From: a bacterium
GTDB taxonomy: Bacteria; SZUA-182; DTGQ01; JAFGSM01
Reading direction: 5' to 3'
NCBI GenBank assembly: GCA_016934595.1
Contig: JAFGSM010000151.1
Span: 1 to 59,686 of the forward strand
Length of the DNA: 59,686 bases
How positions within the stretch are numbered: the stretch's first letter is position 1; each line of letters starts with the position of its first letter. The translations under genes and the position numbers were made by a program. The notes under the pieces were generated by a model. It saw only the letters and a program-made list of their open reading frames with translations, made no database searches and was not told where the DNA came from. This document shows, piece by piece, positions 1 to 59,686 of this stretch.

Positions 1-87
1 ACCGTAGTAGCTGCTGTATGGGCTGTAGGAACTACCGTAGTAGCTGCTGTATGGGCTGTAGGAACTACCGTAGTAGCTGCTGTATGG
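1..87. repeat. 33-bp tandem repeat, about 2.6 copies (accgtagtagctgctgtatgggctgtaggaact)
   Basis: Read directly: 1-33 and 34-66 are identical, and 67-87 is a partial third copy. The period is divisible by 3 and lies in frame with the Tyr/Ser-rich CDS. Confidence 0.9.
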
Positions 88-195
88 ATCATAGGTTGTG
101 GTCTGGGCGTTTAGAGTAAATGAGACAAACACAAGACTCACAAATAATAAAAACAAACTTATGTTCATAACCCCTAAAATACGCTTTCTCATCAT
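1..195 (-). CDS. Secreted Tyr/Ser-rich tandem-repeat protein (C-terminus cut by window edge)
   Basis: Not in ORF track because it runs off the edge. Reverse strand from ATG at 195-193 reads MMRKRILGVMNISLFLLFVSLVFVSFTLNAQTTTYDPYSSYYGSSYSPYSSYYGSSYSPYSSYYG. It has a signal-peptide-like N-terminus followed by 11-aa SYSPYSSYYGS repeats. An aaggcgg Shine-Dalgarno-like element lies about 7 nt upstream. Confidence 0.5.
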   Translation of the reverse strand, partial: MMRKRILGVMNISLFLLFVSLVFVSFTLNAQTTTYDPYSSYYGSSYSPYSSYYGSSYSPYSSYYG

Positions 196-381
196 AAAAA
201 CACCGCCTTTTCTGTTATAATTTTATAATTCTTGGGTTTTTTATGGCAATCATTTACCTGGCCTGAAATAGAAACTTGTTAACCCATATTCCCGGCGAGT
301 CCTCAATTTACATATACACCCCCCCAGATTTTAATGAATTGAATCATTCACTCTAAAATCAATTTAACTGGCAATAATTAG

Positions 382-397
382 AGCAATAAACATGCCA
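382..397 (-). promoter_or_regulatory. Sigma-54 (-24/-12) promoter-like element
   Basis: The reverse complement of 382-397 reads TGGCAT-GTTTA-TTGCT, against the consensus TGGCAC-N5-TTGCW. With one flanking T it matches the element at 45547-45563 at 16 of 17 positions. It lies about 185 nt upstream of the ATG at 195. Confidence 0.5.
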
Positions 398-754
398 ATA
401 AAGGTTTTAAATACATGCCATAACTGCGTTAAACCATTTTAATCAATTAATTCAATTATTTATATTATATCTATAATTGGATATCTGCAATACAAGGCTG
501 AAATGAGGGTGGGAAAATACAGGGACTATATTTAAACAAAAAAGGCGAAATAGACTATTATCTTATTGTAATAATTGATTATATTAAATACATCTATTTT
601 GTATTCATAATGATATTATTTTTCATATTCTAAGAATAAATATGATTCTATCTTCACATATTACTTTAATATTCAAATAACCGATTAACCATAAAAATGC
701 AAAAAAGTACTGATTTATCCCAATGCCGACTTTATTTTACATAATGTGATTTGA

Positions 755-1822
755 CTATGGATTAACGCCTTGAGAATAATTAATCTTGGCGCTGCTGCGC
801 AGTTTTAGCAAGTAGTCATTGATGGCCTGCCCCTTCTTTTGATTATTAATTAAGGATATGATTTTATCCCTTGCATCTTCTACAGGTATGACCTTTGCGT
901 CCTGACGGTCGGTTAATTTGATAATATGATAACCGAATGTTGTCTCAACAATATCGCTAAGTTCACCAATTTTTAACTGGAAAGCAGCATCCTCAAAAGG
1001 CTTGACCATTTTACCCCTATCGAAATATCCTAAATCGCCCCCCCTGGACTTGCTCGGGCAATCAGAGTTTTCTTGTGCCACTTGCATAAAATCGGCCCCA
1101 TTATTGATCTCATCCCTCAATTTTAGGAGACTTTGACGTTTTTCTTCCTTCTTTTCAGGACCGTCATCAGGATCAACGCTGATCAAAATATGGCTTGCTC
1201 TGACCCGTTCCGGCATCCTGAAGTTATCTGGATTTTCGCGATAAAAGGCATTTATCTCTTCTTCTTTTGCATCTTCTAATGGAGGCATTTCGAGATTTAG
1301 AAGGCCTTTGATCTTAAGATTTCTTTCAATCTCCTGCCGTAATTTTTCTTCAGAAATCCCTAAGCTCTCTAACTGTTCTGTAAATTCTTTCATTGTAGGA
1401 TAACGGCTTGCAATAATGGAAATTTCGTTATCAATGGACTTAGCGTCCGGTTTGATATTCTGCCGTTCCGCTTCCTGAAGAAAAAGCGTCTTGTTAACCA
1501 AATTCTCCAGAGCCTTTTCCTTTAATCTTGCGCGCATTATGTTCATCTGTCCCGGAGAAATCTTGTCTCCGAACTGCCTAATAATATTATCCATCTCCTG
1601 CTTCAGTTCCAGACCTGTAATAATCGTGCCATTAACATCCGCAACCATAAAATCCTCTTTTTCATCAAATGGGATCGCCCCAAAGGATTCGTTAGGCTGC
1701 ATCTCATCAACTGGAATCGAGCCTGAAGAAACCTTTGAGGTGTCATTCTTTTCGGATAAACAACCACAGGACAGCAAACTGCACATAACAACTACTAATA
1801 AATAATTCAACCACTTGTTCAT
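755..1822 (-). CDS. Parvulin-type peptidyl-prolyl cis-trans isomerase, SurA/PrsA-like lipoprotein
   Basis: 355 aa. Lipobox-like LLSCGC near the N-terminus. C-terminal rotamase domain (ASHILI...GGDLGYF...FGYHIIKL). aggagggg RBS upstream of the ATG. Confidence 0.85.
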   Translation of the reverse strand: MNKWLNYLLVVVMCSLLSCGCLSEKNDTSKVSSGSIPVDEMQPNESFGAIPFDEKEDFMVADVNGTIITGLELKQEMDNIIRQFGDKISPGQMNIMRARLKEKALENLVNKTLFLQEAERQNIKPDAKSIDNEISIIASRYPTMKEFTEQLESLGISEEKLRQEIERNLKIKGLLNLEMPPLEDAKEEEINAFYRENPDNFRMPERVRASHILISVDPDDGPEKKEEKRQSLLKLRDEINNGADFMQVAQENSDCPSKSRGGDLGYFDRGKMVKPFEDAAFQLKIGELSDIVETTFGYHIIKLTDRQDAKVIPVEDARDKIISLINNQKKGQAINDYLLKLRSSAKINYSQGVNP

Positions 1823-1918
1823 CTTTTTCCCCTCCTGTCAAACGCCTTTTAAAATTTTTCTAAAAAACCAGTATGTACTAAAACGATGAGAAACTTTTTA
1901 TTACGGAAAGTTATAATC

Positions 1919-2101
1919 GATGGCCTCGTAAAAAACCTGTTTTTTCGTCTGAAAATCGTTTATGATTTTCATGCCCCTTTGTGCCAATTTATTGGCATGT
2001 GTGTTTTATTCCGTGCTTGGCATGGAATCCAGTGTTTTCAAATAGCTCTGGGATCCGGCTTCCGCAGGAGTAACGGAATTAGCGACTTTTACGAGACCAT
2101 C
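1919..2101. repeat. Miniature inverted-repeat element, family 1, copy A
   Basis: Terminal inverted repeats gatggcctcgtaaaaa (1919-1934) and ttttacgagaccatc (2087-2101), with one mismatch. The interior carries hairpins (ttccgtgcttggcatggaa and the atccggcttccgcaggag region) homologous, in inverted order, to copy C at 21872. It accounts for the spurious 77-aa ORF 1886..2119. Confidence 0.6.
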
Positions 2102-2347
2102 GACTTTGCTTTTCAATAGATATCTGCTAAAATATCTATTAAATGTTCAAATGTTTTTGATTCGGCTATAAACATTTAGGCGCTGTATTATATTAATAAA
2201 TATATTTATATAAAGTTTGCTGAGTATATCACCCGACAGAAACGAAAACAAGGCTGATATATACATATAAAAAAGCAATCAAAAAGCTGCTGTTATATTG
2301 TTTGTAAATATCAAATGATTTCGGCCTATTTGAAAGAATAAGGGAAA

Positions 2348-4753
2348 ATGAGATTGAAAAAAATAATTGCGCCCTTTATCGTCTTTTTGACCGCCTTTAT
2401 CTTGTCCTGCAGAGGATACGAAGATACGAAGGCTATGTATATGAATAAGGGCAGGAGAAACTTTGAAAATGGCGACTATAGGAATGCAAGGCTTGATTTC
2501 AAAAATGCCCTTCAAACAGATCCAGAATTTAGCGAGGCATACTATATGATAGGGATGGTTGAATTGCATAGTGGTGATTTAATTAAGGCTTACGGAAATT
2601 TTGCAAAGGCCGTAGATCTGGATCCAAATCTTGTGGATGCCCAAATTCAATTGGGAAGATTATTTCTTATTGTGAAAGAAACTGAAAAGGCCATTGAAAA
2701 GGCTGAACTTGCGATAAAACTTGACCCGAAAAAAGATGAGGCATTAATCCTCAAGGGTCAGATTTTGCTTGCCGATAAGGATGTTGAAGTGGCGATAGAG
2801 TTTATTGAAGGGCTTATCGGCAATGGGATACAAAAGCCCGAGGCTTATATGCTTCTTGCCTCAGCCTACAGGCAAAAAAAGGCTATCCGGAAGACAGAGG
2901 ATGTTTTGCGTGAAGGGGCAGACAAAAACCCCGGGTCCATCACTCTTCATCTGGCGCTTGTGGATTTTTATTTAAAAGAGAATCGACCTGATGAGGCCAT
3001 AAAAGTCATGAAAAAGGTGGTTGATCTCAATCCGAACGATCAGGATCAAAAGGTAGATCTGGCCAGGATTTATTGGAATATAGGGCAGGAAAATAAGGCA
3101 TCTGACCTGCTTGAAGGCATTATTGATTCAGATCCTGAAAACGAAGACCACAGGATAAAGGTCGCCGAATTCTACTTTTCCAATAAGAGATTTGGGGATG
3201 CCGAGGACAGGCTTAAAGAGGGGATAAAGCACAATGAAAAAAGCTTTAAGCTCCACTTCGCCTTGAGCAAACTTTATCAGGAACAGGGGAAAATAGACGA
3301 GGCGATCGCCCAGTTGAATAAATGCTTGTCATTTCATAATGACCCGGCAGACAACAGGGCGCTTCAGGCCAAAAATGCGCTGGCACAGATATATCTTTTG
3401 GAAAAAGAACTTGATAAATCGCTGATGTATATTGAAGAGATTCGAAAATTTGATCCCAACAATGTGGAAGCATGCTTGACTAAAGGAAAGATCAACCTTC
3501 TAAGAGGTAAGGGTTTGGATGCCGTATCAGAATTCAAAACCTTTTTAAACGCTCGCCCTGAATCAATCCAAGGGCATCTGCATCTATCAGAGGCTCACCT
3601 CATGAATAAAGAGATCGATATTGCGATCAACACCCTGCTTAAGGCCCAAAAAATCGACCCTCAGTCGATACAAATCAGGAGATTATTAGCGCGCTTATAT
3701 ACTATGAAAAGGGATCACAGAAACGCAGAGACACAGCTCAGATATATTCTTGAGGAAGACCCTGATAATATCCTGGTCAAAAAGGATCTTGGGGATCTCT
3801 TTCTTGATTTGAAAGATTTAATCAAAGCCGAAAAATACTATGATGAAATCAGGGGAAATGACCTGATCAGCCCTATAGGTCATCTGAATTTGGCTCATGG
3901 TTACAGAGGCGTAGGAAAACTCTCCAAAGCAAACGAAGAGATCGAAAAGGCCTATAGTATGGATCCTCAATCTCCTCAAATATTTGAAGCCCTCATCCAG
4001 ATTTATCTATTGCAGGGCAAGCACGATGAAGCCATATCGGTATGCAGGGACAGGCTGAATAGATACCCTGATGATGCTTTTACTCTTAGCCTGCTTGGCA
4101 GGATCTACTCATCAAACAAGGATTATATAAACGCAGAAAAAGCCCTTTTAAAATCCATCGAGCTTCAACCTGACTGGATGTATCACCATAATTACCTTGC
4201 CAAGATTTACAAGACCCAGGGTAAAACCCAAAAGGCCATTGAAACGCTCGAGGATGCATTAAAGGCCAATCCAAATAATCTTTCTGCCTGTCTAAATCTT
4301 GGAGAGCTTTATGATCAAGCCAAAGAATATCAAAAGGCCATAAGATCTTACGAAAAGGCTATCGAATTAGACCCAAATCTTTTTAGCGCATCAAACAACC
4401 TTGCCTTTTTGATATGCGAACATTCAGACTCGAAGGAAGATCTTGAAAGGGCGCTTGCCTTAGCGCGAAGTTCGTATGAAAAAAACCCCAAGGATCCGGC
4501 AATCCTCGATACCCTTGGCTGGATCTACTATAAGATGGGTGACATGCAAAGGGCTCTTGATCTTATAAGAAATTCCCTTTTATTATCCCCTAAAAATCCA
4601 AGCATCAATTACCATATGGGGATGGTGCTTTACCGTCTTGGGAAGATCAACGATGCAAAGGGAAAACTAAAGAAATCCCTTGAGAGCGGCGCAGTATTTC
4701 ATGGAAAAGAAGAAGCTCAATCTACCCTTGATAATATTGATAATATACCTTGA
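2348..4753 (+). CDS. TPR-repeat lipoprotein (many tetratricopeptide repeats)
   Basis: 801 aa. Lipobox LTAFILSCRG. Repeated 34-aa TPR signatures run throughout (A..y..G......g....A...f.kAl.ldP). The architecture resembles PrsT-type TPR proteins, but no PEP-CTERM or exosortase partner is present in the window. Confidence 0.8.
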   Translation: MRLKKIIAPFIVFLTAFILSCRGYEDTKAMYMNKGRRNFENGDYRNARLDFKNALQTDPEFSEAYYMIGMVELHSGDLIKAYGNFAKAVDLDPNLVDAQIQLGRLFLIVKETEKAIEKAELAIKLDPKKDEALILKGQILLADKDVEVAIEFIEGLIGNGIQKPEAYMLLASAYRQKKAIRKTEDVLREGADKNPGSITLHLALVDFYLKENRPDEAIKVMKKVVDLNPNDQDQKVDLARIYWNIGQENKASDLLEGIIDSDPENEDHRIKVAEFYFSNKRFGDAEDRLKEGIKHNEKSFKLHFALSKLYQEQGKIDEAIAQLNKCLSFHNDPADNRALQAKNALAQIYLLEKELDKSLMYIEEIRKFDPNNVEACLTKGKINLLRGKGLDAVSEFKTFLNARPESIQGHLHLSEAHLMNKEIDIAINTLLKAQKIDPQSIQIRRLLARLYTMKRDHRNAETQLRYILEEDPDNILVKKDLGDLFLDLKDLIKAEKYYDEIRGNDLISPIGHLNLAHGYRGVGKLSKANEEIEKAYSMDPQSPQIFEALIQIYLLQGKHDEAISVCRDRLNRYPDDAFTLSLLGRIYSSNKDYINAEKALLKSIELQPDWMYHHNYLAKIYKTQGKTQKAIETLEDALKANPNNLSACLNLGELYDQAKEYQKAIRSYEKAIELDPNLFSASNNLAFLICEHSDSKEDLERALALARSSYEKNPKDPAILDTLGWIYYKMGDMQRALDLIRNSLLLSPKNPSINYHMGMVLYRLGKINDAKGKLKKSLESGAVFHGKEEAQSTLDNIDNIP

Positions 4754-4833
4754 AAAAACCTTGACCATTAAACTGGCTTATATTCCATAACCAAAGTATC
4801 CGCGAGAGATTAGCAATGCTTCTCTTCCGAAAA

Positions 4834-6177
4834 TCAATAGTTGCCCGGAATCCTTAACTTCTGACCAATCATTATAGTAGAAGACACATCCAGGCTATTT
4901 AGTTCCCTCAGTATATCCAAAGGGATACTGTAAATCGAGGCGATATGCCAAAGCGTCTCACCTTTTTGGACAACATGAATTTTATAATCCATTGTGTCTG
5001 TGCCTGTCTTTGCATATGAATGCCCTGATGTATCCTTAAACGGCCTTCCTGCCTGAAAATTTACAATGCCATCGCAAATCATCTGCGCCATCTGGGACTG
5101 AACCTTTTTCGAAACTAAAAGGTCGATATCGGAAGAATTTGTCAAATAAGCCAGTTCTACAAGCACAGAAGGGATTGAAGGGGATTTAAGGACGCCAAAC
5201 TTGGCGCATTTAAGGCCCTCCTTTTCCAGCCCCTTGATCCTTATCAATTCTCCAAGAATCTTCTCCCCCAGATCTATACTTTCATTAATAGTATGGGTCT
5301 GAGCCAGATCGATCAAAATGGAGTCCAGCATCCTATCTCTGCCAAGGGGGATGCCTCCGATCTTATCAGAGGCATTTTCTCTCTCCGCTAATAACGCAGC
5401 GGCCTCATCCGTAGCTCCGTCCCTTGACAGATAATAAACGGAAGCGCCTTTCATGTCCGGTTTTCGGCATGCGTTGGCATGGATACTAACAAATAAATCT
5501 GCATGGTATCTATGCGCGATCTCAATCCTCTCCCTTAACGAAAGAAAATAGTCTCCTTCTCTTGTCATATATGCCTTAATGCCCGGCTGTTTATTCAACA
5601 AATCCCTCAGCATAATCCCTACAGAAAGCACTATGTCTTTCTCCTTATATTTGCCACGTCCTATGGCTCCTGGGTCTTCACCACCATGGCCTGGATCAAT
5701 AACCACTATCCAATGGTCTTTTTTCAAGCCAATAATCTTCTTCGTTTGATCTTGCTCTCTTTGTGCATAATTTGGATTTTTTATATCTATTACAATCCTG
5801 TCAGGTTTTTCTTTGTATTTTCTGAGATAAAATATCTGATATTGCGTCGGCTCTGAAAGCGCAATCTCTATTAACAATGAACCGGGAGACGAATCCGATA
5901 ATCTTAGAGACCTGATCAGAGGGCTTTCGATTTCACATCCTTGCAAAGACGATATTTTCTTACAGTTTCTGAACTCTAAGCTTATCTTTAACGTATCCTT
6001 TTTATCGGTCTCCTGGAAAAGAAGCGGACGATCCAAGTCAAACACAACCCTTGTATAATCAGGCGCTGTCCAGGAACGAACAGCATTTAGGGTAGCCGCA
6101 GCAAAACACTGTTCATTGAAGATCAAGATGATAATAAAGGCCAATAAGAGCCCTATGCCCTTTTTAGATAAACCCAT
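4834..6177 (-). CDS. N-acetylmuramoyl-L-alanine amidase (AMIN + Amidase_3 + LysM)
   Basis: 447 aa. Signal peptide, then an AMIN-like segment VRSWTAPDYTRVVFDL. The catalytic region contains VVIDPGHGGEDPGA and SIHANA. The C-terminal LysM is HVVQKGETLWHIASIYSIPLDILRELNSL...GQKLRIP. Confidence 0.88.
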   Translation of the reverse strand: MGLSKKGIGLLLAFIIILIFNEQCFAAATLNAVRSWTAPDYTRVVFDLDRPLLFQETDKKDTLKISLEFRNCKKISSLQGCEIESPLIRSLRLSDSSPGSLLIEIALSEPTQYQIFYLRKYKEKPDRIVIDIKNPNYAQREQDQTKKIIGLKKDHWIVVIDPGHGGEDPGAIGRGKYKEKDIVLSVGIMLRDLLNKQPGIKAYMTREGDYFLSLRERIEIAHRYHADLFVSIHANACRKPDMKGASVYYLSRDGATDEAAALLAERENASDKIGGIPLGRDRMLDSILIDLAQTHTINESIDLGEKILGELIRIKGLEKEGLKCAKFGVLKSPSIPSVLVELAYLTNSSDIDLLVSKKVQSQMAQMICDGIVNFQAGRPFKDTSGHSYAKTGTDTMDYKIHVVQKGETLWHIASIYSIPLDILRELNSLDVSSTIMIGQKLRIPGNY

Positions 6178-6318
6178 TGAAAACCCGATATGAATCTTCT
6201 TCTGTCCATTTGTGACACAATGAACATTTCCTTCTGTTTATATTATCTGTTTAATCCAAAAGGAGGCTGCTCGTAATACACCCGCAACCTAAATTTTCAA
6301 ATGAAGACTTTATTATTT

Positions 6319-6439
6319 GATGGCCTCGTAAAAAGTAATTTTCATGATGAAAAACCAGGATTTTATCGCCAAAATAAATATCAAATCTATAATATTAAAC
6401 TTATTTTTAGGGGCATTTTAGACTTTTTACGAGGCCATC
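6319..6439. repeat. Miniature inverted-repeat element, family 1, copy B
   Basis: Perfect 18-bp terminal inverted repeats gatggcctcgtaaaaagt (6319-6336) and actttttacgaggccatc (6422-6439). It accounts for the spurious ORF 6301..6489. Confidence 0.65.
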
Positions 6440-6541
6440 GTTATTTAATACCATTTAATATGAAAATGTCAACCATGGAAAGAATGTAAAAATTTGTTTT
6501 AATTCTTGCCATAATTATATATTAATGATTCCCTATTCATG

Positions 6542-6570
6542 TTGACACTTCATCAAAGGGATGATAAACT
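6542..6570 (+). promoter_or_regulatory. Possible sigma-70 promoter (TTGACA-17 nt-TAAACT)
   Basis: TTGACA at 6542-6547, a 17-nt spacer, then TAAACT at 6565-6570, about 60 nt upstream of the ATG at 6630. This is a pattern match only. Confidence 0.3.
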
Positions 6571-6629
6571 CTTATCCTGGGTTTTGTAATTTTTTGATTT
6601 TTATTACTTTTTATCATGGAGGTGTTATT

Positions 6630-7277
6630 ATGTACAATCTTTATCCTTCCAAGAGGTTTGATCTCTTCATCGTGATTTTTATAGCATTGGGTATATTTGT
6701 CATCATTTCACACATTCCATCGATAATCTATGCTTGGGGGCCTGAAAATCCAAGCGGCCCTGGATTTAGGCAGGACATGTATCCAAATCCGGGATTCGGG
6801 CCCGGGTTTATGCAGGGAAGCGGTTTGCGCAGAGGATTCGGTTTCGGTATTGGGGCAGGTTCCGGTGGATTACACCTTCAAAGGGGAATCCTGCAAGAAC
6901 CCCTGTATTGTAAAATGCTGATGGACAGAACAGATCTTAATTTGACCTCTGAGCAAAAAGAGGCACTACGACAATTGCAGTTGAATTATACAAAAGAGAC
7001 AGGTGATCTCAGGGCAGATCTGCAAATAGCCAAAATTGAGCTCAGGAAACTGCGTTTCGCCCAGGACCCAAATTTTAACAATATAAAGAAAAAACTGGAA
7101 AATATCTCTAAGTTACAACTAGAATTACAATTGAAGCGTGCCAGGCTTCAAATCGATGCAGACAAGTTGCTTACCAGAGAACAAAAAGACTCTCTTTATC
7201 TTTCTCCTGATATGGCAGTTGATATAGATTGGGACGTGTCCATGGATTTGGAGGAAAAATCAGAAGCAGGTCTTTAA
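6630..7277 (+). CDS. Spy/CpxP-family (LTXXQ-motif) periplasmic protein with a Gly-rich N-terminal region
   Basis: The track ORF starts at 6561. I prefer the ATG at 6630, which is preceded by ggagg at 6618-6622. One N-terminal TM/signal segment, then a Gly-rich stretch PGFGPGFMQGSGLRRGFGFGIGAGSGG. Coiled helices follow, with LNLTSEQ and LLTREQ (LTXXQ) motifs. Confidence 0.6.
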   Translation: MYNLYPSKRFDLFIVIFIALGIFVIISHIPSIIYAWGPENPSGPGFRQDMYPNPGFGPGFMQGSGLRRGFGFGIGAGSGGLHLQRGILQEPLYCKMLMDRTDLNLTSEQKEALRQLQLNYTKETGDLRADLQIAKIELRKLRFAQDPNFNNIKKKLENISKLQLELQLKRARLQIDADKLLTREQKDSLYLSPDMAVDIDWDVSMDLEEKSEAGL

Positions 7278-7296
7278 TAAATCAGCACCATAAGCC

Positions 7297-8448
7297 ATGA
7301 AAAGTTTTGATGAAATAAACGAACGGATCAAACAGGGCAAGGCTGTTGTTTTAACGGCTGAAGAGGTCATTCCCCTGGCCAAAGAAAAGGGGATAAAGGA
7401 AGTGGCGGAAAAGGTTGACGTGGTAACCACTGCCACTTTTGGACCAATGTGTTCATCAGGCGTTTTTCTTAATTTCGGGCACTCTGACCCGCCAATAAAG
7501 ATGAACAGGGTATTGCTAAACGACGTTCCTGCTTATGCAGGTTTGGCAGCAGTCGATGTATATCTTGGCGCATCTGCCTTATCAGAAAAAGAAGGCGCCT
7601 TTTACGGCGGCGGCCATGTTATCGAGGAGCTTGTAGCTAAAAAAAGAATAATGCTAAGGGCCATGGGCTGCAAGACAGATTGCTATCCTTTAGAGCATAT
7701 AGAAACCACTATAACCATTGATACCATTAACCAGGCTATCCTTTGCAATCCAAGAAATGTTTATCAGAATTATGCCGCTGCTACCAACTCTTCACAGCGC
7801 ACACTTTATACATATATGGGGTCATTGCTGCCTCGATTTGGCAATGTAGCCTATTCCACATCAGGACAACTAAGTCCACTTATTAATGATCCAGAATACA
7901 GGACTATAGGCATTGGAACCAGGATTTTCCTGGGAGGCGGAACCGGATATATAATAGGCGAAGGCACACAACATAATCCAGGACAATTAAAGGATCAAAA
8001 TGGGGTGCCTCTTGGCCCGGCCGGAACGCTTTGTGTTAAGGGCGATTTAAAGCAGATGAGCGCCAGGTACCTAAGAGGAGCCAGGATAAAAGGATATGGC
8101 GTAAGCCTGTTCGTAGGCATAGGCATACCCATTCCTATTCTGGATGAAGCGATGGCTGAGGCGGTTACCATATCTGATGAACGAATATACACGAGCATAT
8201 ATGATTATGGGATTCCTCGCCGCTCCAGGCCCTCATATGGAAGGATAAATTACCATCAACTCAGGTCAGGTTACATAAAACTGGATGATAAGACTGTTCC
8301 GACCAATCCCGTTTCAAGTTATGCCATGGCTCGCGAAATAGCCGCTATTCTTAAAGACTGGATAAGCAATGGAGACTTTTTTTTGATTCAGCCAGTCCAG
8401 CAGCTACCCAAAGATGTCCTGTTAAAACCAATGGACCAAAACATTTGA
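7297..8448 (+). CDS. Homocysteine biosynthesis protein, COG1900/DUF39 family
   Basis: 383 aa. The N-terminus MKSFDEINERIKQGKAVVLTAEEV and overall pattern are typical of DUF39. It is immediately followed by a NIL-ferredoxin gene, which is the conserved pairing. Confidence 0.7.
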   Translation: MKSFDEINERIKQGKAVVLTAEEVIPLAKEKGIKEVAEKVDVVTTATFGPMCSSGVFLNFGHSDPPIKMNRVLLNDVPAYAGLAAVDVYLGASALSEKEGAFYGGGHVIEELVAKKRIMLRAMGCKTDCYPLEHIETTITIDTINQAILCNPRNVYQNYAAATNSSQRTLYTYMGSLLPRFGNVAYSTSGQLSPLINDPEYRTIGIGTRIFLGGGTGYIIGEGTQHNPGQLKDQNGVPLGPAGTLCVKGDLKQMSARYLRGARIKGYGVSLFVGIGIPIPILDEAMAEAVTISDERIYTSIYDYGIPRRSRPSYGRINYHQLRSGYIKLDDKTVPTNPVSSYAMAREIAAILKDWISNGDFFLIQPVQQLPKDVLLKPMDQNI

Positions 8449-8461
8449 AAGACCCTAAATT

Positions 8462-8872
8462 ATGCAGGTTTCAAAAAGAGTAATATTGACATTTCCTGCA
8501 AGCCTTGCCGGAACACCAGTCACATACCGGCTTGTCAAGGATTACAATCTGGTTATGAATATCTTAAGGGCCAAGGTGATTCCGAAGGATGAAGGCCGCC
8601 TCGTGCTTGAGCTGTCAGGAGAAAAAAAGGATATCGAAGCGGGCCTTATATTCTTAAAAGAGAAGGGAGTAAGTATAGAAGCCCTGGCAAAGGATATTCA
8701 CCTTGATGAAGAGTCCTGTGTTCATTGCGGTTTCTGCACAGCGGTTTGTTTTCAGGATGCGCTCTCTATGAATCCGGAAACATGGAAGCTTGAGTTTAAC
8801 CGGGAGAAATGCGTTTTATGTGAACAATGTGTTGACATCTGCCCGATGGGCGCCATTCAGATAAAATTTTGA
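8462..8872 (+). CDS. NIL domain + 2x[4Fe-4S] ferredoxin protein (partner of DUF39)
   Basis: 136 aa. The N-terminal part is NIL-like. The C-terminus has CVHCGFCTAVC and CVLCEQCVDICP cluster motifs. Confidence 0.7.
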   Translation: MQVSKRVILTFPASLAGTPVTYRLVKDYNLVMNILRAKVIPKDEGRLVLELSGEKKDIEAGLIFLKEKGVSIEALAKDIHLDEESCVHCGFCTAVCFQDALSMNPETWKLEFNREKCVLCEQCVDICPMGAIQIKF

Positions 8873-9001
8873 CACAGGTTGTAAATGACCATAGATGTAA
8901 AATGATGTAATTGCTCAATATGTTATGGGAAACCAGACTTCTAAATGGCAATGAGTTGTTATTTTCACGGGATATTGAGCAGTTACAAAATGCTATAAAA
9001 T

Positions 9002-9033
9002 AGCCCCTGCAATTATGCTCTATTGCAAGGGCT
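9002..9033 (-). terminator. Stem-loop between convergent genes (probable terminator of the Gly/Tyr-rich gene, possibly bidirectional)
   Basis: agcccctgcaat (9002-9013) pairs with attgcaagggct (9022-9033): a 12-bp stem with one mismatch and an 8-nt loop. A T-rich run follows on the minus strand. Confidence 0.4.
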
Positions 9034-9138
9034 AAAACCCTCTATACACAAAGTCCTCTCAAATTTTGTCAATTTAAGATCCTTTATAATACTGAGTTAT
9101 ATTCATAACAAATTGATATCAGCCAGTCTTATTAAATA

Positions 9139-9741
9139 TCATTTGTTATCCGATGGGGTTTCAGTTTCTTCAGCACAGTAAAAACATCCCCAGGGTCCGC
9201 AAACCTTGATAATAGTTTCCTTTTCAAAGGTTGCCTGTGGAAAATAGCCTCCGCCTACCATACCTAAACCACCATATCCCTGATTAGCCGGCAAGCCGAG
9301 TCCACCATACCCAGTCCCATAACCGCCATATCCCATACTAACCGGCCACACGAATCCACCATACCCAGTCCCATAACCGCCATATCCCATACTAACCGGC
9401 CACACGAATCCACCATACCCAGTCCCATACCCGCCATACCCGCCATATCCGCCATATCCCAAATTAACCGGCAAACTATATCCAGCCATAAAAGGATTGA
9501 TAAACACAGCCTCCACTGTTGGAAGCGAATCAGGCAAAGAGCCGTTCAAGCTTCTAACCCGCACAGAGTCACTGCTTCTCAACTCTGAATAATCAGCAGA
9601 GGCTGAATTATAATAAAATGGAGAATAGTAAGAATATGGGAAAGCAATCAAAAATGATTCTCCTATTCGTGTTAAGGTTAAAATACATATCAGAATGCAA
9701 ATAAAAGAAATTAATATCCAGAATATTTTCATACTATTCAT
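9139..9741 (-). CDS. Secreted Gly/Tyr-rich tandem-repeat protein with a Cys-containing C-terminal tail
   Basis: 200 aa. Signal-peptide-like MNSMKIFWILISFICILICILTL. The core is GYGGYGGYGGYGTGYGGFVWPVSM GYGGYGTGYGGFVWPVSM GYGGYGTGYGG... The C-terminus is KVCGPWGCFYCAEE. Confidence 0.6.
   Translation of the reverse strand: MNSMKIFWILISFICILICILTLTRIGESFLIAFPYSYYSPFYYNSASADYSELRSSDSVRVRSLNGSLPDSLPTVEAVFINPFMAGYSLPVNLGYGGYGGYGGYGTGYGGFVWPVSMGYGGYGTGYGGFVWPVSMGYGGYGTGYGGLGLPANQGYGGLGMVGGGYFPQATFEKETIIKVCGPWGCFYCAEETETPSDNK
9301..9437. repeat. 54-bp tandem repeat (2 perfect copies plus degenerate flanking copies) inside the Gly/Tyr-rich CDS
   Basis: 9301-9354 and 9355-9408 are identical (tccaccatacccagtcccataaccgccatatcccatactaaccggccacacgaa). 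A diverged third copy runs from 9409. The repeat is in frame, 18 aa per unit. Confidence 0.9.
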
Positions 9742-10665
9742 CTTAATATCTCCTCATATTAACCAATAAAAATTAATGAGACTGCCCGACAAGAGATACA
9801 ACTATCTTAAATCATAAAATGCCATGAATTCTAAACAATTAATTCAAACAGATACACCCTTTTTCTGCCCGAATTTTGTAGTCGGGCAGCCTCTTTCTAA
9901 ATAATCATCCAAAAACCCTAAACGATCCTATCGATATTCAATGGCTATTTTCCCTCAACCATCACCCCTTTTCTTCTAAAATTGCTTTGGCCAAAGCGAG
10001 TTAATAATATCTTCAAGAAATGATGTAACATATGTTAAATCTATAGCATTAATTTTTTTTAAATCTTATCCCTCCGGTCAATGAAGCATATTACAAAATG
10101 ATATACAGATTAAGGTCAAAGAAATCAAAAAGGTAAAACATGCGAACTGTCCCATTTTATTTGCCTCCTTTTTTGATTATTAATTTAAAATGCCGTCCTT
10201 ATCTTATAAATCAGATGCTTTTAAAATCTAAATAATTTTTTAAGTGAATTTTTTCTTTCTTACATAGTAAGTAGCAAAAAGCTCAAAAAAATTGCAATAC
10301 ACCTTCAGTGTACGTTGAGTTATTTTATGATTTATTTGCGGAAGTCGCTTATTTACAATGCGGATTGAGAGATTAGCAAAACTTTGAACCTGGATTCGAA
10401 AATATTTCTGCGAAATCAAACGCAAAAAAAACCATCGAAATTCGACTTATATTTATAGTCATGGGAATAAAAAATTGGGTAAAAATCTAAAATATAAATA
10501 GATGCCTTAAAAACGTAATAAAAAAACAAAAAGTCCAGTCTATACAAAAAAGGTTTTTAACAAACAAAAACTGAAAGGGAAAGTGGATATTATCATTTAA
10601 GAGATAAAAAAGGAGTTATTTATTATAGTTAAAAAGAACACTTTTAGGATTTGGGGGGTGATAAA

Positions 10666-11718
10666 ATGGGAACAAGACCAAACATTGAGGCACCTGATGG
10701 CTTACATAATCATTTCAGGAGGCTGATAAACGGGGATCAGGAAAGTGTAGTTGCATTCATAAATGCTTATAAAAAACGCGTCATTGAAATCGTAATACAC
10801 GATAATCTTTACAAGGAATATATAGACAAACTTCCTCAACCGGAATATCTTGCAGAAGCATCCCTTTTATCCTTTGCAGATAACGTGAAAAATGATTTGA
10901 TTAAAGAAACGTGCAATCTGGCAAAGGCACTCCTCGATACGGTCAAAAAACACATCCATATTTACACACACAAACTGCTTAAACAGATATGCTATGAGGT
11001 GTATCTTAAAACAGAAGGCGCTGAAGAACAGCTCTGGCAGTTCGAGATTAATGTCTTTCTCATAATTGAACGGCTGTCTTCGGCAAACCCTCTATTTTCT
11101 GATCATGCCAAGGTTGCGAAACAGGTCATGTTTGAATTTATTTCTCAAATCAAAAAAAATGGCGATAGAGACAAAAAGGGGGAAGAGATTAAGGATTTCC
11201 CTTCTTATCTCTATACAATCGTCAAGAGAAGGACATGGGATCAAAAAAACAGGGACATTAGATGGAAACAATTTCCTGAATCTTCCAACTACAATGGATC
11301 TTTCGGAAATCCTCTCGAATTCATTAAGAATTCAAATTATGAAAGTGACAAAGAGGATTATTTATTCAGGGAAGAATTGATTGATATTCTGGTAGAAGAA
11401 ATTTTTCCAAAACTGGACTTTTTAGAGCGATTTATTGTCATTATGCATGACCTTGAAGACAAAACTTTCACTGAAATCAGGAGAGAAATTTACTCGGAAT
11501 TTAGAACCAGAATGGATGAGAGCACAATCTGGCGAAAGCACAAAAAGGCGAAAGAAACTATCAAAAGACTATTTTGCCGTATGGGTATCTATAATTATAT
11601 GAAAAGCGGCAATGATCCTGCGCCTAAAAAATGTCACACCATAAATGCGAAAAGATTAAAAAACTTTTTTCTTTCGCATGAGGATATTCTGAACATGAAG
11701 TATTCTAAAGGCAAATAA
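10666..11718 (+). CDS. Divergent ECF-like sigma-70 family protein (regions 2 and 4 recognisable, long insert)
   Basis: The ATG at 10666 is preceded by ggggggtga. The N-terminal LINGDQESVVAFINAYKKRVIEIV resembles ECF region 2 (L..GD..A...L...Y...v). The C-terminal FLERFIVIMHDLEDKTFTEIRREI...STIWRKHKKAKETIKRL resembles region 4. About 150 extra residues lie between them. Confidence 0.4.
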   Translation: MGTRPNIEAPDGLHNHFRRLINGDQESVVAFINAYKKRVIEIVIHDNLYKEYIDKLPQPEYLAEASLLSFADNVKNDLIKETCNLAKALLDTVKKHIHIYTHKLLKQICYEVYLKTEGAEEQLWQFEINVFLIIERLSSANPLFSDHAKVAKQVMFEFISQIKKNGDRDKKGEEIKDFPSYLYTIVKRRTWDQKNRDIRWKQFPESSNYNGSFGNPLEFIKNSNYESDKEDYLFREELIDILVEEIFPKLDFLERFIVIMHDLEDKTFTEIRREIYSEFRTRMDESTIWRKHKKAKETIKRLFCRMGIYNYMKSGNDPAPKKCHTINAKRLKNFFLSHEDILNMKYSKGK

Positions 11719-11870
11719 ATGAAACATGCAAAAAAAATTTGAGATATTCGACTTATAATAATGAAGGCAGCCAATGGAACAAAATAGAAGTTTAAACATA
11801 ATGTTTATGACCTTTAGCTTGTTTTTAAGAGTCTCGAAAACAGGCAGTAATATATAATGCAAAAAGGGGG

Positions 11871-12773
11871 TTGACTAAATTGGATAGGGAGGAAAGTGAT
11901 TTCAAAAAAACTGGAAAGATTAAATTCAAGCAAACGGGGACAGATAAATATCAGAGAGACATCAAACCTAATGAAAGGGATACAAACTTGAATACACAGA
12001 ATGATGAGAGATTGCAATCCATACTTTCTAAACTTATTCCAGATTTAACTGAAGAAGAACGATTAGCCTTATATAAAGGTTATGTTAATCCATTTTCAAA
12101 GATCGCACCTTTTTCTTTAATCAATGACTTTAGGAAAAAGGCCCTGAAAAAGCTTTGTGAAGGCGTTCAAAAACACATGACAAGCCCTTCTATAGTTGAC
12201 CAGACGAAGATTTCTCCTGAAAAATATTCAACTGATGAACCTAAGAAACATTCAGAATTTAAAAAACTAATTGATGCCTATCTGTTAGACGAACTTACAG
12301 AAAACGTAAAGACAGTTTTCGAGGAACATATGCTTGACTGTGATTCATGTGGAGATCTGCTTCTCCTAAGCCGTGAGATTGTGAATATTCTTATTAATGA
12401 TGGAAAAATACTTTTTGCAGATATCTTTTCTGAAGAAAACAACACGGAGCCGCCAATCGATCAGCCAACTCCAAAACCCATATTGCCAAAAGATAAAGAC
12501 GATCTTGCAACCCAAAACAGCAGTGATTGTTTATCTGCTGAAAACGAGGATACTAAGATTGAGTTTTGCCCTGATGACGATTCGAATTGCCGGCTAAAAG
12601 GCAAATCCCTAACTTCGGAGATAGCGCTTGGTTTGTTTTTTGCTTTGCCCCTTGCTAAAAGGGGTCTTCCGGTGACTCAAAGACTTTTATCATTTTTAAG
12701 GCTCTATAGAATTCTGCCATGCTCATTTGAGTTCTCAAATATTATAGAGGCCATCTTATTAAGATTTTTATAA
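11871..12773 (+). CDS. Putative anti-sigma factor with zf-HC2 motif and a C-terminal TM segment (start uncertain)
   Basis: LIDAYLLDELTENVKTVFEEHMLDCDSCGDLL fits the zf-HC2 anti-sigma signature (H-x3-C-x2-C). There is a TM segment SEIALGLFFALPLA near the C-terminus. The track start is a TTG at 11871. An ATG at 12177 would put the motif at the usual N-terminal position. Confidence 0.45.
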   Translation: MTKLDREESDFKKTGKIKFKQTGTDKYQRDIKPNERDTNLNTQNDERLQSILSKLIPDLTEEERLALYKGYVNPFSKIAPFSLINDFRKKALKKLCEGVQKHMTSPSIVDQTKISPEKYSTDEPKKHSEFKKLIDAYLLDELTENVKTVFEEHMLDCDSCGDLLLLSREIVNILINDGKILFADIFSEENNTEPPIDQPTPKPILPKDKDDLATQNSSDCLSAENEDTKIEFCPDDDSNCRLKGKSLTSEIALGLFFALPLAKRGLPVTQRLLSFLRLYRILPCSFEFSNIIEAILLRFL

Positions 12774-12859
12774 TTTTTTAATTCAAGGAATTCGGTTTTG
12801 TTTATATTGGATCGCCAACCCCGCAACAAGCTGCTGCGGTAATGCACTTGCTTTGCATT

Positions 12860-13699
12860 TTAACACGCTTTGGCAACGGTTTTGCCTTCTTCTGATACAA
12901 AAATCATGCCCTGTTCATCAGTCCAGAAGATGACTTTTTGAGGGCATTTTCCCTGGCAGATACCGCATGCAGTGCATTTCTCAGAGTCAATAACCGCCAA
13001 AGAATCTTCCATGCGGATAGCTTCTGCCGGGCATTTTTTCACACAAATCTGACAGGCGATACACCCGATCTGACATACGTCTTTTACTGTCTTTCCTTTA
13101 TCATGGGAATTGCAAAGCACCAAAAACCTCTGTGCTTCAGGGACAAGCCTGATGACATTTTTAGGGCATATGGCTGCACATTTGCCACAACCCGTACACT
13201 TTCGAGTATCTATAACAGGTATATGTTCCGGTCCCATTGAAATCGCACCAAACGTACAAGCTCTAAGACATGTGCCCATGCCCAGACAGCCATATTCGCA
13301 AGCCTTAGGCCCGCCAGCCAAAATCGCAGCAGCCTTGCAGTCTTTCACGCCTGTGTATGAATATTTATCCCGAGCATGTCTAATTCCACCCCTGCAAAAT
13401 ACACGCGCGATCTTTTTGGGTCCTGATTCGATCTTTATGCCAAGGATATTGCCTACCTGCTGGGCCACGGCAATTCCTCCTGCGCTGCAGCCCCCAGGTT
13501 CCGCCTTCCCTTTTATAAGCGCATCGGCAAATCCAGAACATCCTGCGAATCCACAGCCTCCGCAGTTTGCCCCTGGCAGTATATCCGTGATCTGTTTTAT
13601 CCTTGGATCGGTTTCAACCGCAAGAAATCGGGATGCGATCCCCAAACCAAGGGCGGAAAAAAGGGCAACGCCTCCCAACGTTAGCATTGAAGGCCACAT
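12860..13699 (-). CDS. rnfB: Rnf electron-transport complex subunit B (polyferredoxin type)
   Basis: 279 aa. N-terminal TM segment, CGGCGFAGC motif and several CxxCxxCxxxCP 4Fe-4S motifs. aaggag RBS. Last gene of the rnfCDGEAB order. Confidence 0.9.
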   Translation of the reverse strand: MWPSMLTLGGVALFSALGLGIASRFLAVETDPRIKQITDILPGANCGGCGFAGCSGFADALIKGKAEPGGCSAGGIAVAQQVGNILGIKIESGPKKIARVFCRGGIRHARDKYSYTGVKDCKAAAILAGGPKACEYGCLGMGTCLRACTFGAISMGPEHIPVIDTRKCTGCGKCAAICPKNVIRLVPEAQRFLVLCNSHDKGKTVKDVCQIGCIACQICVKKCPAEAIRMEDSLAVIDSEKCTACGICQGKCPQKVIFWTDEQGMIFVSEEGKTVAKAC

Positions 13700-13769
13700 A
13701 ATGACTATTGCTCCTTTCCCGTAAATATCTTTGGTGAGATCAACAAATAATCCCTTCTCATAAGCGCCT

Positions 13770-14348
13770 TCATTTTACAAGCCCGGAGAATCCCAGAAAT
13801 GCAAGGGAAAGAAGGCCTGCAGTTATTAGCGCGATGGCGGTTCCCTCGAATGATTTAGGAATCTCTGAGAGGCTCAGGCGTTCCCTGATACCGGCAAACA
13901 GGATGAGAGCGAGCGTAAATCCCACAGAAGTCCCGAGCGCGAATACAACGGTTTCTATAAATGTATAGGAGAGTTGAACCGTTATGACTGACACTGCAAG
14001 CACACAGCAGTTTGTTGTTATAAGCGGGAGATAGATGCCAAGCGCCTGATAGAGGGCCGGGCTGGTTTTCATGATCACCATCTCCACAAACTGCACCAAA
14101 ACCGCTATCACGAGTATGAAAACGATGGTCTGCATGTAGGTTATGTTAAGGGGAGCCAGTATGTATGTGAACAAAGTCCATGTCACGCTTGCAGCCAAGG
14201 TTATGACGAAGATGACTGCCATGCCCATTCCTACGGCGGTCTCGGTCTTCTTTGAAACACCCAGAAACGGGCAAATGCCTATGATCCTGGCCAGAACAAA
14301 ATTGTTGACCAGAACGGTGCTCATAATAATAATGATCAGTTTTCCCAT
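13770..14348 (-). CDS. rnfA: Rnf complex subunit A
   Basis: 192-aa polytopic membrane protein with the typical RnfA/NqrE pattern, positioned between rnfE and rnfB. Confidence 0.9.
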   Translation of the reverse strand: MGKLIIIIMSTVLVNNFVLARIIGICPFLGVSKKTETAVGMGMAVIFVITLAASVTWTLFTYILAPLNITYMQTIVFILVIAVLVQFVEMVIMKTSPALYQALGIYLPLITTNCCVLAVSVITVQLSYTFIETVVFALGTSVGFTLALILFAGIRERLSLSEIPKSFEGTAIALITAGLLSLAFLGFSGLVK

Positions 14349-14352
14349 TTCT

Positions 14353-14955
14353 TTATCCCTTATATCCCAGTTTTTCGTTTATCTTGTTCATCATCCCCAA
14401 GAGGAGGCCAAGTGCAATGAAAGCGCCTCCCGGGATCAGCGCGAGGAGAAATGCCTGGTAGGATTTTGAAAAAATAGTGATACCAAAAATCGTCCCATTC
14501 CCAAGAAGCTCACGTATCATCCCCAAAACAGTTATGGAGATTGTGAATCCCAGACCCATTCCCAGGCCATCGGCTATGGAATTGATGACAGGGTATTTTG
14601 ATGCAAATGCCTCAGCCCTGGCAATAATGATACAGTTCACAACGATCAGAGGAATGAATACACCAAGCGCCTTGTGTATCTCATAGAAAAACCCCTCCAT
14701 GACCAAGTCTACGATGGTTACGAATGTGGCGATGACAACAATAAAGACTGCCAGGCGAACCTTTTCGGGTATGATCTTGCGCATGACGGATACGACAAAA
14801 TTGGAGCAAACGAGGACAAAGGTAGCAGCAAGCCCCATCCCTATGCCGTTTATTGCCTGAGTAGTTATGGCCATTGTAGCGCACATGCCTAAAACAAGAC
14901 GGAAGACGGGATTCTCATTCCAAAATCCATTTAAAAAGTCATTCAGGACACTCAT
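14353..14955 (-). CDS. rnfE: Rnf complex subunit E
   Basis: 200-aa polytopic membrane protein, RnfE/NqrD-like (NPVFRLVLGMC...), in the expected operon position. Confidence 0.9.
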   Translation of the reverse strand: MSVLNDFLNGFWNENPVFRLVLGMCATMAITTQAINGIGMGLAATFVLVCSNFVVSVMRKIIPEKVRLAVFIVVIATFVTIVDLVMEGFFYEIHKALGVFIPLIVVNCIIIARAEAFASKYPVINSIADGLGMGLGFTISITVLGMIRELLGNGTIFGITIFSKSYQAFLLALIPGGAFIALGLLLGMMNKINEKLGYKG

Positions 14956-15025
14956 TTATCAATCCACCCTCTCCTTTGCTTTATAAATATAAAAGGCTTA
15001 TCCAAATTTTATATAAACCTTTATT

Positions 15026-15607
15026 TCAGCCCTTATCTTCTGTAATCGTATCCTTATGATCATTAAAAAATTCCATTCCCTCCCGTATTGCCTTTACAAT
15101 TGCACGGGGGGATGTCGTTGCGCCAGTTACCTGATCAATGTCTCCTCCATCCTTTTTGAGCATGAATTTTGTGTTTGAAATGGATCTCCCCTTAAACTGA
15201 CTCCTGAACTCAGGAGTCGTGATCTTTGCGCCAAGTCCTGGCGTCTCCGAATGGCGCACGATCTCAATGCCATATATCAACCCGTTTGGATCAAGACCGA
15301 GCATGGCGACAACCTCCCCGCCATATCCCTTGCTGCTGCTCACCTCAAAGGCAATACCCGTGATCTGCCCCTCCAAGGTGCCCCTGTATACCAGCCGCTT
15401 ATTTCCTTCCCCGATATCTATTGTCACTGTATCCTGATCAGGCTGGTTTTCGTGCTCAGGTATCACGGCCTCTACTGCCCTCAATTTGGCGAGCCTCCTC
15501 TGGTTTACGATTGGATCCTTTGTAAATTCATAGACCCGTGCAAGCGCCATGGCAGCCAAAACGCATAAGACTGTCAAAACTGTCACTAGGCGGATAATCT
15601 CACGCAT
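15026..15607 (-). CDS. rnfG: Rnf complex subunit G (FMN-binding)
   Basis: The track ORF extends to 15670. I prefer the ATG at 15607 (MREIIRLVTVL..., a TM anchor), which overlaps the rnfD stop by 8 nt (atgcgtga). VTGATTSPRAI is an FMN-attachment motif. Confidence 0.85.
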   Translation of the reverse strand: MREIIRLVTVLTVLCVLAAMALARVYEFTKDPIVNQRRLAKLRAVEAVIPEHENQPDQDTVTIDIGEGNKRLVYRGTLEGQITGIAFEVSSSKGYGGEVVAMLGLDPNGLIYGIEIVRHSETPGLGAKITTPEFRSQFKGRSISNTKFMLKKDGGDIDQVTGATTSPRAIVKAIREGMEFFNDHKDTITEDKG

Positions 15608-16574
15608 GTTTTTTGAGCCTCCCATATCTCTTAGGTCTTGTATACTGATCAATAAGGGGTGCTGCGGCATTCATAAGCAGGATGGAAAAGGAGACCCCTT
15701 CCGGGTATGAGCCTAAGATACGTATAACGCCGGTAATTATGCCGCATCCGATACCGAAAATGATCTTACCTTTAACGGTTATGGGCGATGTCACATAGTC
15801 GGTAGCCATAAAACAGGCGCCCAGTACAAGTCCTCCTGCAAGGAGGTGAAAGGCAGGATTGGCATATCTCTGTGGATTGACAAGCCAGAAGACACCTGTA
15901 AAAACACAAACGGTTCCCATATAGGCCACAGGTATGTGCCAGGTTACATAACCCTTCCAAAGCAGAAACAAAAAGCCTATAAGCAGGGCAAGGGCGGACA
16001 CCTCACCTATGCATCCTCCCGTCTTCCCTATGAATAAATCAAACAGTCTTATGCCTCCAAGTTTTGCAATGCCATCCGACTTCAATATACCGAGAGGGGT
16101 TGCTGTTGAAACCCCGTCAAGAGGCGCAATCCATCTGGTCATTTGAACAGGCCACGACACAACAAGCACAACGCGGGCCACAAGCGCCGGATTAAACGGA
16201 TTATGCCCCAGACCGCCGTAAATCTGTTTGCCTATTATTATTGCAAAAACTGCCCCCACAAGCACCATCCACCAAGGAGACCTGGGCGGCAGGTTCAGCG
16301 CCAGAAGAAGCCCAGTCAATGCAGCGCTGCCATCCCACATAGACATCTGCCGACCTAATATCCACTGTATCACACCTTCAGTAAGAACAGCAACCAACAT
16401 GGAAATTACAACGACCTTCAGTGCGCTCCAGCCGAACAGATAAATCCCAGTAAAAGTTGCGGGTATAAGAGCAAGAATGACACCATACATTACCTTAGGG
16501 ATATTTGTGATGGTCGAAATATGCGGACCACAGGATAAGATCAATTCTCCGGTCGATTCTTGTTCTTCATTCAT
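15600..16574 (-). CDS. rnfD: Rnf complex subunit D
   Basis: The track ORF extends to 16691. The ATG at 16574 forms an ATGA overlap with the rnfC stop and gives a typical-length RnfD (MNEEQEST..., GGLGHNPFNPALVARV, VSTATPLG). Confidence 0.88.
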   Translation of the reverse strand: MNEEQESTGELILSCGPHISTITNIPKVMYGVILALIPATFTGIYLFGWSALKVVVISMLVAVLTEGVIQWILGRQMSMWDGSAALTGLLLALNLPPRSPWWMVLVGAVFAIIIGKQIYGGLGHNPFNPALVARVVLVVSWPVQMTRWIAPLDGVSTATPLGILKSDGIAKLGGIRLFDLFIGKTGGCIGEVSALALLIGFLFLLWKGYVTWHIPVAYMGTVCVFTGVFWLVNPQRYANPAFHLLAGGLVLGACFMATDYVTSPITVKGKIIFGIGCGIITGVIRILGSYPEGVSFSILLMNAAAPLIDQYTRPKRYGRLKKHA

Positions 16575-17911
16575 GATTTCGCCTCTCGTTTTTTTTGAAT
16601 ACTCAGAATTTCCTGTTTCCCCAGTTTTATAAGATGAACCATCTGCCTGCTCGCAGGACAGATATAACTGCATGATCCGCATTCCATGCAATCGAATATA
16701 TGAAGCTTCTCAGCGTCTTCCCATCTTCCCTTTTCACAGTAAATGCCTAAAAGATTAGGCAAAAGATTCATGGGACATGCGCGTATACATTGACCACACC
16801 TTATGCAAGCCCTGGACTCCTGTTTTGCCGCCTCTTTACGGTTTAAAACAAGGATACCTGATGTGCCTTTTATTACAGGAACATCCAGACGGTGCTGGGC
16901 AATGCCCATCATTGGCCCGCCCATTATAACCTTGCCAACAGAACCATTTGTATTTCCACATTGAGCTATAAGATCAGAAAAACTCGTCCCCAGCCGCACC
17001 CTGAGATTTTTGGGATCATTGATTGCTGAACCGGTCACGGTAACCACCCTCTCTACAAGGGGCTTATTATCTCTCACAGCCTCATAAACGGCCAGGCATG
17101 TGCCTGCATTTTGGACCACCACTCCTACATCAAGGGGAAGACATGGAGGAGGCGGCACTTCTCTTCCCAGTATAGCCTTTATAAGCTGTTTTTCTGCGCC
17201 CTGAGGATACTTTAATTTTAAACCCTGAACATATATTCCACTCTCTCCTTTTGCAACTTTGGACATAGACTCAATGGCATCGGGCTTGTTTGACTCAATA
17301 CCTATAAAGGCCCTGTCTACATTCAGAACCTTCATTATCAGTCTCAGACCCGCTATGATTTTCTCGGGTTCTTCCAGCATTATCCTATGATCTGCTGTAA
17401 GATAAGGCTCACACTCCACACCATTTAGAATTACTGTGTCAATCCTTTTCCCCTTGGGAGGGGAGAGTTTAACTGCCGTAGGGAAGGCGGCACCGCCCAA
17501 TCCAACAATACCGGCATTTCTGACCCTGTTCAATATATCTTTTGGCTCCAGCCTGCTGTAATACAAATCTTCCTGTATAGCATCATCCCATGCATCCAGC
17601 CCATCTGATTCAATGGTTACCGCCATTACCGGCTTCCCAATCGGATGGGGGGCGAGGCAGACGGCTTTAATTGTACCTGAAATGGGGGCATGCACAGGCG
17701 CGGACACAAATGAATCGGCCTGTCCAATCAACTGGCCGGCCTTGACTTTGTCGCCTTCTTTAACCCTGGGCTGACATGGAGCGCCTATATGTTGAGACAT
17801 AGGACAAACAATAACATTTGGGATTACTGCGGGCTCTATCTGTTTATGGACTGATAGCGATTTTCGATCTGGAGGATGTACTCCGCCTGGGAAGGTTTTT
17901 AATTTTATCAT
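16571..17911 (-). CDS. rnfC: Rnf complex subunit C
   Basis: 446 aa. [12 protein letters not shown] nucleotide-binding region and two 4Fe-4S motifs ([24 protein letters not shown]). The start overlaps the dCMP deaminase stop (ATGA). Confidence 0.92.
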
Positions 17912-18357
17912 TTTTCACATCGTCTTATCATTGGGATTTTAGCCTCATTCAACATCTCCAAGGACAGATGATCAGGATACCCTTGATCGTAAATGATATT
18001 TTTTATCTTCGAATTTATAATCATTTTTGCGCACACAACGCATGGCATGTGTGTGCTGTATAGTGTAGACCCTTTTATCTGAATCCCGTAAACTGCGGCC
18101 TGAATGATTGCATTTTGCTCTGCATGCAGTCCCCGGCATAGTTCATGCCTTTCTCCTGATGGCACACCGATTTTCTCCCGAAGACATCCAACGTCATCGC
18201 AATGGGGCAAACCTGTGGGTACTCCATTATAACCTGTCGCAAGTATATGTCTGTCCTTAACAAGTATTGCGCCAACCTGACGACGAAGACAGGTTGACCT
18301 AGTAGCCACAAGATTGGCAATCCCCATAAAATAATCTTCCCAACTTGGCCGGGACAT
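17908..18357 (-). CDS. Deoxycytidylate (dCMP) deaminase / ComEB-family cytidine-deoxycytidylate deaminase
   Basis: 149 aa with the zinc-binding motifs HAEQNAI and PCVVCAKMI. Confidence 0.88.
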
Positions 18358-18374
18358 ATGCTATCACAACCTTT

Positions 18375-19637
18375 TTAATTTGTAAAATCCATTTTATGGA
18401 CATATAATGGAAAACGATTGCATAATTCTCCGACTTCCTGTCTTGCTTCAGCATAAACCCGTTTGTTCCCGATATTTTCAAGCACCCTGTTTACAAGGCG
18501 GGCTATAGTTTTCATTTCAGTGCATTTCATACCCCTTGTGGTTACAGCGGGGGTGCCTATGCGTATACCGCTTGTCACGTTCGCCCCCTTATCATCAAAA
18601 GGTATCTGATTCTTATTCACACTTATACCTGCCTCGTCCAGGGCATCCTCCGCATCCTTTCCGGCAATCCCTTTTGGCCTTAGATCCACCAAAAAAAGAT
18701 GGGTATCAGTACCTCCCGACACAAGCCTGTAGCCAAGATAAAGAAATTCTTCTGCCAGCGACCTGGCATTTTGAACCACCTGCCTCTGATATGATCCGAA
18801 ATCATCTGACATGGCCTCTTTAAAGCAAACCGCCTTGGCGGCTATAACGTGCATTAAAGGCCCGCCTTGTGAGCCAGGGAAAACCGCTTTATCAATTCGA
18901 TCCGCATACTCCCTGCGGCACATTATCATCCCTCCCCTTGGCCCTCGGAGTGTCTTGTGGGTGGTGGTTGTGACTATATCACAATAAGGGATAGGGCTGG
19001 GATGTTCTCCTGCTGCAACCAGTCCGGCAATATGGGCGATATCTGCCATGAGATAAGCTCCGCAATCATCAGCGATGTTTCGAAATAAAGAAAAATCTAT
19101 CCGCCTTGGATATGAGCTTCCTCCTGCTATTATAAGTCGGGGTTTTATTTCAAACGCCTGAGCGGAAATCCGGTCCATATTCAGGGTCTCTGTATGTTCA
19201 TCCAAACCATAAGGAAAATTTTGAAAAAATATCCCTGAAAAATTGACCGTGCTGCCATGTGTCAGATGACCTCCATGACTCAGTTTCATCCCCATAATCC
19301 TGTCGCCAGGTTTTAACAATGCCATATAAACAGCCATATTGGCCTGAGAGCCGGAATGAGGCTGCACGTTTACATGCTCGGCGCCAAAAAGGTCCCTTGC
19401 CCTTTCTATTGCAAGGGATTCAGCCATATCTATATATTTGCATCCCCCATAGTATCTTTGCATAGGATACCCTTCCGCATATTTATTTGTGAGAATAGAT
19501 CCCTGTGCCTCCATTATCGCAGGGCTGGCAAAGTTCTCAGATGCAATAAGCTCTAAAGTGCTATTCAGCCGGATTTTTTCCCTATTTATAACATCATGAA
19601 TCTGGGGATCAATATCATGCAAAGGACCATCGTTCAT
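18375..19637 (-). CDS. glyA: Serine hydroxymethyltransferase
   Basis: 420 aa. PLP-lysine motif [14 protein letters not shown], and the typical N-terminus LELIASENF. Confidence 0.95.
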
Positions 19638-19643
19638 CCTTTT

Positions 19644-20144
19644 TTATTTCCTTTTCATTATTTCCTTTTCCAGTTTTAAAATCTGATCCAGCCTTCTATC
19701 ATGTCTTCCAGAGGGATCGCAATAGTGTGTATTGAGCCAGACATTTGTTATTTCTTCTGCAATGCCTTTTCCAAGCACCCTTCCTCCTAAAACAAGGACA
19801 TTGGCATTATTATGCTCCCTGCTCATACGGGCTGTATAAATGTCATTGCAAAGCGCGGCCCTTACCCCTGGAAACCTGTTGGCCACTATGGACATCCCAA
19901 TGCCTGTGCCGCAGATAAGTATACCCCGCCCAAACTTGCCGTTGGATATATCCCTTGACAAGTTTATCCCTATTTCGGGATAGTCAAAACTTTCAGATGT
20001 TAAACATCCGAAATCTTCCACATGAAAGCCTTCTTTTCTTAAAAAAACCTTCAGATGCTCCTTTAGCTCCCACCCTCCGTGGTCGCTGCCAATAGCTATA
20101 ACCTCTTGACTTTTTTTAGATCTATTTTGTCCTCTGGCATCCAT
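19644..20144 (-). CDS. rpiB: Ribose-5-phosphate isomerase B
   Basis: 166 aa with the GSDHGG and ICGTGIGMSIVANR motifs of the RpiB/LacAB family. Confidence 0.88.
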   Translation of the reverse strand: MDARGQNRSKKSQEVIAIGSDHGGWELKEHLKVFLRKEGFHVEDFGCLTSESFDYPEIGINLSRDISNGKFGRGILICGTGIGMSIVANRFPGVRAALCNDIYTARMSREHNNANVLVLGGRVLGKGIAEEITNVWLNTHYCDPSGRHDRRLDQILKLEKEIMKRK

Positions 20145-20152
20145 AAGATATT

Positions 20153-20199
20153 TTTAAAAAAAAGGGGTTTGGAAGCAAAATCCCAAAACCAAACCCCTT
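20153..20199 (-). terminator. Rho-independent terminator downstream of the tetrahaem cytochrome gene
   Basis: On the minus strand, aaggggtttgg, a 16-nt loop and ccaaacccctt form an 11-bp perfect stem (20162-20172 / 20189-20199). A run of T follows (A-run 20156-20163 on the plus strand). Confidence 0.7.
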
Positions 20200-20242
20200 G
20201 CCTATGTCTGTAAAATTAAAACTATAAAAAAATCTATTCCGT

Positions 20243-20719
20243 CTAATTTAGCCCTGCCTGCTCGGGATGGCACCAGACACAGAAAGCCTGGGTGTTGCCT
20301 GCCGAAACCTTTGGGCCCCTCAGATACATATAGTTAGGATTGGAAGGGTGCGGGTCATGACAGCCCATGCATGTGAGCAATTCTTCCTCTCCCTTAAATC
20401 CCTTTGCCTCAGAAGGAAGTTTTATCTTCACGGGTTTTATGCCGCATGGATGCGTGCTTTCCATAGAAACCGGACGATAACCCAAGCCATTAGGCTCCTG
20501 TGCATGACAAGCCATACATATCGAATCGATTCTCCCCAGCGGTCCGCTCGTTGCGGGATTAATGGTCGTAGTGTCAGGCCTTGTAGTCAGAAGTCCTGGC
20601 CCTATGGCAGTATGGGCGCCATGACACAGTGCGCACTCCTCATGACCTTCGCCTGCAAAGACAAGGGCAGGGATTAACAATAAGATTAACACGAAATAAA
20701 GACAATATTTTTTCATCAT
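20243..20719 (-). CDS. Tetrahaem c-type cytochrome, secreted
   Basis: 158 aa. Signal peptide MMKKYCLYFVLILLLIPALVFA. Four CxxCH sites (CALCH, CMACH, CMGCH, CVWCH). The CMGCHDPH...YLRG...CVWCH arrangement resembles the doubled-CXXCH units of the giant cytochromes downstream. Confidence 0.85.
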   Translation of the reverse strand: MMKKYCLYFVLILLLIPALVFAGEGHEECALCHGAHTAIGPGLLTTRPDTTTINPATSGPLGRIDSICMACHAQEPNGLGYRPVSMESTHPCGIKPVKIKLPSEAKGFKGEEELLTCMGCHDPHPSNPNYMYLRGPKVSAGNTQAFCVWCHPEQAGLN

Positions 20720-20825
20720 TACACCTCCTTTCTCAGGTGATTAACCAAATCATCAGTCCATCATATTATATAACCACCCAATGTTTGTCAAGCAGAAAAA
20801 CCCAAAAAACAGAATCATTTCAGAA

Positions 20826-21863
20826 TCATTTATTAATGTCTTCAACGGCCGATGACCCGATTTCAGCAAGACTCATCTGCTCGCGTGACAGATAAAAAAG
20901 GCCCATAAAGACAACAGGAATAATGCAAACCGCATGGCTGACAAGGGCGAAACTCTTTGCCTTATCAACAGTTACCCCCAGCAATATAAGGGCCTCCGAA
21001 CTGGCCAGGTGAAATGTGCCGACATAGCCTGGCGAAGAAGGAAGCATCACTACTATTGCCACAGCCACCATGACAAGAATAGAGCTGAAATAGCTCAATG
21101 GCATTGAAAAAGCAGGAAAGAGCAGGTAAAACCCAAGGGCGGCGACAAGCCATAAAAATATTGAGTAAATGCTGATGGAAACCATATGCCTGCCTCTCTT
21201 CAGAGACTCAAGACCTAATACAAAGGAATTATAAAATATCTCAATCCTTGAGACAAAGCCCTGCGGAAGGTATTTAAAAAGGGTGGCATTCATTACCAGC
21301 CAGACATTCCTGGGCTTCCAACACAAGAGGATTAAAACAGAGATAACCAGGCCGTAAAAAAAAGCAGTAAGAACAACCGCCAATTTCAGAAATGGAACGG
21401 TTATGTAACTTCCATGTGTATCTTCAGGAAAAGGATATATGGCTACAACCACAATAAGCATGAACAAAAGGACCAGTCCGTCAAAGAGCCGTTCGATCAC
21501 TATGGTTGCAAAAGAACTTGTTTTGCTGACATGTTCCCTCTTTCCGATGATATATGCCCGTATGAACTCCCCAGCCCTTGCAGGCAAAAGGCTGTTTCCC
21601 ATAAAACCAATACATTCTGCGGAAAAAAGGCTTGAAAATCTTATCCTTTTAATAGGGTCCATTAGATATTTCCATCTTTCTGCCCTGATTAAAAATATCA
21701 AGGTGTTGACAATCAAAGAAAGCAGTACATAAAAGTAGTTTGCCTCCCTTGTGGCCTTCCAGACCTTTCCAATGTCCATACCCCTTATGAATAAGAAGAA
21801 AAAAATGCCGCTTATCAATATCCCTATCCAAAACTTATACCGCTTTTTCAAATAAACCTCCAT
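20826..21863 (-). CDS. UPF0104 / lysylphosphatidylglycerol-synthase-TM-region-like (flippase-like) membrane protein
   Basis: 345 aa, polytopic. RAERWKYL and AGEFIRAYII motifs are typical of the family. It lies adjacent to a glycosyltransferase. Confidence 0.6.
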   Translation of the reverse strand: MEVYLKKRYKFWIGILISGIFFFLFIRGMDIGKVWKATREANYFYVLLSLIVNTLIFLIRAERWKYLMDPIKRIRFSSLFSAECIGFMGNSLLPARAGEFIRAYIIGKREHVSKTSSFATIVIERLFDGLVLLFMLIVVVAIYPFPEDTHGSYITVPFLKLAVVLTAFFYGLVISVLILLCWKPRNVWLVMNATLFKYLPQGFVSRIEIFYNSFVLGLESLKRGRHMVSISIYSIFLWLVAALGFYLLFPAFSMPLSYFSSILVMVAVAIVVMLPSSPGYVGTFHLASSEALILLGVTVDKAKSFALVSHAVCIIPVVFMGLFYLSREQMSLAEIGSSAVEDINK

Positions 21864-21871
21864 AATATCTT

Positions 21872-21985
21872 GACGGCCTCATAAAAAGTCGCCAAACCAC
21901 TGGCTCCGGCGAAAGCCGGAGACCATAACAATCTGAAAACACTGAATTCCGTGTCAGGCACGGAACTTTTATACGAAAATAATCT
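21872..21985. repeat. Miniature inverted-repeat element, family 1, copy C (one end degenerate)
   Basis: Left end gacggcctcataaaaagt (21872-21889). Internal hairpins ctccggc-gaaa-gccggag (about 21903-21920) and ttccgtg-tcagg-cacggaa (21947-21965). The right end acttttatacgaaaa matches the TIR only partly. Confidence 0.5.
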
Positions 21986-22130
21986 GTCAACTATATCCAA
22001 ACTTTACCGTTATGGCAAGTATTATGACATCCATGTCCCACCAAGTATGATTTTCGACATGGCGCCATGTTCAATCCGAAAAGCTAAAATCATCTAAATC
22101 CCTTATCATAATCTGATAGTTATCGGATCG

Positions 22131-23234
22131 TCAAAGAAAAAACCTGATATTTTCCCTCACATCGAAATGCCTTTTTACCCTTTCACGGGCGGTGTACCTG
22201 AAATTCTCCCTAACCTTGTCGTACCTTAGCATCTTTATTATCTTTATCATCCCCGCCACATCCTCCTTATTCACTCTGAATCCTATATCCTTGTTGACGA
22301 TCTCAGGAAATGCCGATTCATCCGATGTGATGCAAGGCAAACCGCATGCCGCGGCTTCAATCACTGATATGCCAAACGCCTCATACTGACTCAACAAGAC
22401 AAAGATATCCGATGCGCTGTAAAGGGAAACAGTTGACTCTACTTCCCCCAAATATAAAACATCATTATTTAACCCGAATCTATCTATTTCCATCATTAGG
22501 AATTCTATGTCTTTTTTGCTTCCGTACCCTGCAATGACATATTTTATCCTCAACCCTGAATCAATCAATTCCCTCATTGCAGGAAAAACCTTTCTTATGT
22601 TCTTTTGAAAAGCAAGGGCTGAAGTGGTCAATAAAACTAATTCATCCCCTCTCAAACCAAGCTCTTCCCTTTTCTTCTTCCTCAATTCCCCGCAATAATA
22701 AAACCTGTCCAAATCAACCCCATTATATGAGACAAAAACCTTTTCGGGATTTATAATATTCTCAACAGTCTTTTTTACATAGTCGCTTACGGCGATTATC
22801 TTATCCGCCTTGTCAAATAGTCCGATATTCAAGCCCCTTTTATACAATTTGGAGAAAAGCAGATAATCTTTTTCATAAGCCATATGGAGCAAGACATTAT
22901 AATGGAAATCCCTCCTGATCCTTTTTGCAGTCACAGCAGCATATGCCTCTCCAAATCCTAAAGATATATTTATTGAGTCGAATCTATTTGTCAGGAAAAA
23001 CCATAAAAATCCTGGTATTGACGTAATCCTCTTATATCTATAATGGGGGATATAGAGGCAATTTACACCCCTGTCAAGGTATCTTTCCGGCAGCCTGTCT
23101 TTTCTGTAAGGGCAGATAACGTAAACCTTTTTGCCAATAGAAGTCAATGCATTTGAGACATCTATAGTATATCTTGTTATGCCCCGAAGATCCTTGAATA
23201 AATAAAGGTATGCAAAACATATAGAATCGGGCAT
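22131..23234 (-). CDS. Glycosyltransferase, GT4 (group 1) family
   Basis: 367 aa, GT-B fold pattern with an EAFGISVIEAAACGLPCITSD (E-x7-E-like) motif. Confidence 0.8.
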   Translation of the reverse strand: MPDSICFAYLYLFKDLRGITRYTIDVSNALTSIGKKVYVICPYRKDRLPERYLDRGVNCLYIPHYRYKRITSIPGFLWFFLTNRFDSINISLGFGEAYAAVTAKRIRRDFHYNVLLHMAYEKDYLLFSKLYKRGLNIGLFDKADKIIAVSDYVKKTVENIINPEKVFVSYNGVDLDRFYYCGELRKKKREELGLRGDELVLLTTSALAFQKNIRKVFPAMRELIDSGLRIKYVIAGYGSKKDIEFLMMEIDRFGLNNDVLYLGEVESTVSLYSASDIFVLLSQYEAFGISVIEAAACGLPCITSDESAFPEIVNKDIGFRVNKEDVAGMIKIIKMLRYDKVRENFRYTARERVKRHFDVRENIRFFL

Positions 23235-23407
23235 TGATCAAACCTCGGGATTAGGATGAAATATTTATTATGACATATCGTATAATAAATATTGAAAAAA
23301 AGATAAGATTTCAAGCCGTTTGTCATTCCTTCTTTTTTTATTTTTATTTATAATGTGATATTACTTGATATTGAAAATCACAAAGATATATATTGGAGGG
23401 GATGCAT

Positions 23408-25093
23408 ATGAACTGTACTGAAAGGTATAACCTTCTAATAACATGGAAGAATATATCCAGACTATTTCTGTTTTCCGGATTGATTTTGATCTTTATTATT
23501 TCAGGGTGCGGGCGTAAAAATGAAAAGATCGTAGCACAGGTGAATGGAGAAAAGCTCATGGCACAGGATTTTATCGAATTCTATAAGACACGTCCCAGGG
23601 TTGCAGACTGGACATCCCGTTCAGGAAAGCTCGACCCAAATCAGGTCATGGACGCGCTTATTGACAAGGTCTTGATGACACAGGAGGCAATAAAAACTGG
23701 GCTTGACCGTCTTCCGGGTTTCGATAAACAGTTAGATGGATTAAAAGAACAGGAATTGGCAAATCTATTCGTAAAAAAATGGTTTGACACTAAAATAGAT
23801 ATCTCTGATGAAGAGATTGAAAAGGCCATACCCGATTACAAGAAAAAGGAGATTAAATTTGCCAGGATATGTGTCCTTACAGAGTCTATGGCATGGGAAA
23901 TCAAAAAAGAACTGGATGAAGGGGGGGATTTTTCTTACCTTGCCCGAACAAAGTCCATAGGCATGGAAGCAGAAAATGGCGGCGTAGGGGATTTTCTCAG
24001 CCCACATCGCGGGATCTATCATAAGGATGTCATAGAAGCGATTTTCAACCTGCAAATCGGCGAAATCAGCCCTCCGCAAAAAATCCGTGAAGGATTTGCC
24101 ATCTTCAAACCTGTCGAGGAAAGGCCAATAGACCCTTCCGAATTGGATCAGATAATGCAGTATCAAAAGTCTTTGATATTCAGGGAGAAGAGGAACCGGC
24201 TTATCACGGATTTTCTTGATAAGGCAAAAAAAACCAGGAATGTCATGATAAATAACAATGCGATCAAGGAAATCTCATCCATGGGAACCCCTTTCCAGGA
24301 GCACTATGATCCTGTTCTTGCCGAAGGCAAAGGGTTTAAGATTAGTTGGGGGGATTTAAAGACTTTACTGCCCAAACCTGGCCAGGGGGAAAAGGCGATA
24401 TGGGAGGATCCGAATCTGCTCTCCAGTATAGTTGAGTCCAGGATAAGGCAGCGCCTTATCGTTCTTGAGGCACAAAAGAAAGGGTTCGACAAAGACCCTG
24501 ACCTTAACAGGGAGTTGACGAGATTCAAACAGGATTTTCTCTCAAGACAGCTAATCGTCAATGATGTGGAAAGTAAAATCGTGGTCACGGAAGATGAATG
24601 CCAAAAATATTATCAGGAAAACCCGGGTCTATTTTTCGAGCCTGAAATGGCCAAAATAAGCCATATACTTATCAAGGACAAACAAAAGGCGCAGGAGATC
24701 CTATCAAGGCTGAAAATAGGCGAGGATTTTGCGAAATTGGCCAAAGAGCACTCGGAGTATAAGGCAACATCTATAAGGTATGGGGACATGGGTTTTATAC
24801 GCCAGGGACAAAGCGGAATGGGTCAGGAATTCGACCAAAAGGCATTTTCCCTTCAAAAGGGCGAGATAAGCGACCTTGTTGAAACACCCTTTGGATATCA
24901 GATTATATATGTAACTGAAAGGACGCCTGCCGGGGTTATCCCCTTTGAAAAGGCAAAAGACAAGATAAGGCAGGAATTAATAAATCAGAAAAGGCAGGGC
25001 CATTTTAGATCATATTTGAATGTGTTGCGCAGCAAGGCCAATATCATCATTGATGAAAAATTGTTTGCCGAGATATCCCATGGCCTCGATTAA
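23408..25093 (+). CDS. Parvulin-type peptidyl-prolyl isomerase, SurA/PpiD-like
   Basis: The track start is a TTG at 23393. I prefer the ATG at 23408, 8 nt after ggagg (23395-23399). N-terminal TM/lipoprotein-like segment LILIFIISGCG. C-terminal rotamase domain ISHILIK...GDMGFI...PFGYQIIYV. Confidence 0.82.
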   Translation: MNCTERYNLLITWKNISRLFLFSGLILIFIISGCGRKNEKIVAQVNGEKLMAQDFIEFYKTRPRVADWTSRSGKLDPNQVMDALIDKVLMTQEAIKTGLDRLPGFDKQLDGLKEQELANLFVKKWFDTKIDISDEEIEKAIPDYKKKEIKFARICVLTESMAWEIKKELDEGGDFSYLARTKSIGMEAENGGVGDFLSPHRGIYHKDVIEAIFNLQIGEISPPQKIREGFAIFKPVEERPIDPSELDQIMQYQKSLIFREKRNRLITDFLDKAKKTRNVMINNNAIKEISSMGTPFQEHYDPVLAEGKGFKISWGDLKTLLPKPGQGEKAIWEDPNLLSSIVESRIRQRLIVLEAQKKGFDKDPDLNRELTRFKQDFLSRQLIVNDVESKIVVTEDECQKYYQENPGLFFEPEMAKISHILIKDKQKAQEILSRLKIGEDFAKLAKEHSEYKATSIRYGDMGFIRQGQSGMGQEFDQKAFSLQKGEISDLVETPFGYQIIYVTERTPAGVIPFEKAKDKIRQELINQKRQGHFRSYLNVLRSKANIIIDEKLFAEISHGLD

Positions 25094-25102
25094 TGGGATT
25101 CT

Positions 25103-25205
25103 CCAGCAATTCTCATTTTGACCAATTTCTATGCCATATATTGTATATTTAGGCAGAAAATATATTGTATGCTGTGACCAAAAGCGTCAGAATGAGAATT
25201 GCTGG
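25103..25205. repeat. Palindromic intergenic element, family 2, copy 1
   Basis: Perfect 15-bp inverted ends ccagcaattctcatt (25103-25117) and aatgagaattgctgg (25191-25205). The whole ~100-bp unit recurs in reverse orientation at 59600-59686. It sits between convergent genes, 10 nt after the stop at 25093. Confidence 0.7.
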
Positions 25206-25211
25206 GAATTC

Positions 25212-26222
25212 TCACATAACCTCAGCCAATTCAGTCACGCAACGGGGCTGCTTAAGCCTGTTAAAGGCCTTTTCTTCAAGCTGGCGAATCCTTTCACGGG
25301 TTATCTTAAAATGACCGGCTATTTCATCAAGCGAACTTTCCGCATTGCTCCCTATTCCATAATGCATCTCTATGATCTTTTTTTCCCTCTCCGGGAGTGT
25401 ATTCAGGAGATCTTTTATCTTCTCTGAAAGGTCCCGGGTCATAATTCTGTCTATTGGCGTGGACAGCCTCTTATCTTCTATACAATCCGGGACACTTAAA
25501 TTTCCGTACTCCTCTGCTGGATCGTCTGTGGAAAAAGGGGCTTTTATAATATCTAAAATCTCCTGTATATCTTTTATCCTCAATTGCATTTCATCAGCAA
25601 TTTCTTGCAGATCCTGGCCTTTACTCTTTTTGTGGTCGATTCGTCTGTAAACCTTTAACAACGCATTTATATTATAAAGCAAATAAACAGGTATGTGAAT
25701 TATTCTTGCCTTACTTGCCGCCGCGCGGCTTATGGCTTGTCTTATCCACCATACGGCATAAGTGCAAAATCTATATCCACGATGGTGATCAAATTTTTCC
25801 ACAGCCTTTATAAGTCCAATATTGCCTTCCTGCACCAAATCCGAAAAAGGCAGTCCGCAATTTATGTATCTTTTGGCTATGCTCACCACAAGGCGAAGGT
25901 TTGCCTCGATTAACCCGGCCCTTGCGTTGTCATCCCCCTCCGCTGCCCTCTTTGCCAGGTCTATTTCCTGCTCCTTTGTCAGAAGAGGGATTTTACTTAT
26001 CTGGCTAAGGTAAAACCTTATTTGACTATTGCCCCCTTCATCAAGGAGTTTATTCGTTTCTGTGTATAGATCATCAACCGTAACATTTTCCGCTTCTTTA
26101 TTGGACCTTTTTGAGATCGGATTAAATCGGGGGTTCGTTTTAGGACGCTTTATGTAACCCGCAAAACACATGGAATCCGATTTTTTTTGCTTATATCTGT
26201 TTTGAAAATCCCTATCGGACAT
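25212..26222 (-). CDS. RNA polymerase sigma-70 family factor, RpoD/RpoS type
   Basis: 336 aa. Region 2 [42 protein letters not shown]. Region 4 [16 protein letters not shown]...[28 protein letters not shown]. Confidence 0.88.
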
Positions 26223-26487
26223 TTTCGCTTTCCTTTGTAATTCGATGATCTATAGATGTTCCATCTGCAATTCATAGCAATAAAACAGCAATTTTTTCTA
26301 AAAAATTTAAAAGCAATAAATATGCCAAAATATTTATTGTCGATCTTTTTCGTATATTCTTCCGATAAAATTAAATAGCTGATAAAAAGCAAGCGTTACA
26401 CAGCGACGGCTCATTCGCTTATTAAAAAGGGATAGCCTAAAAGATGTTTTTTATGGGAATAAACAATTAATCAGAATCCACTAATCT

Positions 26488-27519
26488 ATGCTTAAACAAA
26501 CGACTGGATATAAAAACTCAGAAGATGTTATTCTCATCGCCGATGACGACAAAGAGGTCAGATCGACTTTAAGCGATATCCTTGAATACAACAAATTCAA
26601 TGTGATGCAGGCAGAAAACGGAGAAGATGCCATAAGGATTGCTAAAGAAGCCAAGCCCCATCTTATACTCCTTGATATTCTAATGCCGGTGCTGGATGGA
26701 TACGAAACCTTTAGGCTTTTAAAAGAAGATAAAAAGACAAAGGATATCCCTGTATTATTCGTAAGTGCATTATCTGGAGAAAAGGATCAGATCAACGGAT
26801 TGAAGTTAGGCTCATTAGATTATATTGTGAAGCCGTTCAACCAAGAGACCCTTATCCCAAAAATCTTAACCCATGTTGAACATAGAAAAAGACAGATTGA
26901 AGAGACCTGTCTGGAAAAGGCCCTTCTGAGAACAAATGAGCTTGAAAGGAAGGGCATCGAATATGAAATGCACGAATATCTTTGTCAGAACCTTGTGGCA
27001 ATTGATATGATGATGGAAAAATTAGATAAATCTCAAATCAGGGAGATTTTCAACCATACTCTTGACAAGGCGGTCGTTCTGGCAAACAAAGCATATCCTG
27101 TAAGCATGAGAATGGGATACGGCATTGTTTCGGCATTAGAGGAATTGCTATCTCTAAAAAATGAAAATCTTGGTGCAAATTGCAGACTGGAATATATAGA
27201 CAGATCCATTCCTGATCATTTCACCGAAACCGCATTACAGATCTATCGCATTGCTGGAAGGTCTATAAAGAATGCGATAAAATTCTCAAAAGCGACGGAT
27301 ATATCTATTAGCCTTGCCAGAGAAGAAGATATGATAATTTTAAAGATAGAATATGATGGCATAAATCTTTTCGAAATATCCGATGATATGGATGTCAAGT
27401 CGGAGGTAAAAACCTTGAGCCACCTGGCAAAGATATTCGAAGCCTCATATGAAATCGAGTCAAGCGCTTCAGGCAAGACCGCTGTAAAGGTGTCCTTTCC
27501 ATATATGGCATTGTTATAG
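26488..27519 (+). CDS. Receiver domain fused N-terminally to a HisKA_3-type histidine kinase core (REC-HisKA_3-HATPase)
   Basis: 343 aa. REC (IADDDKEV...LLDILMPVLDGYE...VKPF). H-box-like YEMHEYLCQNLVAI. ATPase region IYRIAGRSIKNAIKFSKAT...LKIEYDGINL. Confidence 0.65.
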   Translation: MLKQTTGYKNSEDVILIADDDKEVRSTLSDILEYNKFNVMQAENGEDAIRIAKEAKPHLILLDILMPVLDGYETFRLLKEDKKTKDIPVLFVSALSGEKDQINGLKLGSLDYIVKPFNQETLIPKILTHVEHRKRQIEETCLEKALLRTNELERKGIEYEMHEYLCQNLVAIDMMMEKLDKSQIREIFNHTLDKAVVLANKAYPVSMRMGYGIVSALEELLSLKNENLGANCRLEYIDRSIPDHFTETALQIYRIAGRSIKNAIKFSKATDISISLAREEDMIILKIEYDGINLFEISDDMDVKSEVKTLSHLAKIFEASYEIESSASGKTAVKVSFPYMALL

Positions 27520-27648
27520 GCAGAGTATTGTTACTTTCCTAAAAAAATCGGAATATATATTTTTTCCCCTATCCATCAAAGACCAGAAAACATTTTTTTC
27601 CCTTCGGCTGAATTTCCCTTGTTGAACATAGAGTTTCTAAATGATACT

Positions 27649-27663
27649 TTTTTACGAGGCCAC
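27649..27663. repeat. Solo end of a family 1 element
   Basis: tttttacgaggccac matches the family 1 terminal repeat. No partner end was seen in the preceding 130 nt. Confidence 0.4.
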
Positions 27664-27767
27664 CAAACATAAAAACCCGTTGATATTAAGCAGGATTGTC
27701 GAAAATAATATCAGTATAACCATGTAAAGACAGGTTTTTTAAATCATAAAGTTTAACAGGAGCGAGG

Positions 27768-30700
27768 TTGGGAAAGAAAGGCATTATCTGGTTGACATTC
27801 TCCATTTACCTGGGGTTGTTGCTTCTTGCACCGATAGAGGTGACTGCTGTCGACGGGGGATCAGGGGACCCTGAAGGCGCCCATAACCAGATACTCCCCG
27901 GGCTTAAAGACGCTTTATGCAAAAGGTGCCACTTCGTCAAAAGCGGCAATGCGCCTAAGATATGGAAGGATGTCCCCCTTGGCGCGGAGACAATAAAGGA
28001 TACAAAAGGGGTGAGAACCATTTGCCAGAGTTGTCATTACCCAGGAAATGCAGTGAACGCCATTTCAGGTTTTTCCCTCGGGGTCCATCCCACAGGGGGT
28101 CATGAATACAGTTACTCAAATGTCTTTTTAGACAAGACCAATTCAGGGCAAGGGGAAGATCATGTTATGCATGACTGGGCAGACATTGATCCGGTCACAG
28201 GAAGGCTTCCTGAGGGACTCAACCCTGCATTTCCAACAAAAAAGGCTGACAAATGGGGCTACCCCAGACAGAAAGGAGACACTGAAAACAAGGGTTTTTA
28301 CTGTATTTCCTGCCATGATCCTCACAAACAGCCTGAAGAAAAGACCGATGGCACTGGCGATTATCTGAGATTAAAAGAAGGCGGCAATTTAGGCGCTTCA
28401 GGTGACAGGACAATATTTTGCCTGCAATGCCATCAGAACATACCGGAAAAACCTCAGCATGGTGTAAAACTGGGTTGTCAGAGGTGCCATCACCCCCATG
28501 ATTCGATTATCAGGATAGAGGATGATCCAATCCTCGGTCAATGGATACTGCTGGTTCCCATAAGAAAGACCAATTTCAGGGCTCTTCCAAATGTCCCATC
28601 CTTTGGCAGTCAGGAGAACGAAATTGATCTGGATATGTCTTCAACCTGTTATGGGTGCCACAATCCGAGCAGGCCTGCCGATTTTTCAAAATTAGGCGCC
28701 GCCATTATTTTTGGGGATGACACCGATACTCCTAAGGAGCACCATCCAATGGGCAGCCAGGCAATGATAAAGGGGATGATCCATGCGGATGAAGTGATGT
28801 TCCCAAGCCCGGAAGGTCAACTCACCTGTATCTCCTGCCATGATGGATTTCATGAAGGCAAAAACCCTTATTTTTTGCGGCAGGATTTTACTGAAGATGC
28901 GGCAGGGTTTTGCTCCGTATGTCATAATGAAAAGACGTCGGAAGATCTTGGTCCTGCCAAAGGCCAAGGTCATCGCCAGATTTTCGGGAAAAGCCCTAAT
29001 GGGAGAGGGGACTGTATGTTTTGCCATTTTATTCATGATGGAAGGGATTGCGGCACAGAATCAACCCCTGCCATAGAGGCTCTGATCAGGGTCCAGCCCA
29101 TGAATCTGGCGTGGGCCAAAAAGGGAGATATTCAAAGCACAGAGGACTATGAAGATATATGCTATGGATGTCATGGAGACATAATATATATGAAAGGCTC
29201 AGGGTATGAAGGCGCAATGCTCCAACCTGACAAGTTTGCCAGTCATCCGTTCTCCGGCGCCCCCCACCTCGTCAAACCAAGGGAGGGCTTCCTTATCTCT
29301 GACGGCCAAAGGTCCGAAACGATAAATGATTATGGGGTTCCTTCCGGAGAGATATTTTGCGGCTCTTGTCACAATGTCCACAAAGCGTCAAATAAGCCCT
29401 ATCTGAGGGTTGATGATTCTCCCTATCTTGGCCAGGGTTTTTGCGAAGGCTGTCATACAGAGTGTCCCGCAGAAGGACGCTCAAGCCATCCGGTTGGAAT
29501 GCCCCCTAATATGGATAAAACAGTGGCAAAGTTTCCTGACACCCTTTACGGCGGGGGAAGCGGAGACCCAAGAGGCATTACAAGAGGCAATGAACCTGAC
29601 GGTGAAACCCTGTGCCTTACATGCCACAATGTCCATGCTGCATCTACAGACCATCAGGGAAACCTGACTGATAAAACGGCCATTAGAAGCCAGAACGGAA
29701 AACACGGTCATTTGCTTTGCGCAGACAACTTCTCATCCGAGGATGGAAGCGATCTTTGCCGCTCATGCCATAAACCATTTGAAGGCATTTGCGGATCAAG
29801 ACATGACTTTTCAGGCATAGATCTGGGCGAGATCAGCTCCAAAGGGGTATGTTCTGCCTGCCATACCCCTCATAAGACAAAGGATAAGGTGCTGCTGTGG
29901 CCAAGGTCCCTTACGGAAGAAAGGGGCAAATTATCTCAGAAGGACAAGCCTGATTATGTGCCAGGTATAACCATTTTCTGCTACGATTGCCATGAAGACA
30001 TCTCTTCTCTCGACAACGATCCCCCTTCGAGCGCCTTTTTTAAACCACCCCAGGACATTGCATTTAGCGATGGCCCTGGGTCAAGCTCAATGGTGGGATA
30101 TTACGACACAATCCCCCCTGGAGATACTCAACCGCCATCGGACGGTTCGCCAACTGGCGGACATTATATCCAGACAGCCCATATCTCAAGGTTTAGACAT
30201 GGCATTGAGACAGGCGATAAACTGCCGTGCGATTTATGTCATAATCCGCATGGAGGAAACAACAATCAGGTCTTTCTCGTAAACCCTTTGGGTGTAAATA
30301 CAACAGACAATCTGGAAGCCAGCCGCCATACACGGAACGGCACAGGCACAGGCAGGGAAATCTGCGCATCCTGTCATGGTTACGCCGAAACGGATGCGTT
30401 GATCGGAATACCGTTGAAGATATATGATTTCACGATTGTCAGGACATCCGGCGGCAGGGCTGAACATAAAAAAAATAGCGGCGCACCATGCACAAACTGC
30501 CACAGGCACAACAGGATTGTGCCTGTTCAAAACCAGGCCCATCTGGTACACCTGATATCATCAAGAGTCTCAGAACAAGATGGTTCAAACCTCATACGCA
30601 CAAAAAGCATGGATGGCGCAAGCAGAGGTCTTGGGGTCGATAGCTGCTCTATATGTCATCTGCCTGAGCTGACATATGAAATCGGAGAGCTGAAATTCTC

Positions 30701-31841
30701 CGATGATCAGCCCCTCAACAGAACCAATGTCTGCCAGTCATGCCACAGCGAGGGAGGAAGTTATAACGGCGTATCGGATCCGTCAATCGGGGCAAAATTT
30801 AATTGGCGCTCATCCCCCTATAATTCAAATGGCACGCTTAAGCTCGGCAAAGAGAAATGGTGCGCGGGCTGCCACGATGAAAAACCTTCGACAATCTGGT
30901 GGCCCGGACTTGATCGAACAATCGTTGCCCCTAATATATGCGGGGAGAAAGAGTATACCGCCAGCCAGGACCAAGGTTATGGTTTTTACGAATCAGGGCA
31001 TGGACTTGCCCCCTATTTCAAGTACATGGATTCGGAAAGGCGCGGCGCAGGCCTTTTGTGCACGGACTGTCACGACCCTGACCTGCCTCATGTAATGTCC
31101 AAAAGATACGATGCAGAGGCAGGAAATTATCAATCAGGATACCGCCTCCGGTCAATTAACGGGAAGGAACCCATGATCATCCCCAGGCTGCGTGACGAAT
31201 ACTGGCCGGGAGATTTCAATCTCTGTTATTCCTGTCATCCTGAGAAATCAATCATAGGTCTAGGGTTTGGTTACCGTTCTTACACCACAAATCATAACCC
31301 CTTCTTCCTTGTGGACAATCCCGAAACCGGCTTTAAAAATATCGACCTTCAGGGATTGAACAGGCATAATACAACCCTGGGGCCGACCTTCGACTTTATC
31401 AACTATTATCCCAGCAACAGTCACTGGAACCATCTGGCGCTCCCCAATGCGCTTGTCACCCTTTCAGTCCCTACCGGAGGAGGCAGGACCCGTATCAGCA
31501 GTTGTATCGACAGTAAATGCCACAGCAAGATCGTATGGGATTCGGATCGCGATGGATTTCTTGACTCAAGGCCATCATGCACAACCTGTCACAACCCCCA
31601 CGGCACAAGATATCCGTCCATGACAAGGAATGATATAGCCATAACGCACGATCAACCTGGGCAGGACTGGCGGTACGGGTATATAAATAGCCGAAATTAC
31701 GGCCTGTTTGGCAATGAGGGAGAAGACCTCTATTGCGGAGAATGCCATGCAAAACTCATGAGATTTGGTGAAAGCAACTATAAATATTACAGGAACCCCT
31801 GGGTGGATGCCGATGAAATTGCCCCAAAGGCGCCAGAATAA
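27768..31841 (+). CDS. Giant multihaem c-type cytochrome (about 26 CxxCH plus one CX4CH), secreted
   Basis: 1357 aa. TTG start 6 nt after aggag. Signal peptide GIIWLTFSIYLGLLLLAPIEVTA. I count 26 CxxCH by hand. Aa ~28-673 is one copy of the 14-haem module that is triplicated in the next gene. The C-terminal half has 12 more CxxCH and a CIDSKCH. Many sites have the CxxCHxPH doubled-CXXCH style. Confidence 0.9.
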   Translation: MGKKGIIWLTFSIYLGLLLLAPIEVTAVDGGSGDPEGAHNQILPGLKDALCKRCHFVKSGNAPKIWKDVPLGAETIKDTKGVRTICQSCHYPGNAVNAISGFSLGVHPTGGHEYSYSNVFLDKTNSGQGEDHVMHDWADIDPVTGRLPEGLNPAFPTKKADKWGYPRQKGDTENKGFYCISCHDPHKQPEEKTDGTGDYLRLKEGGNLGASGDRTIFCLQCHQNIPEKPQHGVKLGCQRCHHPHDSIIRIEDDPILGQWILLVPIRKTNFRALPNVPSFGSQENEIDLDMSSTCYGCHNPSRPADFSKLGAAIIFGDDTDTPKEHHPMGSQAMIKGMIHADEVMFPSPEGQLTCISCHDGFHEGKNPYFLRQDFTEDAAGFCSVCHNEKTSEDLGPAKGQGHRQIFGKSPNGRGDCMFCHFIHDGRDCGTESTPAIEALIRVQPMNLAWAKKGDIQSTEDYEDICYGCHGDIIYMKGSGYEGAMLQPDKFASHPFSGAPHLVKPREGFLISDGQRSETINDYGVPSGEIFCGSCHNVHKASNKPYLRVDDSPYLGQGFCEGCHTECPAEGRSSHPVGMPPNMDKTVAKFPDTLYGGGSGDPRGITRGNEPDGETLCLTCHNVHAASTDHQGNLTDKTAIRSQNGKHGHLLCADNFSSEDGSDLCRSCHKPFEGICGSRHDFSGIDLGEISSKGVCSACHTPHKTKDKVLLWPRSLTEERGKLSQKDKPDYVPGITIFCYDCHEDISSLDNDPPSSAFFKPPQDIAFSDGPGSSSMVGYYDTIPPGDTQPPSDGSPTGGHYIQTAHISRFRHGIETGDKLPCDLCHNPHGGNNNQVFLVNPLGVNTTDNLEASRHTRNGTGTGREICASCHGYAETDALIGIPLKIYDFTIVRTSGGRAEHKKNSGAPCTNCHRHNRIVPVQNQAHLVHLISSRVSEQDGSNLIRTKSMDGASRGLGVDSCSICHLPELTYEIGELKFSDDQPLNRTNVCQSCHSEGGSYNGVSDPSIGAKFNWRSSPYNSNGTLKLGKEKWCAGCHDEKPSTIWWPGLDRTIVAPNICGEKEYTASQDQGYGFYESGHGLAPYFKYMDSERRGAGLLCTDCHDPDLPHVMSKRYDAEAGNYQSGYRLRSINGKEPMIIPRLRDEYWPGDFNLCYSCHPEKSIIGLGFGYRSYTTNHNPFFLVDNPETGFKNIDLQGLNRHNTTLGPTFDFINYYPSNSHWNHLALPNALVTLSVPTGGGRTRISSCIDSKCHSKIVWDSDRDGFLDSRPSCTTCHNPHGTRYPSMTRNDIAITHDQPGQDWRYGYINSRNYGLFGNEGEDLYCGECHAKLMRFGESNYKYYRNPWVDADEIAPKAPE

Positions 31842-32233
31842 TAAACCCTTTTCGGGAGAATCGAAATTGATTAAGATTGATCAGATTATAAACACAGGAA
31901 TGTATCGGCTATCAAAATCAGGACATTCCGGATATCATCGAAAAGCCCTTGATCAAGAAATGGCAAGCCATCTACCGGGTATGAAAACAAGATACTACAG
32001 GAACACCTTTTGCATATATCCTAAAGTTTACAGGGGACAAGTCTAAGTGATTTTGCAATTATTTGAATACTATGGATAGATGTGACAACAAAATCAGAAT
32101 TTTTAATAACTTAAGGTTAGTCATAACTTGAAATTGGCCTTGACAACTATTATGATTATAAGGTGTTTATATAGTTTGTTAAAACAATTCAGAATAGAAT
32201 CGTTATGTCCCTCTTTAAAAAAGCGTTTCTATT

Positions 32234-35200
32234 GTGGAATATTCAGGTAACATGTTTAAAAGACTTTTTTTGTATCACATATCCTCTGAAAACATCTTGG
32301 TGAAAAACTTTGCTTTTGCGCTGCTCATTATAATTATCTCCATTTTTGTAAGCAGTGCCTATGCCGATGTAAATGGACCTCACGGAGACCCTCGAATCAG
32401 AAGCCCAAAGGGGATCTGCGCCACATGTCACATACCCCACGAGGCAAAAGGGCGCAAGATATGGGCAATAAGCGGCAAAAATAACAGGGACCTTTACAAG
32501 GGAATACGCCAGCTATGTCAGACATGTCATGATGGCACCTTGTTTTACAGTGGATCCCCTCCCGGATCGGATGTGTCTGACCCAGGTTATGAAACAGCCG
32601 ATTATCCTCCTGCATCGTCGTACTCCGGAGAATTTGGCGTTGAAACCCAGGGTGAAGAAAAACTCAACATATATGCATCTACAGGCATATATGACGTATT
32701 CGGAGACATGAGCGCTTACGAAAGTCATGTGATGCATGGGGCCGTTGAGCTGGATCCCAAGAAAAGCCAAGTCCTTCTCGACGATATCGCAAGCGTTATT
32801 CCCGATGTCTTTCCGCTTGATCCAACGGATGAAGACATCTATCCGGAAGGCGCCCCCGAGAAATATAGATCCGGAGCGCCAGGTTTTTATTGCGGCACCT
32901 GTCATGATCCTCATAAACAGCCGGACGGGAAATACACAGGCGGGTTTTATCTGCGAACCAGGAAAGGCCACGATGTAGGCAGCCCATGGGTAAACAGGAA
33001 ACCTTTCTGTGTGCAGTGCCACGGGGTGATCCATGCGCCTGAATCCGACTGTTTGGCATGTCACCATCCCCACCTTGGCAAAACAATGATAAAGGACGAT
33101 GAGAAAGCAGGGAGATGGATACTTCGCAATCCTATTGTGCAACAAAATTTTTCAGCCAAACCCAATGTGCTGCAAATAAATGATGGCGATGGGCAAACCC
33201 CGTCGGCTCTTTGTTATGGCTGCCACATTGGCGAAAAGGATAACGGATGGATAGAAGCGGGAGCCGTGCCTATCTTCGGGGATGGAATATCAAATCCCAT
33301 TTACACCAATGATATCGGAGACAGCGGCAAGAGGCAACACCATCCTATGGGGAACCAGGCATGTCTTGATGACCCTTCAAAAGCGCCTAACGGTGTTTTT
33401 ATTCGCGCCCCAGGCTTAAATGATTTGCGAGGCAGCATCCCGGATATCCTCAACAAAAACAACGAGATTACATGCACATCATGCCACGACGGGATACATG
33501 GCTCAGGGCCATATAAAGACCAGCCGGGTGCCAAGGAAAAAAGCAAAAAGAACAACTTCCTGCGATGGGATTTCGAAAATGACAATCCTGGATTCTGCAC
33601 ACAATGTCATTCGAATATGGACAAAAAGGATGCTTTTTCCGCACAGAATCTGGATCACGATATTAAACATCATCAGACAAAAGACGAGGCATTTGCCCGC
33701 AATGTAACCAGGCGGACATTTGTATACGATCCAAATTCAGGGATTCAAGAAATAGAGACAGGATGTGGCAATTGCATGTTCTGCCACTTCATCCATGACG
33801 GGGAAGACAGGGGCGAGACGGCAACACCTTCTCTTGAGGCATTGATGAGGGTTCCCCCCGTCAACCTGCCATGGTCGGGAAACGATAGCGCTGAGGATTA
33901 CGAGGACCTTTGCTTTGGCTGCCACAATGGTGAATACAAGGGCAAAAAAAATATTGTGGGAGACCCTGAGACAGGCTCATGGCTAAAACCGGGCCTCTAT
34001 TTTTCACATACCTTTACAGGCGAGCCGAATATATCGATAGACCCCAATATCTTTCCGGTATCGGACGGGGATGCTATCGATGTTTTTGATGATTATGGCG
34101 TATTGGAAAGAAATATCTATTGCGGCACATGCCATGACGTACATTCAGGCAAAAACTGGCCTTATCTCAGGTCGAGCAAATCCCCATATGAGGCATATGG
34201 TTTTTGTGAGTCATGCCACGACCAGGACGATTTTGTGATGCGCAGCCACCCTGTCGACCGGGGACCTAACGATGATAAAAGCAAGGGATCCATGACCAAG
34301 GCCGCCTTCGATCCTGTCTTCTCGCAAGGCGGAAGCGGAAGACCTGGAGGTATTTTGTCTGAAGGAAAGGTCATCTGCCTTACCTGTCACAACACACATT
34401 CGGCGGTCACATCTAATGAAGAAACGGCGCATGGGACTCTCCTTGTCATGGACAATTTCCCTGCGGATTCTCCAAATACAAATGGCGACGAGATTTGCAT
34501 GGGATGCCACGATCAGGAGATATTTAAGGTCAATGGCCCCCATATCGACGAATTATCAGAAAAAAACTATAAGGGAATCTGTCACAACTGTCACACCCCC
34601 CATTATGCAAAAACCGGATCCAAGATATGGGCGCTTGAACTTAAAGGTGAATTCGGAGGTGTGCACGAGCTGTGTTATAGCTGTCATAATACATCAGCGT
34701 CATCAGGCATAGACAGCGTATTTTTGAAAAACAGATATGAAAACCATGTGATGTTTGGCGGGGCTGCCATAATAGCCGGAAACTGCCCCTATGCGCCCAA
34801 TCTGGAAAAGGATGTCGACACATCTTTCTTTCCGCTTGATCCCAACGATTATGACACCATACCGGACAAGGATGTCACATATTGCAGCCGGTCGTCTTTA
34901 AAATACCTTGATAGTCGAAACAACGAAGGCGCAGGATTTTATTGCGGCTCATGCCATAATCCCCATTTGCAGCCTGATGATCCAAACTCAAACGGGGACT
35001 ATCTAAGGTCCCGTGATCAAGATTCTATTGGCACACCAGGCAACAGAAAGGATTTCTGCAAACAGTGTCATGGCGTTTATCATTTTCCAAGCTCCGATTG
35101 TCTTTACTGTCATCACCCCCATAAAGGGAGAACTCTTATTGAAGAAAATGAATATGCAGGACGGAAGATCATCTCCTTATTTCCTTTGAAAGATATGATC

Positions 35201-38200
35201 CCGGAGGATTTTTATTTTTCTGCGCTGCCTAATGTGCCAAAGATAACAGAAGACCCCAATGACCCTGATCCGATCCCATCCAGATATTGTTATTTCTGCC
35301 ATAACTTTCAGATGGAACAAATTGCTGAAAGACCGATCCCTGTAATATATGGAGACGACGCCGGCGCGCTTGGAAAAGAACATCACCCGATGGGCGCTCA
35401 GGCAAGCCAGAATGACCCTAACAAATTCATAAGCGGCGATTTTATAAGGGCAAAAGGGATGACAAAGAGTATATATAGCTCTGCCAAACCCATTTTAAAT
35501 CTGAACAAAAAGGGTGAAATTACATGCACCACTTGCCATGATGACCTGCATGGCCCTGGTTTCTTCGAAGATCAACCGGATTCGGCAAGTAAAAGCGAGG
35601 CAAACAAATTCCTCCGCTGGGAACTGAATAATATAGATGGAGAGGACAAACCCAATTTCTGCATAGCCTGTCATGATGACAAAAATGTCTTCAATCTCTC
35701 CGAAGGCAAGCACCTCATTTCAAAGGGCGAGCACCCCGATGAGAGACTGAAAAGGGGCGGGTGCATGTTCTGCCATTTTATCCACGACGGAGAAGAAAGG
35801 CAACAAGAAGATCCAACAGCAGGTATCGCAATAAGGCCTGATGTGGATGCCCTCTTAAGGATCGGCCCTGTAAATCTATCATGGGGGGACCGGACAGGAA
35901 ACGAAAGCATCTATGATTATGAAGACCTGTGTTTTGGGTGCCATAGCTCGCAATCCATTGTCAAATACAAACCTTTAGAGCACGGATCGCTCCTTGATCC
36001 CAATCATTTCACCCATCCTTTTGCGATCTCCAGCAGACAGGACATAATCGGCGTTGGATTCCCAATATCGGATGGACAGGGCACGGCGGTTCTGGACGAC
36101 TATGGGACGCAGGCAGGCCAGATGTACTGCGGTACATGCCATGATATCCATGACAATAGCACCGCCCCTTATATCGGCAGTCATTCGTCACCCTATCAGC
36201 CCAATGGCTTATGCGAGGAATGCCATGATAAGGGCGGGCAATTTGTATCCTCCAGCCATCCCATAGGCGTTGGCCCAAATCCTGACCCTTCCCAGGGTGG
36301 CAGGACAGCGTCCGAATTTGTAGACACCTATAATGGCAAAGGTTATCTATTTTCACAGGGCGGAAGCGGAAGGCCGGGCGGCGTGACCTATCCATTCAAT
36401 ACACAACAGGAAAAATCCACTGACGGCGGGAAAGGCAAGGTCATCTGCCTTACATGCCATAATGTCCATGCAGCGGCCACGTCCTGGCAGGGGACGACCA
36501 AAACGGACACCGAAAACCAAAACCACGGAAAACTGTTGGTCAAAGACAATAATGCCTATCGGCCTTTACTTGCCCCTGGCAGCGAGCTTTGCAAGGCATG
36601 TCATCCATTCGGCGCAGAACAGTACGGATTCCCATCAGGAAAACATGGAGGGAGTTTTACGTGGGAGCAATCAGGCATATGCAGCGCATGCCATACGCCT
36701 CATTACTCCAAAGGACCTAAACTCTGGAGCCTGCCAGGCTATAATGCAGGCCCTTTTAAAGGAATCCGCCAGCTTTGCTTTATCTGCCACAATCCTGATC
36801 TAGTCATTGCCACGGCAGGGACAAAAACCGTATTTAAAGAGGCAAACCTGGGAGGACGGATACCTGATGATTACTATGAAGATCATGTAACAAGAAATTG
36901 GGCAAACATTGGCAATATAGAATTTTATGACCCTAATGTCTTCCCTCTCGATCCCAATGACCATGATGTAATACCCACAAAAAATCAGGTAGAGCCTGAT
37001 CCCCATGACGGTTTCTATTGCGGCTCGTGTCATAATGTCCACATACAGCAGGGATTTGACTATCTGAGGAGCAAGGACGGGAACACCGGACTACCCTCTT
37101 ATCGTAAAAATTTCTGTATAGAGTGCCATATAGATGCACATAATCAAGATACATCGGATGACTGTCTGAAATGCCATCATCCCCATATGGGGGCAACACG
37201 GATCGATGACGACCCCAACGGCCGCTGGATAACTAAAGTGCCTTTGGCCAGAGCAAGGGATTTTATGGCCCTGCCAAATGTGGATGGCTTTACCAGCCCG
37301 GATGTAAGCTCGACATGTTATAGCTGTCATGCCCCGTATCTGCAGGATCCTAATACACTGGGATGGAACGACCTTGGAGCGACGACTATATACGGAGATT
37401 TCATTGATACGAATTCAGATTCTCAAGCCAGGGCAAAGGCGTTTGGTTGGACACCAAGAGAACACCACCCGATGGGAAGACAGGCAAGATTTGGGCAATC
37501 CCTGAGGGCTCCGGGGGCGGACAGAAGCGTATTCAACATACATGGGGAATTGACCTGCACGTCATGCCATTATGAAAACCATAAGGGGGAGAGGGAAAAC
37601 AACTTCCTGAGATGGGACTTCGCAAATGACAACAGCCATTTCTGTATGAGGTGCCATACAAACAAGCAGGAGATCAATTTTGGCCCTCCGGGGTGGGGAC
37701 ATCATCAGACCAGGGAGAGCAGCCCTTTGGAAAGATATGTGAATGAGCGTTTTGAGATAGATGGAGAAGGTATTTATAAGGATACCAAAGTAAAATGCGG
37801 CAATTGCATGTTCTGCCATTTCATACATGATGGCAACGATCAGGGCGATGCAAGTAAACCCTCAATAGACTCGCTCATGAGGGTGCCGCCTGTCAATCTT
37901 ATGTGGGCGGATTCATGGCAGGATGAAGACACGCTTGACTATGAGGATCTGTGCTATGGATGCCACAGTCAACAAGATATTGTAGGCGGCGTTGGCGGAT
38001 TCGGGTCCCTGATTATATCCACTAAGGGCCTGTCGCCCGATGCTGCATCCGACCCGATTCTGGGACGCAGGTTCAGCCACCGTTTCCGTTCAGCTCCAAA
38101 TCCATCGAGCGCGACCATGATCAGGTTTTCATCAGGAGGTCCATTCCCTCTCTCTGACGGCAAAGGGGAAAATATACTTGATGATTATGGCGCTGCATCC

Positions 38201-40069
38201 GGCAATATGTACTGTGGCACATGTCATGATGTCCATAGCTGGGCGGCAAATCCGGGTACTAAATATCTAAGAGGGCTGACTTCCCCCTATATGCCCGGAG
38301 GTTTCTGCCACGAATGTCATAGCGCCGAGCCTGCCCCCAGCGTATGCTCCCCCGCTCTGAATCACCGCCTTGCCCCTGCGCCTGAAGGATTAGTCTCTGT
38401 TGTGGAATGGTCACCCCTCCTTTACAGCAATGTGGATCCAGCAATGTCAAGAGGCAAGGGAGAAAAGGGAGGCTTCGTTGCAGTTCCGGCAGGCTTGACC
38501 CCAAATCTAGGCCAGATGACCTGCATGACCTGCCATAACATACACGCTGCGGAAACCACCTATGACGGGCATGTGGACCAGCCGCATTCGGATGAAACCG
38601 CTATCGTGGACGGAAGACGCGGCAAACTTCTAATAATAGACAACGGACATGGGCCTTCAGGGAGCGATTTGTGCCTGAACTGCCATCCGGATCACTCTCA
38701 GATAATAGGATCTCAACACGACTTCACACACAGGGGTCTGGATGGCCTGGGCGCAGGCATCGCAGATAAGGGGGTATGTTCCGCATGTCACAGGCCACAT
38801 ATAGCCCTGGATGAAAAACTTCTCTGGGCAAGACCAATGGTTGAAGAAAAGGTCATGTTCGGATCAGTACCCGGATTCGCCCTGGGATCCACAATATACT
38901 GCTATGACTGCCATTCCGGGCCATGGTGCGACATAAATCCCCTCCCCGAACTTTTTCTTCCTTTTCCGCCCCAGGATGTAGCATTTATAGACGGGCCTGG
39001 CGGGATTATTGCCGGCTATTATGAGTATCTTCCTGCCTTTGTTCAGGATATACCGCCCCACCGTATCCCTGCCGGCATGCCTACAGAGGTAAAAACATCA
39101 GGGCATTACATCCGGCAGCCCATCATAACCCCTGGGATAGCACAAAATGACAAGCTGGCCTGCAACGACTGCCATAACCCGCACCGAGGCATAACAAAGG
39201 AAGGGATCCCAAATCAGGCTTTTATCAAAAGCGTTCTCGGAGGGAAACCCATGGGACCTTACAAGGCAAGCATGAACATGACCTATCACAAGGAAATCAG
39301 AAATAACCTGGAAAGCCGTCAGGCATGTGTCGCGTGCCATGGACTTGCGGACAGGCCAAACGCCCCTGTTTATCCTCCCGCTGCATTTGTGCAGGTAAAT
39401 CCTTTATATACAAGCATTCTCCCTGTCGCAAGACCTACATCCACCGTTTACGACCATTTTGATGCCGGGCTGTATCCTTGCACAGACTGCCATAAACATA
39501 ACAGGGCCATGGTGCTTTGCATAGACTGTCACAGCTATCCTCCGGTTACCACAGGAAATGGTTGGTCAGGTACCGGGGATACGGATCAGAATTATACCGG
39601 AGGGGCGGGCGCCCATTATAAACATGTGCTTGAGCATCAGTTCCCTTGCACGATGTGCCATCTTGGCTGCCTTCATGACCCTGGAGGCGCCACTGTAGTA
39701 AACCCTGTATTCATAAGGGCAAAGGTAAGCATTGACTTTGATGCTACATATAAATTCCCCAGGACAGCTGGGGAGTACCAGACCAAAATGGGATATTATG
39801 GCCCGGATGGAAAGCCCACAATACCTCCGCTCTACGACCCTGTTAATCAGACCTGTTATGTAGGCTGTCACAACCCGCTTGTGGGAGACCCTGACGAGAC
39901 ACCCAATCTTGACAACCCCAGCCCAAGCTGGTCGCTGCAAGTCCCGCAGGCCCCCACACCTCCAAATTTCCCAGGCAGTGGTTTTGAATCCTGGATCACT
40001 GTGAGAATGCCTTATCTGGTGCCTACAGGCATCCCTGGGCAATGGATAATCCCCTGGCCTGGCATGTAA
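32234..40069 (+). CDS. Giant multihaem c-type cytochrome (about 49 CxxCH plus one CX3CH), triplicated 14-haem module
   Basis: 2611 aa. GTG start at 32234 (alternative ATG at 32252). Signal-like FALLIIIISIFVSSAYA. Manual count: 14+14+14 CxxCH in three colinear ~700-aa modules, plus 7 CxxCH and CYVGCH in a ~455-aa C-terminal region. Confidence 0.9.
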   Translation: MEYSGNMFKRLFLYHISSENILVKNFAFALLIIIISIFVSSAYADVNGPHGDPRIRSPKGICATCHIPHEAKGRKIWAISGKNNRDLYKGIRQLCQTCHDGTLFYSGSPPGSDVSDPGYETADYPPASSYSGEFGVETQGEEKLNIYASTGIYDVFGDMSAYESHVMHGAVELDPKKSQVLLDDIASVIPDVFPLDPTDEDIYPEGAPEKYRSGAPGFYCGTCHDPHKQPDGKYTGGFYLRTRKGHDVGSPWVNRKPFCVQCHGVIHAPESDCLACHHPHLGKTMIKDDEKAGRWILRNPIVQQNFSAKPNVLQINDGDGQTPSALCYGCHIGEKDNGWIEAGAVPIFGDGISNPIYTNDIGDSGKRQHHPMGNQACLDDPSKAPNGVFIRAPGLNDLRGSIPDILNKNNEITCTSCHDGIHGSGPYKDQPGAKEKSKKNNFLRWDFENDNPGFCTQCHSNMDKKDAFSAQNLDHDIKHHQTKDEAFARNVTRRTFVYDPNSGIQEIETGCGNCMFCHFIHDGEDRGETATPSLEALMRVPPVNLPWSGNDSAEDYEDLCFGCHNGEYKGKKNIVGDPETGSWLKPGLYFSHTFTGEPNISIDPNIFPVSDGDAIDVFDDYGVLERNIYCGTCHDVHSGKNWPYLRSSKSPYEAYGFCESCHDQDDFVMRSHPVDRGPNDDKSKGSMTKAAFDPVFSQGGSGRPGGILSEGKVICLTCHNTHSAVTSNEETAHGTLLVMDNFPADSPNTNGDEICMGCHDQEIFKVNGPHIDELSEKNYKGICHNCHTPHYAKTGSKIWALELKGEFGGVHELCYSCHNTSASSGIDSVFLKNRYENHVMFGGAAIIAGNCPYAPNLEKDVDTSFFPLDPNDYDTIPDKDVTYCSRSSLKYLDSRNNEGAGFYCGSCHNPHLQPDDPNSNGDYLRSRDQDSIGTPGNRKDFCKQCHGVYHFPSSDCLYCHHPHKGRTLIEENEYAGRKIISLFPLKDMIPEDFYFSALPNVPKITEDPNDPDPIPSRYCYFCHNFQMEQIAERPIPVIYGDDAGALGKEHHPMGAQASQNDPNKFISGDFIRAKGMTKSIYSSAKPILNLNKKGEITCTTCHDDLHGPGFFEDQPDSASKSEANKFLRWELNNIDGEDKPNFCIACHDDKNVFNLSEGKHLISKGEHPDERLKRGGCMFCHFIHDGEERQQEDPTAGIAIRPDVDALLRIGPVNLSWGDRTGNESIYDYEDLCFGCHSSQSIVKYKPLEHGSLLDPNHFTHPFAISSRQDIIGVGFPISDGQGTAVLDDYGTQAGQMYCGTCHDIHDNSTAPYIGSHSSPYQPNGLCEECHDKGGQFVSSSHPIGVGPNPDPSQGGRTASEFVDTYNGKGYLFSQGGSGRPGGVTYPFNTQQEKSTDGGKGKVICLTCHNVHAAATSWQGTTKTDTENQNHGKLLVKDNNAYRPLLAPGSELCKACHPFGAEQYGFPSGKHGGSFTWEQSGICSACHTPHYSKGPKLWSLPGYNAGPFKGIRQLCFICHNPDLVIATAGTKTVFKEANLGGRIPDDYYEDHVTRNWANIGNIEFYDPNVFPLDPNDHDVIPTKNQVEPDPHDGFYCGSCHNVHIQQGFDYLRSKDGNTGLPSYRKNFCIECHIDAHNQDTSDDCLKCHHPHMGATRIDDDPNGRWITKVPLARARDFMALPNVDGFTSPDVSSTCYSCHAPYLQDPNTLGWNDLGATTIYGDFIDTNSDSQARAKAFGWTPREHHPMGRQARFGQSLRAPGADRSVFNIHGELTCTSCHYENHKGERENNFLRWDFANDNSHFCMRCHTNKQEINFGPPGWGHHQTRESSPLERYVNERFEIDGEGIYKDTKVKCGNCMFCHFIHDGNDQGDASKPSIDSLMRVPPVNLMWADSWQDEDTLDYEDLCYGCHSQQDIVGGVGGFGSLIISTKGLSPDAASDPILGRRFSHRFRSAPNPSSATMIRFSSGGPFPLSDGKGENILDDYGAASGNMYCGTCHDVHSWAANPGTKYLRGLTSPYMPGGFCHECHSAEPAPSVCSPALNHRLAPAPEGLVSVVEWSPLLYSNVDPAMSRGKGEKGGFVAVPAGLTPNLGQMTCMTCHNIHAAETTYDGHVDQPHSDETAIVDGRRGKLLIIDNGHGPSGSDLCLNCHPDHSQIIGSQHDFTHRGLDGLGAGIADKGVCSACHRPHIALDEKLLWARPMVEEKVMFGSVPGFALGSTIYCYDCHSGPWCDINPLPELFLPFPPQDVAFIDGPGGIIAGYYEYLPAFVQDIPPHRIPAGMPTEVKTSGHYIRQPIITPGIAQNDKLACNDCHNPHRGITKEGIPNQAFIKSVLGGKPMGPYKASMNMTYHKEIRNNLESRQACVACHGLADRPNAPVYPPAAFVQVNPLYTSILPVARPTSTVYDHFDAGLYPCTDCHKHNRAMVLCIDCHSYPPVTTGNGWSGTGDTDQNYTGGAGAHYKHVLEHQFPCTMCHLGCLHDPGGATVVNPVFIRAKVSIDFDATYKFPRTAGEYQTKMGYYGPDGKPTIPPLYDPVNQTCYVGCHNPLVGDPDETPNLDNPSPSWSLQVPQAPTPPNFPGSGFESWITVRMPYLVPTGIPGQWIIPWPGM
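32366..34525 (+). repeat. Intragenic 14-haem module, copy 1 (aa ~45-764)
   Basis: Starts DVNGPHGDP...GICATCHIPH...KIWA and ends ...ICLTCHNTH...EICMGCHDQ. The motif order is colinear with copies 2 and 3 and with 27849-29786. Confidence 0.8.
34526..36625 (+). repeat. Intragenic 14-haem module, copy 2 (aa ~765-1464)
   Basis: Starts KVNGPHIDE...GICHNCHTPH...KIWA and ends ...ICLTCHNVH...ELCKACHPF. Same 14 CxxCH in the same order. Confidence 0.8.
36626..38701 (+). repeat. Intragenic 14-haem module, copy 3 (aa ~1465-2156)
   Basis: Starts GFPSGKHGG...GICSACHTPH...KLWS and ends ...TCMTCHNIH...DLCLNCHPD. Same 14 CxxCH in the same order. Confidence 0.8.
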
Positions 40070-40084
40070 AAAGGGAATCAAATC

Positions 40085-41701
40085 ATGGGACATAGAACAT
40101 ATATAATAAGATGCAGGAAGATGATAAAAAGGCATACAGAAGGGAAAACCTGCAATAATAAAATACAGGGCATGTCAAGATTTCCTGCACTGATATTAAC
40201 ATTGGCCTTGATAACAGGTTTGACGGGTTTACTTTTCCTTTCACAGCAAAGAAACTATAAAGCCCTGGCACAGGTGATGATGGAAAAGACATCACCTCCC
40301 ATGAGCTGCGCCGGATGCCATGATTTTCAGGCAAAGCTATTTTCTGATTATCCCTCCCATCATCCAAACTTTCTCACGTCGACCGTGCAGACAGATTTAT
40401 GGACAAAGGCAGACAACATCAAAAAAGATTGTCAGGCATGCCACATGTTCGACCCTAAAAAACATACAAAGGGCATAATATTATTAAAAGACCCTGATCC
40501 GGCAGACAGATTTGTGTACAGCGGCGATTTGATAAATAAGACAAACCTCTGTCTTTCATGTCATGACCTGCCATCAGACCCTGCAAAGCCTGCCGTATTT
40601 TTCAGCACGGGAGGTTCACCCCCTGAGATAGCATCCATGTGGATCAACAGCGTCCATGGGAAAAGCAATATTCCAAACACGCAATCCCCTATCGATTGTC
40701 TGGTATGTCATAAATATCATGGATCCGCATTCCCAGGTTTGAGAAAGCTCAAAGATGAAGATCTGTGCTTCGACTGTCATACAGAGAAACAGCAGGAGTT
40801 CGATCCTGGCTTTGCGTCCCATCACAAGATTGAGCCCATACTTTTGGGCTCCCAGTTTCAGGATGTCCTTGATTGCACTGATTGCCACAATCCGCATCTC
40901 GTGACAAAACAATATCCTATTACAAGGCCAGGCCTAAGCACAGAGCTTTATCAAGCCCTTCCTGCCAGCCTTGCCACACCAATCGTTACAGATACGGACA
41001 CAGGGGTCCTGATTTCAGGGACGCCTTATTATACAGGGCAGACAAATGAGGCAGGAACGCCGTTAAGCGTCCTTTTCTGCATGGAATGTCATGCGCCTAA
41101 TCTATTCGAGCCGCTCAGGACACCATGGCCGGGCGCGCCTAATATATCCTTCGAACTGACCTCCAGAAATTATGGCACAGGCACTGTCTCGAATTTCTAT
41201 TATGCCCATAACCATGTTCAGTCAGGATCATGCAGCACCTGCCATACCACTGGAGGAGGCGGAGGAGGCGGAGGAGGAGGCGGCGGCGGCACTACCATTA
41301 TCAACAACACTTTTAATGGACATTTTACCCACAAGGACAATGCTTCATGCACTTACTGCCATGATCCTCATGGAACAAAAGGGACATTTGCAGGATCAAC
41401 CGCCAGTGGTATCATAGGCATTCAGAGAGGGCACCTCCTGAAGGATTGGTTGCTGGTTGACTCAAGGTACGCAAATGCGCTGCCAGCATACGGAGGGTAT
41501 CTTGCCCTGCAAAACGGCGCCAAAAGCTGTCTGGCTAATGACCCTTTCAATAGCTGCCATAATGTGAAGTATATACATAAGTCAAGCGTAAAACCCCTGG
41601 ATACGCCCACCAGTTGCGATACAGAAAGTTGTCACAGCGGTTTTAATCCTGTGGCTGCAAGGACACTGGCAGACAATATAGCGCCGGAGGCCCCAAGATA
41701 A
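40085..41701 (+). CDS. Multihaem c-type cytochrome (9 CxxCH plus 2 atypical candidates) with an internal poly-Gly tract
   Basis: 538 aa, starting only 15 nt after the previous stop. Alternative starts are at 40121 and 40172 (MSRFPALILTLALITGLTGLLFLS, a signal/anchor). Sites: CAGCH, CQACH, CLSCH, CLVCH, CFDCH, CTDCH, CMECH, CSTCH, CTYCH, plus CDTESCH. Confidence 0.85.
   Translation: MGHRTYIIRCRKMIKRHTEGKTCNNKIQGMSRFPALILTLALITGLTGLLFLSQQRNYKALAQVMMEKTSPPMSCAGCHDFQAKLFSDYPSHHPNFLTSTVQTDLWTKADNIKKDCQACHMFDPKKHTKGIILLKDPDPADRFVYSGDLINKTNLCLSCHDLPSDPAKPAVFFSTGGSPPEIASMWINSVHGKSNIPNTQSPIDCLVCHKYHGSAFPGLRKLKDEDLCFDCHTEKQQEFDPGFASHHKIEPILLGSQFQDVLDCTDCHNPHLVTKQYPITRPGLSTELYQALPASLATPIVTDTDTGVLISGTPYYTGQTNEAGTPLSVLFCMECHAPNLFEPLRTPWPGAPNISFELTSRNYGTGTVSNFYYAHNHVQSGSCSTCHTTGGGGGGGGGGGGGTTIINNTFNGHFTHKDNASCTYCHDPHGTKGTFAGSTASGIIGIQRGHLLKDWLLVDSRYANALPAYGGYLALQNGAKSCLANDPFNSCHNVKYIHKSSVKPLDTPTSCDTESCHSGFNPVAARTLADNIAPEAPR
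41252..41290 (+). repeat. GGN simple-sequence tract (13 consecutive glycine codons)
   Basis: gga gga ggc gga gga ggc gga gga gga ggc ggc ggc ggc, read directly. It lies immediately after the CSTCH-TT haem site. Confidence 0.9.
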
Positions 41702-41850
41702 ATAAACACTCATGAACAAGTATTTCACCACCGAGGATGAAAAAAATAAAAAGGATAAACTGGTTGCATTTCGGATGTGAAATCTGCAAGGTTATTAACC
41801 GATATAATTAATAGGGATATATGCATAATTAGAAATATGGAGGATACAAG

Positions 41851-44800
41851 GTGATCCCCAATACTATATTCAGCGATAAAAAAAGATTCGTGTTTCAAAC
41901 CCTTTTTACAGGCATGCTTGTATTTATCTGGATATGCCTTTTTGCCGGATCAAGCCATGCAATAGAGGCAAGGGCAGGGGATGGGGAGGCGCATATCACA
42001 TGGATCGCCCCTACAAAAAACGAGGATGGAACTCCGCTTACAGATCTTAAAGGTTATTATATCTACAGAACAGAAAATCCGTCGCATCCATACAAAAGGT
42101 TAAACGAAGAGGCAGTCAAGGGTATATGCTACACAGACACAGGGCTATTAAACGGCATCACCTATTATTATGCTGTCACTGCTGTAGATTTCTTCGGTAA
42201 CGAGAGCCAAAGGTCCCCTGTCGTTTCCATTACCCCTAATATTCTTCCTCCATCCAATTTCAAGGCAAAACCAGGGGACGGGGAGATTCAGCTTCTATGG
42301 GAGCCCTATGAGAAATCGGATATAAAGGGCTATCTTATTTACCGCAGGGGGGCATTAGATACCGAATTTAAAAAGATCACTGATATTCCCGTTCCAGCAC
42401 AGCAGACACATTACATAGATTCCTCTGTGGCAAACGGGATTGCCTATTTCTACATGGCATCATGTGTAGGTATGGATGGAATGGAGGGATTGCAGTCACA
42501 GGAAGCAGGTGCTACACCTTTAGCAATTATACCAGGCGAGCTGGTCTCTGTTAAAGCCTTATATATCAGGGAACAAGAGGGTATTAGCTATGTCAAACTT
42601 ACATGGGAGGAAAGCCAGGAAGAAAATGTCACAGGTTACAATGTTTACAGACGTCTTAAAACTGAAAGGGATTTTACCAGGCTTACTCCAGATCCTATAA
42701 AGGAAACATATTACAATGACACAACAGTATCTGCAGACAAGGGGTATCTTTATTCCGTTGTAGCAGTTACCGGCGGTGGTATGGAAACCCGGTATCCGAG
42801 AGAGGCCGAATGTTTTACTTCAGAGGTATACATATCCTCATTTTCCCATGACACAGGAGGTATGGCAAAAAAGGCGGGAGATGAGATATGCTTCATGTTG
42901 AGAGGCGAACCCGGCGCTTTTTCGTCTTATAAGATAGAGGGTTTGACATCACAACTGCCTATGGAAGAGATAAACGACGGTGTTTACAAGTCGTGTTTAA
43001 AAATAACGCAGGAAATGTCCATTGATCAGGCCAAGGCCACAGGTTTCCTTGAAGATAAAAACGGGAATATGACTTCCGTTGCAGCCAATAAGCCTATTAC
43101 CATCGACAATGAGCCCCCCGGCCCGGTATATGATTCAAAGGCCATATTGGATTTAGGTATAGTAAAGATAACATGGAAGAGCCCTGATGGGGAACATAGC
43201 GGTTTTGATATCTTTCGAAAGGAACTGGTATCCACTGGAACTTTTGATAGCGACCCTGACGCTGGAGAACTGATCGCGAAGGTACAGGCAGGAAATACCT
43301 CCCATTACGATAGCGCAGTAAAGCCCGACAGGGATTATATATATACAATCTCAGCGGTCGACAGGGCAGGCAATCTGTCCACCCCTTCATCAACCCCTTC
43401 TGTTCATGTGCCATATCAGGAAGGGATACCAGTTATAGAGAAGGTTATAGACAATACCGCAGGGCTGCCACAAAAGACTGGCAATAAGATCCATGTAGAA
43501 CTGACTGGAGAAGAGGGCTGTCAGGCAGGATTTTTTATTCAGGGTGTGTTTGAGGGTACCGTCCCTATGACGGAGACAGAACCAGGAAGGTATTCAGGGG
43601 ATTATATAATAAGGCCTGAAGACACATCAGAGGAGGCATTGATACGTGGGTGCCTGCAAGACGACATGAATCATTTCAACATCCAGAACTCCCCTAACAG
43701 ATTCCCAATAAATTTCGAATCGAATGACACAACACCTCCTTTGATTTATGAGATAAGTCATAATGCCTTTGAAATATCCGGATTCTCAGGGCATCTGGTG
43801 CCGGGGAATCATCTTGACATAACACTAAGAGGTGAACCTGGCTGCAAGGCCCTTTTTGCCATTTCAAATAGTGATATTACGGCATATATGAAGGATGGCG
43901 GTTCAGTCTCCACTCCCGAGAGCTGTGTCATCTTCCATGAAATGTCAGAATCAGAGGATTATCCCGGCCAATATTCCGGCGGTTATACAATAAAATGGGA
44001 AGACGGGACTTCTGCTGAGAAGTGGTTATGGATCTGCCTGGCTGACAAGGCCGGCAATCTGGCATACAGGCAATCGGATGAGACTTTATCCATCGATGCC
44101 AGGCCAAGGATAGAGGTCATACCGGCGGACAAGGCCCTTTGGGTGGATCAGGAATCCAAAACCAGGATCACCGTCAAGGTTACAGATGCAAACGGAAACC
44201 CTGCGGAAAGGCATCTTATTGCCCTTACCCTGACCACTACGGATGAGTACACAGGTGTAGTCGGAGGGGGAGATTTCGGGAGGCGTATAGACAGTGATGA
44301 TATGGGTATAGACTTCGATCAGGAAACGGATTCCTGGGGTGAAGTTGAGATAGAATATAGCTCCGGTTTTGCGGCAAAAACCGCATTGATTGTAGCCAAA
44401 GATCTTACAACCGGACATGCCGGCGCAGGCTATATCCTGAATATACTTAAGGCCCAAACGGATATCTTCCTGTACCCTCCGGCAAGATTCTCTATAAATT
44501 CTTTATATAAGCTTATCCTTACGGCAGACCCTGGCAGGCTCACAGCTGATGGAGTAAGCACATCCATGATCACGGCGCAACTTGCAGACATCTCTGGCAA
44601 TCCAGAAAAGAAGGAGGGGCTGAAGATCAGCTTTCATCTCTCAGACGAAAACAATGGAACCCTATCATACCCTCGAGAGGTTCACACTGACAGCTATGGC
44701 CAGGCATCTATCCGTTATACCGCAGGGATCATAAGGGGAACTGTGACTATAGCGGCTTTCTGCGAATCAAACGACAGATATAATGGGGCTTGTAGCGCTG

Positions 44801-45396
44801 TAGACATCGCCTTAATGAGTGATGCCCCCGCCATATTGAAAATCCATGCAGATCCCAATTACCTTACTGCAAATGGCTCTGAGGAATCCACTGTAAAGGT
44901 ATGGGTGGCTGATATAAATAAAAACTCGGTGCAGCAGGCAGTAGTGGAATTTTATATCCTTCAGGATGGAATGGGAAGACTATCTGATATAACAAGGACA
45001 ACAGATTTCAACGGCCTTGCCAATTGCACCTACACATCGCCTGCCCTTTCAGGGTATTTGCCAGCCGTTGCCACGATTCAGGCAAAGATTACCTCGCGTG
45101 TGCCTGACGGAGAAGAAATGGCAAAGGCATTGGGTACTATATTTGTGCCTCTCATTTACACTGAGCTGAAAGCCGACGAAGAGTTAAAAATCCTGGAATG
45201 GCTCTATAAAAAAGGGGATGATATAAAGGAGGGATCGCCCATAGTCCGCATATCGACGCAAAAGGGCGATTTCTCCCTGAATGCCCCCGTCTCCGGACAA
45301 CTTATCCAAATAAAAAGGCACAGGAGAGAGGGTGTCAGACTGGGCCAAACCCTGGGGCTGATAAGGGCAGACGATGAATATCTGGAGCTTGATTAG
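41851..45396 (+). CDS. Large secreted surface protein: 4x FN3-like + 3x unassigned beta-domain + 3x Big_1-like Ig domains + C-terminal lipoyl/biotinyl-like domain
   Basis: 1181 aa. GTG start 6 nt after ggagga. Signal peptide ...FAGSSHA. FN3-like units (GDGEAHITW...YYYAVTAVDFFGNES; GDGEIQLLW...YFYMASCV; VKLTWEE...YLYSVVAV; VKITWKS...YIYTISAVDRAGN). Big_1-like units (RITVKVTDANGNP, SMITAQLADISGNP, STVKVWVADINKN). The C-terminal sequence resembles a lipoyl domain. Confidence 0.7.
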   Translation: MIPNTIFSDKKRFVFQTLFTGMLVFIWICLFAGSSHAIEARAGDGEAHITWIAPTKNEDGTPLTDLKGYYIYRTENPSHPYKRLNEEAVKGICYTDTGLLNGITYYYAVTAVDFFGNESQRSPVVSITPNILPPSNFKAKPGDGEIQLLWEPYEKSDIKGYLIYRRGALDTEFKKITDIPVPAQQTHYIDSSVANGIAYFYMASCVGMDGMEGLQSQEAGATPLAIIPGELVSVKALYIREQEGISYVKLTWEESQEENVTGYNVYRRLKTERDFTRLTPDPIKETYYNDTTVSADKGYLYSVVAVTGGGMETRYPREAECFTSEVYISSFSHDTGGMAKKAGDEICFMLRGEPGAFSSYKIEGLTSQLPMEEINDGVYKSCLKITQEMSIDQAKATGFLEDKNGNMTSVAANKPITIDNEPPGPVYDSKAILDLGIVKITWKSPDGEHSGFDIFRKELVSTGTFDSDPDAGELIAKVQAGNTSHYDSAVKPDRDYIYTISAVDRAGNLSTPSSTPSVHVPYQEGIPVIEKVIDNTAGLPQKTGNKIHVELTGEEGCQAGFFIQGVFEGTVPMTETEPGRYSGDYIIRPEDTSEEALIRGCLQDDMNHFNIQNSPNRFPINFESNDTTPPLIYEISHNAFEISGFSGHLVPGNHLDITLRGEPGCKALFAISNSDITAYMKDGGSVSTPESCVIFHEMSESEDYPGQYSGGYTIKWEDGTSAEKWLWICLADKAGNLAYRQSDETLSIDARPRIEVIPADKALWVDQESKTRITVKVTDANGNPAERHLIALTLTTTDEYTGVVGGGDFGRRIDSDDMGIDFDQETDSWGEVEIEYSSGFAAKTALIVAKDLTTGHAGAGYILNILKAQTDIFLYPPARFSINSLYKLILTADPGRLTADGVSTSMITAQLADISGNPEKKEGLKISFHLSDENNGTLSYPREVHTDSYGQASIRYTAGIIRGTVTIAAFCESNDRYNGACSAVDIALMSDAPAILKIHADPNYLTANGSEESTVKVWVADINKNSVQQAVVEFYILQDGMGRLSDITRTTDFNGLANCTYTSPALSGYLPAVATIQAKITSRVPDGEEMAKALGTIFVPLIYTELKADEELKILEWLYKKGDDIKEGSPIVRISTQKGDFSLNAPVSGQLIQIKRHRREGVRLGQTLGLIRADDEYLELD

Positions 45397-45432
45397 TATA
45401 TATTCGATAGCAATTTGCCCGGCAAAACCTCA

Positions 45433-45449
45433 TGCCGCCTTTTGTCGCC
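45433..45449 (+). promoter_or_regulatory. Candidate enhancer (UAS) motif tgccgccttttgtcgcc
   Basis: About 100 nt upstream of the sigma-54 element at 45548. It resembles the two direct repeats at 52468-52504 (tgcgcctatttttgtcg and tgcgccctttttgtcg). Confidence 0.35.
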
Positions 45450-45547
45450 ACGAAGGATAAAAATAGAATCTATTTTCAATACAAGCCGCAATAATAATCT
45501 TAGGTCAGAAACGTCTAATGTATGGTATAATTGTATATAAATATAAT

Positions 45548-45563
45548 TGGCATATTTATTGCT
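45548..45563 (+). promoter_or_regulatory. Sigma-54 (-24/-12) promoter-like element
   Basis: TGGCAT-ATTTA-TTGCT, correctly spaced, 58-76 nt upstream of the candidate starts of the LVIVD gene (45622 and 45640). Confidence 0.55.
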
Positions 45564-45621
45564 TTTTTAAGGGATAGTTTCCGGCATGAAGAAAATCTTC
45601 AATTGTCTTAATCTTTAATAT

Positions 45622-48600
45622 GTGGGGGAATTGTACTCGATGACAAATCGCCCGTTGACTTTGAAAATAACAAAAGGCATCTGCTTTTTAACATTGCTGA
45701 TTACATCATTGATTATGGCTTTGCCCTATAAAGGTATCTCAGCCCCCCGTATAACTGGCGTTCTGCCCAACCAGGGGCCAAAGGCAGGGGCAAATATAAC
45801 TATTACAGGCGAAGGCTTTTCCCCTGACGACAAGATAACTATCTGGGGCGGCGGGACATATATAAAGGGTTCTTATCCTACAACCGGACCAGCCAATGCA
45901 TTATCCTGTTCGGGCTCTTATGCCTATCTGGCCTGCGGTTCTGAAGGGGAAACAAACGTAAACGGGGTACAGATATTCGATATTCAGGACCGTGCAAATC
46001 CCCGCCCTGTATCCTTTTTTGAACTAACCCAAAAGGCCAATGATATCCTTGTGTTTGGAAATTATGCCTATGTGGCTGATACAGATGGAGGGTTGCAAAT
46101 ACTGGATGTTCATGACCCTAATTCTCCTTCTTTAATCACATCCCTTCTTCTGCCCGATTATATGAATGCACTGAAAATTTCCGTATATGGATCGCATATC
46201 TATATGGCTGCGGACTATGGGGGACTGCTTGTAATAGATATAAGCGATCCTGCAGCGCCTTGTATAACCGGATCATGTGCCTTCCCTCCTGACGGATATG
46301 CGCTGGATGTCATTGCCGAAGGCGATTATGCATACGTAGCGGCAGGGTGGGAAGGGGTAAAGGTGATAAATATAACCAATCCTGCAAATCCCAAACTCAT
46401 CGCAACATTCTCTTCTGGAAGATTCATTTCAGGGATATACAAATATCAAAACTACCTCTATTTGTCTGCAATGAAAAACGGGATAGAGATTGTTGATGTA
46501 TCCGTTCCAGGAAATCCTTTATCTGTAACGAATTTTTCCACCCCGGGGCTGGCTCGAGAAACCTGCGTTATGGGAAACAATCTATATGTGGCGAATGATT
46601 ATTGCGGAGTCGAGGTTTTTAATAATGACATACAAAACTTCTCGATGGTTGGATTTCAGGAGACCCTTGGGCGGGCTGTTGATTTGCAAATCTTTGACAA
46701 TCACATCTTTGTGGCAGGCTCCCAGGGGGGATTTCAGATCATCGACGTTGCAAACTCTAGGAACCCCTCTATTGTCAATATAGCTGATCTAATGGACGGG
46801 GCTACAGGGGTTCAGGTAAGCGGCCTCTATTTGCAAAAAACCCTGCTGTCAAGATATATATATATCTTCAGCAAATCCTATTCCTTTGGACAAAACTGGT
46901 TAAAGATAATAGACGTCTCAGACCCAAAGAATATAAAGTTATTGGGAAGCACTTATGACATAGGTCCCAGGCCTGAAGATCTGGAAGTAAGTCAGGGTTA
47001 CGCCTATCTGGTTGACGGAGATGACGGCCTGCAGGTTTTCAATGTCACGGACAAGCGAAATCCTCAGATGCTCCCCTTTTATGATAATGACACATCGGGC
47101 GGCAGGGGGATATTTTCCCGGGACAACAAACTTTTCCTGGCTGACTCTAAGGCCAATGGCATGGCATCCCTAAAAATCTTTGGTTTAAGTTTGAGCATGT
47201 TTCCCTATTTGGCGGGTGAGAGTCCTCTCAACACCCTCTATGCAAGCGCCGAGGCTATTTGCGGCATGGGAGAAGGTTATGCTATAGTGGCAGCAGGAAC
47301 CGAAGGGATAGAGATCTTTAATGTCCAGACACCTTCTCAGCCATTCAGGCTAAAAAACCTTTCAATCCCAGGGTATATCAATGATGTTATCTCTTCAGGG
47401 CAGCTTGCCTATCTTCTCAATAAAAATGGCCTTGTACAGATTCTCGATACAGGGACGCCCTCAAATCCTGTCATTTTGGGATCTTGCGAGACCATCGGAG
47501 AGGCGAGGTCCTTGTCGCTTATAAATAATCATCTGTATCTGGCTGAATGGGGAACAGGCGTGCATGTCATCGACGTTGTGGATCCTGCAACCCCCCTGGC
47601 GATTGCCTCTTTGAAGACATTGACCCCGCCCGAAGATGTGATAGCTACCGATGACTATATCTATGTGGCCATCGAGAGCGGAATGATGATTTTGGATACG
47701 ATCAAACCATGTCCGTCGGTTTTTTACGTCAACGATACCATGTTAAATGTGGATACCCCTCCTGGATTGTCCTCTGGCACTTATCATATTACCTTGACCG
47801 ATCCCAACGGGCTTATATACTTATTCCCCAACGGGTTTACGGTTGGTGAAAACCATTGTCCAGTAATAACATCTATCAAAGATAATGATAATATAATAGG
47901 CTATGCAGGGGAGGAATTGTCCATTGTCATAGACGCAAATGATGCAGACAACGATCCATTGACCTATTCCGTCTCCCTTTATAAACTCCCTGCAGGCGCC
48001 ACCCTGAACGGGAATGTCTTTTCATGGACACCTGAGATCAAATACACAGGAGGTTTCAGGATATATGAGGATATCGTCTTTACAGTTTCAGACGTTGAAT
48101 GTATAGACGAGAAAAAGATCGATATCTGGATCATCGAGGAAATCTCCAATGTACCGCCAGTCATCGATGTACCGGCAACTTACTACGCCAAAGAGGGAAC
48201 GGCAATGGCCTTTCTGATTGACGCCTACGATTATGATCCAGGTGATTTGAATTCCTTGGATTTTACAGTGCAAAATGCCCCTCAAGGCTCAAGCTTTCGG
48301 ATATTGTCTGTTCAGGCAGATAAGGTAACATGCGGCTTTTTTTGGACACCGACCTATACACAATCAGGCGCCTATGATATAACCTTCGTGGTCAAAGACA
48401 GGCATCTGGCCCAGGGTCAAGCCACTGCTTCTGTCATCGTTCAGAATATTACCGGCCCCATACTTTCAATAAACTTCATAAATGGCCGCAATATATGGAT
48501 ATGCCCTGCGGGCAGGACCAATTATACATCCTTTGATCTTCTCAGAGAATTGGGTGAGGATGCAGTATATTCAATACTGGCTTATGATTGGGACTCCACT

Positions 48601-48723
48601 GTGGTTCATAGCTGTTCCTGGTTTTATGGAAGGCCGTCAGGGGATGATTTTCCAATGAACCAAAGCCGCGTTTATGCAGTCTTCACCAAGGCAGATGTTT
48701 CCTTGTCCTGGCCTATTAACTGA
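45622..48723 (+). CDS. Secreted IPT/TIG + LVIVD-repeat beta-propeller + cadherin-like (putative Ig, He_PIG-type) protein
   Basis: 1033 aa. GTG at 45622 or ATG at 45640. Signal peptide ICFLTLLITSLIMALP. IPT-like PRITGVLPNQGPKAGANITITGEGF. At least 10 LVIVD-type repeats (GGLQILDVHDP, GGLLVIDISDP, EGVKVINITNP, NGIEIVDVSVP, GGFQIIDVANS, DGLQVFNVTD, EGIEIFNVQTP, TGVHVIDVVDP...). Two C-terminal units resemble IVIDANDADNDPLTYSV...LPAGATL. Confidence 0.75.
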   Translation: MGELYSMTNRPLTLKITKGICFLTLLITSLIMALPYKGISAPRITGVLPNQGPKAGANITITGEGFSPDDKITIWGGGTYIKGSYPTTGPANALSCSGSYAYLACGSEGETNVNGVQIFDIQDRANPRPVSFFELTQKANDILVFGNYAYVADTDGGLQILDVHDPNSPSLITSLLLPDYMNALKISVYGSHIYMAADYGGLLVIDISDPAAPCITGSCAFPPDGYALDVIAEGDYAYVAAGWEGVKVINITNPANPKLIATFSSGRFISGIYKYQNYLYLSAMKNGIEIVDVSVPGNPLSVTNFSTPGLARETCVMGNNLYVANDYCGVEVFNNDIQNFSMVGFQETLGRAVDLQIFDNHIFVAGSQGGFQIIDVANSRNPSIVNIADLMDGATGVQVSGLYLQKTLLSRYIYIFSKSYSFGQNWLKIIDVSDPKNIKLLGSTYDIGPRPEDLEVSQGYAYLVDGDDGLQVFNVTDKRNPQMLPFYDNDTSGGRGIFSRDNKLFLADSKANGMASLKIFGLSLSMFPYLAGESPLNTLYASAEAICGMGEGYAIVAAGTEGIEIFNVQTPSQPFRLKNLSIPGYINDVISSGQLAYLLNKNGLVQILDTGTPSNPVILGSCETIGEARSLSLINNHLYLAEWGTGVHVIDVVDPATPLAIASLKTLTPPEDVIATDDYIYVAIESGMMILDTIKPCPSVFYVNDTMLNVDTPPGLSSGTYHITLTDPNGLIYLFPNGFTVGENHCPVITSIKDNDNIIGYAGEELSIVIDANDADNDPLTYSVSLYKLPAGATLNGNVFSWTPEIKYTGGFRIYEDIVFTVSDVECIDEKKIDIWIIEEISNVPPVIDVPATYYAKEGTAMAFLIDAYDYDPGDLNSLDFTVQNAPQGSSFRILSVQADKVTCGFFWTPTYTQSGAYDITFVVKDRHLAQGQATASVIVQNITGPILSINFINGRNIWICPAGRTNYTSFDLLRELGEDAVYSILAYDWDSTVVHSCSWFYGRPSGDDFPMNQSRVYAVFTKADVSLSWPIN

Positions 48724-48742
48724 ATCAAAAATCTTGCAAAAT

Positions 48743-51028
48743 ATGAAGAAAGCGCTCTTGATTTATACTTTAAGCCTCGCCGCCATTCTGAACTTTTTTT
48801 TCGGTATTTTAATGGCGGAATTGGTTATTATCAGCCTGCCTGAAAAGGAAATTGGAGCAATGGATACATTCCCTGTTGGACCATTGGATCCCGTTCAGGC
48901 TGTCAGGCAGCGTCCCGAATGGACTAGCCATCTGGTGCTGGTATGGCAATATGAAACCGATATCCTCAAAGATGAGTCTCTTTATAAGCAGGCCGGACTT
49001 CATGGCTTTCATATAGATCGAGGGGCAGGGGAACATGATCTTGTAAAGTTTTCCATGGAAAAAAGATACCCTTATTATGTGGATCATGCGGCTGGCAAAG
49101 GGATCCTCTATCTACGCAAGGAGGAAAAACACAAAGTCACAGGGAAAAACCATGTGTTCCCTCGTCCATATAGCCTGGCCGATCCTTTGATCATAAATGA
49201 ATTGAAGGACCATCTCCGGAAAAATGTGGATGCGACAAAGAAGGGGTTTGTTCTTGCATACGCCTTCGACGATGAAATATCGCTGGGGTCTTTCAATAAT
49301 CCGGCCGAGGTTGACGTACATCAAATATCTGTGACATGGTACAGGGTCTGGCTCAAGAATCGCTATAAAACGATTTCCCTGCTTAATGAATCATGGGGAA
49401 AGAATTATCAGTCTTTTGAGGATGTTCAGCCTGTCAGCTTCGAGGATATTCGCAAAAATCATGTCAAGCCGCCTTTTGCAGGATGGAATCTCTCCTGCTG
49501 GTCGGAATGGCGGGCGTTTATGGACTTTCAATTTGCCAGTGTGCTTTCCGACCTCACTCGTTATACAAACGGGCTTGATCCCAATATTCCAGCAGGCTTT
49601 GTGGGAGGGCAAGGGCCATCCGCATACGGCGGATATGACTATTCGCTCCTGTGCCGCGCCGTGCAGTGGATGGAAGCCTACGATTATAACGGCACAGCCG
49701 AGTTGCTGAGGTCATTCTGGGACGACCCGCGCCGGATACGTATGCAGACCTACTTCACAGGTGATGATTATTATAAGAATTCATGGGCGCTGTGGTACCG
49801 TATTGCAAATGGCTGCCAGGGCAGCATTGCATGGCCTTCCGGATGGTTCAACATAAATTCCGAGACAGGCAAACGCGAACCTTCGAAAAAACTTACGGAG
49901 ATCGCTCAGACGCTTCGAGATGCTCAGGGGAAGGCCAGCGAATTCATCTCGCATCCTGATACCGTTCTGGATACAGATCCTATCGGGATTTATTATTCAC
50001 ACCCAAGCGTCCGGGCCGGATGGGTAATGGACTGCATCGTACACGGCAGCACCTGGCCAAAACGGTCGAGTTCCATAGATGACGACAATCTCACTTCAGG
50101 CAAACTTCGGGTCTCCTGGTGCAAATTACTCGAAGATACCGGATATCAATACAATTTTATAAGCTACCTTGATGTACAGGAAAAAAGGATAGACCTGTCT
50201 GAAAGATATAAGGTCATCATTATGCCTCAGATTATCTGTATCTCTGACGCAGAAGCAACGGCTTTGAGTGAATTCGTCTCACGGGGAGGCGTTTTGATTG
50301 CGGACGCACTTTGTGGTTTAATGACTGAAACAGGCAAGGGACGTTCAAAGGGGGCGATAGACGATGTTTTTGCCATATCCCGCAAAGAATCCCTCGGTTA
50401 TATGAACGGGAGATCCATTACAGAGATTAATGGAGAGCTTTACAACAAACCACTGGAGCAGCGTCTTGAGGCTTACAATGGCGCAATCAAGTATAAAGAC
50501 ATGATTGTCTATGAAAGGGGCACAAAGGGGCTAAGTAAAAAAGCGGAACCTGCAGGCACTGCTGATGTGCATATAACCAACTATTACAAGAAAGGAAAGG
50601 CTCATTACCTCAACCTGACGCCTGTGGCCTATCATCACTATCCTTTTCGCAATGGGAAGATGGGCAAACAATGGCGAAAGATCATAAACGCCCTATTGAA
50701 GGATGCAGGGCTCAATCCAAGGGTCGAAGTCATCGAGGACGGCTCAACATCTCCTTTAATCGAGTCTTTACTATGGCGAAATGGGAATCGATACTGTCTG
50801 GCGCTCATAAAAAACTATTCTTACTCTGAAGGTATATCCGGAGAATGGATATTTGACGGCGGAAAGATTGAGCCCGGAGAGGTCACGATACATATAAAAC
50901 TGAATCTTGACGTCAAGGGCATAAAGAACATCCGCACAGGCAAGGATTTCGGCAGCGTTAATGGATTCAGTGATTCCTTCAGGGAATGGGAGGCCAATTT
51001 TTACGAGTTCGAAGAAAGGAATTTCTAA
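48743..51028 (+). CDS. Exported glycoside-hydrolase-family-42-like protein (GH42 N-terminal + trimerisation-type domains)
   Basis: The track ORF starts at 48674. I prefer the ATG at 48743 (MKKALLIYTLSLAAILNFFFGILMA, a signal/anchor). WYRVWLKNRYKTISLLNESWGKNYQSFEDVQP resembles the GH42 segment (W...Y.....LN.AWG). YKVIIMPQIICISDAEATALSEFVSRGGVLIAD resembles the GH42 middle (trimerisation) domain. Confidence 0.5.
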   Translation: MKKALLIYTLSLAAILNFFFGILMAELVIISLPEKEIGAMDTFPVGPLDPVQAVRQRPEWTSHLVLVWQYETDILKDESLYKQAGLHGFHIDRGAGEHDLVKFSMEKRYPYYVDHAAGKGILYLRKEEKHKVTGKNHVFPRPYSLADPLIINELKDHLRKNVDATKKGFVLAYAFDDEISLGSFNNPAEVDVHQISVTWYRVWLKNRYKTISLLNESWGKNYQSFEDVQPVSFEDIRKNHVKPPFAGWNLSCWSEWRAFMDFQFASVLSDLTRYTNGLDPNIPAGFVGGQGPSAYGGYDYSLLCRAVQWMEAYDYNGTAELLRSFWDDPRRIRMQTYFTGDDYYKNSWALWYRIANGCQGSIAWPSGWFNINSETGKREPSKKLTEIAQTLRDAQGKASEFISHPDTVLDTDPIGIYYSHPSVRAGWVMDCIVHGSTWPKRSSSIDDDNLTSGKLRVSWCKLLEDTGYQYNFISYLDVQEKRIDLSERYKVIIMPQIICISDAEATALSEFVSRGGVLIADALCGLMTETGKGRSKGAIDDVFAISRKESLGYMNGRSITEINGELYNKPLEQRLEAYNGAIKYKDMIVYERGTKGLSKKAEPAGTADVHITNYYKKGKAHYLNLTPVAYHHYPFRNGKMGKQWRKIINALLKDAGLNPRVEVIEDGSTSPLIESLLWRNGNRYCLALIKNYSYSEGISGEWIFDGGKIEPGEVTIHIKLNLDVKGIKNIRTGKDFGSVNGFSDSFREWEANFYEFEERNF

Positions 51029-52393
51029 ATGCGCCCTTTAACGATTTTGTTAATAGATGACGAGGACAGGCAGTTGCAATTATTGAAGGAATTCTTGACA
51101 TACAGCGGATTTGATGTTTTTACCGCCAATAAAGGCCCTGACGGGTATGAAATAGCCCAAAAAAATACCATAGACCTTGTGCTAACGGACTTCCGTATGC
51201 CTGAATGGAATGGTCTTGAGGTTTTGAAAAAGATAAAAGGCTTGAATCCGGATATAGATGTCGTGGTAATGACCGCCTTCAGGAATGTTGAAGATGCTTT
51301 AGAAATCATGAAGGCTGGGGCATACGATTACCTGGCCAAACCTGTAGACATGGATGAACTGGAAAATCTGGTAAAACGTGTGCAGGAGAAGCGGATGCTT
51401 GCTGCCGAAAACCGTTTGCTGAAACAACAGCTGCAACAAAAATACAATTTCAGCGGCATATTTTCACAAAGCGGCGAGATGGAAGAGGTACTGAATATGG
51501 CGGGCAGGGTAGCCCCTGGCAAGACAACTGTTTTGGTTAGAGGCGAAAGCGGCACAGGCAAAGAGCTGATTACAAAGGCGATTCACTTTGCCAGCCCGAG
51601 AAAAGACAAACCATTTGTAGTGGTAAACGTGGCGGCATTATCCGAAAGCCTCCTTGAAAGCGAATTGTTCGGATATGAAAAGGGCGCCTTTACAGGGGCA
51701 AACCATCAAAGGATAGGACGTTTTGAGCAGGCTGATGGAGGCACCCTGTTCATAGACGAGGTTGGCGACATCCCCCTTTCCGTTCAGGTAAAGCTGTTAA
51801 GGGCAATTCAATTCGGGCAAATTGAAAGGCTTGGCGGAAACAAAACAATAAGCGTCGATGTCCGTATAGTAGCCGCGACAAACCGAAACATAGAAGAGAT
51901 GATAAAAAATGGCGAGTTTCGGGAAGACCTGTATTACAGGTTGAATGTAGTAACCATTTGGCTGCCTCCCCTTAGAAAGCGAAAAGCTGACATACCCTTA
52001 TTAGCAGAGCAATTTATCAAAAAATTCTCGCAGGAAAACAAGAAGAATGTAAAGGGCGTGTCAAGAGAGGCATTGGACCTGCTAATGAAACACGACTTCC
52101 CCGGCAATGTAAGGGAACTGGAGAACATCATTGAAAGGGCCGTAGTATTTTGCAGGGATGAATATATCACCCGGCAAGACCTGCCTTCTCAATTCGGTCT
52201 TGTCTCCGAAAAGGATATCTTAAATCCGCACCATTTGCATGATGGCTACAAGAATAAAATGAGGCAGTTTGAAACCGAAATGATTCAAGAAGCGATCAAT
52301 ATCTGCAATGGAAATCAAAGGGCTGCAGCAAGGTTATTGAACATCACTGAAAGGCATTTGCGGTACCGGTTAGAAAAACTGGGCCTTAAATAG
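51029..52393 (+). CDS. Sigma-54-dependent response regulator (NtrC family: REC + AAA+ + Fis-type HTH)
   Basis: 454 aa. REC DLVLTDFRMPEWNG. Walker A GESGTGKE. The sigma-54 contact loop ESELFGYEKGAFTGA. C-terminal HTH NQRAAARLLNITERHLRYRL. The ATG abuts the stop of the previous gene. Confidence 0.92.
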   Translation: MRPLTILLIDDEDRQLQLLKEFLTYSGFDVFTANKGPDGYEIAQKNTIDLVLTDFRMPEWNGLEVLKKIKGLNPDIDVVVMTAFRNVEDALEIMKAGAYDYLAKPVDMDELENLVKRVQEKRMLAAENRLLKQQLQQKYNFSGIFSQSGEMEEVLNMAGRVAPGKTTVLVRGESGTGKELITKAIHFASPRKDKPFVVVNVAALSESLLESELFGYEKGAFTGANHQRIGRFEQADGGTLFIDEVGDIPLSVQVKLLRAIQFGQIERLGGNKTISVDVRIVAATNRNIEEMIKNGEFREDLYYRLNVVTIWLPPLRKRKADIPLLAEQFIKKFSQENKKNVKGVSREALDLLMKHDFPGNVRELENIIERAVVFCRDEYITRQDLPSQFGLVSEKDILNPHHLHDGYKNKMRQFETEMIQEAINICNGNQRAAARLLNITERHLRYRLEKLGLK

Positions 52394-52467
52394 ATCATTC
52401 GTGAATATTCCCAGAAAATGTATCAGGATGGCTCACCGCATTATCCACCACCCGGATTTTTATTAAA

Positions 52468-52504
52468 TGCGCCTATTTTTGTCGCAATTGCGCCCTTTTT
52501 GTCG
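52468..52504 (+). promoter_or_regulatory. Direct repeat pair tgcgcc(t/c)(a)tttttgtcg, 21-nt register: candidate enhancer-binding-protein sites
   Basis: 52468-52484 is tgcgcctatttttgtcg and 52489-52504 is tgcgccctttttgtcg. They lie 80-115 nt upstream of the sigma-54-like element at 52582. A related motif is found at 45433. Confidence 0.4.
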
Positions 52505-52581
52505 TATTTTCCTCAGGGCCAACTTGCCCGAAAAATTCTTATTATCTTTATTTTCAATATGTTATTTTAACAAAGCAGGTT

Positions 52582-52597
52582 TGGCACGATAATTGTA
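52582..52597 (+). promoter_or_regulatory. Sigma-54 promoter-like element (weaker -12)
   Basis: TGGCAC-GATAA-TTGTA. The -24 half is perfect, but the -12 half has GT instead of the conserved GC. It lies directly downstream of the sigma-54 activator gene. Confidence 0.4.
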
Positions 52598-52689
52598 TAT
52601 TAAATAAGTAACCAGAGATTCTTAAAGTACCAAGAATCAAAAATAGCTGGTTATAGAAATATTAAACAGTTTTTTAGAAGGTATTGATA

Positions 52690-53055
52690 ATGATAATAAC
52701 CATGAGCCATAAAAAAAGTGCAGGAAATGGAATCAGTCTATGTAACTGCTTTGAGACTACAGGACACTCTAATCGGCAACATAGGGGAAATAGTGGAGGA
52801 TGCAGATATTATGGCAACAGTAATTATGGCAATGAATCCAGCACGGGGTCACGGAAATATAAAAGATCATCCCAAGCATCTTATGGATGCGGCAGTTCCA
52901 TCAAATATAGAGATATCATCCTTGACAAAGGATTTAATATAAATGATTTAGGCAGACTGAGCAATCAGCCACCTTATATAAATATTGCACCCATATTTAT
53001 TTTTACAAACCATTACGTTAAAAATTTTTCATATTTATTCCCACCATCTCCTTAA
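52690..53055 (+). CDS. Hypothetical small Gly/Ser/Asn/Tyr/Cys-rich protein (frame uncertain)
   Basis: The ATG at 52690 lies 8 nt after agaagg. The 121-aa product includes GNSGGCRYYGNSNYGNESSTGSRKYKRSSQASYGCGSS. The stop is 13 nt before a strong hairpin. An alternative 71-74-aa frame (52718/52727..52942) has no good RBS. No homologue was recognised for either frame. Confidence 0.3.
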   Translation: MIITMSHKKSAGNGISLCNCFETTGHSNRQHRGNSGGCRYYGNSNYGNESSTGSRKYKRSSQASYGCGSSIKYRDIILDKGFNINDLGRLSNQPPYINIAPIFIFTNHYVKNFSYLFPPSP

Positions 53056-53068
53056 AAGTGTGTCGCTT

Positions 53069-53107
53069 GTGAAAAAGTGCAGGCAATTATAACCTGCACT
53101 TTTTCAC
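53069..53107 (+). terminator. Perfect 15-bp stem-loop (terminator-like; no clear U-tract)
   Basis: gtgaaaaagtgcagg (53069-53083), loop caattataa, cctgcactttttcac (53093-53107). Confidence 0.5.
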
Positions 53108-53388
53108 GTATGGCCTTGAAATCTCCCGACATTTAAGTTCCGCTCGCAGCCAATGACTTTTATCAGAAAATCCCCTTTGGAAATCTTCATTATTCTTTGT
53201 GAATTAAAGATTCATAGGCGTTTTGTCTTTCGTTTAACCCAACAAGCAACCGTATGCATACTATTTTGGCGTGTTGCTTCGTCATATAATTAAATATAAA
53301 ATCAAAGGAATCATTCTTGTCTTTTCTGCCGTTATAAGTATTAATAGGATTTTTTAATTTTTTTATAGCAATCTCTTGGGAGGAACAG

Positions 53389-55500
53389 ATGAAACACTTC
53401 TTGGAAAGACGCAATCGCGTTTGGAATGTACATATCAGCTTCTTAATCGTCATTGCGGTTGTTTGTTTTTTATTATTTGAATCGGCAATAACCGTTTCCA
53501 TGTCCAGCGCCAGCACAAGGCGCAAGATTCAGGAAGAGACTATGGATTTTACAGACATGAGTCTGGAAGAGCTGAAACAGGTCATGATCATTTCCATATT
53601 AAAAAAACCTCAAAAGCTCTCAGACGCTACATCTGCGATCTCTGTAATAACTCAGGAAGACATCCGCAGGTCAGGGGTGACAAACATCCCTGAACTGCTA
53701 AGAAGCGTGCCAGGATTCCAGGTGGCACAGATCAGCTCAAACACGTGGGCTGTAAGCGCCCGTGGCTTCAATAACCGTTTTGCCAATAAGCTTTTGGTGC
53801 TTATGGACGGAAGAAGTGTTTATAAACCCCTTTTTTCCGGCGTCCATTGGGGTGCGCAAGATACGATCCTTGAGGATATTGAGCGCATTGAAGTGATAAG
53901 GGGCCCAGGGGCGACATTGTGGGGAGCCAATGCAGTAAATGGTGTAATCAATATCATTACAAAGGATGCCGAGGATACTCAGGGAGGTCTTATTACATCA
54001 GGATGGTTTAATGAAGACCGTAATTTCAATGCATTCCGCTATGGCGGGAAGTTAAACAATAATGATGCTTACTGGAGGCTATATCTGAAATATTCTGAAA
54101 GGGATAGCTTTTTAACCGAAGACAGGGACGACCTCAGCAACAACTGGAATTCGGTCAGAGGAGGAGGCCGGCTCGACTGGTCTCTTACAGAGAGGGACTC
54201 TCTTTCAATGCAAGGCGAAATTTATGAAGGCAGGGATGGCGAGAGGATGACACGCCCTTATGAACCGGTACCATTTTACCCGCCGGACAAGGCGAGTGTA
54301 GAGAGAGAAAGAGACGACATCGACAATAATTATTTCGGCGCAAATCTTTTATGCCATTGGAGGCATACATTCTCTAATACATCCGACATGACTTTTCAAT
54401 TGTATTATGATCAAACCAAACAGGACATAGATTATATATATTATTACGACAACATCTGCGCTGAAGATAAAAAAATCACCACCACGAACTTCGCCAATCA
54501 AACCTATAAGGAAAGGTTTGATATCTTAGATTTCGACCTCCAGCATAACTTCAGATTGAGCATGCGGCACGAAATCGTATGGGGGCTTGGATACCGTTTC
54601 ATAAAGGACATCTTTGAGGTTAGAGGCATTGGAGGAACCGCCACCTTTCTCAATCCTGAAAGACGGAACACCCAGCTGGTCAGCGGATTCGTTCAGTACG
54701 GCACAGACCTCGTTATGGACAGGCTTAAGATGACTCTGGGATCAAAGTTTGAGGATAATGACTATACTGGCTTTGAATACCAGCCCAGCGTAAGAATATT
54801 GTGGAGGCTTACAGAAAGACAAAATTTCTGGGCCGCTGTTTCCCGTGCGACCAGGACACCATCCCGCTTTGAGACAGATTATTTTGAACATTCAACCAAT
54901 ATTGGGTCTGAAGAGCTCATCGCCTACGAGTTAGGATACCGGATTCAGCCCGCAGATTATTTTTCTATGGATTTGACCGGTTTCTATAATGAGTACGACA
55001 ATCTTATTGCCTTTATTAAAGATAAATACAAATTGGATATATCAAAGAAAAATATTGCAGGAGGACAGACATATGGCGGAGAAATGTCGGCAAACTGGGA
55101 TGCCTTGAAATGGTGGAGGCTTCGCGGCTCTTATGCATACATGGAAATTAGCATCAACATCGACAAAGACATCTATGCTTCACATGATATATTTTTCGAA
55201 AGGATCAACCCTCGAAACCAATTTTCCCTTCTATCTTCTATGGACCTTTTCAGGGTTCTGGAATTCGATGTGGACATAAGGCATGTGGATAGCCTTTCAA
55301 ACTACATAAAAGGCTATGAGGAAATGGATGCGCGCCTTGGCTGGATACCAAGGAAAAACATGGAAATATCCTTAATCGGACAGAACCTTCTAAACAAGAG
55401 CCATCCCGAATTCGTGTACGTAGGGTTCCCCCCTATTTCTATATGGGAAACCATAGAGGTTGAGCGCAGGGTCTATGGAAAAATAACATGCCGATTTTAG
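53389..55500 (+). CDS. TonB-dependent outer-membrane receptor
   Basis: 703 aa. gggagg RBS. Plug region SAISVITQEDIRRSGVTNIPELLRSVPGFQV...LVLMDGRSVY...IERIEVIRGPGATLWGANAVNGVINIITK. C-terminal aromatic residue (...ITCRF). Confidence 0.9.
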   Translation: MKHFLERRNRVWNVHISFLIVIAVVCFLLFESAITVSMSSASTRRKIQEETMDFTDMSLEELKQVMIISILKKPQKLSDATSAISVITQEDIRRSGVTNIPELLRSVPGFQVAQISSNTWAVSARGFNNRFANKLLVLMDGRSVYKPLFSGVHWGAQDTILEDIERIEVIRGPGATLWGANAVNGVINIITKDAEDTQGGLITSGWFNEDRNFNAFRYGGKLNNNDAYWRLYLKYSERDSFLTEDRDDLSNNWNSVRGGGRLDWSLTERDSLSMQGEIYEGRDGERMTRPYEPVPFYPPDKASVERERDDIDNNYFGANLLCHWRHTFSNTSDMTFQLYYDQTKQDIDYIYYYDNICAEDKKITTTNFANQTYKERFDILDFDLQHNFRLSMRHEIVWGLGYRFIKDIFEVRGIGGTATFLNPERRNTQLVSGFVQYGTDLVMDRLKMTLGSKFEDNDYTGFEYQPSVRILWRLTERQNFWAAVSRATRTPSRFETDYFEHSTNIGSEELIAYELGYRIQPADYFSMDLTGFYNEYDNLIAFIKDKYKLDISKKNIAGGQTYGGEMSANWDALKWWRLRGSYAYMEISINIDKDIYASHDIFFERINPRNQFSLLSSMDLFRVLEFDVDIRHVDSLSNYIKGYEEMDARLGWIPRKNMEISLIGQNLLNKSHPEFVYVGFPPISIWETIEVERRVYGKITCRF

Positions 55501-56063
55501 GAGATAAATCTGTAAAGATCTTTTTGCTGGGGGCCGTTATTGTTTTTTGTACTTTGATGTTCAGCAGGCTTCCAGGACATGCCCAGGCATTGTTTGCGCC
55601 AGAGTATCAGGTTAAGGCCGCCTTTATCTATAATTTCGCCAAATTTGTCGAATGGCCTAACGGCACTTTCAATAGCGAAACCGATCCTGTAATTCTTTGC
55701 ATCTTCCCAAACAGCCCTAAGAACGATGTCTTTTTATCCCTGACCGGAAAGACAGTAGGAGGGAAGAGGATGGAGGTAAAAAAATGTGAGAACATAGAAT
55801 ATATCGAAGGCTGTCATATCCTTTTTATCGATTCAACTGACAAAAAGATCATCAGGGAATGTCTGAAAAGGGTTAAAGACTGGAGTGTATTAACAGTAGG
55901 ACATAGCAAGGGATTCACTCAAGAAGGGGGCATCATAAATTTTTTCACGGATGAAGGCAAGATAAAGTTTGAGGTGGATTTAGAAGCTGCAAAGCGCTGC
56001 GGATTGAAGTTAGGGTCACAGATCCTTATGTCTGCCGAGATCATCACAAAGGAATCCAGGTAA
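55488..56063 (+). CDS. YfiR-family (DUF4154) periplasmic protein
   Basis: 191 aa. Signal peptide, then YQVKAAFIYNFAKFVEWP, typical of DUF4154. The start overlaps the receptor gene end by 13 nt. Confidence 0.75.
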   Translation: MPILGDKSVKIFLLGAVIVFCTLMFSRLPGHAQALFAPEYQVKAAFIYNFAKFVEWPNGTFNSETDPVILCIFPNSPKNDVFLSLTGKTVGGKRMEVKKCENIEYIEGCHILFIDSTDKKIIRECLKRVKDWSVLTVGHSKGFTQEGGIINFFTDEGKIKFEVDLEAAKRCGLKLGSQILMSAEIITKESR

Positions 56064-56069
56064 CAACAT

Positions 56070-58403
56070 ATGAGATCTTTCCGAAATATCTCGATCAAAC
56101 AAAAGCTTATCATTGTTATTATATTCACAAGCTGGTTTACCCTGCTGGTTGCATCTATAGCCTTTATGGCAAAAGATATTATAACCTTTCGGCATACTCT
56201 GGCAAACGACATATCCAGCCTGGCTCAGGTTATTGGCATGAACAGCTCAGGCGCCCTTGTATTCAATGACCCAAAAACTGCAGAGAAGAATCTGTCTGCA
56301 TTGCAAACAAAACCATATGTCTCTTTTGCTTGCATCTATGATAAGGATGGGAATGTATTCGCCACGTTTCCACATCAGATAGAAGACTATGCGCCAGTTC
56401 CGCCCATGCCTCAGAAAACCCGACACTACTTTGAAAACAAACATCTGTTTTTGTTTCATGAAATCCTTCTTGAAGAGGAACTGATAGGGACAATCTTTAT
56501 TCAGTATGACCTGGAAGAGATCCGTTTAAGAGTAAAGCAATCAGGCGCCATCGTTGCGGCAATCATTGCAGTAGCCTTTCTGCTTGCTGCGGTTCTCTCG
56601 TTTTTGCTCCAGCGCCTCATTTCCGAGCCTATTCTAAACCTGGCCCAGACTACCAGGGCCATTTCACAGGGAAAGGATTATTCGATAAGGGCAAAAAAAC
56701 AGGGACAGGATGAAATAGGCACTCTTATTGATGGCTTTAATGAGATGCTGACCGAGATCCAGAGACGGGATGATGAGCTTAAGCTTCATCGGGGTCACCT
56801 TGAAGAGGAGGTGGCTGCCCGTACAGCCGAATTAAGAACACAGCAGAAGATCCTGCAAAAGGCATTGAGCCGGGCCGAACAATTAGCCGTAGAGGCAGAA
56901 GCCGCAAACAGGGCAAAGAGTGAATTTCTGGCCAATATGAGTCATGAAATCCGCACCCCAATGAATGCGATAATAGGCTTCACCGATTTGCTCGATTCAC
57001 TTATTACCGATAAAAGTCAAAAGAATTATCTTGAATCGATCAAATCTAGCGGAAAGAATCTATTGACCTTGATAAATGACATCCTTGACCTCTCTAAAAT
57101 CGAGGCTGGAAAGATGGATCTTCATTACGAGCCCGTAAACCCTTATTTCATCTTCAGCGAGATCGAGCAGATCTTTTCTTTGAACATATCCGGAAAAGGG
57201 CTTGAATTCATAAAAGACATTTCCCATGACATACCTGAGAGCCTGCTCCTGGACGAGGTGCGTTTAAGGCAGGTTTTATTCAACCTGGTAGGAAATGCCA
57301 TAAAATTTACAGAAAAGGGATATATAAAACTATCCGCAAGGAGGGCCATTAAAAATTACGAAAAAAGCGCCGTTGATCTAACCCTGGCTATAGAAGACAC
57401 CGGAATCGGAATCGACCCGAAATTTTACGGGAATATATTTGAGGCATTCAAACAGCAGGATGGGCAAAGCACCAAAAGATATGGAGGCACAGGGTTGGGA
57501 CTGGCGATTTCGAAGCGGTTGGTGGAAATTATGGGCGGAACATTATCTGTGAGAAGCGAACCAGGCAAAGGAAGCATTTTTGAGATTGCACTTAAAGATG
57601 TATCGATTTCTGCGACCACTGCCAAACCCAAAAAGACCAAAATGTTTGACCATGATAATATATCGTTTGGAAAAGCGGCGATGATGGTCGTTGATGACAT
57701 TCCGGTCAACCGCAAGCTGATAATAGAATATCTTAAAAACACTGATATAATTATAATAGAAGCCGACAATGGCGAACAAGCGATTTTGCGTGCCCAGACA
57801 CACAAGCCGGACATTATCGTAATGGATATAAAAATGCCCGTTATGGATGGATATGAGGCCATCCAGTATTTAAAGAAACATGATGATTTAAAAAGGATAC
57901 CTGTTATAGCTCTTACTGCTTCAGGGATGAAGAAGGACAAGGCAAAGATACAGGCAAGCGGTTTTGACGGCTTTCTTATGAAACCCGTTCAACTCTCTGA
58001 TTTGTTCAGTGAGCTGTCACGATTTCTTAAATTCTCAAGAAAGGAACGGGATGGACAAAAAAGCGCAAAAGGAGAGGATACATTACAACAGGAAAGGCTT
58101 TCGCCTGAGATTTTAACAAGAATGCCGCAGATAATCGGCGACCTTAAGGGCGAATATATGGAAACATGGAAGCTGGTACGGCGGAGCGGGCTCTTTGATG
58201 ATATATCAAACTTTGGGAAACAGATAAAAGATACAGGCGATAAATATTCATTGAAGTCCCTTCAAAGATTTGGCGCAAATTTGATTTTATACGCCGGCAG
58301 TTTTGATATCGAAAAGATGAGCGCAGCGTTAGACTCCTATCCTGAATTGATTGTAAAATTGGAACTATTATATCAGGAACAGATCCGTGGAGGGCGAAAA
58401 TGA
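56070..58403 (+). CDS. Hybrid sensor histidine kinase (CHASE8-like sensor + HAMP + HisKA + HATPase + REC + C-terminal extension)
   Basis: 777 aa. The N-terminal IKQKLIIVIIFTS...DISSLAQVIGMNSSGALVFNDPKTAEKNLSALQTKPYV...IYDKDGNVFATF pattern is recalled as CHASE8-type. H-box SHEIRTPMNAI. G-boxes GTGLGLAISKRLVEIMGG. REC VVDDIPVNR...MDIKMPVMDG. Confidence 0.85.
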   Translation: MRSFRNISIKQKLIIVIIFTSWFTLLVASIAFMAKDIITFRHTLANDISSLAQVIGMNSSGALVFNDPKTAEKNLSALQTKPYVSFACIYDKDGNVFATFPHQIEDYAPVPPMPQKTRHYFENKHLFLFHEILLEEELIGTIFIQYDLEEIRLRVKQSGAIVAAIIAVAFLLAAVLSFLLQRLISEPILNLAQTTRAISQGKDYSIRAKKQGQDEIGTLIDGFNEMLTEIQRRDDELKLHRGHLEEEVAARTAELRTQQKILQKALSRAEQLAVEAEAANRAKSEFLANMSHEIRTPMNAIIGFTDLLDSLITDKSQKNYLESIKSSGKNLLTLINDILDLSKIEAGKMDLHYEPVNPYFIFSEIEQIFSLNISGKGLEFIKDISHDIPESLLLDEVRLRQVLFNLVGNAIKFTEKGYIKLSARRAIKNYEKSAVDLTLAIEDTGIGIDPKFYGNIFEAFKQQDGQSTKRYGGTGLGLAISKRLVEIMGGTLSVRSEPGKGSIFEIALKDVSISATTAKPKKTKMFDHDNISFGKAAMMVVDDIPVNRKLIIEYLKNTDIIIIEADNGEQAILRAQTHKPDIIVMDIKMPVMDGYEAIQYLKKHDDLKRIPVIALTASGMKKDKAKIQASGFDGFLMKPVQLSDLFSELSRFLKFSRKERDGQKSAKGEDTLQQERLSPEILTRMPQIIGDLKGEYMETWKLVRRSGLFDDISNFGKQIKDTGDKYSLKSLQRFGANLILYAGSFDIEKMSAALDSYPELIVKLELLYQEQIRGGRK

Positions 58404-59572
58404 TCTACAGTTACAGAAAAAAATCCAAAATACTGATTGTTGATGACGTCCCTCAAAATATCCAGGTGCTTGCAAATATATTAAAAGAAGAAGGATATCA
58501 GATGGGATTTGCCAAAGATGGCAAGACTGCCCTTGCCCATACCGACTCCGTTCAATTCGATTTGATCATCCTGGATATTATGATGCCTGACATGGATGGT
58601 TTTGAGGTATGTGAGCGCCTGAAAAAGGATAAAAAGAAAAGGGATATTCCTGTCATTTTTGTCACGGCAAAGGATGAGACTTCCGATAAGACCAGAGGAT
58701 TTGAGCTTGGGGCCGTAGATTACATCACCAAACCTTTTGACGCACAGGAAGTCCTTGCAAGGATAAAAACCCACATAAGTCTTCGAAATTATACCATAAG
58801 ATTAGAAGAAATGGTCGAAGAAAGGACTCGTCAGCTGATCCATGCTGACCGTCTTGCCACGCTGGGTATGTTTTCCGCTGCAGTAGCACACGAAATTAAA
58901 AATCCGCTGTCATATATCATGGGAAGCGCAAAGATTTTACAGATTTTTTGGAAATCAGCAAAGCCGGTCCTGGAAAAAACCCTGATTCAGGATGAAGAGG
59001 GAAAACATCTCAAAGAGTTAGGAAACATTGAAGAAAAGATAGACAATATCCTGCATGGCAGCAATCGCATATCAAGGCTTATAGACGGCATGAAAAAATA
59101 TTCAAGACAGGGCAATGTTATATTCCAGGATAAAACGCCGCTTGCTGAAATAATCAAGGACTCTCTGGACATTGTTAGCCATAGGCTAAACCCCTCAGGG
59201 ATAAAGGTCAACGTGGATATCCCTCCATATCTGACAATATATTGTGATCAACAAAAGATTTCCCAGGTGTTTGTAAATCTAATAAATAATTCATGCGATG
59301 CCATAGCGGAGAAAGGCGGAGAAATAGAGATAAAAGCGGCCGCTGTAAATAACCAGGCCGAAATAATTTTCAAAGACGACGGCCCTGGCATCCCCAGCGA
59401 AACAGCCGAAAAAATATTCGACCCCTTCTTTACCACAAAAGGCAAGGGAGAAGGGACAGGACTTGGGCTCTTTATAGTAAGCCGTATCATTGAAGAGCAT
59501 CAAGGAAAGATTTCATTATCCTCCTGTAACACAAAAGGGGCTGCTTTTCGGATCGTATTGCCTTTGGCTTGA
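58400..59572 (+). CDS. Receiver-histidine kinase fusion (REC + HisKA + HATPase)
   Basis: 390 aa. ATGA overlap with the upstream kinase. REC ILIVDDVPQN...LDIMMPDMDG...TKPF. H-box AHEIKNPLSYI. ATPase GTGLGLFIVSRIIEEHQG. Confidence 0.88.
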   Translation: MIYSYRKKSKILIVDDVPQNIQVLANILKEEGYQMGFAKDGKTALAHTDSVQFDLIILDIMMPDMDGFEVCERLKKDKKKRDIPVIFVTAKDETSDKTRGFELGAVDYITKPFDAQEVLARIKTHISLRNYTIRLEEMVEERTRQLIHADRLATLGMFSAAVAHEIKNPLSYIMGSAKILQIFWKSAKPVLEKTLIQDEEGKHLKELGNIEEKIDNILHGSNRISRLIDGMKKYSRQGNVIFQDKTPLAEIIKDSLDIVSHRLNPSGIKVNVDIPPYLTIYCDQQKISQVFVNLINNSCDAIAEKGGEIEIKAAAVNNQAEIIFKDDGPGIPSETAEKIFDPFFTTKGKGEGTGLGLFIVSRIIEEHQGKISLSSCNTKGAAFRIVLPLA

Positions 59573-59599
59573 TTTATATGATCGGTGACTGCTCAATAG

Positions 59600-59686
59600 C
59601 AGCAATTCTCATTTTGGCACTTTTTGTCACAGGACATAATATATTTTCTACCTAAATATATGATATATGACATAGAAATTGGTCAA
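59600..59686. repeat. Palindromic intergenic element, family 2, copy 2 (cut by window end)
   Basis: cagcaattctcattttggcactttttgtcacaggacataatatattttctacctaaatatatgatatatgacatagaaattggtcaa aligns along its length with the reverse complement of 25103-25205. It starts 28 nt after the stop at 59572. Confidence 0.7.

Follow-up and report, generated by a model that had tools for sequence, protein, structure and literature searches.

The closest published analogue of the locus described here is a porin-less operon of unknown function (Skennerton 2017, PMC5539420), found in SEEP-SRB1, Ca. Desulfofervidus, Desulfuromonadales, Anaeromyxobacter, Desulfurivibrio and Geobacter, that encodes a peptidyl-prolyl isomerase (PPIase), a 26-haem and a 16-haem cytochrome and a six-bladed beta-propeller protein. 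It was predicted to be periplasmic, and its cytochromes were reported to be unexpressed in metal respiration. Very large, repeat-built multihaem cytochromes (MHCs), proposed to be envelope-spanning molecular wires, are also found in Fe(II) oxidisers and further Proteobacteria as part of the PCC3 clusters (haem medians 34 and 21, maximum 63; He et al. 2017, PMC5566968); an adjacent porin of the beta-barrel type, together with a conserved five-helix inner-membrane protein bearing HX13H motifs, defines such a cluster. In MtrCAB and OmbB-OmaB-OmcB, multihaem c-type cytochromes pass electrons through the envelope, while the OmcS, OmcE and OmcZ nanowires of Geobacter are homopolymers of 4–8-haem subunits that form a continuous, closely spaced bis-His haem chain for long-range transfer, with no dedicated porin gene beside the cytochrome gene. 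ANME archaea, which have a single membrane and an S-layer, possess giant MHCs fused to S-layer domains (cf. PMC9012536).

Cytochromes A, B and C and the 14-haem module

The window, the whole stretch of 59,686 nucleotides that we analysed, carries seven plus-strand open reading frames, A to G, placed as an earlier note on this DNA had placed them. The first four are as follows.

27768..31841, plus strand: cytochrome A, 1357 aa, 26 CxxCH and one Cx4CH motif, tail ...DEIAPKAPE
32234..40069, plus strand: cytochrome B, 2611 aa by the longest open reading frame, 49 CxxCH and one CxxxCH motif
40085..41701, plus strand: cytochrome C, 538 aa, 9 CxxCH, one Cx4CH and one Cx8CH motif, tail ...DNIAPEAPR
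41851..45396, plus strand: protein D, 1181 aa, exported and haem-free (Pfam fn3, Invasin_D3, Big_1)

A, B and C are genuine exported cytochromes, exceptionally rich in haem, as the earlier note had stated. Its CxxCH counts for A, B and C (26, 49 and 9) are correct, and its figure of about 84 haem sites, roughly one per 50 residues, matches the 84 canonical sites that we count across the three proteins, where chance would give fewer than one motif per protein; with 3–4 conserved variant motifs the total comes to about 87. The signal or anchor sequences it reported are hydrophobic segments confined to the N-termini, resembling Sec signal peptides ending in AxA and carrying no lipobox, and its domain calls for D, E, F and G agree with the Pfam matches. 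Its gap of 15 nt between B and C needs revision: orthologues place the start of C probably near 40172 (M30), so the gap is probably about 100 nt. The true start of B is probably at 32252 or 32300. The Cx4CH and Cx8CH motifs of C are both conserved, and a poly-Gly tract lies inside the protein.

A and B repeat in tandem a module of ∼700 residues and 14 haems, apparently bis-His ligated, that had not been described before. A consists of about two copies, and B of three copies followed by an 8-haem tail; three consecutive regions of B align with A at 32–35% identity, and the modules can be aligned across all orthologues. Among 1.84 billion proteins we found ∼28 full-length representatives of the module. 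Sequence comparison with known families gave weak Pfam matches to MtrC/MtrF domains II/IV and to the doubled-CXXCH motif, scores of 45–74 bits against a cut-off of 192 for the DmsE/MtrA family, and, among PDB sequences, short local matches to OmcE (7tfs) only. The AlphaFold2 model of the module was unusable (pLDDT 30), so that the geometry of any wire would follow from haem density and ligation only.

In the orthologue alignment, non-motif His residues number 14 per module, matching its 14 haems; 12 of them are invariant and 2 nearly so. Such distal His residues, about one per haem as in bis-His ligation, argue for electron transfer over catalysis. They thus count against a role in which at least one of A–C reduces or oxidises, at a special haem, a soluble or solid substrate (a species of sulfur, nitrogen, selenium or a metal), with D binding substrate or mediating adhesion, which we consider the least probable account of the locus. 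Non-canonical haem motifs do mark special haems in some enzymes, MccA for example, and the conserved Cx4CH, Cx8CH and CxxxCH motifs would fit such a haem, as would weak local matches of the cytochromes to NrfA profiles. Against this, A, B and C have no CxxCK motif, no haem-free stretch of more than 125 residues that could be a catalytic domain, no internal hydrophobic segment, and no match at the threshold of any enzyme family.

A conserved unit of PPIase, A, B, C and D

Upstream of A lie the following features.

12860..20719, minus strand: operon of a tetrahaem cytochrome, RpiB, SHMT, dCMP deaminase, then rnfCDGEAB (Pfam)
20243–20719, minus strand: the tetrahaem periplasmic cytochrome, with four CxxCH motifs and a signal peptide
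12860–17911, minus strand: rnfCDGEAB, the end of that operon
23393..25093, plus strand: SurA/PrsA-like PPIase (Pfam Rotamase, Rotamase_2, SurA_N)
25212..27519, no strand assigned: lineage-specific insertion between PPIase and A
25212–26222, minus strand: sigma-70-family sigma factor (Pfam), within the insertion
26312–26327, minus strand: sigma-54 promoter-like site, within the insertion
26488–27519, plus strand: response regulator with a HATPase-like domain (Pfam), within the insertion

The conserved unit, as read from gene order, is the predicted lipoprotein PPIase (lipobox IISGC) followed by A, B, C and D. A survey of gene neighbourhoods, which the earlier note had proposed for its seven genes, recovered PPIase-A-B-C-D, complete or in part, from at least seven related loci in metagenomes (L005, L142, L143, L087, L088, L004 and L089), with different flanking genes. 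The PPIase, left out of the earlier grouping, is the first gene of the unit. In L005, L142 and L143, none of which has the sigma factor or response regulator of the insertion, its orthologue abuts A or overlaps it; in many phyla a PPIase gene likewise stands ahead of dense MHCs unrelated to these. The count of 26 + 1 motifs in A is kept in five lineages. Four orthologues of B have 47–49 motifs (2578–2658 aa) and two have 21 (∼1190 aa), while those of C have 8–9 motifs and 1–2 variants. D comes after C in L004, L005, L087, L089 and L142. Its domains run from FN3 (∼40–320) through three copies of an unassigned, beta-rich 'GEPGC' repeat, recognised by alignment (∼330–880), and Big_1/Invasin_D3 (∼885–1085) to a C-terminal lipoyl-like barrel-sandwich domain (1100–1175; Pfam and PDB profile matches).

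L005 and L142 also have the Rnf/tetrahaem arrangement beside their cytochrome clusters, and no protein of the neighbourhood is better conserved than the tetrahaem cytochrome (90% and 75% identity). Compared with L142, A–D and the PPIase are 33–48% identical, the Rnf subunits and SHMT 54–69%, and the tetrahaem cytochrome 75%. Since the related lineages share this wider synteny (Rnf, SHMT and the small cytochrome), inheritance rather than selection could account for part of the conservation of gene order. The host belongs to an unclassified bacterial lineage; its SHMT reaches no more than 66% identity with that of any named taxon, and the taxa matched come from several phyla, which does not bear out a placement in Desulfobacterota.

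D is not the only Ig or propeller partner within this module family. NHL propeller proteins lie beside related cytochromes in L004; in L144 an NHL protein and a 1120-aa Reg_prop/Big_5 protein lie beside a module-family cytochrome; and in P0126 modules are fused directly to He_PIG, Big_2 and MopE.

The earlier note did not recognise this architecture as described, yet porin-less operons of PPIase, giant MHCs and a beta-propeller were reported in 2017 (PMC5539420). Both combine a PPIase gene with exported giant MHCs that have signal peptides and no transmembrane helices, neither cluster has a porin, the large published cytochrome and A each have exactly 26 CxxCH motifs, and the published propeller has counterparts in the NHL propellers beside relatives of this cluster (L004, L144). 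By hhalign, the 14-haem module matches the published 26-haem family with a probability of 99.2% (E 6e-20). However, the 26-haem protein is only 22–23% identical to A and packs its haems into ∼660 aa (25 residues per haem, against 50 in A's 1357 aa). In place of a 16-haem partner there is a 50-haem (or 22-haem) B, a 10–11-haem C and the Ig-like D; the conserved unit in the window has no propeller, and B-C-D has a sigma-54 promoter.

The other known systems are further removed. Both defining partners of PCC3 are missing here, and no D-like protein has been described for PCC3. Unlike MtrCAB and OmbB-OmaB-OmcB, the cluster has neither a porin nor a lipoprotein cytochrome, and its proteins are 5–10 times larger. 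The Geobacter nanowires join small subunits; A and B carry 27 and 50 haems in single chains, whose length arises from tandem module duplication. The ANME cytochromes share with this family, P0126 in particular (He_PIG, Big_2), the pairing of very large MHCs with non-redox, beta-rich surface domains, but they are archaeal, here a diderm bacterium makes the Ig-like partner as a protein of its own, and the likeness is one of architecture.

Sigma-54 promoters and the E-F-G operon

The promoter-like sites and the genes beyond D are listed below.

31999..32014, plus strand: sigma-54 (-24/-12) promoter-like site AGGAACACCTTTTGCA, upstream of B
45420..45437, plus strand: weak terminator-like hairpin then a T-run, 24 nt past the D stop codon
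45440, plus strand: TTTTGTCGC motif, 108 nt upstream of the E promoter
45548..45563, plus strand: near-consensus sigma-54 promoter TGGCATATTTATTGCT, upstream of E
45622..48723, plus strand: protein E, exported, with TIG, LVIVD-repeat beta-propeller and He_PIG/Big_9 Ig domains (Pfam, NCBIfam)
48743..51028, plus strand: protein F, 761 aa, three-domain GH42-like (clan GH-A) fold, Pfam GH42M
51029..52393, plus strand: protein G, NtrC-type sigma-54 enhancer-binding response regulator (REC, Sigma54_activat, HTH_8)
52477, plus strand: second TTTTGTCGC motif
52582..52597, plus strand: sigma-54-like site ahead of the ORF at 52684
52684..53055, plus strand: small Cys/Gly/Ser/Tyr-rich ORF

An equivalent of the B site occurs upstream of B in six of the seven lineages (chance P ∼2e-7), and the only invariant columns of the aligned upstream regions are GG, A, TTGC and T.

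For E, the ATG at 45640 is the probable start. The model of F (AlphaFold2, pLDDT 88) matches GH42 structures in Foldseek (E 5.6e-27, TM 0.60–0.66), with PDB matches at the sequence level also, and its N-terminus may be a signal anchor. G has the receiver Asp, the GAFTGA motif and an HTH_8 domain, and its start codon immediately follows the F stop codon, confirming that the two genes abut.

The earlier note treated all seven genes as one surface redox system in which D and E may be scaffolds. In a full form of this model, F would remodel a surface glycan around them and G would activate every gene through sigma-54. We regard this as very unlikely. Sigma-54-type promoters do precede both B-C-D and E-F-G, and G, the sole sigma-54 activator encoded in the window, could act on the B promoter. 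A propeller protein like E also has counterparts in the published operon and near related cytochromes (L004, L144), and the He_PIG domain of E is 31% identical to the He_PIG insert of P0126 over 105 residues (E 8e-7). However, E-F-G does not lie downstream of D in L004 or L087, the two relatives that show that region, and none of the 146 fetched loci has a homologue of E. The F family is widespread across phyla without a link to cytochromes, one member lying among sulfatases in L001, a Planctomycetota-like contig. The TTTTGTCGC motif stands ahead of the promoters of E and of the ORF at 52684 and is absent upstream of B, and NtrC-type regulators occur near cytochrome loci about as often as expected by chance. 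Thus, from its own promoter, the hairpin after D, its absence in relatives and the spread of the F family, we conclude that E-F-G is a lineage-specific sigma-54 operon beside, and outside, the conserved cytochrome unit. The element at 52477..53055 is a possible second target of G. Of the two proposed scaffolds, D is co-conserved with B and C, which fits a scaffold or partner, and E lacks such support.

Location and function of the cytochromes

Our preferred reading, which we hold at about even chances, is that PPIase and A–D make a very long haem wire of the envelope or cell surface, E-F-G being separate. The PPIase would be a periplasmic lipoprotein foldase, co-transcribed with A in relatives, and a sigma-54-dependent operon would make B, C and D, the last Ig-like and without haem. 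Exported by Sec and made up almost entirely of bis-His haems at intervals of ∼50 residues, A, B and C would be purely electron conductors; ∼87 haems, at the ∼1 nm each of solved multihaem wires, would span several tens of nanometres, more than the width of the periplasm. D, a string of FN3, Big_1 and novel beta-sandwich domains of kinds usual in surface proteins, would hold or position A, B and C, either within the outer envelope or at the surface of the cell. The way in or out for electrons would be the periplasmic cytochrome pool, with the tetrahaem cytochrome and the Rnf operon as candidates for this step, and they would cross the outer membrane by means not encoded locally. E-F-G would separately supply a propeller/Ig surface protein and a GH42-fold, glycosidase-like enzyme under their own NtrC-type activator.

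The extracellular location is what we infer from sequence, and the main alternative, which we think unlikely though well ahead of the other two, keeps the cytochromes inside. A, B and C would then be a very large periplasmic haem pool or capacitor, with reductases or oxidases of the periplasm at one end and Rnf plus the tetrahaem cytochrome, or other membrane complexes, at the other; D would be a periplasmic or peptidoglycan-associated organiser, and no electrons would cross the outer membrane via the module. The earlier observation that no porin is encoded holds both locally and in seven related loci, and no porin or pilin gene lies in the 20–53 kb part of the window. In no lineage does the cluster encode a lipid anchor for the cytochromes, a membrane-spanning segment, a secretion system or a sorting signal; plain Sec signal peptides are all that these proteins carry in seven lineages. 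The PPIase partner is itself a predicted periplasmic lipoprotein, the Rnf and tetrahaem operon adjoins the cluster in three lineages, and Skennerton et al. concluded likewise for the analogous operon and reported its silence during metal respiration. Set against this, fifty haems in a chain would far exceed the width of the periplasm, an estimate from haem spacing in solved wires rather than from a model of this protein. A–D evolve faster than the adjoining periplasmic cytochrome, and surface MHCs are reported to evolve faster than periplasmic ones (PMC13013709). One relative, P0126, has its modules fused to surface-type He_PIG and Big_2 domains. FN3, Big_1 and invasin-type domains, such as those of D, are typical of surface-exposed proteins.

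Porin-less giant-cytochrome operons were already known in other anaerobes; what this locus adds is the rare arrays of the 14-haem module and their Ig-like partner, D.

Gene products and the 14-haem module

The features on which this analysis bears are listed here in the coordinates of the window.

23393-25093, plus strand: PPIase, a SurA/PrsA-like peptidyl-prolyl isomerase and predicted lipoprotein
27768-31841, plus strand: multihaem cytochrome A
31815-31838, plus strand: C-terminal tail of A, DEIAPKAPE
31999: sigma-54-like site upstream of B
32234-40069, plus strand: multihaem cytochrome B
40085-41701, plus strand: multihaem cytochrome C
41675-41698, plus strand: C-terminal tail of C, DNIAPEAPR
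41851-45396, plus strand: D, FN3/Big_1 protein
45548: sigma-54-like promoter of E
45622-48723, plus strand: E, LVIVD propeller/Ig protein
48743-51028, plus strand: F, GH42-fold protein
51029-52393, plus strand: G, NtrC-type regulator
52684-53055, plus strand: orf52684, small ORF

The seven plus-strand genes that the earlier note had described (A to G) are all present, its counts of 26, 49 and 9 CxxCH motifs in A, B and C are exact, and the domains it assigned are borne out by Pfam, in A to C as multihaem-type matches (doubled-CXXCH, cytochrome c7, MtrC-like). Variant motifs bring A to 27 sites (26 CxxCH and one Cx4CH) and B to 50 (49 CxxCH and one CxxxCH), while C has nine CxxCH and one Cx4CH; this Cx4CH and an additional Cx8CH are invariant across C orthologues. 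The haem motifs are evenly distributed, the longest haem-free stretch being at most 125 residues, and the hydrophobic segments of A to E are confined to N-terminal signal peptides. The start of C is probably M30, judging from its orthologues, and that of E is probably the ATG at 45640. We considered C as a NapC/NrfH-type membrane quinol dehydrogenase and rejected this, as its long N-terminus is an ORF-calling artefact and the orthologues begin at a normal signal peptide. C also contains a run of 13 glycines (window ~41260-41320, residues ~394-410; 17 in L005, absent in L004), which drew spurious PDB matches to scFv linkers. No non-coding RNA emerged when the window was scanned against Rfam and for tRNAs.

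A aligns with three successive regions of B at 32-35% identity, and all orthologues divide into the same module of ~700 residues with 14 CxxCH, such that B comprises three modules and an 8-haem tail, and A about two modules. Each module has 12 invariant and two nearly invariant histidines outside the motifs, a number that matches its 14 haems and so indicates, at the level of the alignment, bis-His haems of the electron-transfer type; we consider a catalytic role of the cytochromes less likely. The module is rare, and its copy number differs between lineages (B has 22 or 50 sites). Its profile gave 67 matches at E<=1e-30 among 1.84 billion representative proteins; about 28 span the full module, and many consist of a single module (660-830 aa). 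At the related locus L144, two single-module cytochromes alternate with NHL propellers and are followed by a 1120-aa Reg_prop/Big_5 protein, with a sigma-54 activator upstream and sigma-54 sites present. Another relative, P0126 (L006 7772-17506; 3244 aa, 60 CxxCH), carries a He_PIG/Big_2/MopE (copper-binding) insert inside the cytochrome, between residues 786 and 1189; its gene immediately follows those for an RND efflux pump and outer-membrane factor (OEP). Solved structures related to the module are limited to short motif-level matches to OmcE, NrfA and MtrA, and an AlphaFold2 model of it from a 12-row alignment (pLDDT 30.6) is unusable.

Comparing the window with L004, L005, L087, L088, L089, L142 and L143, we find the C-terminal tail D-x-[IVT]-[AP]-P-x-x-P-x-COOH conserved in every A-type and C-type cytochrome (DRVAPEPPM is a further example), and B-type C-termini to be Pro/Trp-rich (...W-x-I-P-W/G). 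In A and C the tail is similar to the APxxP linkers preceding the FN3 domains of D, and it may be a docking or sorting peptide.

Protein D (Pfam fn3, Invasin_D3, Big_1 and a C-terminal lipoyl-like domain) consists of FN3 domains at ~40-320, three copies of a 'GEPGC' repeat assigned to no family (~330-880), Big_1/Invasin_D3 at ~885-1085, and a lipoyl/biotinyl-type barrel-sandwich domain at residues 1100-1175 (window 45150-45375; PDB profile E 9e-13 against PDH E2 lipoyl domains). The lysine at the lipoylation position is present in the window protein and replaced in L004, so a true lipoylation site is unlikely. We found no beta-barrel, lipobox or known sorting signal in D. The inverse autotransporters intimin and invasin combine an N-terminal barrel with Big_1 domains; D shares Big_1/Invasin_D3 with them, but its N-terminus is FN3 and there is no barrel match mid-protein. 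With beta-sandwich domains throughout, D is excluded as a hidden porin or inverse autotransporter.

The conserved unit and its transcription

Homologues of B are very few, ten among 5.8 billion clustered proteins. On their contigs, taken together with those of two A-type relatives, one arrangement recurs.

Gene order at fetched loci related to the window
L005: PPIase-A-B-C-D; PPIase and A overlap by 4 nt; window-like upstream genes (SHMT, RpiB, small cytochrome, LPG synthase)
L142: Rnf ... small cytochrome, then PPIase-A-B-C-D
L143: PPIase-A-B-C, then a cut ORF at the D position
L087: B-C-D, then unrelated genes
L088: A-B-C; upstream genes differ
L004: NHL proteins and two more cytochromes, then B-C-D, then PGI and peptidase M50
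L089: C-D

The motif count of A (26+1) is kept in five lineages and that of C stays at 8-9 plus 1-2 variant motifs; for B it is 47-49 in four lineages, and 21 in the two with a short B, L142 and L143. In L005, L142 and L143 the PPIase gene directly adjoins A or overlaps it; in the window it lies 2.7 kb upstream of A, with two regulatory genes inserted between. The survey of gene order that the earlier note had called for recovers PPIase-A-B-C-D, but E-F-G do not belong to it: L004 and L087, the only relatives that show the region 3' of D, lack them there, and none of the 146 fetched loci has an E homologue. A role as scaffold or partner of the cytochromes, proposed for D and E, would fit D, which recurs with B-C, but not the propeller E, which is not co-conserved. 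A metagenome scan with the D alignment returned mostly generic FN3 matches, L089 being the only true C-D locus, and a genome-collection scan with the C alignment, which carries generic haem-motif patterns, returned no C orthologues among the matches listed, only unrelated cytochromes 21-35% identical, but did bring to light many PPIase/26-haem/16-haem operons.

E is preceded, 60-75 nt upstream, by the near-consensus sigma-54 promoter TGGCATATTTATTGCT, D is followed by a terminator-like hairpin, and B has a weaker site of the sigma-54 type upstream, at 31999. Sites equivalent to this last one precede B in six of the seven lineages, for which the chance probability, from the background rate in the same sequences, is about 2e-7; alignment of the six upstream regions leaves no column invariant except the GG, A, TTGC and T of the -24/-12 elements. 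Given these sites and the hairpin, B-C-D is very probably a sigma-54 operon, with PPIase-A a second unit and E-F-G a third. The view of the earlier note, that the consecutive plus-strand genes A to G form a single system, is less likely given the absence of E-F-G after D in L004 and L087, their own sigma-54 promoter and the hairpin. A same-strand run of 'surface' genes can therefore conceal two unrelated operons, which is a lesson for annotation.

The products of this third unit are of other kinds. E matches TIG, LVIVD and He_PIG. F (start at 48743, 761 aa) matches the Pfam family GH42M (31.9 bits, cut-off 25.8) and falls just short of GH42 (20.2 bits, cut-off 21). Its AlphaFold2 model (pLDDT 88) has a three-domain fold of TIM barrel, trimerisation domain and beta-sandwich, and Foldseek matches it to GH42 structures (E 5.6e-27, TM 0.60-0.66, 12-14% identity) and almost equally well to GH164 and beta-1,2-glucosyltransferase. 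E178 and E311 are invariant in 61 homologues and are candidates for the catalytic Glu pair. On the strength of this model we take F to be a clan GH-A-like enzyme of an uncharacterised family. That family is large (at least 475 matches at ~50-66% identity, with NCBI names from Planctomycetota, Acidoferrales, Hodarchaeota and Desulfobacterales), and one homologue, in a 132-kb contig, sits amid sulfatases with no multihaem cytochrome gene nearby. G (Pfam REC, Sigma54_activat, AAA_lid_14, HTH_8) is, to judge by its motifs (GAFTGA at residue 219, ESELFG at 210, receiver Asp in LVLTDFRMP), a complete NtrC-type sigma-54 enhancer-binding response regulator.

Both the E promoter and a sigma-54-like site at 52582 have the motif TTTTGTCGC ~105 nt upstream, and it was not found upstream of B, so G would most likely act on its own operon and on orf52684. 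The idea that G activates B-C-D via a common upstream motif was rejected, since no such motif was found. The product of orf52684 (window 52477-53055 region, plus strand, with TTTTGTCGC and the site at 52582 upstream) has 123 aa, is rich in Cys, Gly, Ser, Tyr and Asn, and matches no family. An identical 20-mer of the sigma-54 -24/-12 type, TTGGCATATTTATTGCTTTT, is present at 26310-26329 (minus strand) and 45546-45565 (plus strand), where it precedes a sigma-70-family sigma factor gene (25212-26222) and E respectively; this sharing suggests a regulatory cascade from sigma-54 to a sigma-70-family factor. Downstream, at 53389-59572 on the plus strand, lies a signalling cluster (TonB-dependent receptor, YfiR/HmsC-like DUF4154 protein, CHASE8 hybrid histidine kinase, and a response-regulator/histidine-kinase protein) that could be the kinase source for G.

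Comparison with known electron-transfer systems

As the earlier note had observed, a porin is missing: between 20 and 53 kb of the window there is no porin-like Pfam match or candidate ORF, and there is none in the flanks of L004, L005, L087, L088, L142 and L143. This distinguishes the cluster from Mtr/Pcc conduits, which have an adjacent outer-membrane beta-barrel porin. Those conduits also have an MtrA/DmsE decahaem cytochrome, for which the model TIGR03508 scores A, B and C at 74, 52 and 45 bits against a cut-off of 192.2, and a lipoprotein surface cytochrome, whereas in A, B and C the signal peptide ends, by eye, in an AxA-type site with no Cys; among the cluster proteins inspected by eye, only PPIase has a lipobox. 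Besides a porin, the definition of PCC3 requires that the cluster encode a conserved inner-membrane protein that has five helices and two HX13H motifs (PMC5566968). PCC3 resembles the window cluster in having giant repeat-built cytochromes with very many haems (27 sites in A and 50 in B, from 14-haem modules) and differs in both defining proteins, which the window cluster lacks. Homology to the OmcS/OmcE/OmcZ nanowires is limited to short local OmcE (7tfs) matches, with E of 6e-6 and 2e-7 over 35-80 residues.

The closest precedent is the operon of Skennerton et al., which comprises a PPIase, a 26-haem cytochrome, a 16-haem cytochrome and a six-bladed propeller, and occurs in SEEP-SRB1, Ca. 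Desulfofervidus, Desulfuromonadales, Anaeromyxobacter and Desulfurivibrio (PMC5539420). All of its proteins have signal peptides, with no transmembrane helices and no known porin; its function is unknown, and its cytochromes were reported not to be expressed during metal respiration (PMC5539420). We find operons of this type in at least seven distant loci, as PPIase, a ~660-aa 26-haem protein and then a 14-16-haem protein of 356-633 aa. The likeness is the PPIase beside a large cytochrome. The 26-haem family likewise has 26 CxxCH, but A is twice as long and 22-23% identical to it, and the window module is half as haem-dense, with different partners: the window unit has no 16-haem protein, and NHL propellers among the related loci occur only in L004 and L144. 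The module matches the 26-haem family with an hhalign probability of 99.2% at 23% identity, a score of the kind that repeated CxxCH-PH motifs inflate, and by this profile comparison the two may be remotely related.

A SurA-like PPIase also lies directly 5' of dense multihaem cytochromes (21-26 CxxCH in 550-680 aa) at L012, L013, L041, L051, L057, L064, L018, L020 and L011, in MAGs labelled KSB1, Nitrospirota, Ignavibacteria, Desulfurivibrionaceae, Desulfobulbia and others, and the pairing thus extends far beyond the taxa listed in the 2017 paper. MAG studies regularly report cytochromes with at least 60 haems. The architecture, which the earlier note did not recognise as described, is not unprecedented, since giant haem counts and a missing porin are both known from porin-less PPIase/giant-cytochrome operons (PMC5539420). 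Our conclusion is that such operons are an already recognised class, and that what is new here is the 14-haem module family with its fixed partners C and D under sigma-54 control.

Host and proposed function

Eight housekeeping proteins fall into 90%-identity clusters of one or two members each. SHMT is 72-74% identical to the closest MAG proteins, and its best matches in named taxa (64-66%) belong to Dictyoglomus, Nitrospirota, Deltaproteobacteria, Deferribacter and Atribacterota; with at most 66% identity across several phyla, placement in the Desulfobacterota is not supported. The presence of a TonB-dependent receptor, of SurA-like chaperones and of an amidase with an AMIN domain points to a diderm host. 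Upstream of the cluster, at 12860-20719 on the minus strand, a tetrahaem cytochrome, strongly conserved (90% and 75% identity), heads an operon running via RpiB, SHMT and dCMP deaminase to rnfCDGEAB, which is similar in layout to Rnf operons linked to a cytochrome, for example MmcA-Rnf of Methanosarcina. In relatives a single protein combines RpiB and SHMT (583 aa in L142; 594 aa in P0153). Further upstream, an exported Gly/Tyr-rich repeat protein with no family match (9139-9741, minus strand; three copies of GYGGYGTGYGGFVWPVSM) lies beside a low-GC stretch (GC 0.325 at 10-12 kb) with a 355-aa ORF of no assignment and a zf-HC2 anti-sigma-like ORF.

In the best-supported reading, A, B and C would be folded with the help of the foldase and exported by Sec to form a long bis-His haem conductor, D would support it as a non-redox scaffold of Ig-like domains, located in the outer envelope or on the surface, and electrons would be exchanged with a periplasmic pool, the adjoining tetrahaem cytochrome and Rnf operon being candidates. 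We would put this at about an even chance. Surface exposure is supported indirectly by the domain types of D, by fusion to Ig domains within the family, and by the faster divergence of A to D than of their neighbours (38-48% identity to L142, against 54-75% for housekeeping and periplasmic proteins encoded nearby). The main rival, in which the cytochromes relay or store electrons wholly within the periplasm, a role of the kind also proposed for the published analogous operon, seems to us rather unlikely.

A bolder version of the conductor with its scaffold D, which we regard as improbable, would have A, B and C (~87 haems) lie end to end as a heteromeric cable tens of nm long, its length set by module number rather than by polymerisation, and the Ig stalk D carry it to or beyond the surface of a diderm without a dedicated porin, perhaps with the [IV]APxxPx tails of A and C as docking peptides. 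If true, bacteria would have a third design for long-range electron transfer, in addition to porin-cytochrome conduits and filaments of polymerised cytochromes. Ever since operons of this kind came to light in the syntrophic partners of archaea that oxidise methane, it has been a question how giant multihaem cytochromes without an adjacent porin are placed and used. The cluster offers a compact and unusually well-defined case, with its 14-haem block, foldase, 10-11-haem cytochrome, Ig-domain protein and conserved sigma-54 promoter, and these features give targets for expression, cryo-EM and localisation studies, and a search profile for other metagenomes.

What the first reader, a model, noticed from the sequence alone, without database searches (positions are those of the whole stretch)
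32234..40069. 2611-aa cytochrome with about 50 haem sites, built by triplication of a ~700-aa, 14-haem module
Seen in sequence:
- Three colinear segments (aa ~45-764, 765-1464, 1465-2156) each contain 14 CxxCH in the same order.
- The same landmark strings recur in each segment: GIC..CH.PH..K(I/L)W; FYCG(T/S)CH(D/N)PH; DC(L)xCHHPH; HHPMG; (E)(I/L)TCT(S/T)CH; FLRW(D/E); CMFCHFIHDG; DYEDLC(F/Y)GCH; (M/I)YCGTCHD(V/I)H; (I/T)C(L/M)TCHN.H.
- The matching DNA stretches differ at many synonymous positions. For example, the four CMFCHFIHDG-coding stretches at ~29015, 33775, 35762 and 37806 all differ.

Inference: the triplication is ancient and maintained by selection, not an assembly artefact or a recent duplication. 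A rod of three 14-haem units plus a 7-8-haem tail would be a very long insulated haem wire in a single polypeptide.
Basis: seen in the sequence. Interest (0 to 1): 0.82.

Follow-up and report, generated by a model that had tools for sequence, protein, structure and literature searches.

The report
Giant 50-haem cytochrome of fused units
This gene encodes a real 2,611-residue protein with 50 haem-binding sites, made of three diverged copies of a 14-haem module that is itself a chain of units related to bacterial "nanowire" cytochromes, so it is probably a very long single-molecule electron wire, though giant cytochromes of this kind are already known.

Summary
ORF 32234-40069 (+) has 49 CxxCH plus one CxxxCH, against about 0.2 expected by chance. 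They are arranged as 14 + 14 + 14 + 8.

The three ~700-aa modules share 34-39% BLASTP identity (E down to 4e-150). Their DNA is only 50-56% identical, so a repeat assembly artefact is excluded. At least five other assemblies encode the same three-module protein, and modules group by position (100% bootstrap), so the expansion is old.

- **Internal period.** Each module repeats every four haems. A profile of the ~200-aa tetrahaem unit (4 CxxCH plus 4 conserved His) matches the solved OmcE nanowire subunits at E 4e-17 and 6e-13.
- **Length series.** In more distant genomes the syntenic orthologue has one module and 21 CxxCH. Module 3 is the ancestral copy; modules 1-2 group with a paralogue's module.
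- **Stand-alone subunit.** A conserved 158-aa OmcE-like tetrahaem gene lies nearby (20243-20719, -).

Most likely function: a secreted, covalently concatenated haem wire of roughly 40 nm for long-range electron transfer.

The geometry is unproven, because both AlphaFold2 models failed. This is a new variant of a known kind and is moderately interesting.

The parts
32234..40069 (+). ORF B: 2611-codon multihaem c-type cytochrome with 49 CxxCH and 1 CxxxCH. The probable true start is GTG 32300 or ATG 32252.
32300..32365 (+). Probable Sec signal peptide (VKNFAFALLIIIISIFVSSAYA, cleaved before DVNGPH). This leaves a conserved His at mature position 6.
   Evidence: Read from the sequence. Orthologues likewise place the GPH His 5-6 residues after an AxA-type site. 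No signal-peptide predictor was run.
32366..34525 (+). Module 1 (aa 45-764), 14 CxxCH. It comprises three OmcE-like tetrahaem units (aa 46-268, 267-492, 505-707) and a half unit (710-761).
34526..36625 (+). Module 2 (aa 765-1464), 14 CxxCH. Units at aa 766-948, 952-1169 and 1165-1385, with a half unit at 1394-1458.
36626..38701 (+). Module 3 (aa 1465-2156), 14 CxxCH. It is the copy orthologous to the single module of the 21-haem relatives. Units at aa 1467-1639, 1637-1849 and 1843-2081, with a half unit at 2093-2165.
38702..40066 (+). C-terminal tail (aa 2157-2611): 7 CxxCH and 1 CxxxCH, followed by a Pro-rich, His-free C-terminus. It is homologous to the first part of the tail of ORF A and to the tails of the single-module orthologues.
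27768..31841 (+). ORF A: 1357 aa, 26 CxxCH and 1 CxxxxCH. It is one 14-haem module (aa 33-676, nt 27864-29795) plus a 12-haem tail. Its module belongs to an older paralogue clade.
40085..41701 (+). ORF C: 538 aa, 9 CxxCH and 1 CxxxxCH, with Pfam hits to MtrC/MtrF domain II/IV. It is always found directly downstream of B.
41851..45396 (+). ORF D: 1181-aa haem-free protein with fn3, Invasin_D3/Big_1 Ig-like and C-terminal lipoyl-like domains. It is conserved after C in all related loci.
23393..25093 (+). SurA/PrsA-like peptidyl-prolyl isomerase with a possible lipobox (ISGC). It lies upstream of A in all syntenic loci, immediately so except in this window.
20243..20719 (-). Stand-alone 158-aa OmcE-like tetrahaem cytochrome. 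The mature N-terminus is GEGHEEC. It has 4 CxxCH and 4 other His, and the chain ends just after haem 4. It is 73-90% identical across related genomes.

Best explanation
**What it is.** ORF B encodes a Sec-exported c-type polycytochrome. Its basic building block is a ~200-aa tetrahaem unit with four CxxCH and four conserved distal His. This unit is homologous to OmcE, the subunit of a Geobacter/Desulfuromonas extracellular cytochrome nanowire. In OmcE filaments the subunits are held together non-covalently, and a His of one subunit ligates a haem of its neighbour.

**Architecture.** Here about 12.5 such units are fused head to tail in one chain. Three and a half units form a 14-haem module. There are three modules, followed by an 8-haem tail.

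**How it probably works.**
- Inferred: the conserved His that precedes each unit (including the GPH His between modules) plays in cis the role of the inter-subunit His.
- Inferred: all about 50 haems are bis-His ligated and form one continuous chain along which electrons hop.
- Inferred: scaling from the 34 Å rise per four haems of OmcE gives a wire of roughly 40 nm.

**Gene context.** The gene sits in a conserved cluster:
- a stand-alone OmcE-like tetrahaem gene;
- a SurA-like chaperone;
- the 26-haem A;
- B;
- the 9-10-haem C;
- the Ig-like surface protein D.

This cluster most likely carries respiratory electrons across and beyond the cell envelope of an uncultivated anaerobic diderm bacterium.

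**How it evolved.** The 14-haem module is the unit of evolutionary change. Orthologues in other lineages have one module (21 CxxCH), paralogues have one or two, and this clade has three. Wire length has therefore been changed by adding modules.

**Shown versus inferred.** Shown: the motif content, the nested repeat structure, the homology to OmcE, the age of the expansion and the synteny. Inferred: the haem ligation pattern, the linear geometry, the location outside the cell and the physiological role.
For: **Haem motifs and triplication.**

**Four-haem period inside the module.** Profile self-alignment:
- shift of 4 haems, E 1e-22;
- shift of 8 haems, E 4e-16;
- shift of 2 haems, E 7e-15.

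**Unit signature.** In 60 units from 20 modules, all four CxxCH align in 100% of sequences and four further His in 95-100%. Alignment A2 of 45 units gives the same result.

**Homology to nanowire subunits (unit profile against PDB).**

| Match | E-value | Note |
|---|---|---|
| OmcE, 7tfs_A | 3.9e-17 | residues 43-231 of 232 |
| D. soudanensis OmcE, 9yuq_N | 6e-13 | - |
| OmcS, 6ef8 | 1.6e-7 | - |

The whole-module profile had already hit 7tfs at 5e-8.

**Literature on OmcE.**
- OmcS and OmcE use an inter-subunit His (PMC12954529; bioRxiv 10.1101/2022.07.17.500359).
- The OmcE helical rise is 34 Å.

**Unit map.** The unit HMM finds 3 full units plus a half unit in each module.

**Haem density.** B has 53 residues per haem. 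That is close to OmcE (232 aa for 4 haems) and unlike the 22-25 residues per haem of MtrA-type cytochromes (PMC7399161).

**Distal ligands.** Each module has 13 invariant and 1 near-invariant non-motif His for its 14 haems.

**Synteny and length variants.**

**Module phylogeny.**

**Autonomous module.** Stand-alone 660-780-aa single-module proteins exist.

**Cell type.** A diderm anaerobe is indicated by the Rnf operon, SurA-like proteins and a TonB-dependent receptor.
Against: - No structure supports the geometry. AlphaFold2 without haems gave pLDDT 34 for the module and 45.5 for the unit, and Foldseek found nothing.
- No outer-membrane beta-barrel or porin gene was found in the conserved cluster. 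OmcE and OmcS clusters usually have one. Export beyond the outer membrane is therefore unsupported.
- Close orthologues conserve more non-motif His than haems: 59 against 50. The ligand assignment therefore cannot be read from the counts.
- There are no expression data, and the organism is unidentified.
- The tail matches the unit profile only weakly.
Confidence: 0.62

Rival explanations
1. It is a periplasmic conduit or electron store. The protein stays in the periplasm, where it either bridges the inner and outer membrane or acts as a capacitor buffering electrons. It is not an extracellular wire.
For: - No porin, beta-barrel or dedicated secretion gene lies in the conserved cluster.
- The cluster includes a SurA/PrsA-like periplasmic chaperone.
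- By the OmcE scaling, the 21-haem orthologue and the 26-haem A would be about 18-22 nm long. That is close to the width of a periplasm (textbook value, from my own knowledge).
- Large multihaem cytochromes have been proposed as capacitors or as links between the membranes (PMC7399161; PMC11492766).
Against: - By the same scaling, a 50-haem chain of about 40 nm exceeds the width of the periplasm.
- The closest solved relatives are extracellular filaments.
- The cluster carries an Ig-like / fn3 / invasin-like surface-type protein.
- Haem density is that of nanowire cytochromes, not of periplasmic MtrA-type wires.
Confidence: 0.22
2. It is part of a hetero-filament. B (and A) is a pre-assembled, covalently built segment that joins the small stand-alone OmcE-like subunit (20243-20719) by the same His-to-haem handshake. 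It would serve as the base, initiator or cap of a polymeric nanowire.
For: - The small cytochrome matches the unit profile at E 6e-15. It has the OmcE architecture: an N-terminal His at mature position 4, 4 CxxCH, 4 other His, and a chain that ends right after haem 4.
- It is syntenic and 73-90% identical across genomes.
- A and B also start with a conserved His within 6-12 residues of the predicted signal cleavage site, and have no His after their last haem motif.
- The identity of nanowire initiators and stoppers is an open question.
Against: This is purely sequence-pattern reasoning. Counts of conserved His do not show an unsatisfied haem in B. No structural model is available. The N-terminal His could simply ligate a haem of its own unit.
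Confidence: 0.12
3. It is a catalytic multihaem enzyme (nitrite, sulfite or hydroxylamine reductase type) or an assembly artefact or pseudogene.
For: Weak profile hits to NrfA and octahaem nitrite reductases, at E 1e-4 to 1e-5.
Against: - There is no CxxCK motif.
- The NrfA hits cover only generic dihaem stretches.
- Scores against curated enzyme and decahaem families are far below their cut-offs, for example 51.7 bits against 192.2 for TIGR03508.
- The ORF is intact, and six independent assemblies, counting this window, give the same architecture.
- The module DNA is only 50-56% identical.
Confidence: 0.03

Closest known systems
OmcE tetrahaem nanowire cytochrome (G. sulfurreducens, PDB 7TFS; D. 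soudanensis, PDB 9YUQ)
   Same: - The ~200-aa unit has four CxxCH and four conserved distal His in the same order.
- The unit profile matches essentially the whole OmcE chain at E 3.9e-17 and 6e-13.
- Residues per haem are similar.
- Beta-propeller genes lie nearby: E here, and NHL proteins in L042.
   Different: - OmcE is a stand-alone ~230-aa subunit that polymerises non-covalently. Here about 12.5 units are fused in one 2,611-aa chain with a fixed length.
- No large beta-barrel gene is present in the cluster.
- The lineage is an unclassified uncultivated bacterium, not Desulfuromonadia.
OmcS hexahaem nanowire (PDB 6EF8)
   Same: Weaker but significant profile match, E 1.6e-7. OmcS shares its haem packing and its inter-subunit His with OmcE.
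   Different: It is a hexahaem polymerising subunit. No four-haem period or module organisation has been described for it.
Long single-chain 'nanowire-like' multihaem cytochromes found by genome mining (for example the 27-haem, 130.7-kDa protein of G. metallireducens RCH3; record 113 haem motifs; PMC11492766)
   Same: One polypeptide carries tens of haems and is predicted to form a long haem wire. These proteins are thought to evolve by fusion and fission of modules.
   Different: The nested repeat hierarchy reported here is not described in the papers I read, although my search was limited. That hierarchy runs from dihaem to tetrahaem OmcE-like unit to 14-haem module to three modules, and comes with a 21-to-49 haem series in one syntenic operon.
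GSU1996-type 'polymer' cytochromes built of c7-type trihaem domains
   Same: A multihaem wire built by tandem repetition of a small cytochrome domain. Pfam Cytochrome_C7 gives summed hits here.
   Different: The repeat period here is four (or two) haems, not three. The unit is OmcE-like rather than c7-like.
Burkholderiales 24- and 49-haem porin-associated cytochromes (PMC7399161)
   Same: [quoted passage not shown] One of them also has 49 haems.
   Different: Those have about 23 residues per haem and sit next to a porin. This protein has 53 residues per haem and no adjacent porin.

Membership tests
Multihaem c-type cytochrome | Multiple CxxCH haem-attachment motifs, far above chance | tested here: met
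   49 CxxCH plus 1 CxxxCH, against a mean of 0.23 and a maximum of 3 in 2000 shuffles. 49 of 50 motif His are invariant in five orthologues.
Multihaem c-type cytochrome | N-terminal export signal, so that haem can be attached outside the cytoplasm | tested here: met
   By inspection only. There is a hydrophobic N-terminus ending in AYA before DVNGPH, and equivalent AxA-type sites precede GPH in the orthologues. No predictor was run.
Multihaem c-type cytochrome | Haem actually bound covalently | not testable with these tools
   Needs haem staining or mass spectrometry of the protein.
OmcE-type nanowire cytochrome family | Four CxxCH and four further conserved His per ~200-aa unit | tested here: met
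   In 60 units, the four motifs align in 100% of sequences and the four His in 95-100%. Alignment A2 gives the same invariants. This criterion is taken from bioRxiv 10.1101/2025.10.22.684050.
OmcE-type nanowire cytochrome family | Significant sequence similarity to solved OmcE subunits over their whole length | tested here: met
   Unit profile against 7tfs_A: E 3.9e-17 over residues 43-231 of 232. Against 9yuq_N: E 6e-13.
OmcE-type nanowire cytochrome family | Stand-alone tetrahaem subunit that polymerises non-covalently | tested here: not met
   In ORF B the units are covalently fused: 3.5 per module, three modules and a tail. The neighbouring 158-aa gene at 20243-20719 does have the stand-alone architecture.
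OmcE-type nanowire cytochrome family | Gene cluster with a large outer-membrane beta-barrel protein and beta-propeller lipoproteins | tested here: inconclusive
   A beta-propeller is present: the LVIVD protein at 45622-48723, and NHL proteins in L042. No beta-barrel was recognised in the conserved cluster by Pfam, NCBIfam or PDB searches. The LVIVD gene is not conserved in related loci.
OmcE-type nanowire cytochrome family | Alternating parallel and T-shaped haem packing in a continuous chain | not testable with these tools
   AlphaFold2 without haems gave pLDDT 34 and 45.5, and Foldseek found nothing.
Porin-cytochrome conduit (MtrA / DmsE / PCC type) | Score above the curated family cut-off, dense haem packing (~23-25 aa per haem) and an adjacent porin gene | tested here: not met
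   TIGR03508 scores 51.7 bits against a cut-off of 192.2, and NF041028 scores 36.4 against 325. The protein has 53 aa per haem. No porin is present in the cluster.
c7-domain polymer cytochromes (GSU1996 type) | Tandem trihaem c7-type domains, giving a repeat period of three haems | tested here: not met
   Self-alignment shows periods of 4, 8 and 2 haems only. The best structural-family match is OmcE, not c7.

The most novel reading that the evidence does not exclude
The cluster encodes a complete hetero-nanowire with built-in ends. The small OmcE-like tetrahaem subunit (20243-20719) would polymerise. The giant cytochromes A and B are covalently pre-assembled stretches of the same unit. They would join the polymer through the same His-to-haem handshake, using their conserved His near the mature N-terminus. 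They would thereby act as the filament's initiator, anchor or terminator. The OmcE field says these roles are still unidentified.
Probability: 0.12. Interest if true: 0.8.

Novelty: new variant of a known kind. Interest (0 to 1): 0.55.

Why it matters
Cytochrome nanowires such as OmcS, OmcE and OmcZ are polymers of small subunits. How their length is set, and how they start and stop, is unknown. This protein is a natural covalent version of an OmcE-type wire with a fixed length.

The same syntenic operon carries a 21-haem form or a 49-haem form of this gene in different lineages, and paralogues elsewhere in these genomes have 14 or 28. That is a natural length series for testing how haem-chain length affects electron transfer. 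It also offers a defined-length, genetically encoded wire for protein engineering.

The family is rare. Only about 25 clusters at 50% identity among 1.84 billion representative proteins hold a full module. It is confined to unclassified, uncultivated bacteria, some from cold-seep catalogues, so it points to an unstudied electron-transfer system.

It is not a record, because up to 113 haem motifs are known in one protein. Modular evolution of multihaem cytochromes is also an established principle.

Tried and rejected
- **AlphaFold2, module 1 with a 15-sequence alignment.** pLDDT 34, unusable.
- **AlphaFold2, one tetrahaem unit with 45 aligned units.** pLDDT 45.5. Foldseek against PDB then returned nothing. 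OmcE-type proteins are mostly coil wrapped around haems, so haem-free prediction is expected to fail.
- **dN/dS between modules.** dS is saturated, so no ratio can be given.
- **Counting conserved non-motif His to test for a spare donor His or an unligated terminal haem.** Diverged alignments give about one His per haem. Close orthologues conserve more His than haems. The result is inconclusive.
- **Taxonomy from the SHMT gene.** The best named hits, at about 65% identity, are spread over many phyla. Closer hits are unnamed or labelled only 'bacterium'.
- **Sigma-70 promoter and terminator scan, and sigma-54 pattern search.** Sigma-54 matches occur at the chance rate; the promoter and terminator scans give modest excesses (47 vs 34, 28 vs 19) and single out no site.
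- **Rfam on the whole window.** No hits.
- **Curated families.** NCBIfam and Pfam give only generic paired-CXXCH and c7 matches.
- **Literature searches.** I looked for a 49-haem protein of this kind and for fused OmcE-like proteins. I found no description of this family. The library is partial, so absence is not proof.
- **Assembly-artefact and enzyme readings.** Rejected; see the rival explanations.
Full report
**1. The observation**

The window has one uninterrupted ORF at 32234-40069 (+), 2611 codons from a GTG. The database copy of the same protein is 2589 aa. Translation therefore probably starts at the GTG at 32300, or at the ATG at codon 7.

The hydrophobic N-terminus ends in SSAYA, followed by DVNGPH. 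This reads as a Sec signal peptide.

The protein has 49 CxxCH and one CxxxCH. Shuffling its residues gives 0.23 CxxCH on average and never more than 3.

The motifs fall 14 / 14 / 14 / 7(+1) in aa 45-764, 765-1464, 1465-2156 and the tail. Motif spacing is parallel in the three segments.

BLASTP between the segments gives the following.

| Pair | Identity | E-value |
|---|---|---|
| Module 1 vs 2 | 39% | 4e-150 |
| Module 1 vs 3 | 34% | 4e-116 |
| Module 2 vs 3 | 34% | 5e-106 |

Each alignment covers about 700 aa. A fourth copy forms the N-terminal half of the upstream ORF A (27768-31841; 1357 aa, 26 CxxCH), at 34-35% identity.

The four CMFCHFIHDG-coding stretches lie at 29013, 33773, 35762 and 37805, and they differ at synonymous sites.

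**2. Not an artefact, and old**

- Aligned module codons are only 50-56% identical at nucleotide level.
- Fewer than half of the codons for identical residues are themselves identical.
- Synonymous distance is saturated.
- The longest DNA repeat family in the region is 52 nt at 65-77% identity.

An assembler has nothing here to collapse or expand.

The same architecture occurs in independent assemblies. P0002, P0003 and P0004 share 56-61% identity with this protein. P0005 shares 41%. Locus L002 encodes a further copy. All are 2578-2658 aa with 47-49 CxxCH.

In a neighbour-joining tree of 20 modules, modules 1, 2 and 3 of the window, P0002, P0003 and P0004 each cluster by position with 100% bootstrap. 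A 34-module tree with 200 replicates gives the same result.

Of the 50 motif His, 49 are invariant across the five full-length orthologues.

**3. How the expansion happened**

Related loci share this gene order:
1. small cytochrome (on the minus strand);
2. SurA-like isomerase;
3. A (26 haems);
4. B;
5. C (8-9 haems);
6. a ~1200-aa Ig-like protein.

In the closest relatives (L001, L002) B has three modules and 49 CxxCH. In four more distant genomes (L005, L007, L012, L014) the gene in the same position is 1197-1333 aa with 21 CxxCH. That is one module plus the tail.

This single module groups with module 3 of the long proteins (83% bootstrap). Modules 1 and 2 group with the first module of a paralogous two-module, 28-haem cytochrome (P0007, L008, L006; 89% bootstrap). 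The modules of A-type proteins form their own clade (100%).

In the genome carrying P0005, the two-module paralogue lies 4 kb upstream. Its first module is 68% identical to module 1 of P0005. This suggests continuing module exchange.

The 'triplication' is therefore a stepwise N-terminal addition to an ancestral one-module gene. Whether the added modules arose by internal duplication or were borrowed from the paralogue is not resolved.

Stand-alone proteins of 660-780 aa consisting of one module also exist. The module therefore behaves as an autonomous unit.

**4. A deeper layer: the module is made of OmcE-like units**

A profile of 15 modules (alignment A1) aligned against itself shows shifted matches:
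- offset of four haems, E 1e-22;
- offset of eight haems, E 4e-16;
- offset of two haems, E 7e-15.

I cut 20 modules into units a (haems 1-4), b (5-8) and c (9-12) and aligned all 60 units. All four CxxCH line up in every sequence. Four further His are 95-100% conserved. The pattern is CxxCHxxH ... CxxCH ... H ... CxxCHxxH ... CxxCH ... H (alignment A2).

A profile of these units gives these PDB matches.

| PDB entry | E-value | Note |
|---|---|---|
| 7tfs_A | 3.9e-17 | residues 43-231 of 232 |
| 9yuq_N | 6e-13 | - |
| 6ef8 (OmcS) | 1.6e-7 | - |

7TFS is the G. sulfurreducens OmcE nanowire. 9YUQ is the D. soudanensis OmcE nanowire.

[quoted passage not shown] It also describes a His of one subunit ligating a haem of the neighbouring subunit.

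The unit HMM maps three full units plus a half unit in each module of B, and weaker partial matches in the tail. B is thus about 12.5 OmcE-type units in one chain.

Its 53 residues per haem resemble OmcE and differ from the 22-25 of MtrA-type wires.

**5. What it most likely does**

By homology I infer a continuous, bis-His haem chain. The His that precedes each unit would do in cis what the inter-subunit His does in OmcE filaments. At module junctions this is the invariant GPH His.

With the OmcE rise of 34 Å per four haems, 50 haems would span roughly 40 nm. The 21-haem orthologue would span about 18 nm.

The surrounding genes fit an extracellular or envelope-spanning electron-transfer system in an anaerobic diderm bacterium:
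- an Rnf operon;
- SurA-like proteins;
- a TonB-dependent receptor;
- sigma-54 regulators;
- two more large cytochromes;
- an fn3/invasin-like surface protein.

This functional reading is inference. Both AlphaFold2 attempts failed and Foldseek found nothing. No porin or beta-barrel gene was recognised in the conserved cluster. There are no expression or localisation data.

A periplasmic role is the main rival. A role as base or cap of a filament built from the small subunit is a more novel possibility.

**6. The neighbouring small cytochrome**

The 158-aa gene at 20243-20719 (-) matches the unit profile at E 6e-15. After its signal peptide it starts GEGHEEC. It has four CxxCH and four other His, and it ends just after the fourth motif. 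This is the stand-alone OmcE architecture.

It is syntenic and 73-90% identical across genomes in which A and B are only 43-76% identical. It may be a polymerising subunit in its own right.

**7. Comparison with what is known**

- Giant single-chain multihaem cytochromes are known from genome mining. Examples are a 27-haem nanowire-like protein and a record of 113 motifs.
- Haem-number variation among homologues by insertion or deletion of CxxCH domains has been noted.
- Modular 'grafting and pruning' is an accepted model for their evolution.

What I did not find described is:
- an OmcE-type unit concatenated into a nested repeat (unit, then 14-haem module, then three modules);
- the 21-to-49 haem series in one syntenic operon;
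- the co-located stand-alone OmcE-like gene.

The paper library is partial, so this absence is not proof.

The full module is rare. About 25 representative clusters among 1.84 billion proteins hold it. In the species-representative genomes it is found strongly only in unclassified 'MAG: bacterium' assemblies and two cold-seep MAGs labelled Pseudomonadota. The SHMT gene could not place the organism.

**8. Verdict**

The function as a long electron wire is plausible by homology but unproven.

I rate it a new variant of a known kind, with interest 0.55. It is not a record holder and not a new principle. It is a clean natural example of a covalent, length-variable OmcE-type wire, and it could help with open questions about nanowire length and ends.

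Noticed in passing
window 20243-20719 (-): A 158-aa stand-alone OmcE-like tetrahaem cytochrome. It has a mature N-terminus GEGHEEC, 4 CxxCH and 4 other His, and ends right after haem 4. It is 73-90% identical across related genomes and always syntenic with the big cytochromes. It is a candidate polymerising nanowire subunit.
   Followed up: partly
window 27768-31841 (+): Upstream ORF A (1357 aa, 26 CxxCH and 1 CxxxxCH) is one 14-haem module plus a 12-haem tail. The first ~200 aa of that tail resemble B's tail (32% identity). It also gives Pfam hits to MtrC/MtrF domain II/IV.
   Followed up: partly
window 31815-31841 and 41675-41701 (C-termini of ORFs A and C): A and C end in a similar short motif: ...DEIAPKAPE and ...DNIAPEAPR. 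The A-type proteins P0009 and P0010 end ...VAPESPK and ...TPPAPPR. This may be a shared C-terminal sorting or processing tag.
   Followed up: no
window 26312-26327 (-), 45548-45563 (+), 382-397 (-): An identical sigma-54-promoter-like 16-mer, TGGCATATTTATTGCT, lies upstream of the sigma-70-family gene (25212-26222, -) and of the LVIVD propeller gene (45622). A one-base variant is at 382-397. The overall number of pattern matches in the window is at the chance level.
   Followed up: no
window 45622-48723 and 48674-51028 (+): A 1033-aa LVIVD beta-propeller / Ig-domain protein overlaps by 50 nt a 784-aa protein with weak GH42-like hits. Neither gene was found in the related cytochrome loci, so they are not part of the conserved cluster.
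   Followed up: partly
L042 (JBLIRR010000001.1), also L003, L004, L006, L008: A paralogous cluster with this gene order: two NHL beta-propeller proteins, a two-module 28-haem cytochrome (P0007), another NHL protein, then further 14- to 24-haem cytochromes. In L042 it lies directly upstream of the three-module P0005.
   Followed up: partly
L018 4067-13864 (P0006) and L013 / L016 (P0008): A 3244-3266-aa ORF with 60 CxxCH, and 1750-1771-aa ORFs with 27 CxxCH. They carry partial modules in permuted order, mixed with He_PIG and Big_2 domains. This may be module shuffling, or frameshifted or chimeric genes.
   Followed up: no
P0004, module 3 (protein aa 1521-2212): Natural motif variants occur in one orthologue. 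The third haem motif reads CGSCM (His replaced by Met), and another reads CINKCH (CxxxCH). This orthologue has 47 rather than 49 canonical motifs.
   Followed up: no
window 12860-17911 (-): A complete Rnf-type operon: RnfC, D, G, E, A and B-like genes. It indicates a ferredoxin-linked anaerobic energy metabolism.
   Followed up: no
window 53389-58403 (+): A TonB-dependent receptor of the TOL_0244 family (620 bits, just under the cut-off of 645). It is followed by a YfiR/HmsC-like protein and a hybrid histidine kinase of the 'YfiR-like protein-associated' type.
   Followed up: no

What the first reader, a model, noticed from the sequence alone, without database searches (positions are those of the whole stretch)
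45433..45563. Sigma-54 promoter plus upstream motif in front of the LVIVD-GH42-activator genes (possible autoregulated unit)
Seen in sequence:
- TGGCAT-ATTTA-TTGCT at 45548-45563 with correct GG-N10-GC spacing.
- About 100 nt upstream, tgccgccttttgtcgcc (45433-45449) and the palindrome tttgcc-c-ggcaaa (~45414-45426).
- Related strings (tgcgcc..tttttgtcg twice, and caacttgcccgaaaa) lie upstream of the second sigma-54-like element at 52582.
- The only sigma-54 activator in the window (51029-52393) is the last gene of this unit.

Inference: the activator drives its own operon, and the shared motifs are its enhancer sites.
Basis: partly seen in the sequence, partly recalled or inferred. Interest (0 to 1): 0.62.

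Follow-up and report, generated by a model that had tools for sequence, protein, structure and literature searches.

The report
Sigma-54 operon with possible self-activation
A strong sigma-54 promoter drives a three-gene operon (a surface LVIVD protein, a GH42-like protein and a sigma-54 activator); the activator's true DNA box sits in front of the next promoter downstream, and only a degenerate copy sits in front of its own operon, so self-activation is plausible but unproven and the arrangement is an ordinary kind.

Summary
TGGCATATTTATTGCT (45548-45563) is the third-best sigma-54 site in this 3.16-Mb sediment MAG. RpoN is encoded, and such sites are strongly enriched in non-coding DNA. The site heads a tight operon: LVIVD protein, a 19-nt gap, GH42-like protein, a 0-nt gap, then the only sigma-54 activator (bEBP) in the window.

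Twelve orthologs of the activator (61-77% identity), plus a paralog on contig C71, define its cognate box. The box is TCG(C/A)CC-N-GGTCGA (TCGMC-N6-GTCG). It lies about 85-90 nt, and again 21 nt further, upstream of unusual TGGCAC-N5-TTG(T/A) promoters. The window's repeats at 52469-52504, ahead of the 52582 element, fit this exactly.

The element at 45435-45447 is rare and starts at the same offset (-113) as the distal box at 52469. However, its spacer is 2 nt too short, its left arm is imperfect, and its promoter is of a different type.

Orthologs have a single box and a sigma-54 promoter ahead of their own gene, so self-activation is a family trait. Their conserved neighbour is the TonB-receptor/YfiR-like/CHASE8-kinase cassette, never LVIVD or GH42-like genes.

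Verdict: the promoter and operon are solid, and direct autoregulation is about even odds. This is a new member of a known kind.

The parts
45548..45563 (+). Sigma-54 (RpoN) -24/-12 promoter, TGGCAT-ATTTA-TTGCT (P45548). The expected transcription start is near 45574.
   Evidence: Sequence read. PWM score 27.0 bits, rank 3 genome-wide. It is intergenic, 74 nt before GTG 45622 and 92 nt before ATG 45640. RpoN is present in the genome.
45435..45447 (+). It is a degenerate, short-spaced copy of the activator's box.
   Evidence: It starts at -113 from the TGG, the same offset as distal box B1 of P52582. It is one of only 14 CGCC-N3-8-GTCG hits in 435 kb of non-coding DNA. It fails the fixed-spacing PWM built from relatives.
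45414..45426 (.). Perfect palindrome TTTGCC-C-GGCAAA, of unknown role.
   Evidence: Unique in the genome. It lies 18 nt after the stop of the upstream gene. The local RNA fold is no better than shuffled sequence (z = -0.43).
45460..45476 (.). AT-rich palindrome AAAATAG-AAT-CTATTTT. It sits where a proximal box would be expected and is followed by ATTTTCAATA.
   Evidence: No function has been shown.
45640..48723 (+). Gene 1: a secreted or anchored IPT/TIG + LVIVD beta-propeller + He_PIG/Big_9 protein. An alternative start is GTG 45622.
   Evidence: Pfam LVIVD, E = 1e-53. Translation. Orthologs at 43-50% identity.
48743..51028 (+). Gene 2: a GH42-like protein with an N-terminal hydrophobic anchor. 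An alternative start is ATG 48674.
   Evidence: Weak Pfam hits to GH42 and GH42M. A 50%-identical ortholog in G011 lies in a PEP-CTERM/exosortase locus.
51029..52393 (+). Gene 3: an NtrC-family response-regulator bEBP (REC, AAA+ with GAFTGA, Fis-type HTH). Its ATG directly abuts the TAA of gene 2.
   Evidence: Pfam hits. Junction. The alignment shows GAFTGA and a conserved recognition helix. It scores below all NCBIfam equivalog cut-offs.
52469..52484 (+). Distal cognate box B1, GCGCC-N7-GTCG.
   Evidence: Its centre is 106.5 nt from the GG of P52582. It is 21 nt from B2, as in the box pairs of the orthologs.
52490..52504 (+). Proximal cognate box B2, GCGCC-N6-GTCG.
   Evidence: It scores 18.1 bits with a PWM built only from relatives, the third-best non-coding hit in the genome. 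Its centre is 86 nt from the GG, matching 85-88 nt in C71, G011 and G009.
52553..52564 (+). IHF-like block TTCAATATGTTA between the boxes and the promoter.
   Evidence: It is conserved at the same offset in P52582, in the C71 paralog's promoter and in G009. The IHF assignment rests on resemblance to the WATCAANNNNTTR consensus and is an inference.
52582..52597 (+). Second sigma-54 promoter, TGGCAC-GATAA-TTGTA (P52582), with a non-canonical -12. This is the activator's best-supported target.
   Evidence: Its PWM score is only 10.7 bits. However, near-identical elements accompany every ortholog. It is the only such promoter in the genome with boxes upstream.
53389..59572 (+). TonB-dependent receptor / DUF4154 (YfiR-like) / CHASE8 hybrid kinase / REC-kinase cassette. 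It is the conserved genomic partner of the activator and its probable signal input.
   Evidence: Pfam hits. Synteny with the activator's orthologs in G011, G009, G006 and metagenome locus L021.

Best explanation
The element at 45548-45563 is a genuine, very strong RpoN (sigma-54) promoter. It transcribes a three-gene operon: an exported LVIVD beta-propeller protein, a membrane-anchored GH42-like protein and, as the last gene, an NtrC-type response-regulator activator (bEBP).

This activator family recognises a dyad box, TCG(C/A)CC-N-GGTCGA, with its arms 6 nt apart. In this genome the left arm reads GCGCC. The box lies about 86 nt upstream of the -24 GG, often with a second box 21 nt further up. 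The promoters involved are unusual, TGGCAC-N5-TTG(T/A), and usually have an IHF-like site in between.

The clear target in the window is the next promoter downstream, 52582, with boxes at 52469-84 and 52490-52504. The element at 45435-45447 is a degenerate copy of the box, with a short spacer, placed at exactly the distal-box offset ahead of the operon's own promoter.

The most likely reading is a positive feedback loop. The activator is probably phosphorylated by the neighbouring TonB-receptor/YfiR-like/CHASE8 kinase cassette. It then binds this weak site and, by DNA looping, stimulates RpoN-polymerase at 45548, raising its own level together with the two surface proteins.

Shown: the promoter's quality, the operon's packing, the box definition and its geometry. 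Inferred: binding at site A, the feedback loop and the kinase partnership.
For: Promoter:
- It ranks 3rd of all sites in the genome.
- RpoN is present.
- -24/-12 matches are about 4-fold enriched in non-coding DNA.

Operon:
- The gaps are 19 nt and 0 nt.
- There is no other sigma-54 site and no credible terminator inside it.

Box:
- In an assumption-free 6-mer count over 22 promoter-upstream segments from relatives, TCGACC/GGTCGA and TCGCCC are each in 13 of 22 against about 0.9 expected (P about 1e-13).
- The geometry is constant at 85-88 nt.
- The recognition helix ITERHLR(S/Y)RLEKLGLK is conserved.
- B2 is the third-best non-coding hit for a PWM built only from relatives.

Site A:
- The loose box occurs only 14 times in 435 kb of non-coding DNA.
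- Such boxes are enriched upstream of sigma-54 sites (4 of 24 against 2.5% expected, P = 0.003).
- Site A starts at -113, identical to B1. The chance of a loose box within 3 nt of that offset is about 1e-4.

Family behaviour:
- Orthologs in G011, G009, G006, L020 and L021 have a single box plus a sigma-54 promoter directly ahead of their own gene.
Against: - Site A has an N4 spacer. About 20 credible boxes have N6 and two have N7.
- Its left arm, CCGCC, lacks the T/G-C-G start.
- It scores negative under the fixed-spacing PWM.
- No proximal box is present, and the IHF-like block is displaced.
- P45548 is a canonical TGGCAT..TTGCT promoter, identical in core to the one ahead of the RpoS-like gene. 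It is not the family's TTG(T/A) type.
- No other genome links LVIVD or GH42-like genes to this activator, so the site cannot be footprinted phylogenetically.
- A 66%-identical paralog on C71 with nearly the same recognition helix could be the protein that binds.
- About 20 other bEBPs exist in the genome.
- No transcript data were obtainable.
Confidence: 0.5

Rival explanations
1. Cascade, not a loop. P45548 is a real sigma-54 promoter, but it is fired by a different activator, one of the ~20 other bEBPs. The activator gene at 51029 is a passenger that lost its own promoter when the LVIVD/GH42-like pair came to lie in front of it. Site A is then a decayed relic of a box, or simply part of the 3' end of the upstream gene.
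For: - Site A's spacer and left arm violate the otherwise near-invariant box rule.
- The promoter type differs from every promoter tied to this regulator family.
- LVIVD orthologs elsewhere sit in sigma-54-dependent clusters with a different conserved upstream element and no linked bEBP. The LVIVD gene may therefore have arrived with its own sigma-54 regulation.
- In relatives the activator has a private promoter, and that promoter is missing here.
Against: - The rarity of the motif, together with its exact coincidence with the distal-box offset, is hard to ascribe to chance.
- No alternative enhancer shared with other strong sigma-54 promoters was found upstream of P45548.
- The foreign clusters' upstream element is absent here.
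Confidence: 0.33
2. Cross-regulation by the paralog. Site A, and possibly boxes B1 and B2, are bound mainly by the C71 bEBP (66% identical, near-identical recognition helix). The LVIVD operon would then answer to the paralog's signal and not to its own product.
For: - The C71 paralog has the same layout: bEBP gene, two boxes (one of them GCGCC-N6-GTCGA), an IHF-like block, then TGGTAC-N5-TTGAT.
- Its HTH differs from the window's at only a few positions.
Against: - Each paralog has its own well-formed box pair next to its own gene, which suggests insulated pairs.
- There is no positive evidence that site A prefers one protein over the other.
Confidence: 0.1
3. Site A is not a regulatory protein site at all. 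It is either the 3' arm plus T-run of a weak intrinsic terminator of the upstream 1181-aa gene (CGGCA-N8-TGCCG then CCTTTTGT), or the -35 hexamer of a sigma-70-type promoter (TTGTCG-16-TAGAAT, 45442-45469). Its resemblance to the boxes is coincidental.
For: Both patterns were flagged by the consensus scan. The element lies only about 40 nt after the stop codon at 45396.
Against: - The hairpin folds no better than shuffled sequence (z = -0.43).
- Terminator-like and sigma-70-like hits in the region are not more frequent than in shuffles.
- This reading does not explain the offset coincidence or the motif's rarity.
Confidence: 0.07

Closest known systems
The glnAp2-glnA-ntrB-ntrC (glnALG) operon of enteric bacteria (from general knowledge, not tested here)
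   Same: A sigma-54 promoter with upstream activator sites drives an operon whose last gene encodes the NtrC-type response-regulator activator itself. This gives positive feedback. The enhancer sites lie about 100-140 nt upstream and act by DNA looping.
   Different: The structural genes here are a secreted LVIVD propeller protein and a GH42-like protein, not glutamine synthetase. No kinase gene lies in the operon; the likely kinases are in the next cassette. The candidate site is single and degenerate, and the box sequence is unrelated to the NtrC site. The protein scores below the NtrC equivalog cut-off.
ZraSR/ZraP and AtoSC-type two-component sigma-54 systems (the best NCBIfam hits, AtoC and ZraR)
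   Same: The REC-AAA+-HTH architecture is the same, with full-length similarity (484 and 443 bits). The activator acts on promoters adjacent to its own gene, and in ZraR's case on its own operon too.
   Different: The scores are well below the equivalog cut-offs (714 and 760 bits), so this is not an ortholog. The neighbouring genes differ (a TonB receptor/YfiR-like/CHASE8 kinase cassette), and so does the box.
PrsK/PrsR, the PEP-CTERM-box sigma-54 regulator of exosortase loci (TIGR02915)
   Same: It is an NtrC-family response regulator in an organism that carries a PrsT-like protein (2348-4753, above cut-off). In G011 the GH42-like gene's ortholog sits in a PrsK/PrsR/PrsT locus.
   Different: The window's activator scores 419.5 bits against a cut-off of 502.6, while the G011 PrsR scores 563. 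Its conserved partner is the TonB/YfiR-like cassette, not PrsK. The LVIVD and GH42-like proteins show no PEP-CTERM tail.
Comparative-genomics EBP regulons of Desulfovibrio vulgaris (Kazakov et al. 2015, PMC4641369)
   Same: The logic and the outcome are the same: EBP genes co-localised with conserved sigma-54 promoters and palindromic upstream motifs, with some EBPs proposed to be autoregulated.
   Different: The lineage is different. No counterpart of this TonB/DUF4154-linked regulator or of its box was found in the text searches.

Membership tests
Sigma-54 (RpoN) dependent promoter | Conserved GG and GC dinucleotides exactly 10 nt apart, matching TGGCAC-N5-TTGCW | tested here: met
   TGGCAT-ATTTA-TTGCT is at 45548-63. 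It scores 27.0 bits and ranks 3 genome-wide.
Sigma-54 (RpoN) dependent promoter | The organism encodes RpoN and bEBPs | tested here: met
   Sigma54_DBD scores 204 bits on C123 in a 495-aa open frame. About 20 full PF00158 genes are present.
Sigma-54 (RpoN) dependent promoter | Intergenic position, oriented toward a downstream gene at a plausible distance | tested here: met
   It is 74-92 nt ahead of the LVIVD gene, on the same strand.
Sigma-54 (RpoN) dependent promoter | Transcription starts about 12 nt after the GC and depends on RpoN and an activator | not testable with these tools
   The only metatranscriptome of the study gave no coverage.
NtrC-family response-regulator bEBP | REC domain with an acceptor Asp, AAA+ sigma-54 interaction domain with the GAFTGA loop, and a C-terminal Fis-type HTH | tested here: met
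   Pfam Response_reg (1e-29), Sigma54_activat (3e-71) and HTH_8 (4e-11). GAFTGA and the TDFRMP acceptor region are visible in the alignment.
Named equivalogs AtoC / ZraR / NtrC / PrsR | Score above NCBIfam's curated equivalog cut-off | tested here: not met
   Scores against cut-offs: 484 vs 714, 443 vs 760, 424 vs 559, 419.5 vs 502.6.
Cognate box of this bEBP family (defined here) | Arms TCG(C/A)C and GTCG separated by 6 nt | tested here: not met
   Site A is CCGCC-N4-GTCG and scores negative with the fixed-spacing PWM. B2 meets the rule (18.1 bits). B1 and the C172 site have N7.
Cognate box of this bEBP family (defined here) | Position about 86 nt or about 107 nt upstream of the -24 GG of a sigma-54 promoter | tested here: met
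   Site A's centre is 108 nt from the GG and it starts at -113, identical to B1.
Cognate box of this bEBP family (defined here) | Associated promoter of the TGGCA(C/T)-N5-TTG(T/A) type | tested here: not met
   P45548 has a canonical TTGC at -12. All 22 promoters near orthologs have TTGA or TTGT, though that set was collected with a pattern requiring this.
Autoregulated sigma-54 operon (glnALG-like) | The activator gene is co-transcribed from the promoter it activates | tested here: inconclusive
   Co-transcription is strongly suggested by the 19-nt and 0-nt gaps. Activation of P45548 by this protein rests only on the degenerate site A.

The most novel reading that the evidence does not exclude
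The activator and the adjacent TonB-dependent receptor / YfiR-like / CHASE8 hybrid kinase / REC-kinase cassette form a conserved, uncharacterised pathway that carries an outer-membrane signal to sigma-54. The pathway has its own box (TCGMCC-N-GGTCGA) and its own promoter dialect (TTGT or TTGA at -12). In this organism the pathway has captured a surface LVIVD propeller and a GH42-like protein into its positive-feedback loop. An envelope or substrate signal sensed at the outer membrane would then remodel the cell surface or its polysaccharide next to the giant-cytochrome genes.
Probability: 0.3. Interest if true: 0.5.

Novelty: new member of a known kind. Interest (0 to 1): 0.3.

Why it matters
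Sigma-54 promoters with upstream activator sites, and activators that feed back on their own operon, are textbook arrangements. The finding itself is therefore ordinary.

What the work adds is a concrete, testable regulon for an uncultured sediment lineage:
- a defined DNA box,
- a fixed geometry of about 86 nt and about 107 nt,
- an unusual but conserved -12 element,
- a conserved partnership between this activator and a TonB-receptor/YfiR-like/kinase cassette that has no output regulator of its own.

This gives a handle on what controls a secreted LVIVD protein, a poorly understood repeat family, in an organism rich in giant multihaem cytochromes.

Tried and rejected
1. Transcript evidence. 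The one metatranscriptome from the same study held only stray matches to the conserved AAA+ core and nothing on the promoter.
2. Phylogenetic footprinting of P45548. The GH42-like gene has one ortholog among 60 relatives, in a different context (an exosortase locus). The genome-contig scan found none. LVIVD orthologs lie in a different, bEBP-free cluster.
3. PrsR / PEP-CTERM identity for the activator. Rejected by the NCBIfam cut-off.
4. A shared enhancer between P45548 and other strong sigma-54 promoters, including the identical core ahead of the RpoS-like gene. Only AT-rich k-mers are shared.
5. A shared element with the foreign LVIVD-cluster promoters. Absent.
6. An intrinsic terminator at 45420-45437. 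The fold is no better than shuffles.
7. An internal sigma-54 promoter ahead of the activator, or one ahead of the TonB receptor gene. None scores 8 bits or more.
8. Known RNA families in the intergenic regions. None found.
9. Literature on DUF4154/YfiR + TonB + sigma-54 modules. No papers found.
10. The proposed link between the palindrome TTTGCC-C-GGCAAA and 'cttgcccgaaaa'. Both are the only non-coding hits of a loose pattern, but they sit at -130 and -54 from their respective GGs and have no consistent counterpart in relatives. This is left unexplained.

Full report
**Observation**

- TGGCAT-ATTTA-TTGCT at 45548-45563,
- tgccgccttttgtcgcc at 45433-45449,
- the perfect palindrome TTTGCC-C-GGCAAA at 45414-45426,
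- ahead of TGGCACGATAATTGTA (52582-52597), two tandem copies of tgcgcc..tttttgtcg (52468-84 and 52489-52504), followed by cttgcccgaaaaa.

The gene at 51029-52393 is a REC / sigma-54-interaction / HTH_8 protein. It is the only PF00158 gene on this contig.

**Is the promoter real?**

The window is contig C231 of a 3.16-Mb, 272-contig, 43.8% GC assembly found in sediment metagenomes. The genome encodes RpoN and about 20 bEBPs.

- Of 71 exact TGGCA-N6-TTGC matches genome-wide, 37 lie in the ~14% of the genome that my crude ORF map leaves non-coding. Almost all TGGCAT..TTGCT-type hits face an ORF 30-300 nt away.
- With a PWM built from those sites, 45548 scores 27.0 bits and ranks third in the genome.
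- The identical 16-mer at 26312-26327 (minus strand), ahead of an RpoS/RpoD-like sigma gene, ranks first.
- A third site, at 382-397 (minus strand), ranks eighth.

The promoter call is therefore solid, short of a mapped transcription start.

**Operon**

- The LVIVD gene most likely starts at ATG 45640, behind a GGGGGA ribosome-binding site; GTG 45622 is the alternative. It ends at 48723.
- The GH42-like gene has an in-frame ATG at 48743 that opens a hydrophobic anchor, leaving a 19-nt gap.
- Its TAA (51026-28) directly abuts the activator's ATG.
- Within the unit there is no other sigma-54 site scoring 8 bits or more.
- Terminator-like and sigma-70-like hits inside the unit are no more frequent than in shuffled sequence.

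The activator is thus very probably transcribed from P45548.

**What does the activator bind?**

The protein is a generic NtrC-family regulator. It scores below the curated cut-offs for AtoC, ZraR, NtrC and PrsR.

Clear orthologs exist in three same-order genomes: G011, G009 and G006, the last with two copies. They are 70-76% identical, while the next paralogs reach only 52% or less. Eight more orthologs come from metagenome contigs at 61-77%.

Next to essentially all of them lie sigma-54 promoters of an unusual dialect, TGGCA(C/T)-N5-TTG(A/T). These are preceded by a dyad box such as ATCGCCCATTTGGTCGAG.

I ran an assumption-free 6-mer count over 22 promoter-upstream segments (-140 to -40) from relatives only. 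The top words were GGTCGA/TCGACC and TCGCCC, each present in 13 of 22 segments against about 0.9 expected (P about 1e-13).

The geometry is fixed:
- The proximal box centre lies 85-88 nt from the GG in the window (B2), in the own-genome paralog on C71, in G011 and in G009.
- Where a second box exists it lies 21 nt further upstream.
- An IHF-like block, T(T/C)CAATATGTTA, is conserved at -29 in three of these promoters.

The recognition helix is nearly invariant, ITERHLR(S/Y)RLEKLGLK, so transferring the specificity from relatives to the window is reasonable. A PWM built only from the relatives' sites scores window box B2 at 18.1 bits, the third-best non-coding hit in the genome.

The repeats ahead of 52582 are therefore this activator's enhancer, and P52582 is its best-supported target despite a weak generic score of 10.7 bits. 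P52582 is the only non-canonical promoter in the genome that has boxes upstream.

**Is the 45433-45449 element such a site?**

*For:*
- The loosest version of the box, CGCC-N3-8-GTCG, occurs only 14 times in 435 kb of non-coding DNA. Five of those lie 80-108 nt upstream of sigma-54-type promoters: site A, B1, B2, C71 and C172. The enrichment test gives P = 0.003.
- When promoters are anchored on the TGG, site A starts at -113, exactly where distal box B1 starts in P52582. The chance of a loose box within 3 nt of that offset is about 1e-4. This estimate is post hoc.
- The promoters directly ahead of activator orthologs carry a single box (G011, G009, L020, L021). A lone site is therefore normal for the family's autoregulatory promoter, and self-activation is a family trait.

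*Against:*
- Site A is CCGCC-N4-GTCG. About 20 credible boxes have N6 and two have N7 (B1 and C172).
- Its left arm lacks the T/G-C-G start, and it scores negative under the fixed-spacing PWM.
- The proximal position is occupied by an unrelated AT-rich palindrome, and the IHF-like block is displaced.
- The promoter itself is canonical, not the family's dialect.
- A 66%-identical paralog on C71, with almost the same recognition helix and the same box layout, could be the protein that binds.

Two non-regulatory readings of site A are weak. One is a 5-bp hairpin plus T-run after the upstream gene; the other is the -35 of a sigma-70-like promoter. The hairpin folds no better than shuffles (z = -0.43), and neither pattern is enriched in the region.

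**Genomic context**

The activator's conserved neighbour is the cassette of TonB-dependent receptor, DUF4154 (YfiR-like), CHASE8 hybrid kinase and REC-kinase (window 53389-59572). It is usually transcribed divergently from the activator, as in G011, G009, G006 and L021. That cassette has no DNA-binding output of its own. The activator is therefore its likely output, although this is an inference from synteny.

LVIVD and GH42-like genes are never linked to the activator elsewhere:
- The GH42-like ortholog in G011 sits in a PEP-CTERM/exosortase polysaccharide locus with PrsK, PrsR and PrsT.
- LVIVD orthologs (43-50% identity) end a conserved cluster of two NHL-like genes, a Big_5 protein of about 800 aa and the LVIVD gene. 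That cluster has its own sigma-54 element, [TC]GGTAT-N5-TTGCA, and a distinct upstream motif that is absent from the window.

The three-gene unit is therefore a lineage-specific fusion. Either the pair was inserted between the activator and its ancestral box and promoter, or it arrived with a foreign sigma-54 promoter and displaced the activator's own.

**Verdict**

| Claim | My estimate |
|---|---|
| Promoter and operon are real | about 0.85-0.9 |
| Boxes ahead of 52582 are the activator's enhancer | about 0.85 |
| Direct positive autoregulation through site A | about 0.5 |
| Cascade from another bEBP (main rival) | about 0.33 |

This is a new member of a well-known kind, comparable to the glnAp2-glnA-ntrBC logic, and of modest interest. 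No known structured RNA lies in the intergenic regions. No literature on this module was found. The closest methodological precedent is the Desulfovibrio EBP regulome study (PMC4641369).

**Caveats**

- Gene calls are from a crude longest-ORF map.
- The box list was partly gathered with regular expressions, so some columns are invariant by construction. The 6-mer test does not have this bias.
- The motif statistics for site A are post hoc.

Noticed in passing
window 26312-26327 (-), ahead of 25212-26222 (-): The identical 16-mer TGGCATATTTATTGCT is the best sigma-54 site in the genome (27.4 bits). It sits 105 nt ahead of a group-2 sigma-70-family gene (RpoS/RpoD-like, below the equivalog cut-offs). 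This suggests an RpoN-to-alternative-sigma cascade.
   Followed up: partly
window 382-397 (-), ORF starting about 194 (-) and running off the window: A third strong sigma-54 site, TGGCATGTTTATTGCT (rank 8), lies ahead of a signal-peptide protein made of Tyr/Ser-rich repeats (…YDPYSSYYGSSYSPYSSYYGSS…).
   Followed up: no
window 52582-53107: The activator's clear target, P52582, is followed by an RBS-preceded small ORF rich in G, S, N, Y and C (ATG 52690 to 53055, no family hit). A perfect 15-bp hairpin (53069-53107) follows, with no U-tract after it. Readthrough into the TonB cassette is therefore possible, and no promoter was found ahead of 53389.
   Followed up: partly
L012 (G011), L013 (G009), L020, L021: between the TonB receptor gene and the activator gene: In relatives the TonB/YfiR-like/kinase cassette has its own conserved sigma-54 promoter, [AG]GGCATT-N-TTTTTGCA, divergent from the activator's. 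The window has no equivalent, because the activator there is co-directional with the cassette and upstream of it.
   Followed up: partly
genome contig C71:16337-20115: A paralogous module: a sigma-54 site (TGGCATAAATATTGAA), a 681-aa gene, a bEBP 66% identical to the window's, two boxes, an IHF-like block, then TGGTAC-N5-TTGAT.
   Followed up: partly
genome contig C172:3177-3590: A further likely regulon member. TCGCC-N7-GTCGC lies about 82 nt ahead of TGGCATAACAAATGCT, followed by a 300-nt leader with internal repeats and a second strong box (TATCGCCCATTTGGATGTAC, reverse strand). These sit just before a REC-only regulator and sensor kinases.
   Followed up: partly
L011 (G011:C10) and window 2348-4753: The GH42-like gene's only ortholog among relatives lies in a PEP-CTERM/exosortase polysaccharide locus (Wzy_C, GT4s, an asparagine synthase, a PEP-CTERM protein behind a sigma-54 site, and PrsT/PrsK/PrsR). 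The window itself encodes a PrsT-like TPR protein that scores above its cut-off.
   Followed up: partly
L016-L019, about 110-160 nt upstream of the second NHL-like gene: Foreign LVIVD clusters (two NHL-like genes, a Big_5 protein, then the LVIVD gene) share a [TC]GGTAT-N5-TTGCA element. They also share a conserved upstream block, …CTTATCTGCATTTTTTTTCA…, which is a candidate enhancer for an unidentified activator.
   Followed up: partly
window about 45477: A contig from a second sediment metagenome (run X2, about 95-97% identical elsewhere) stops matching the window right after 45477, between site A and the promoter. It continues with unrelated sequence.
   Followed up: no
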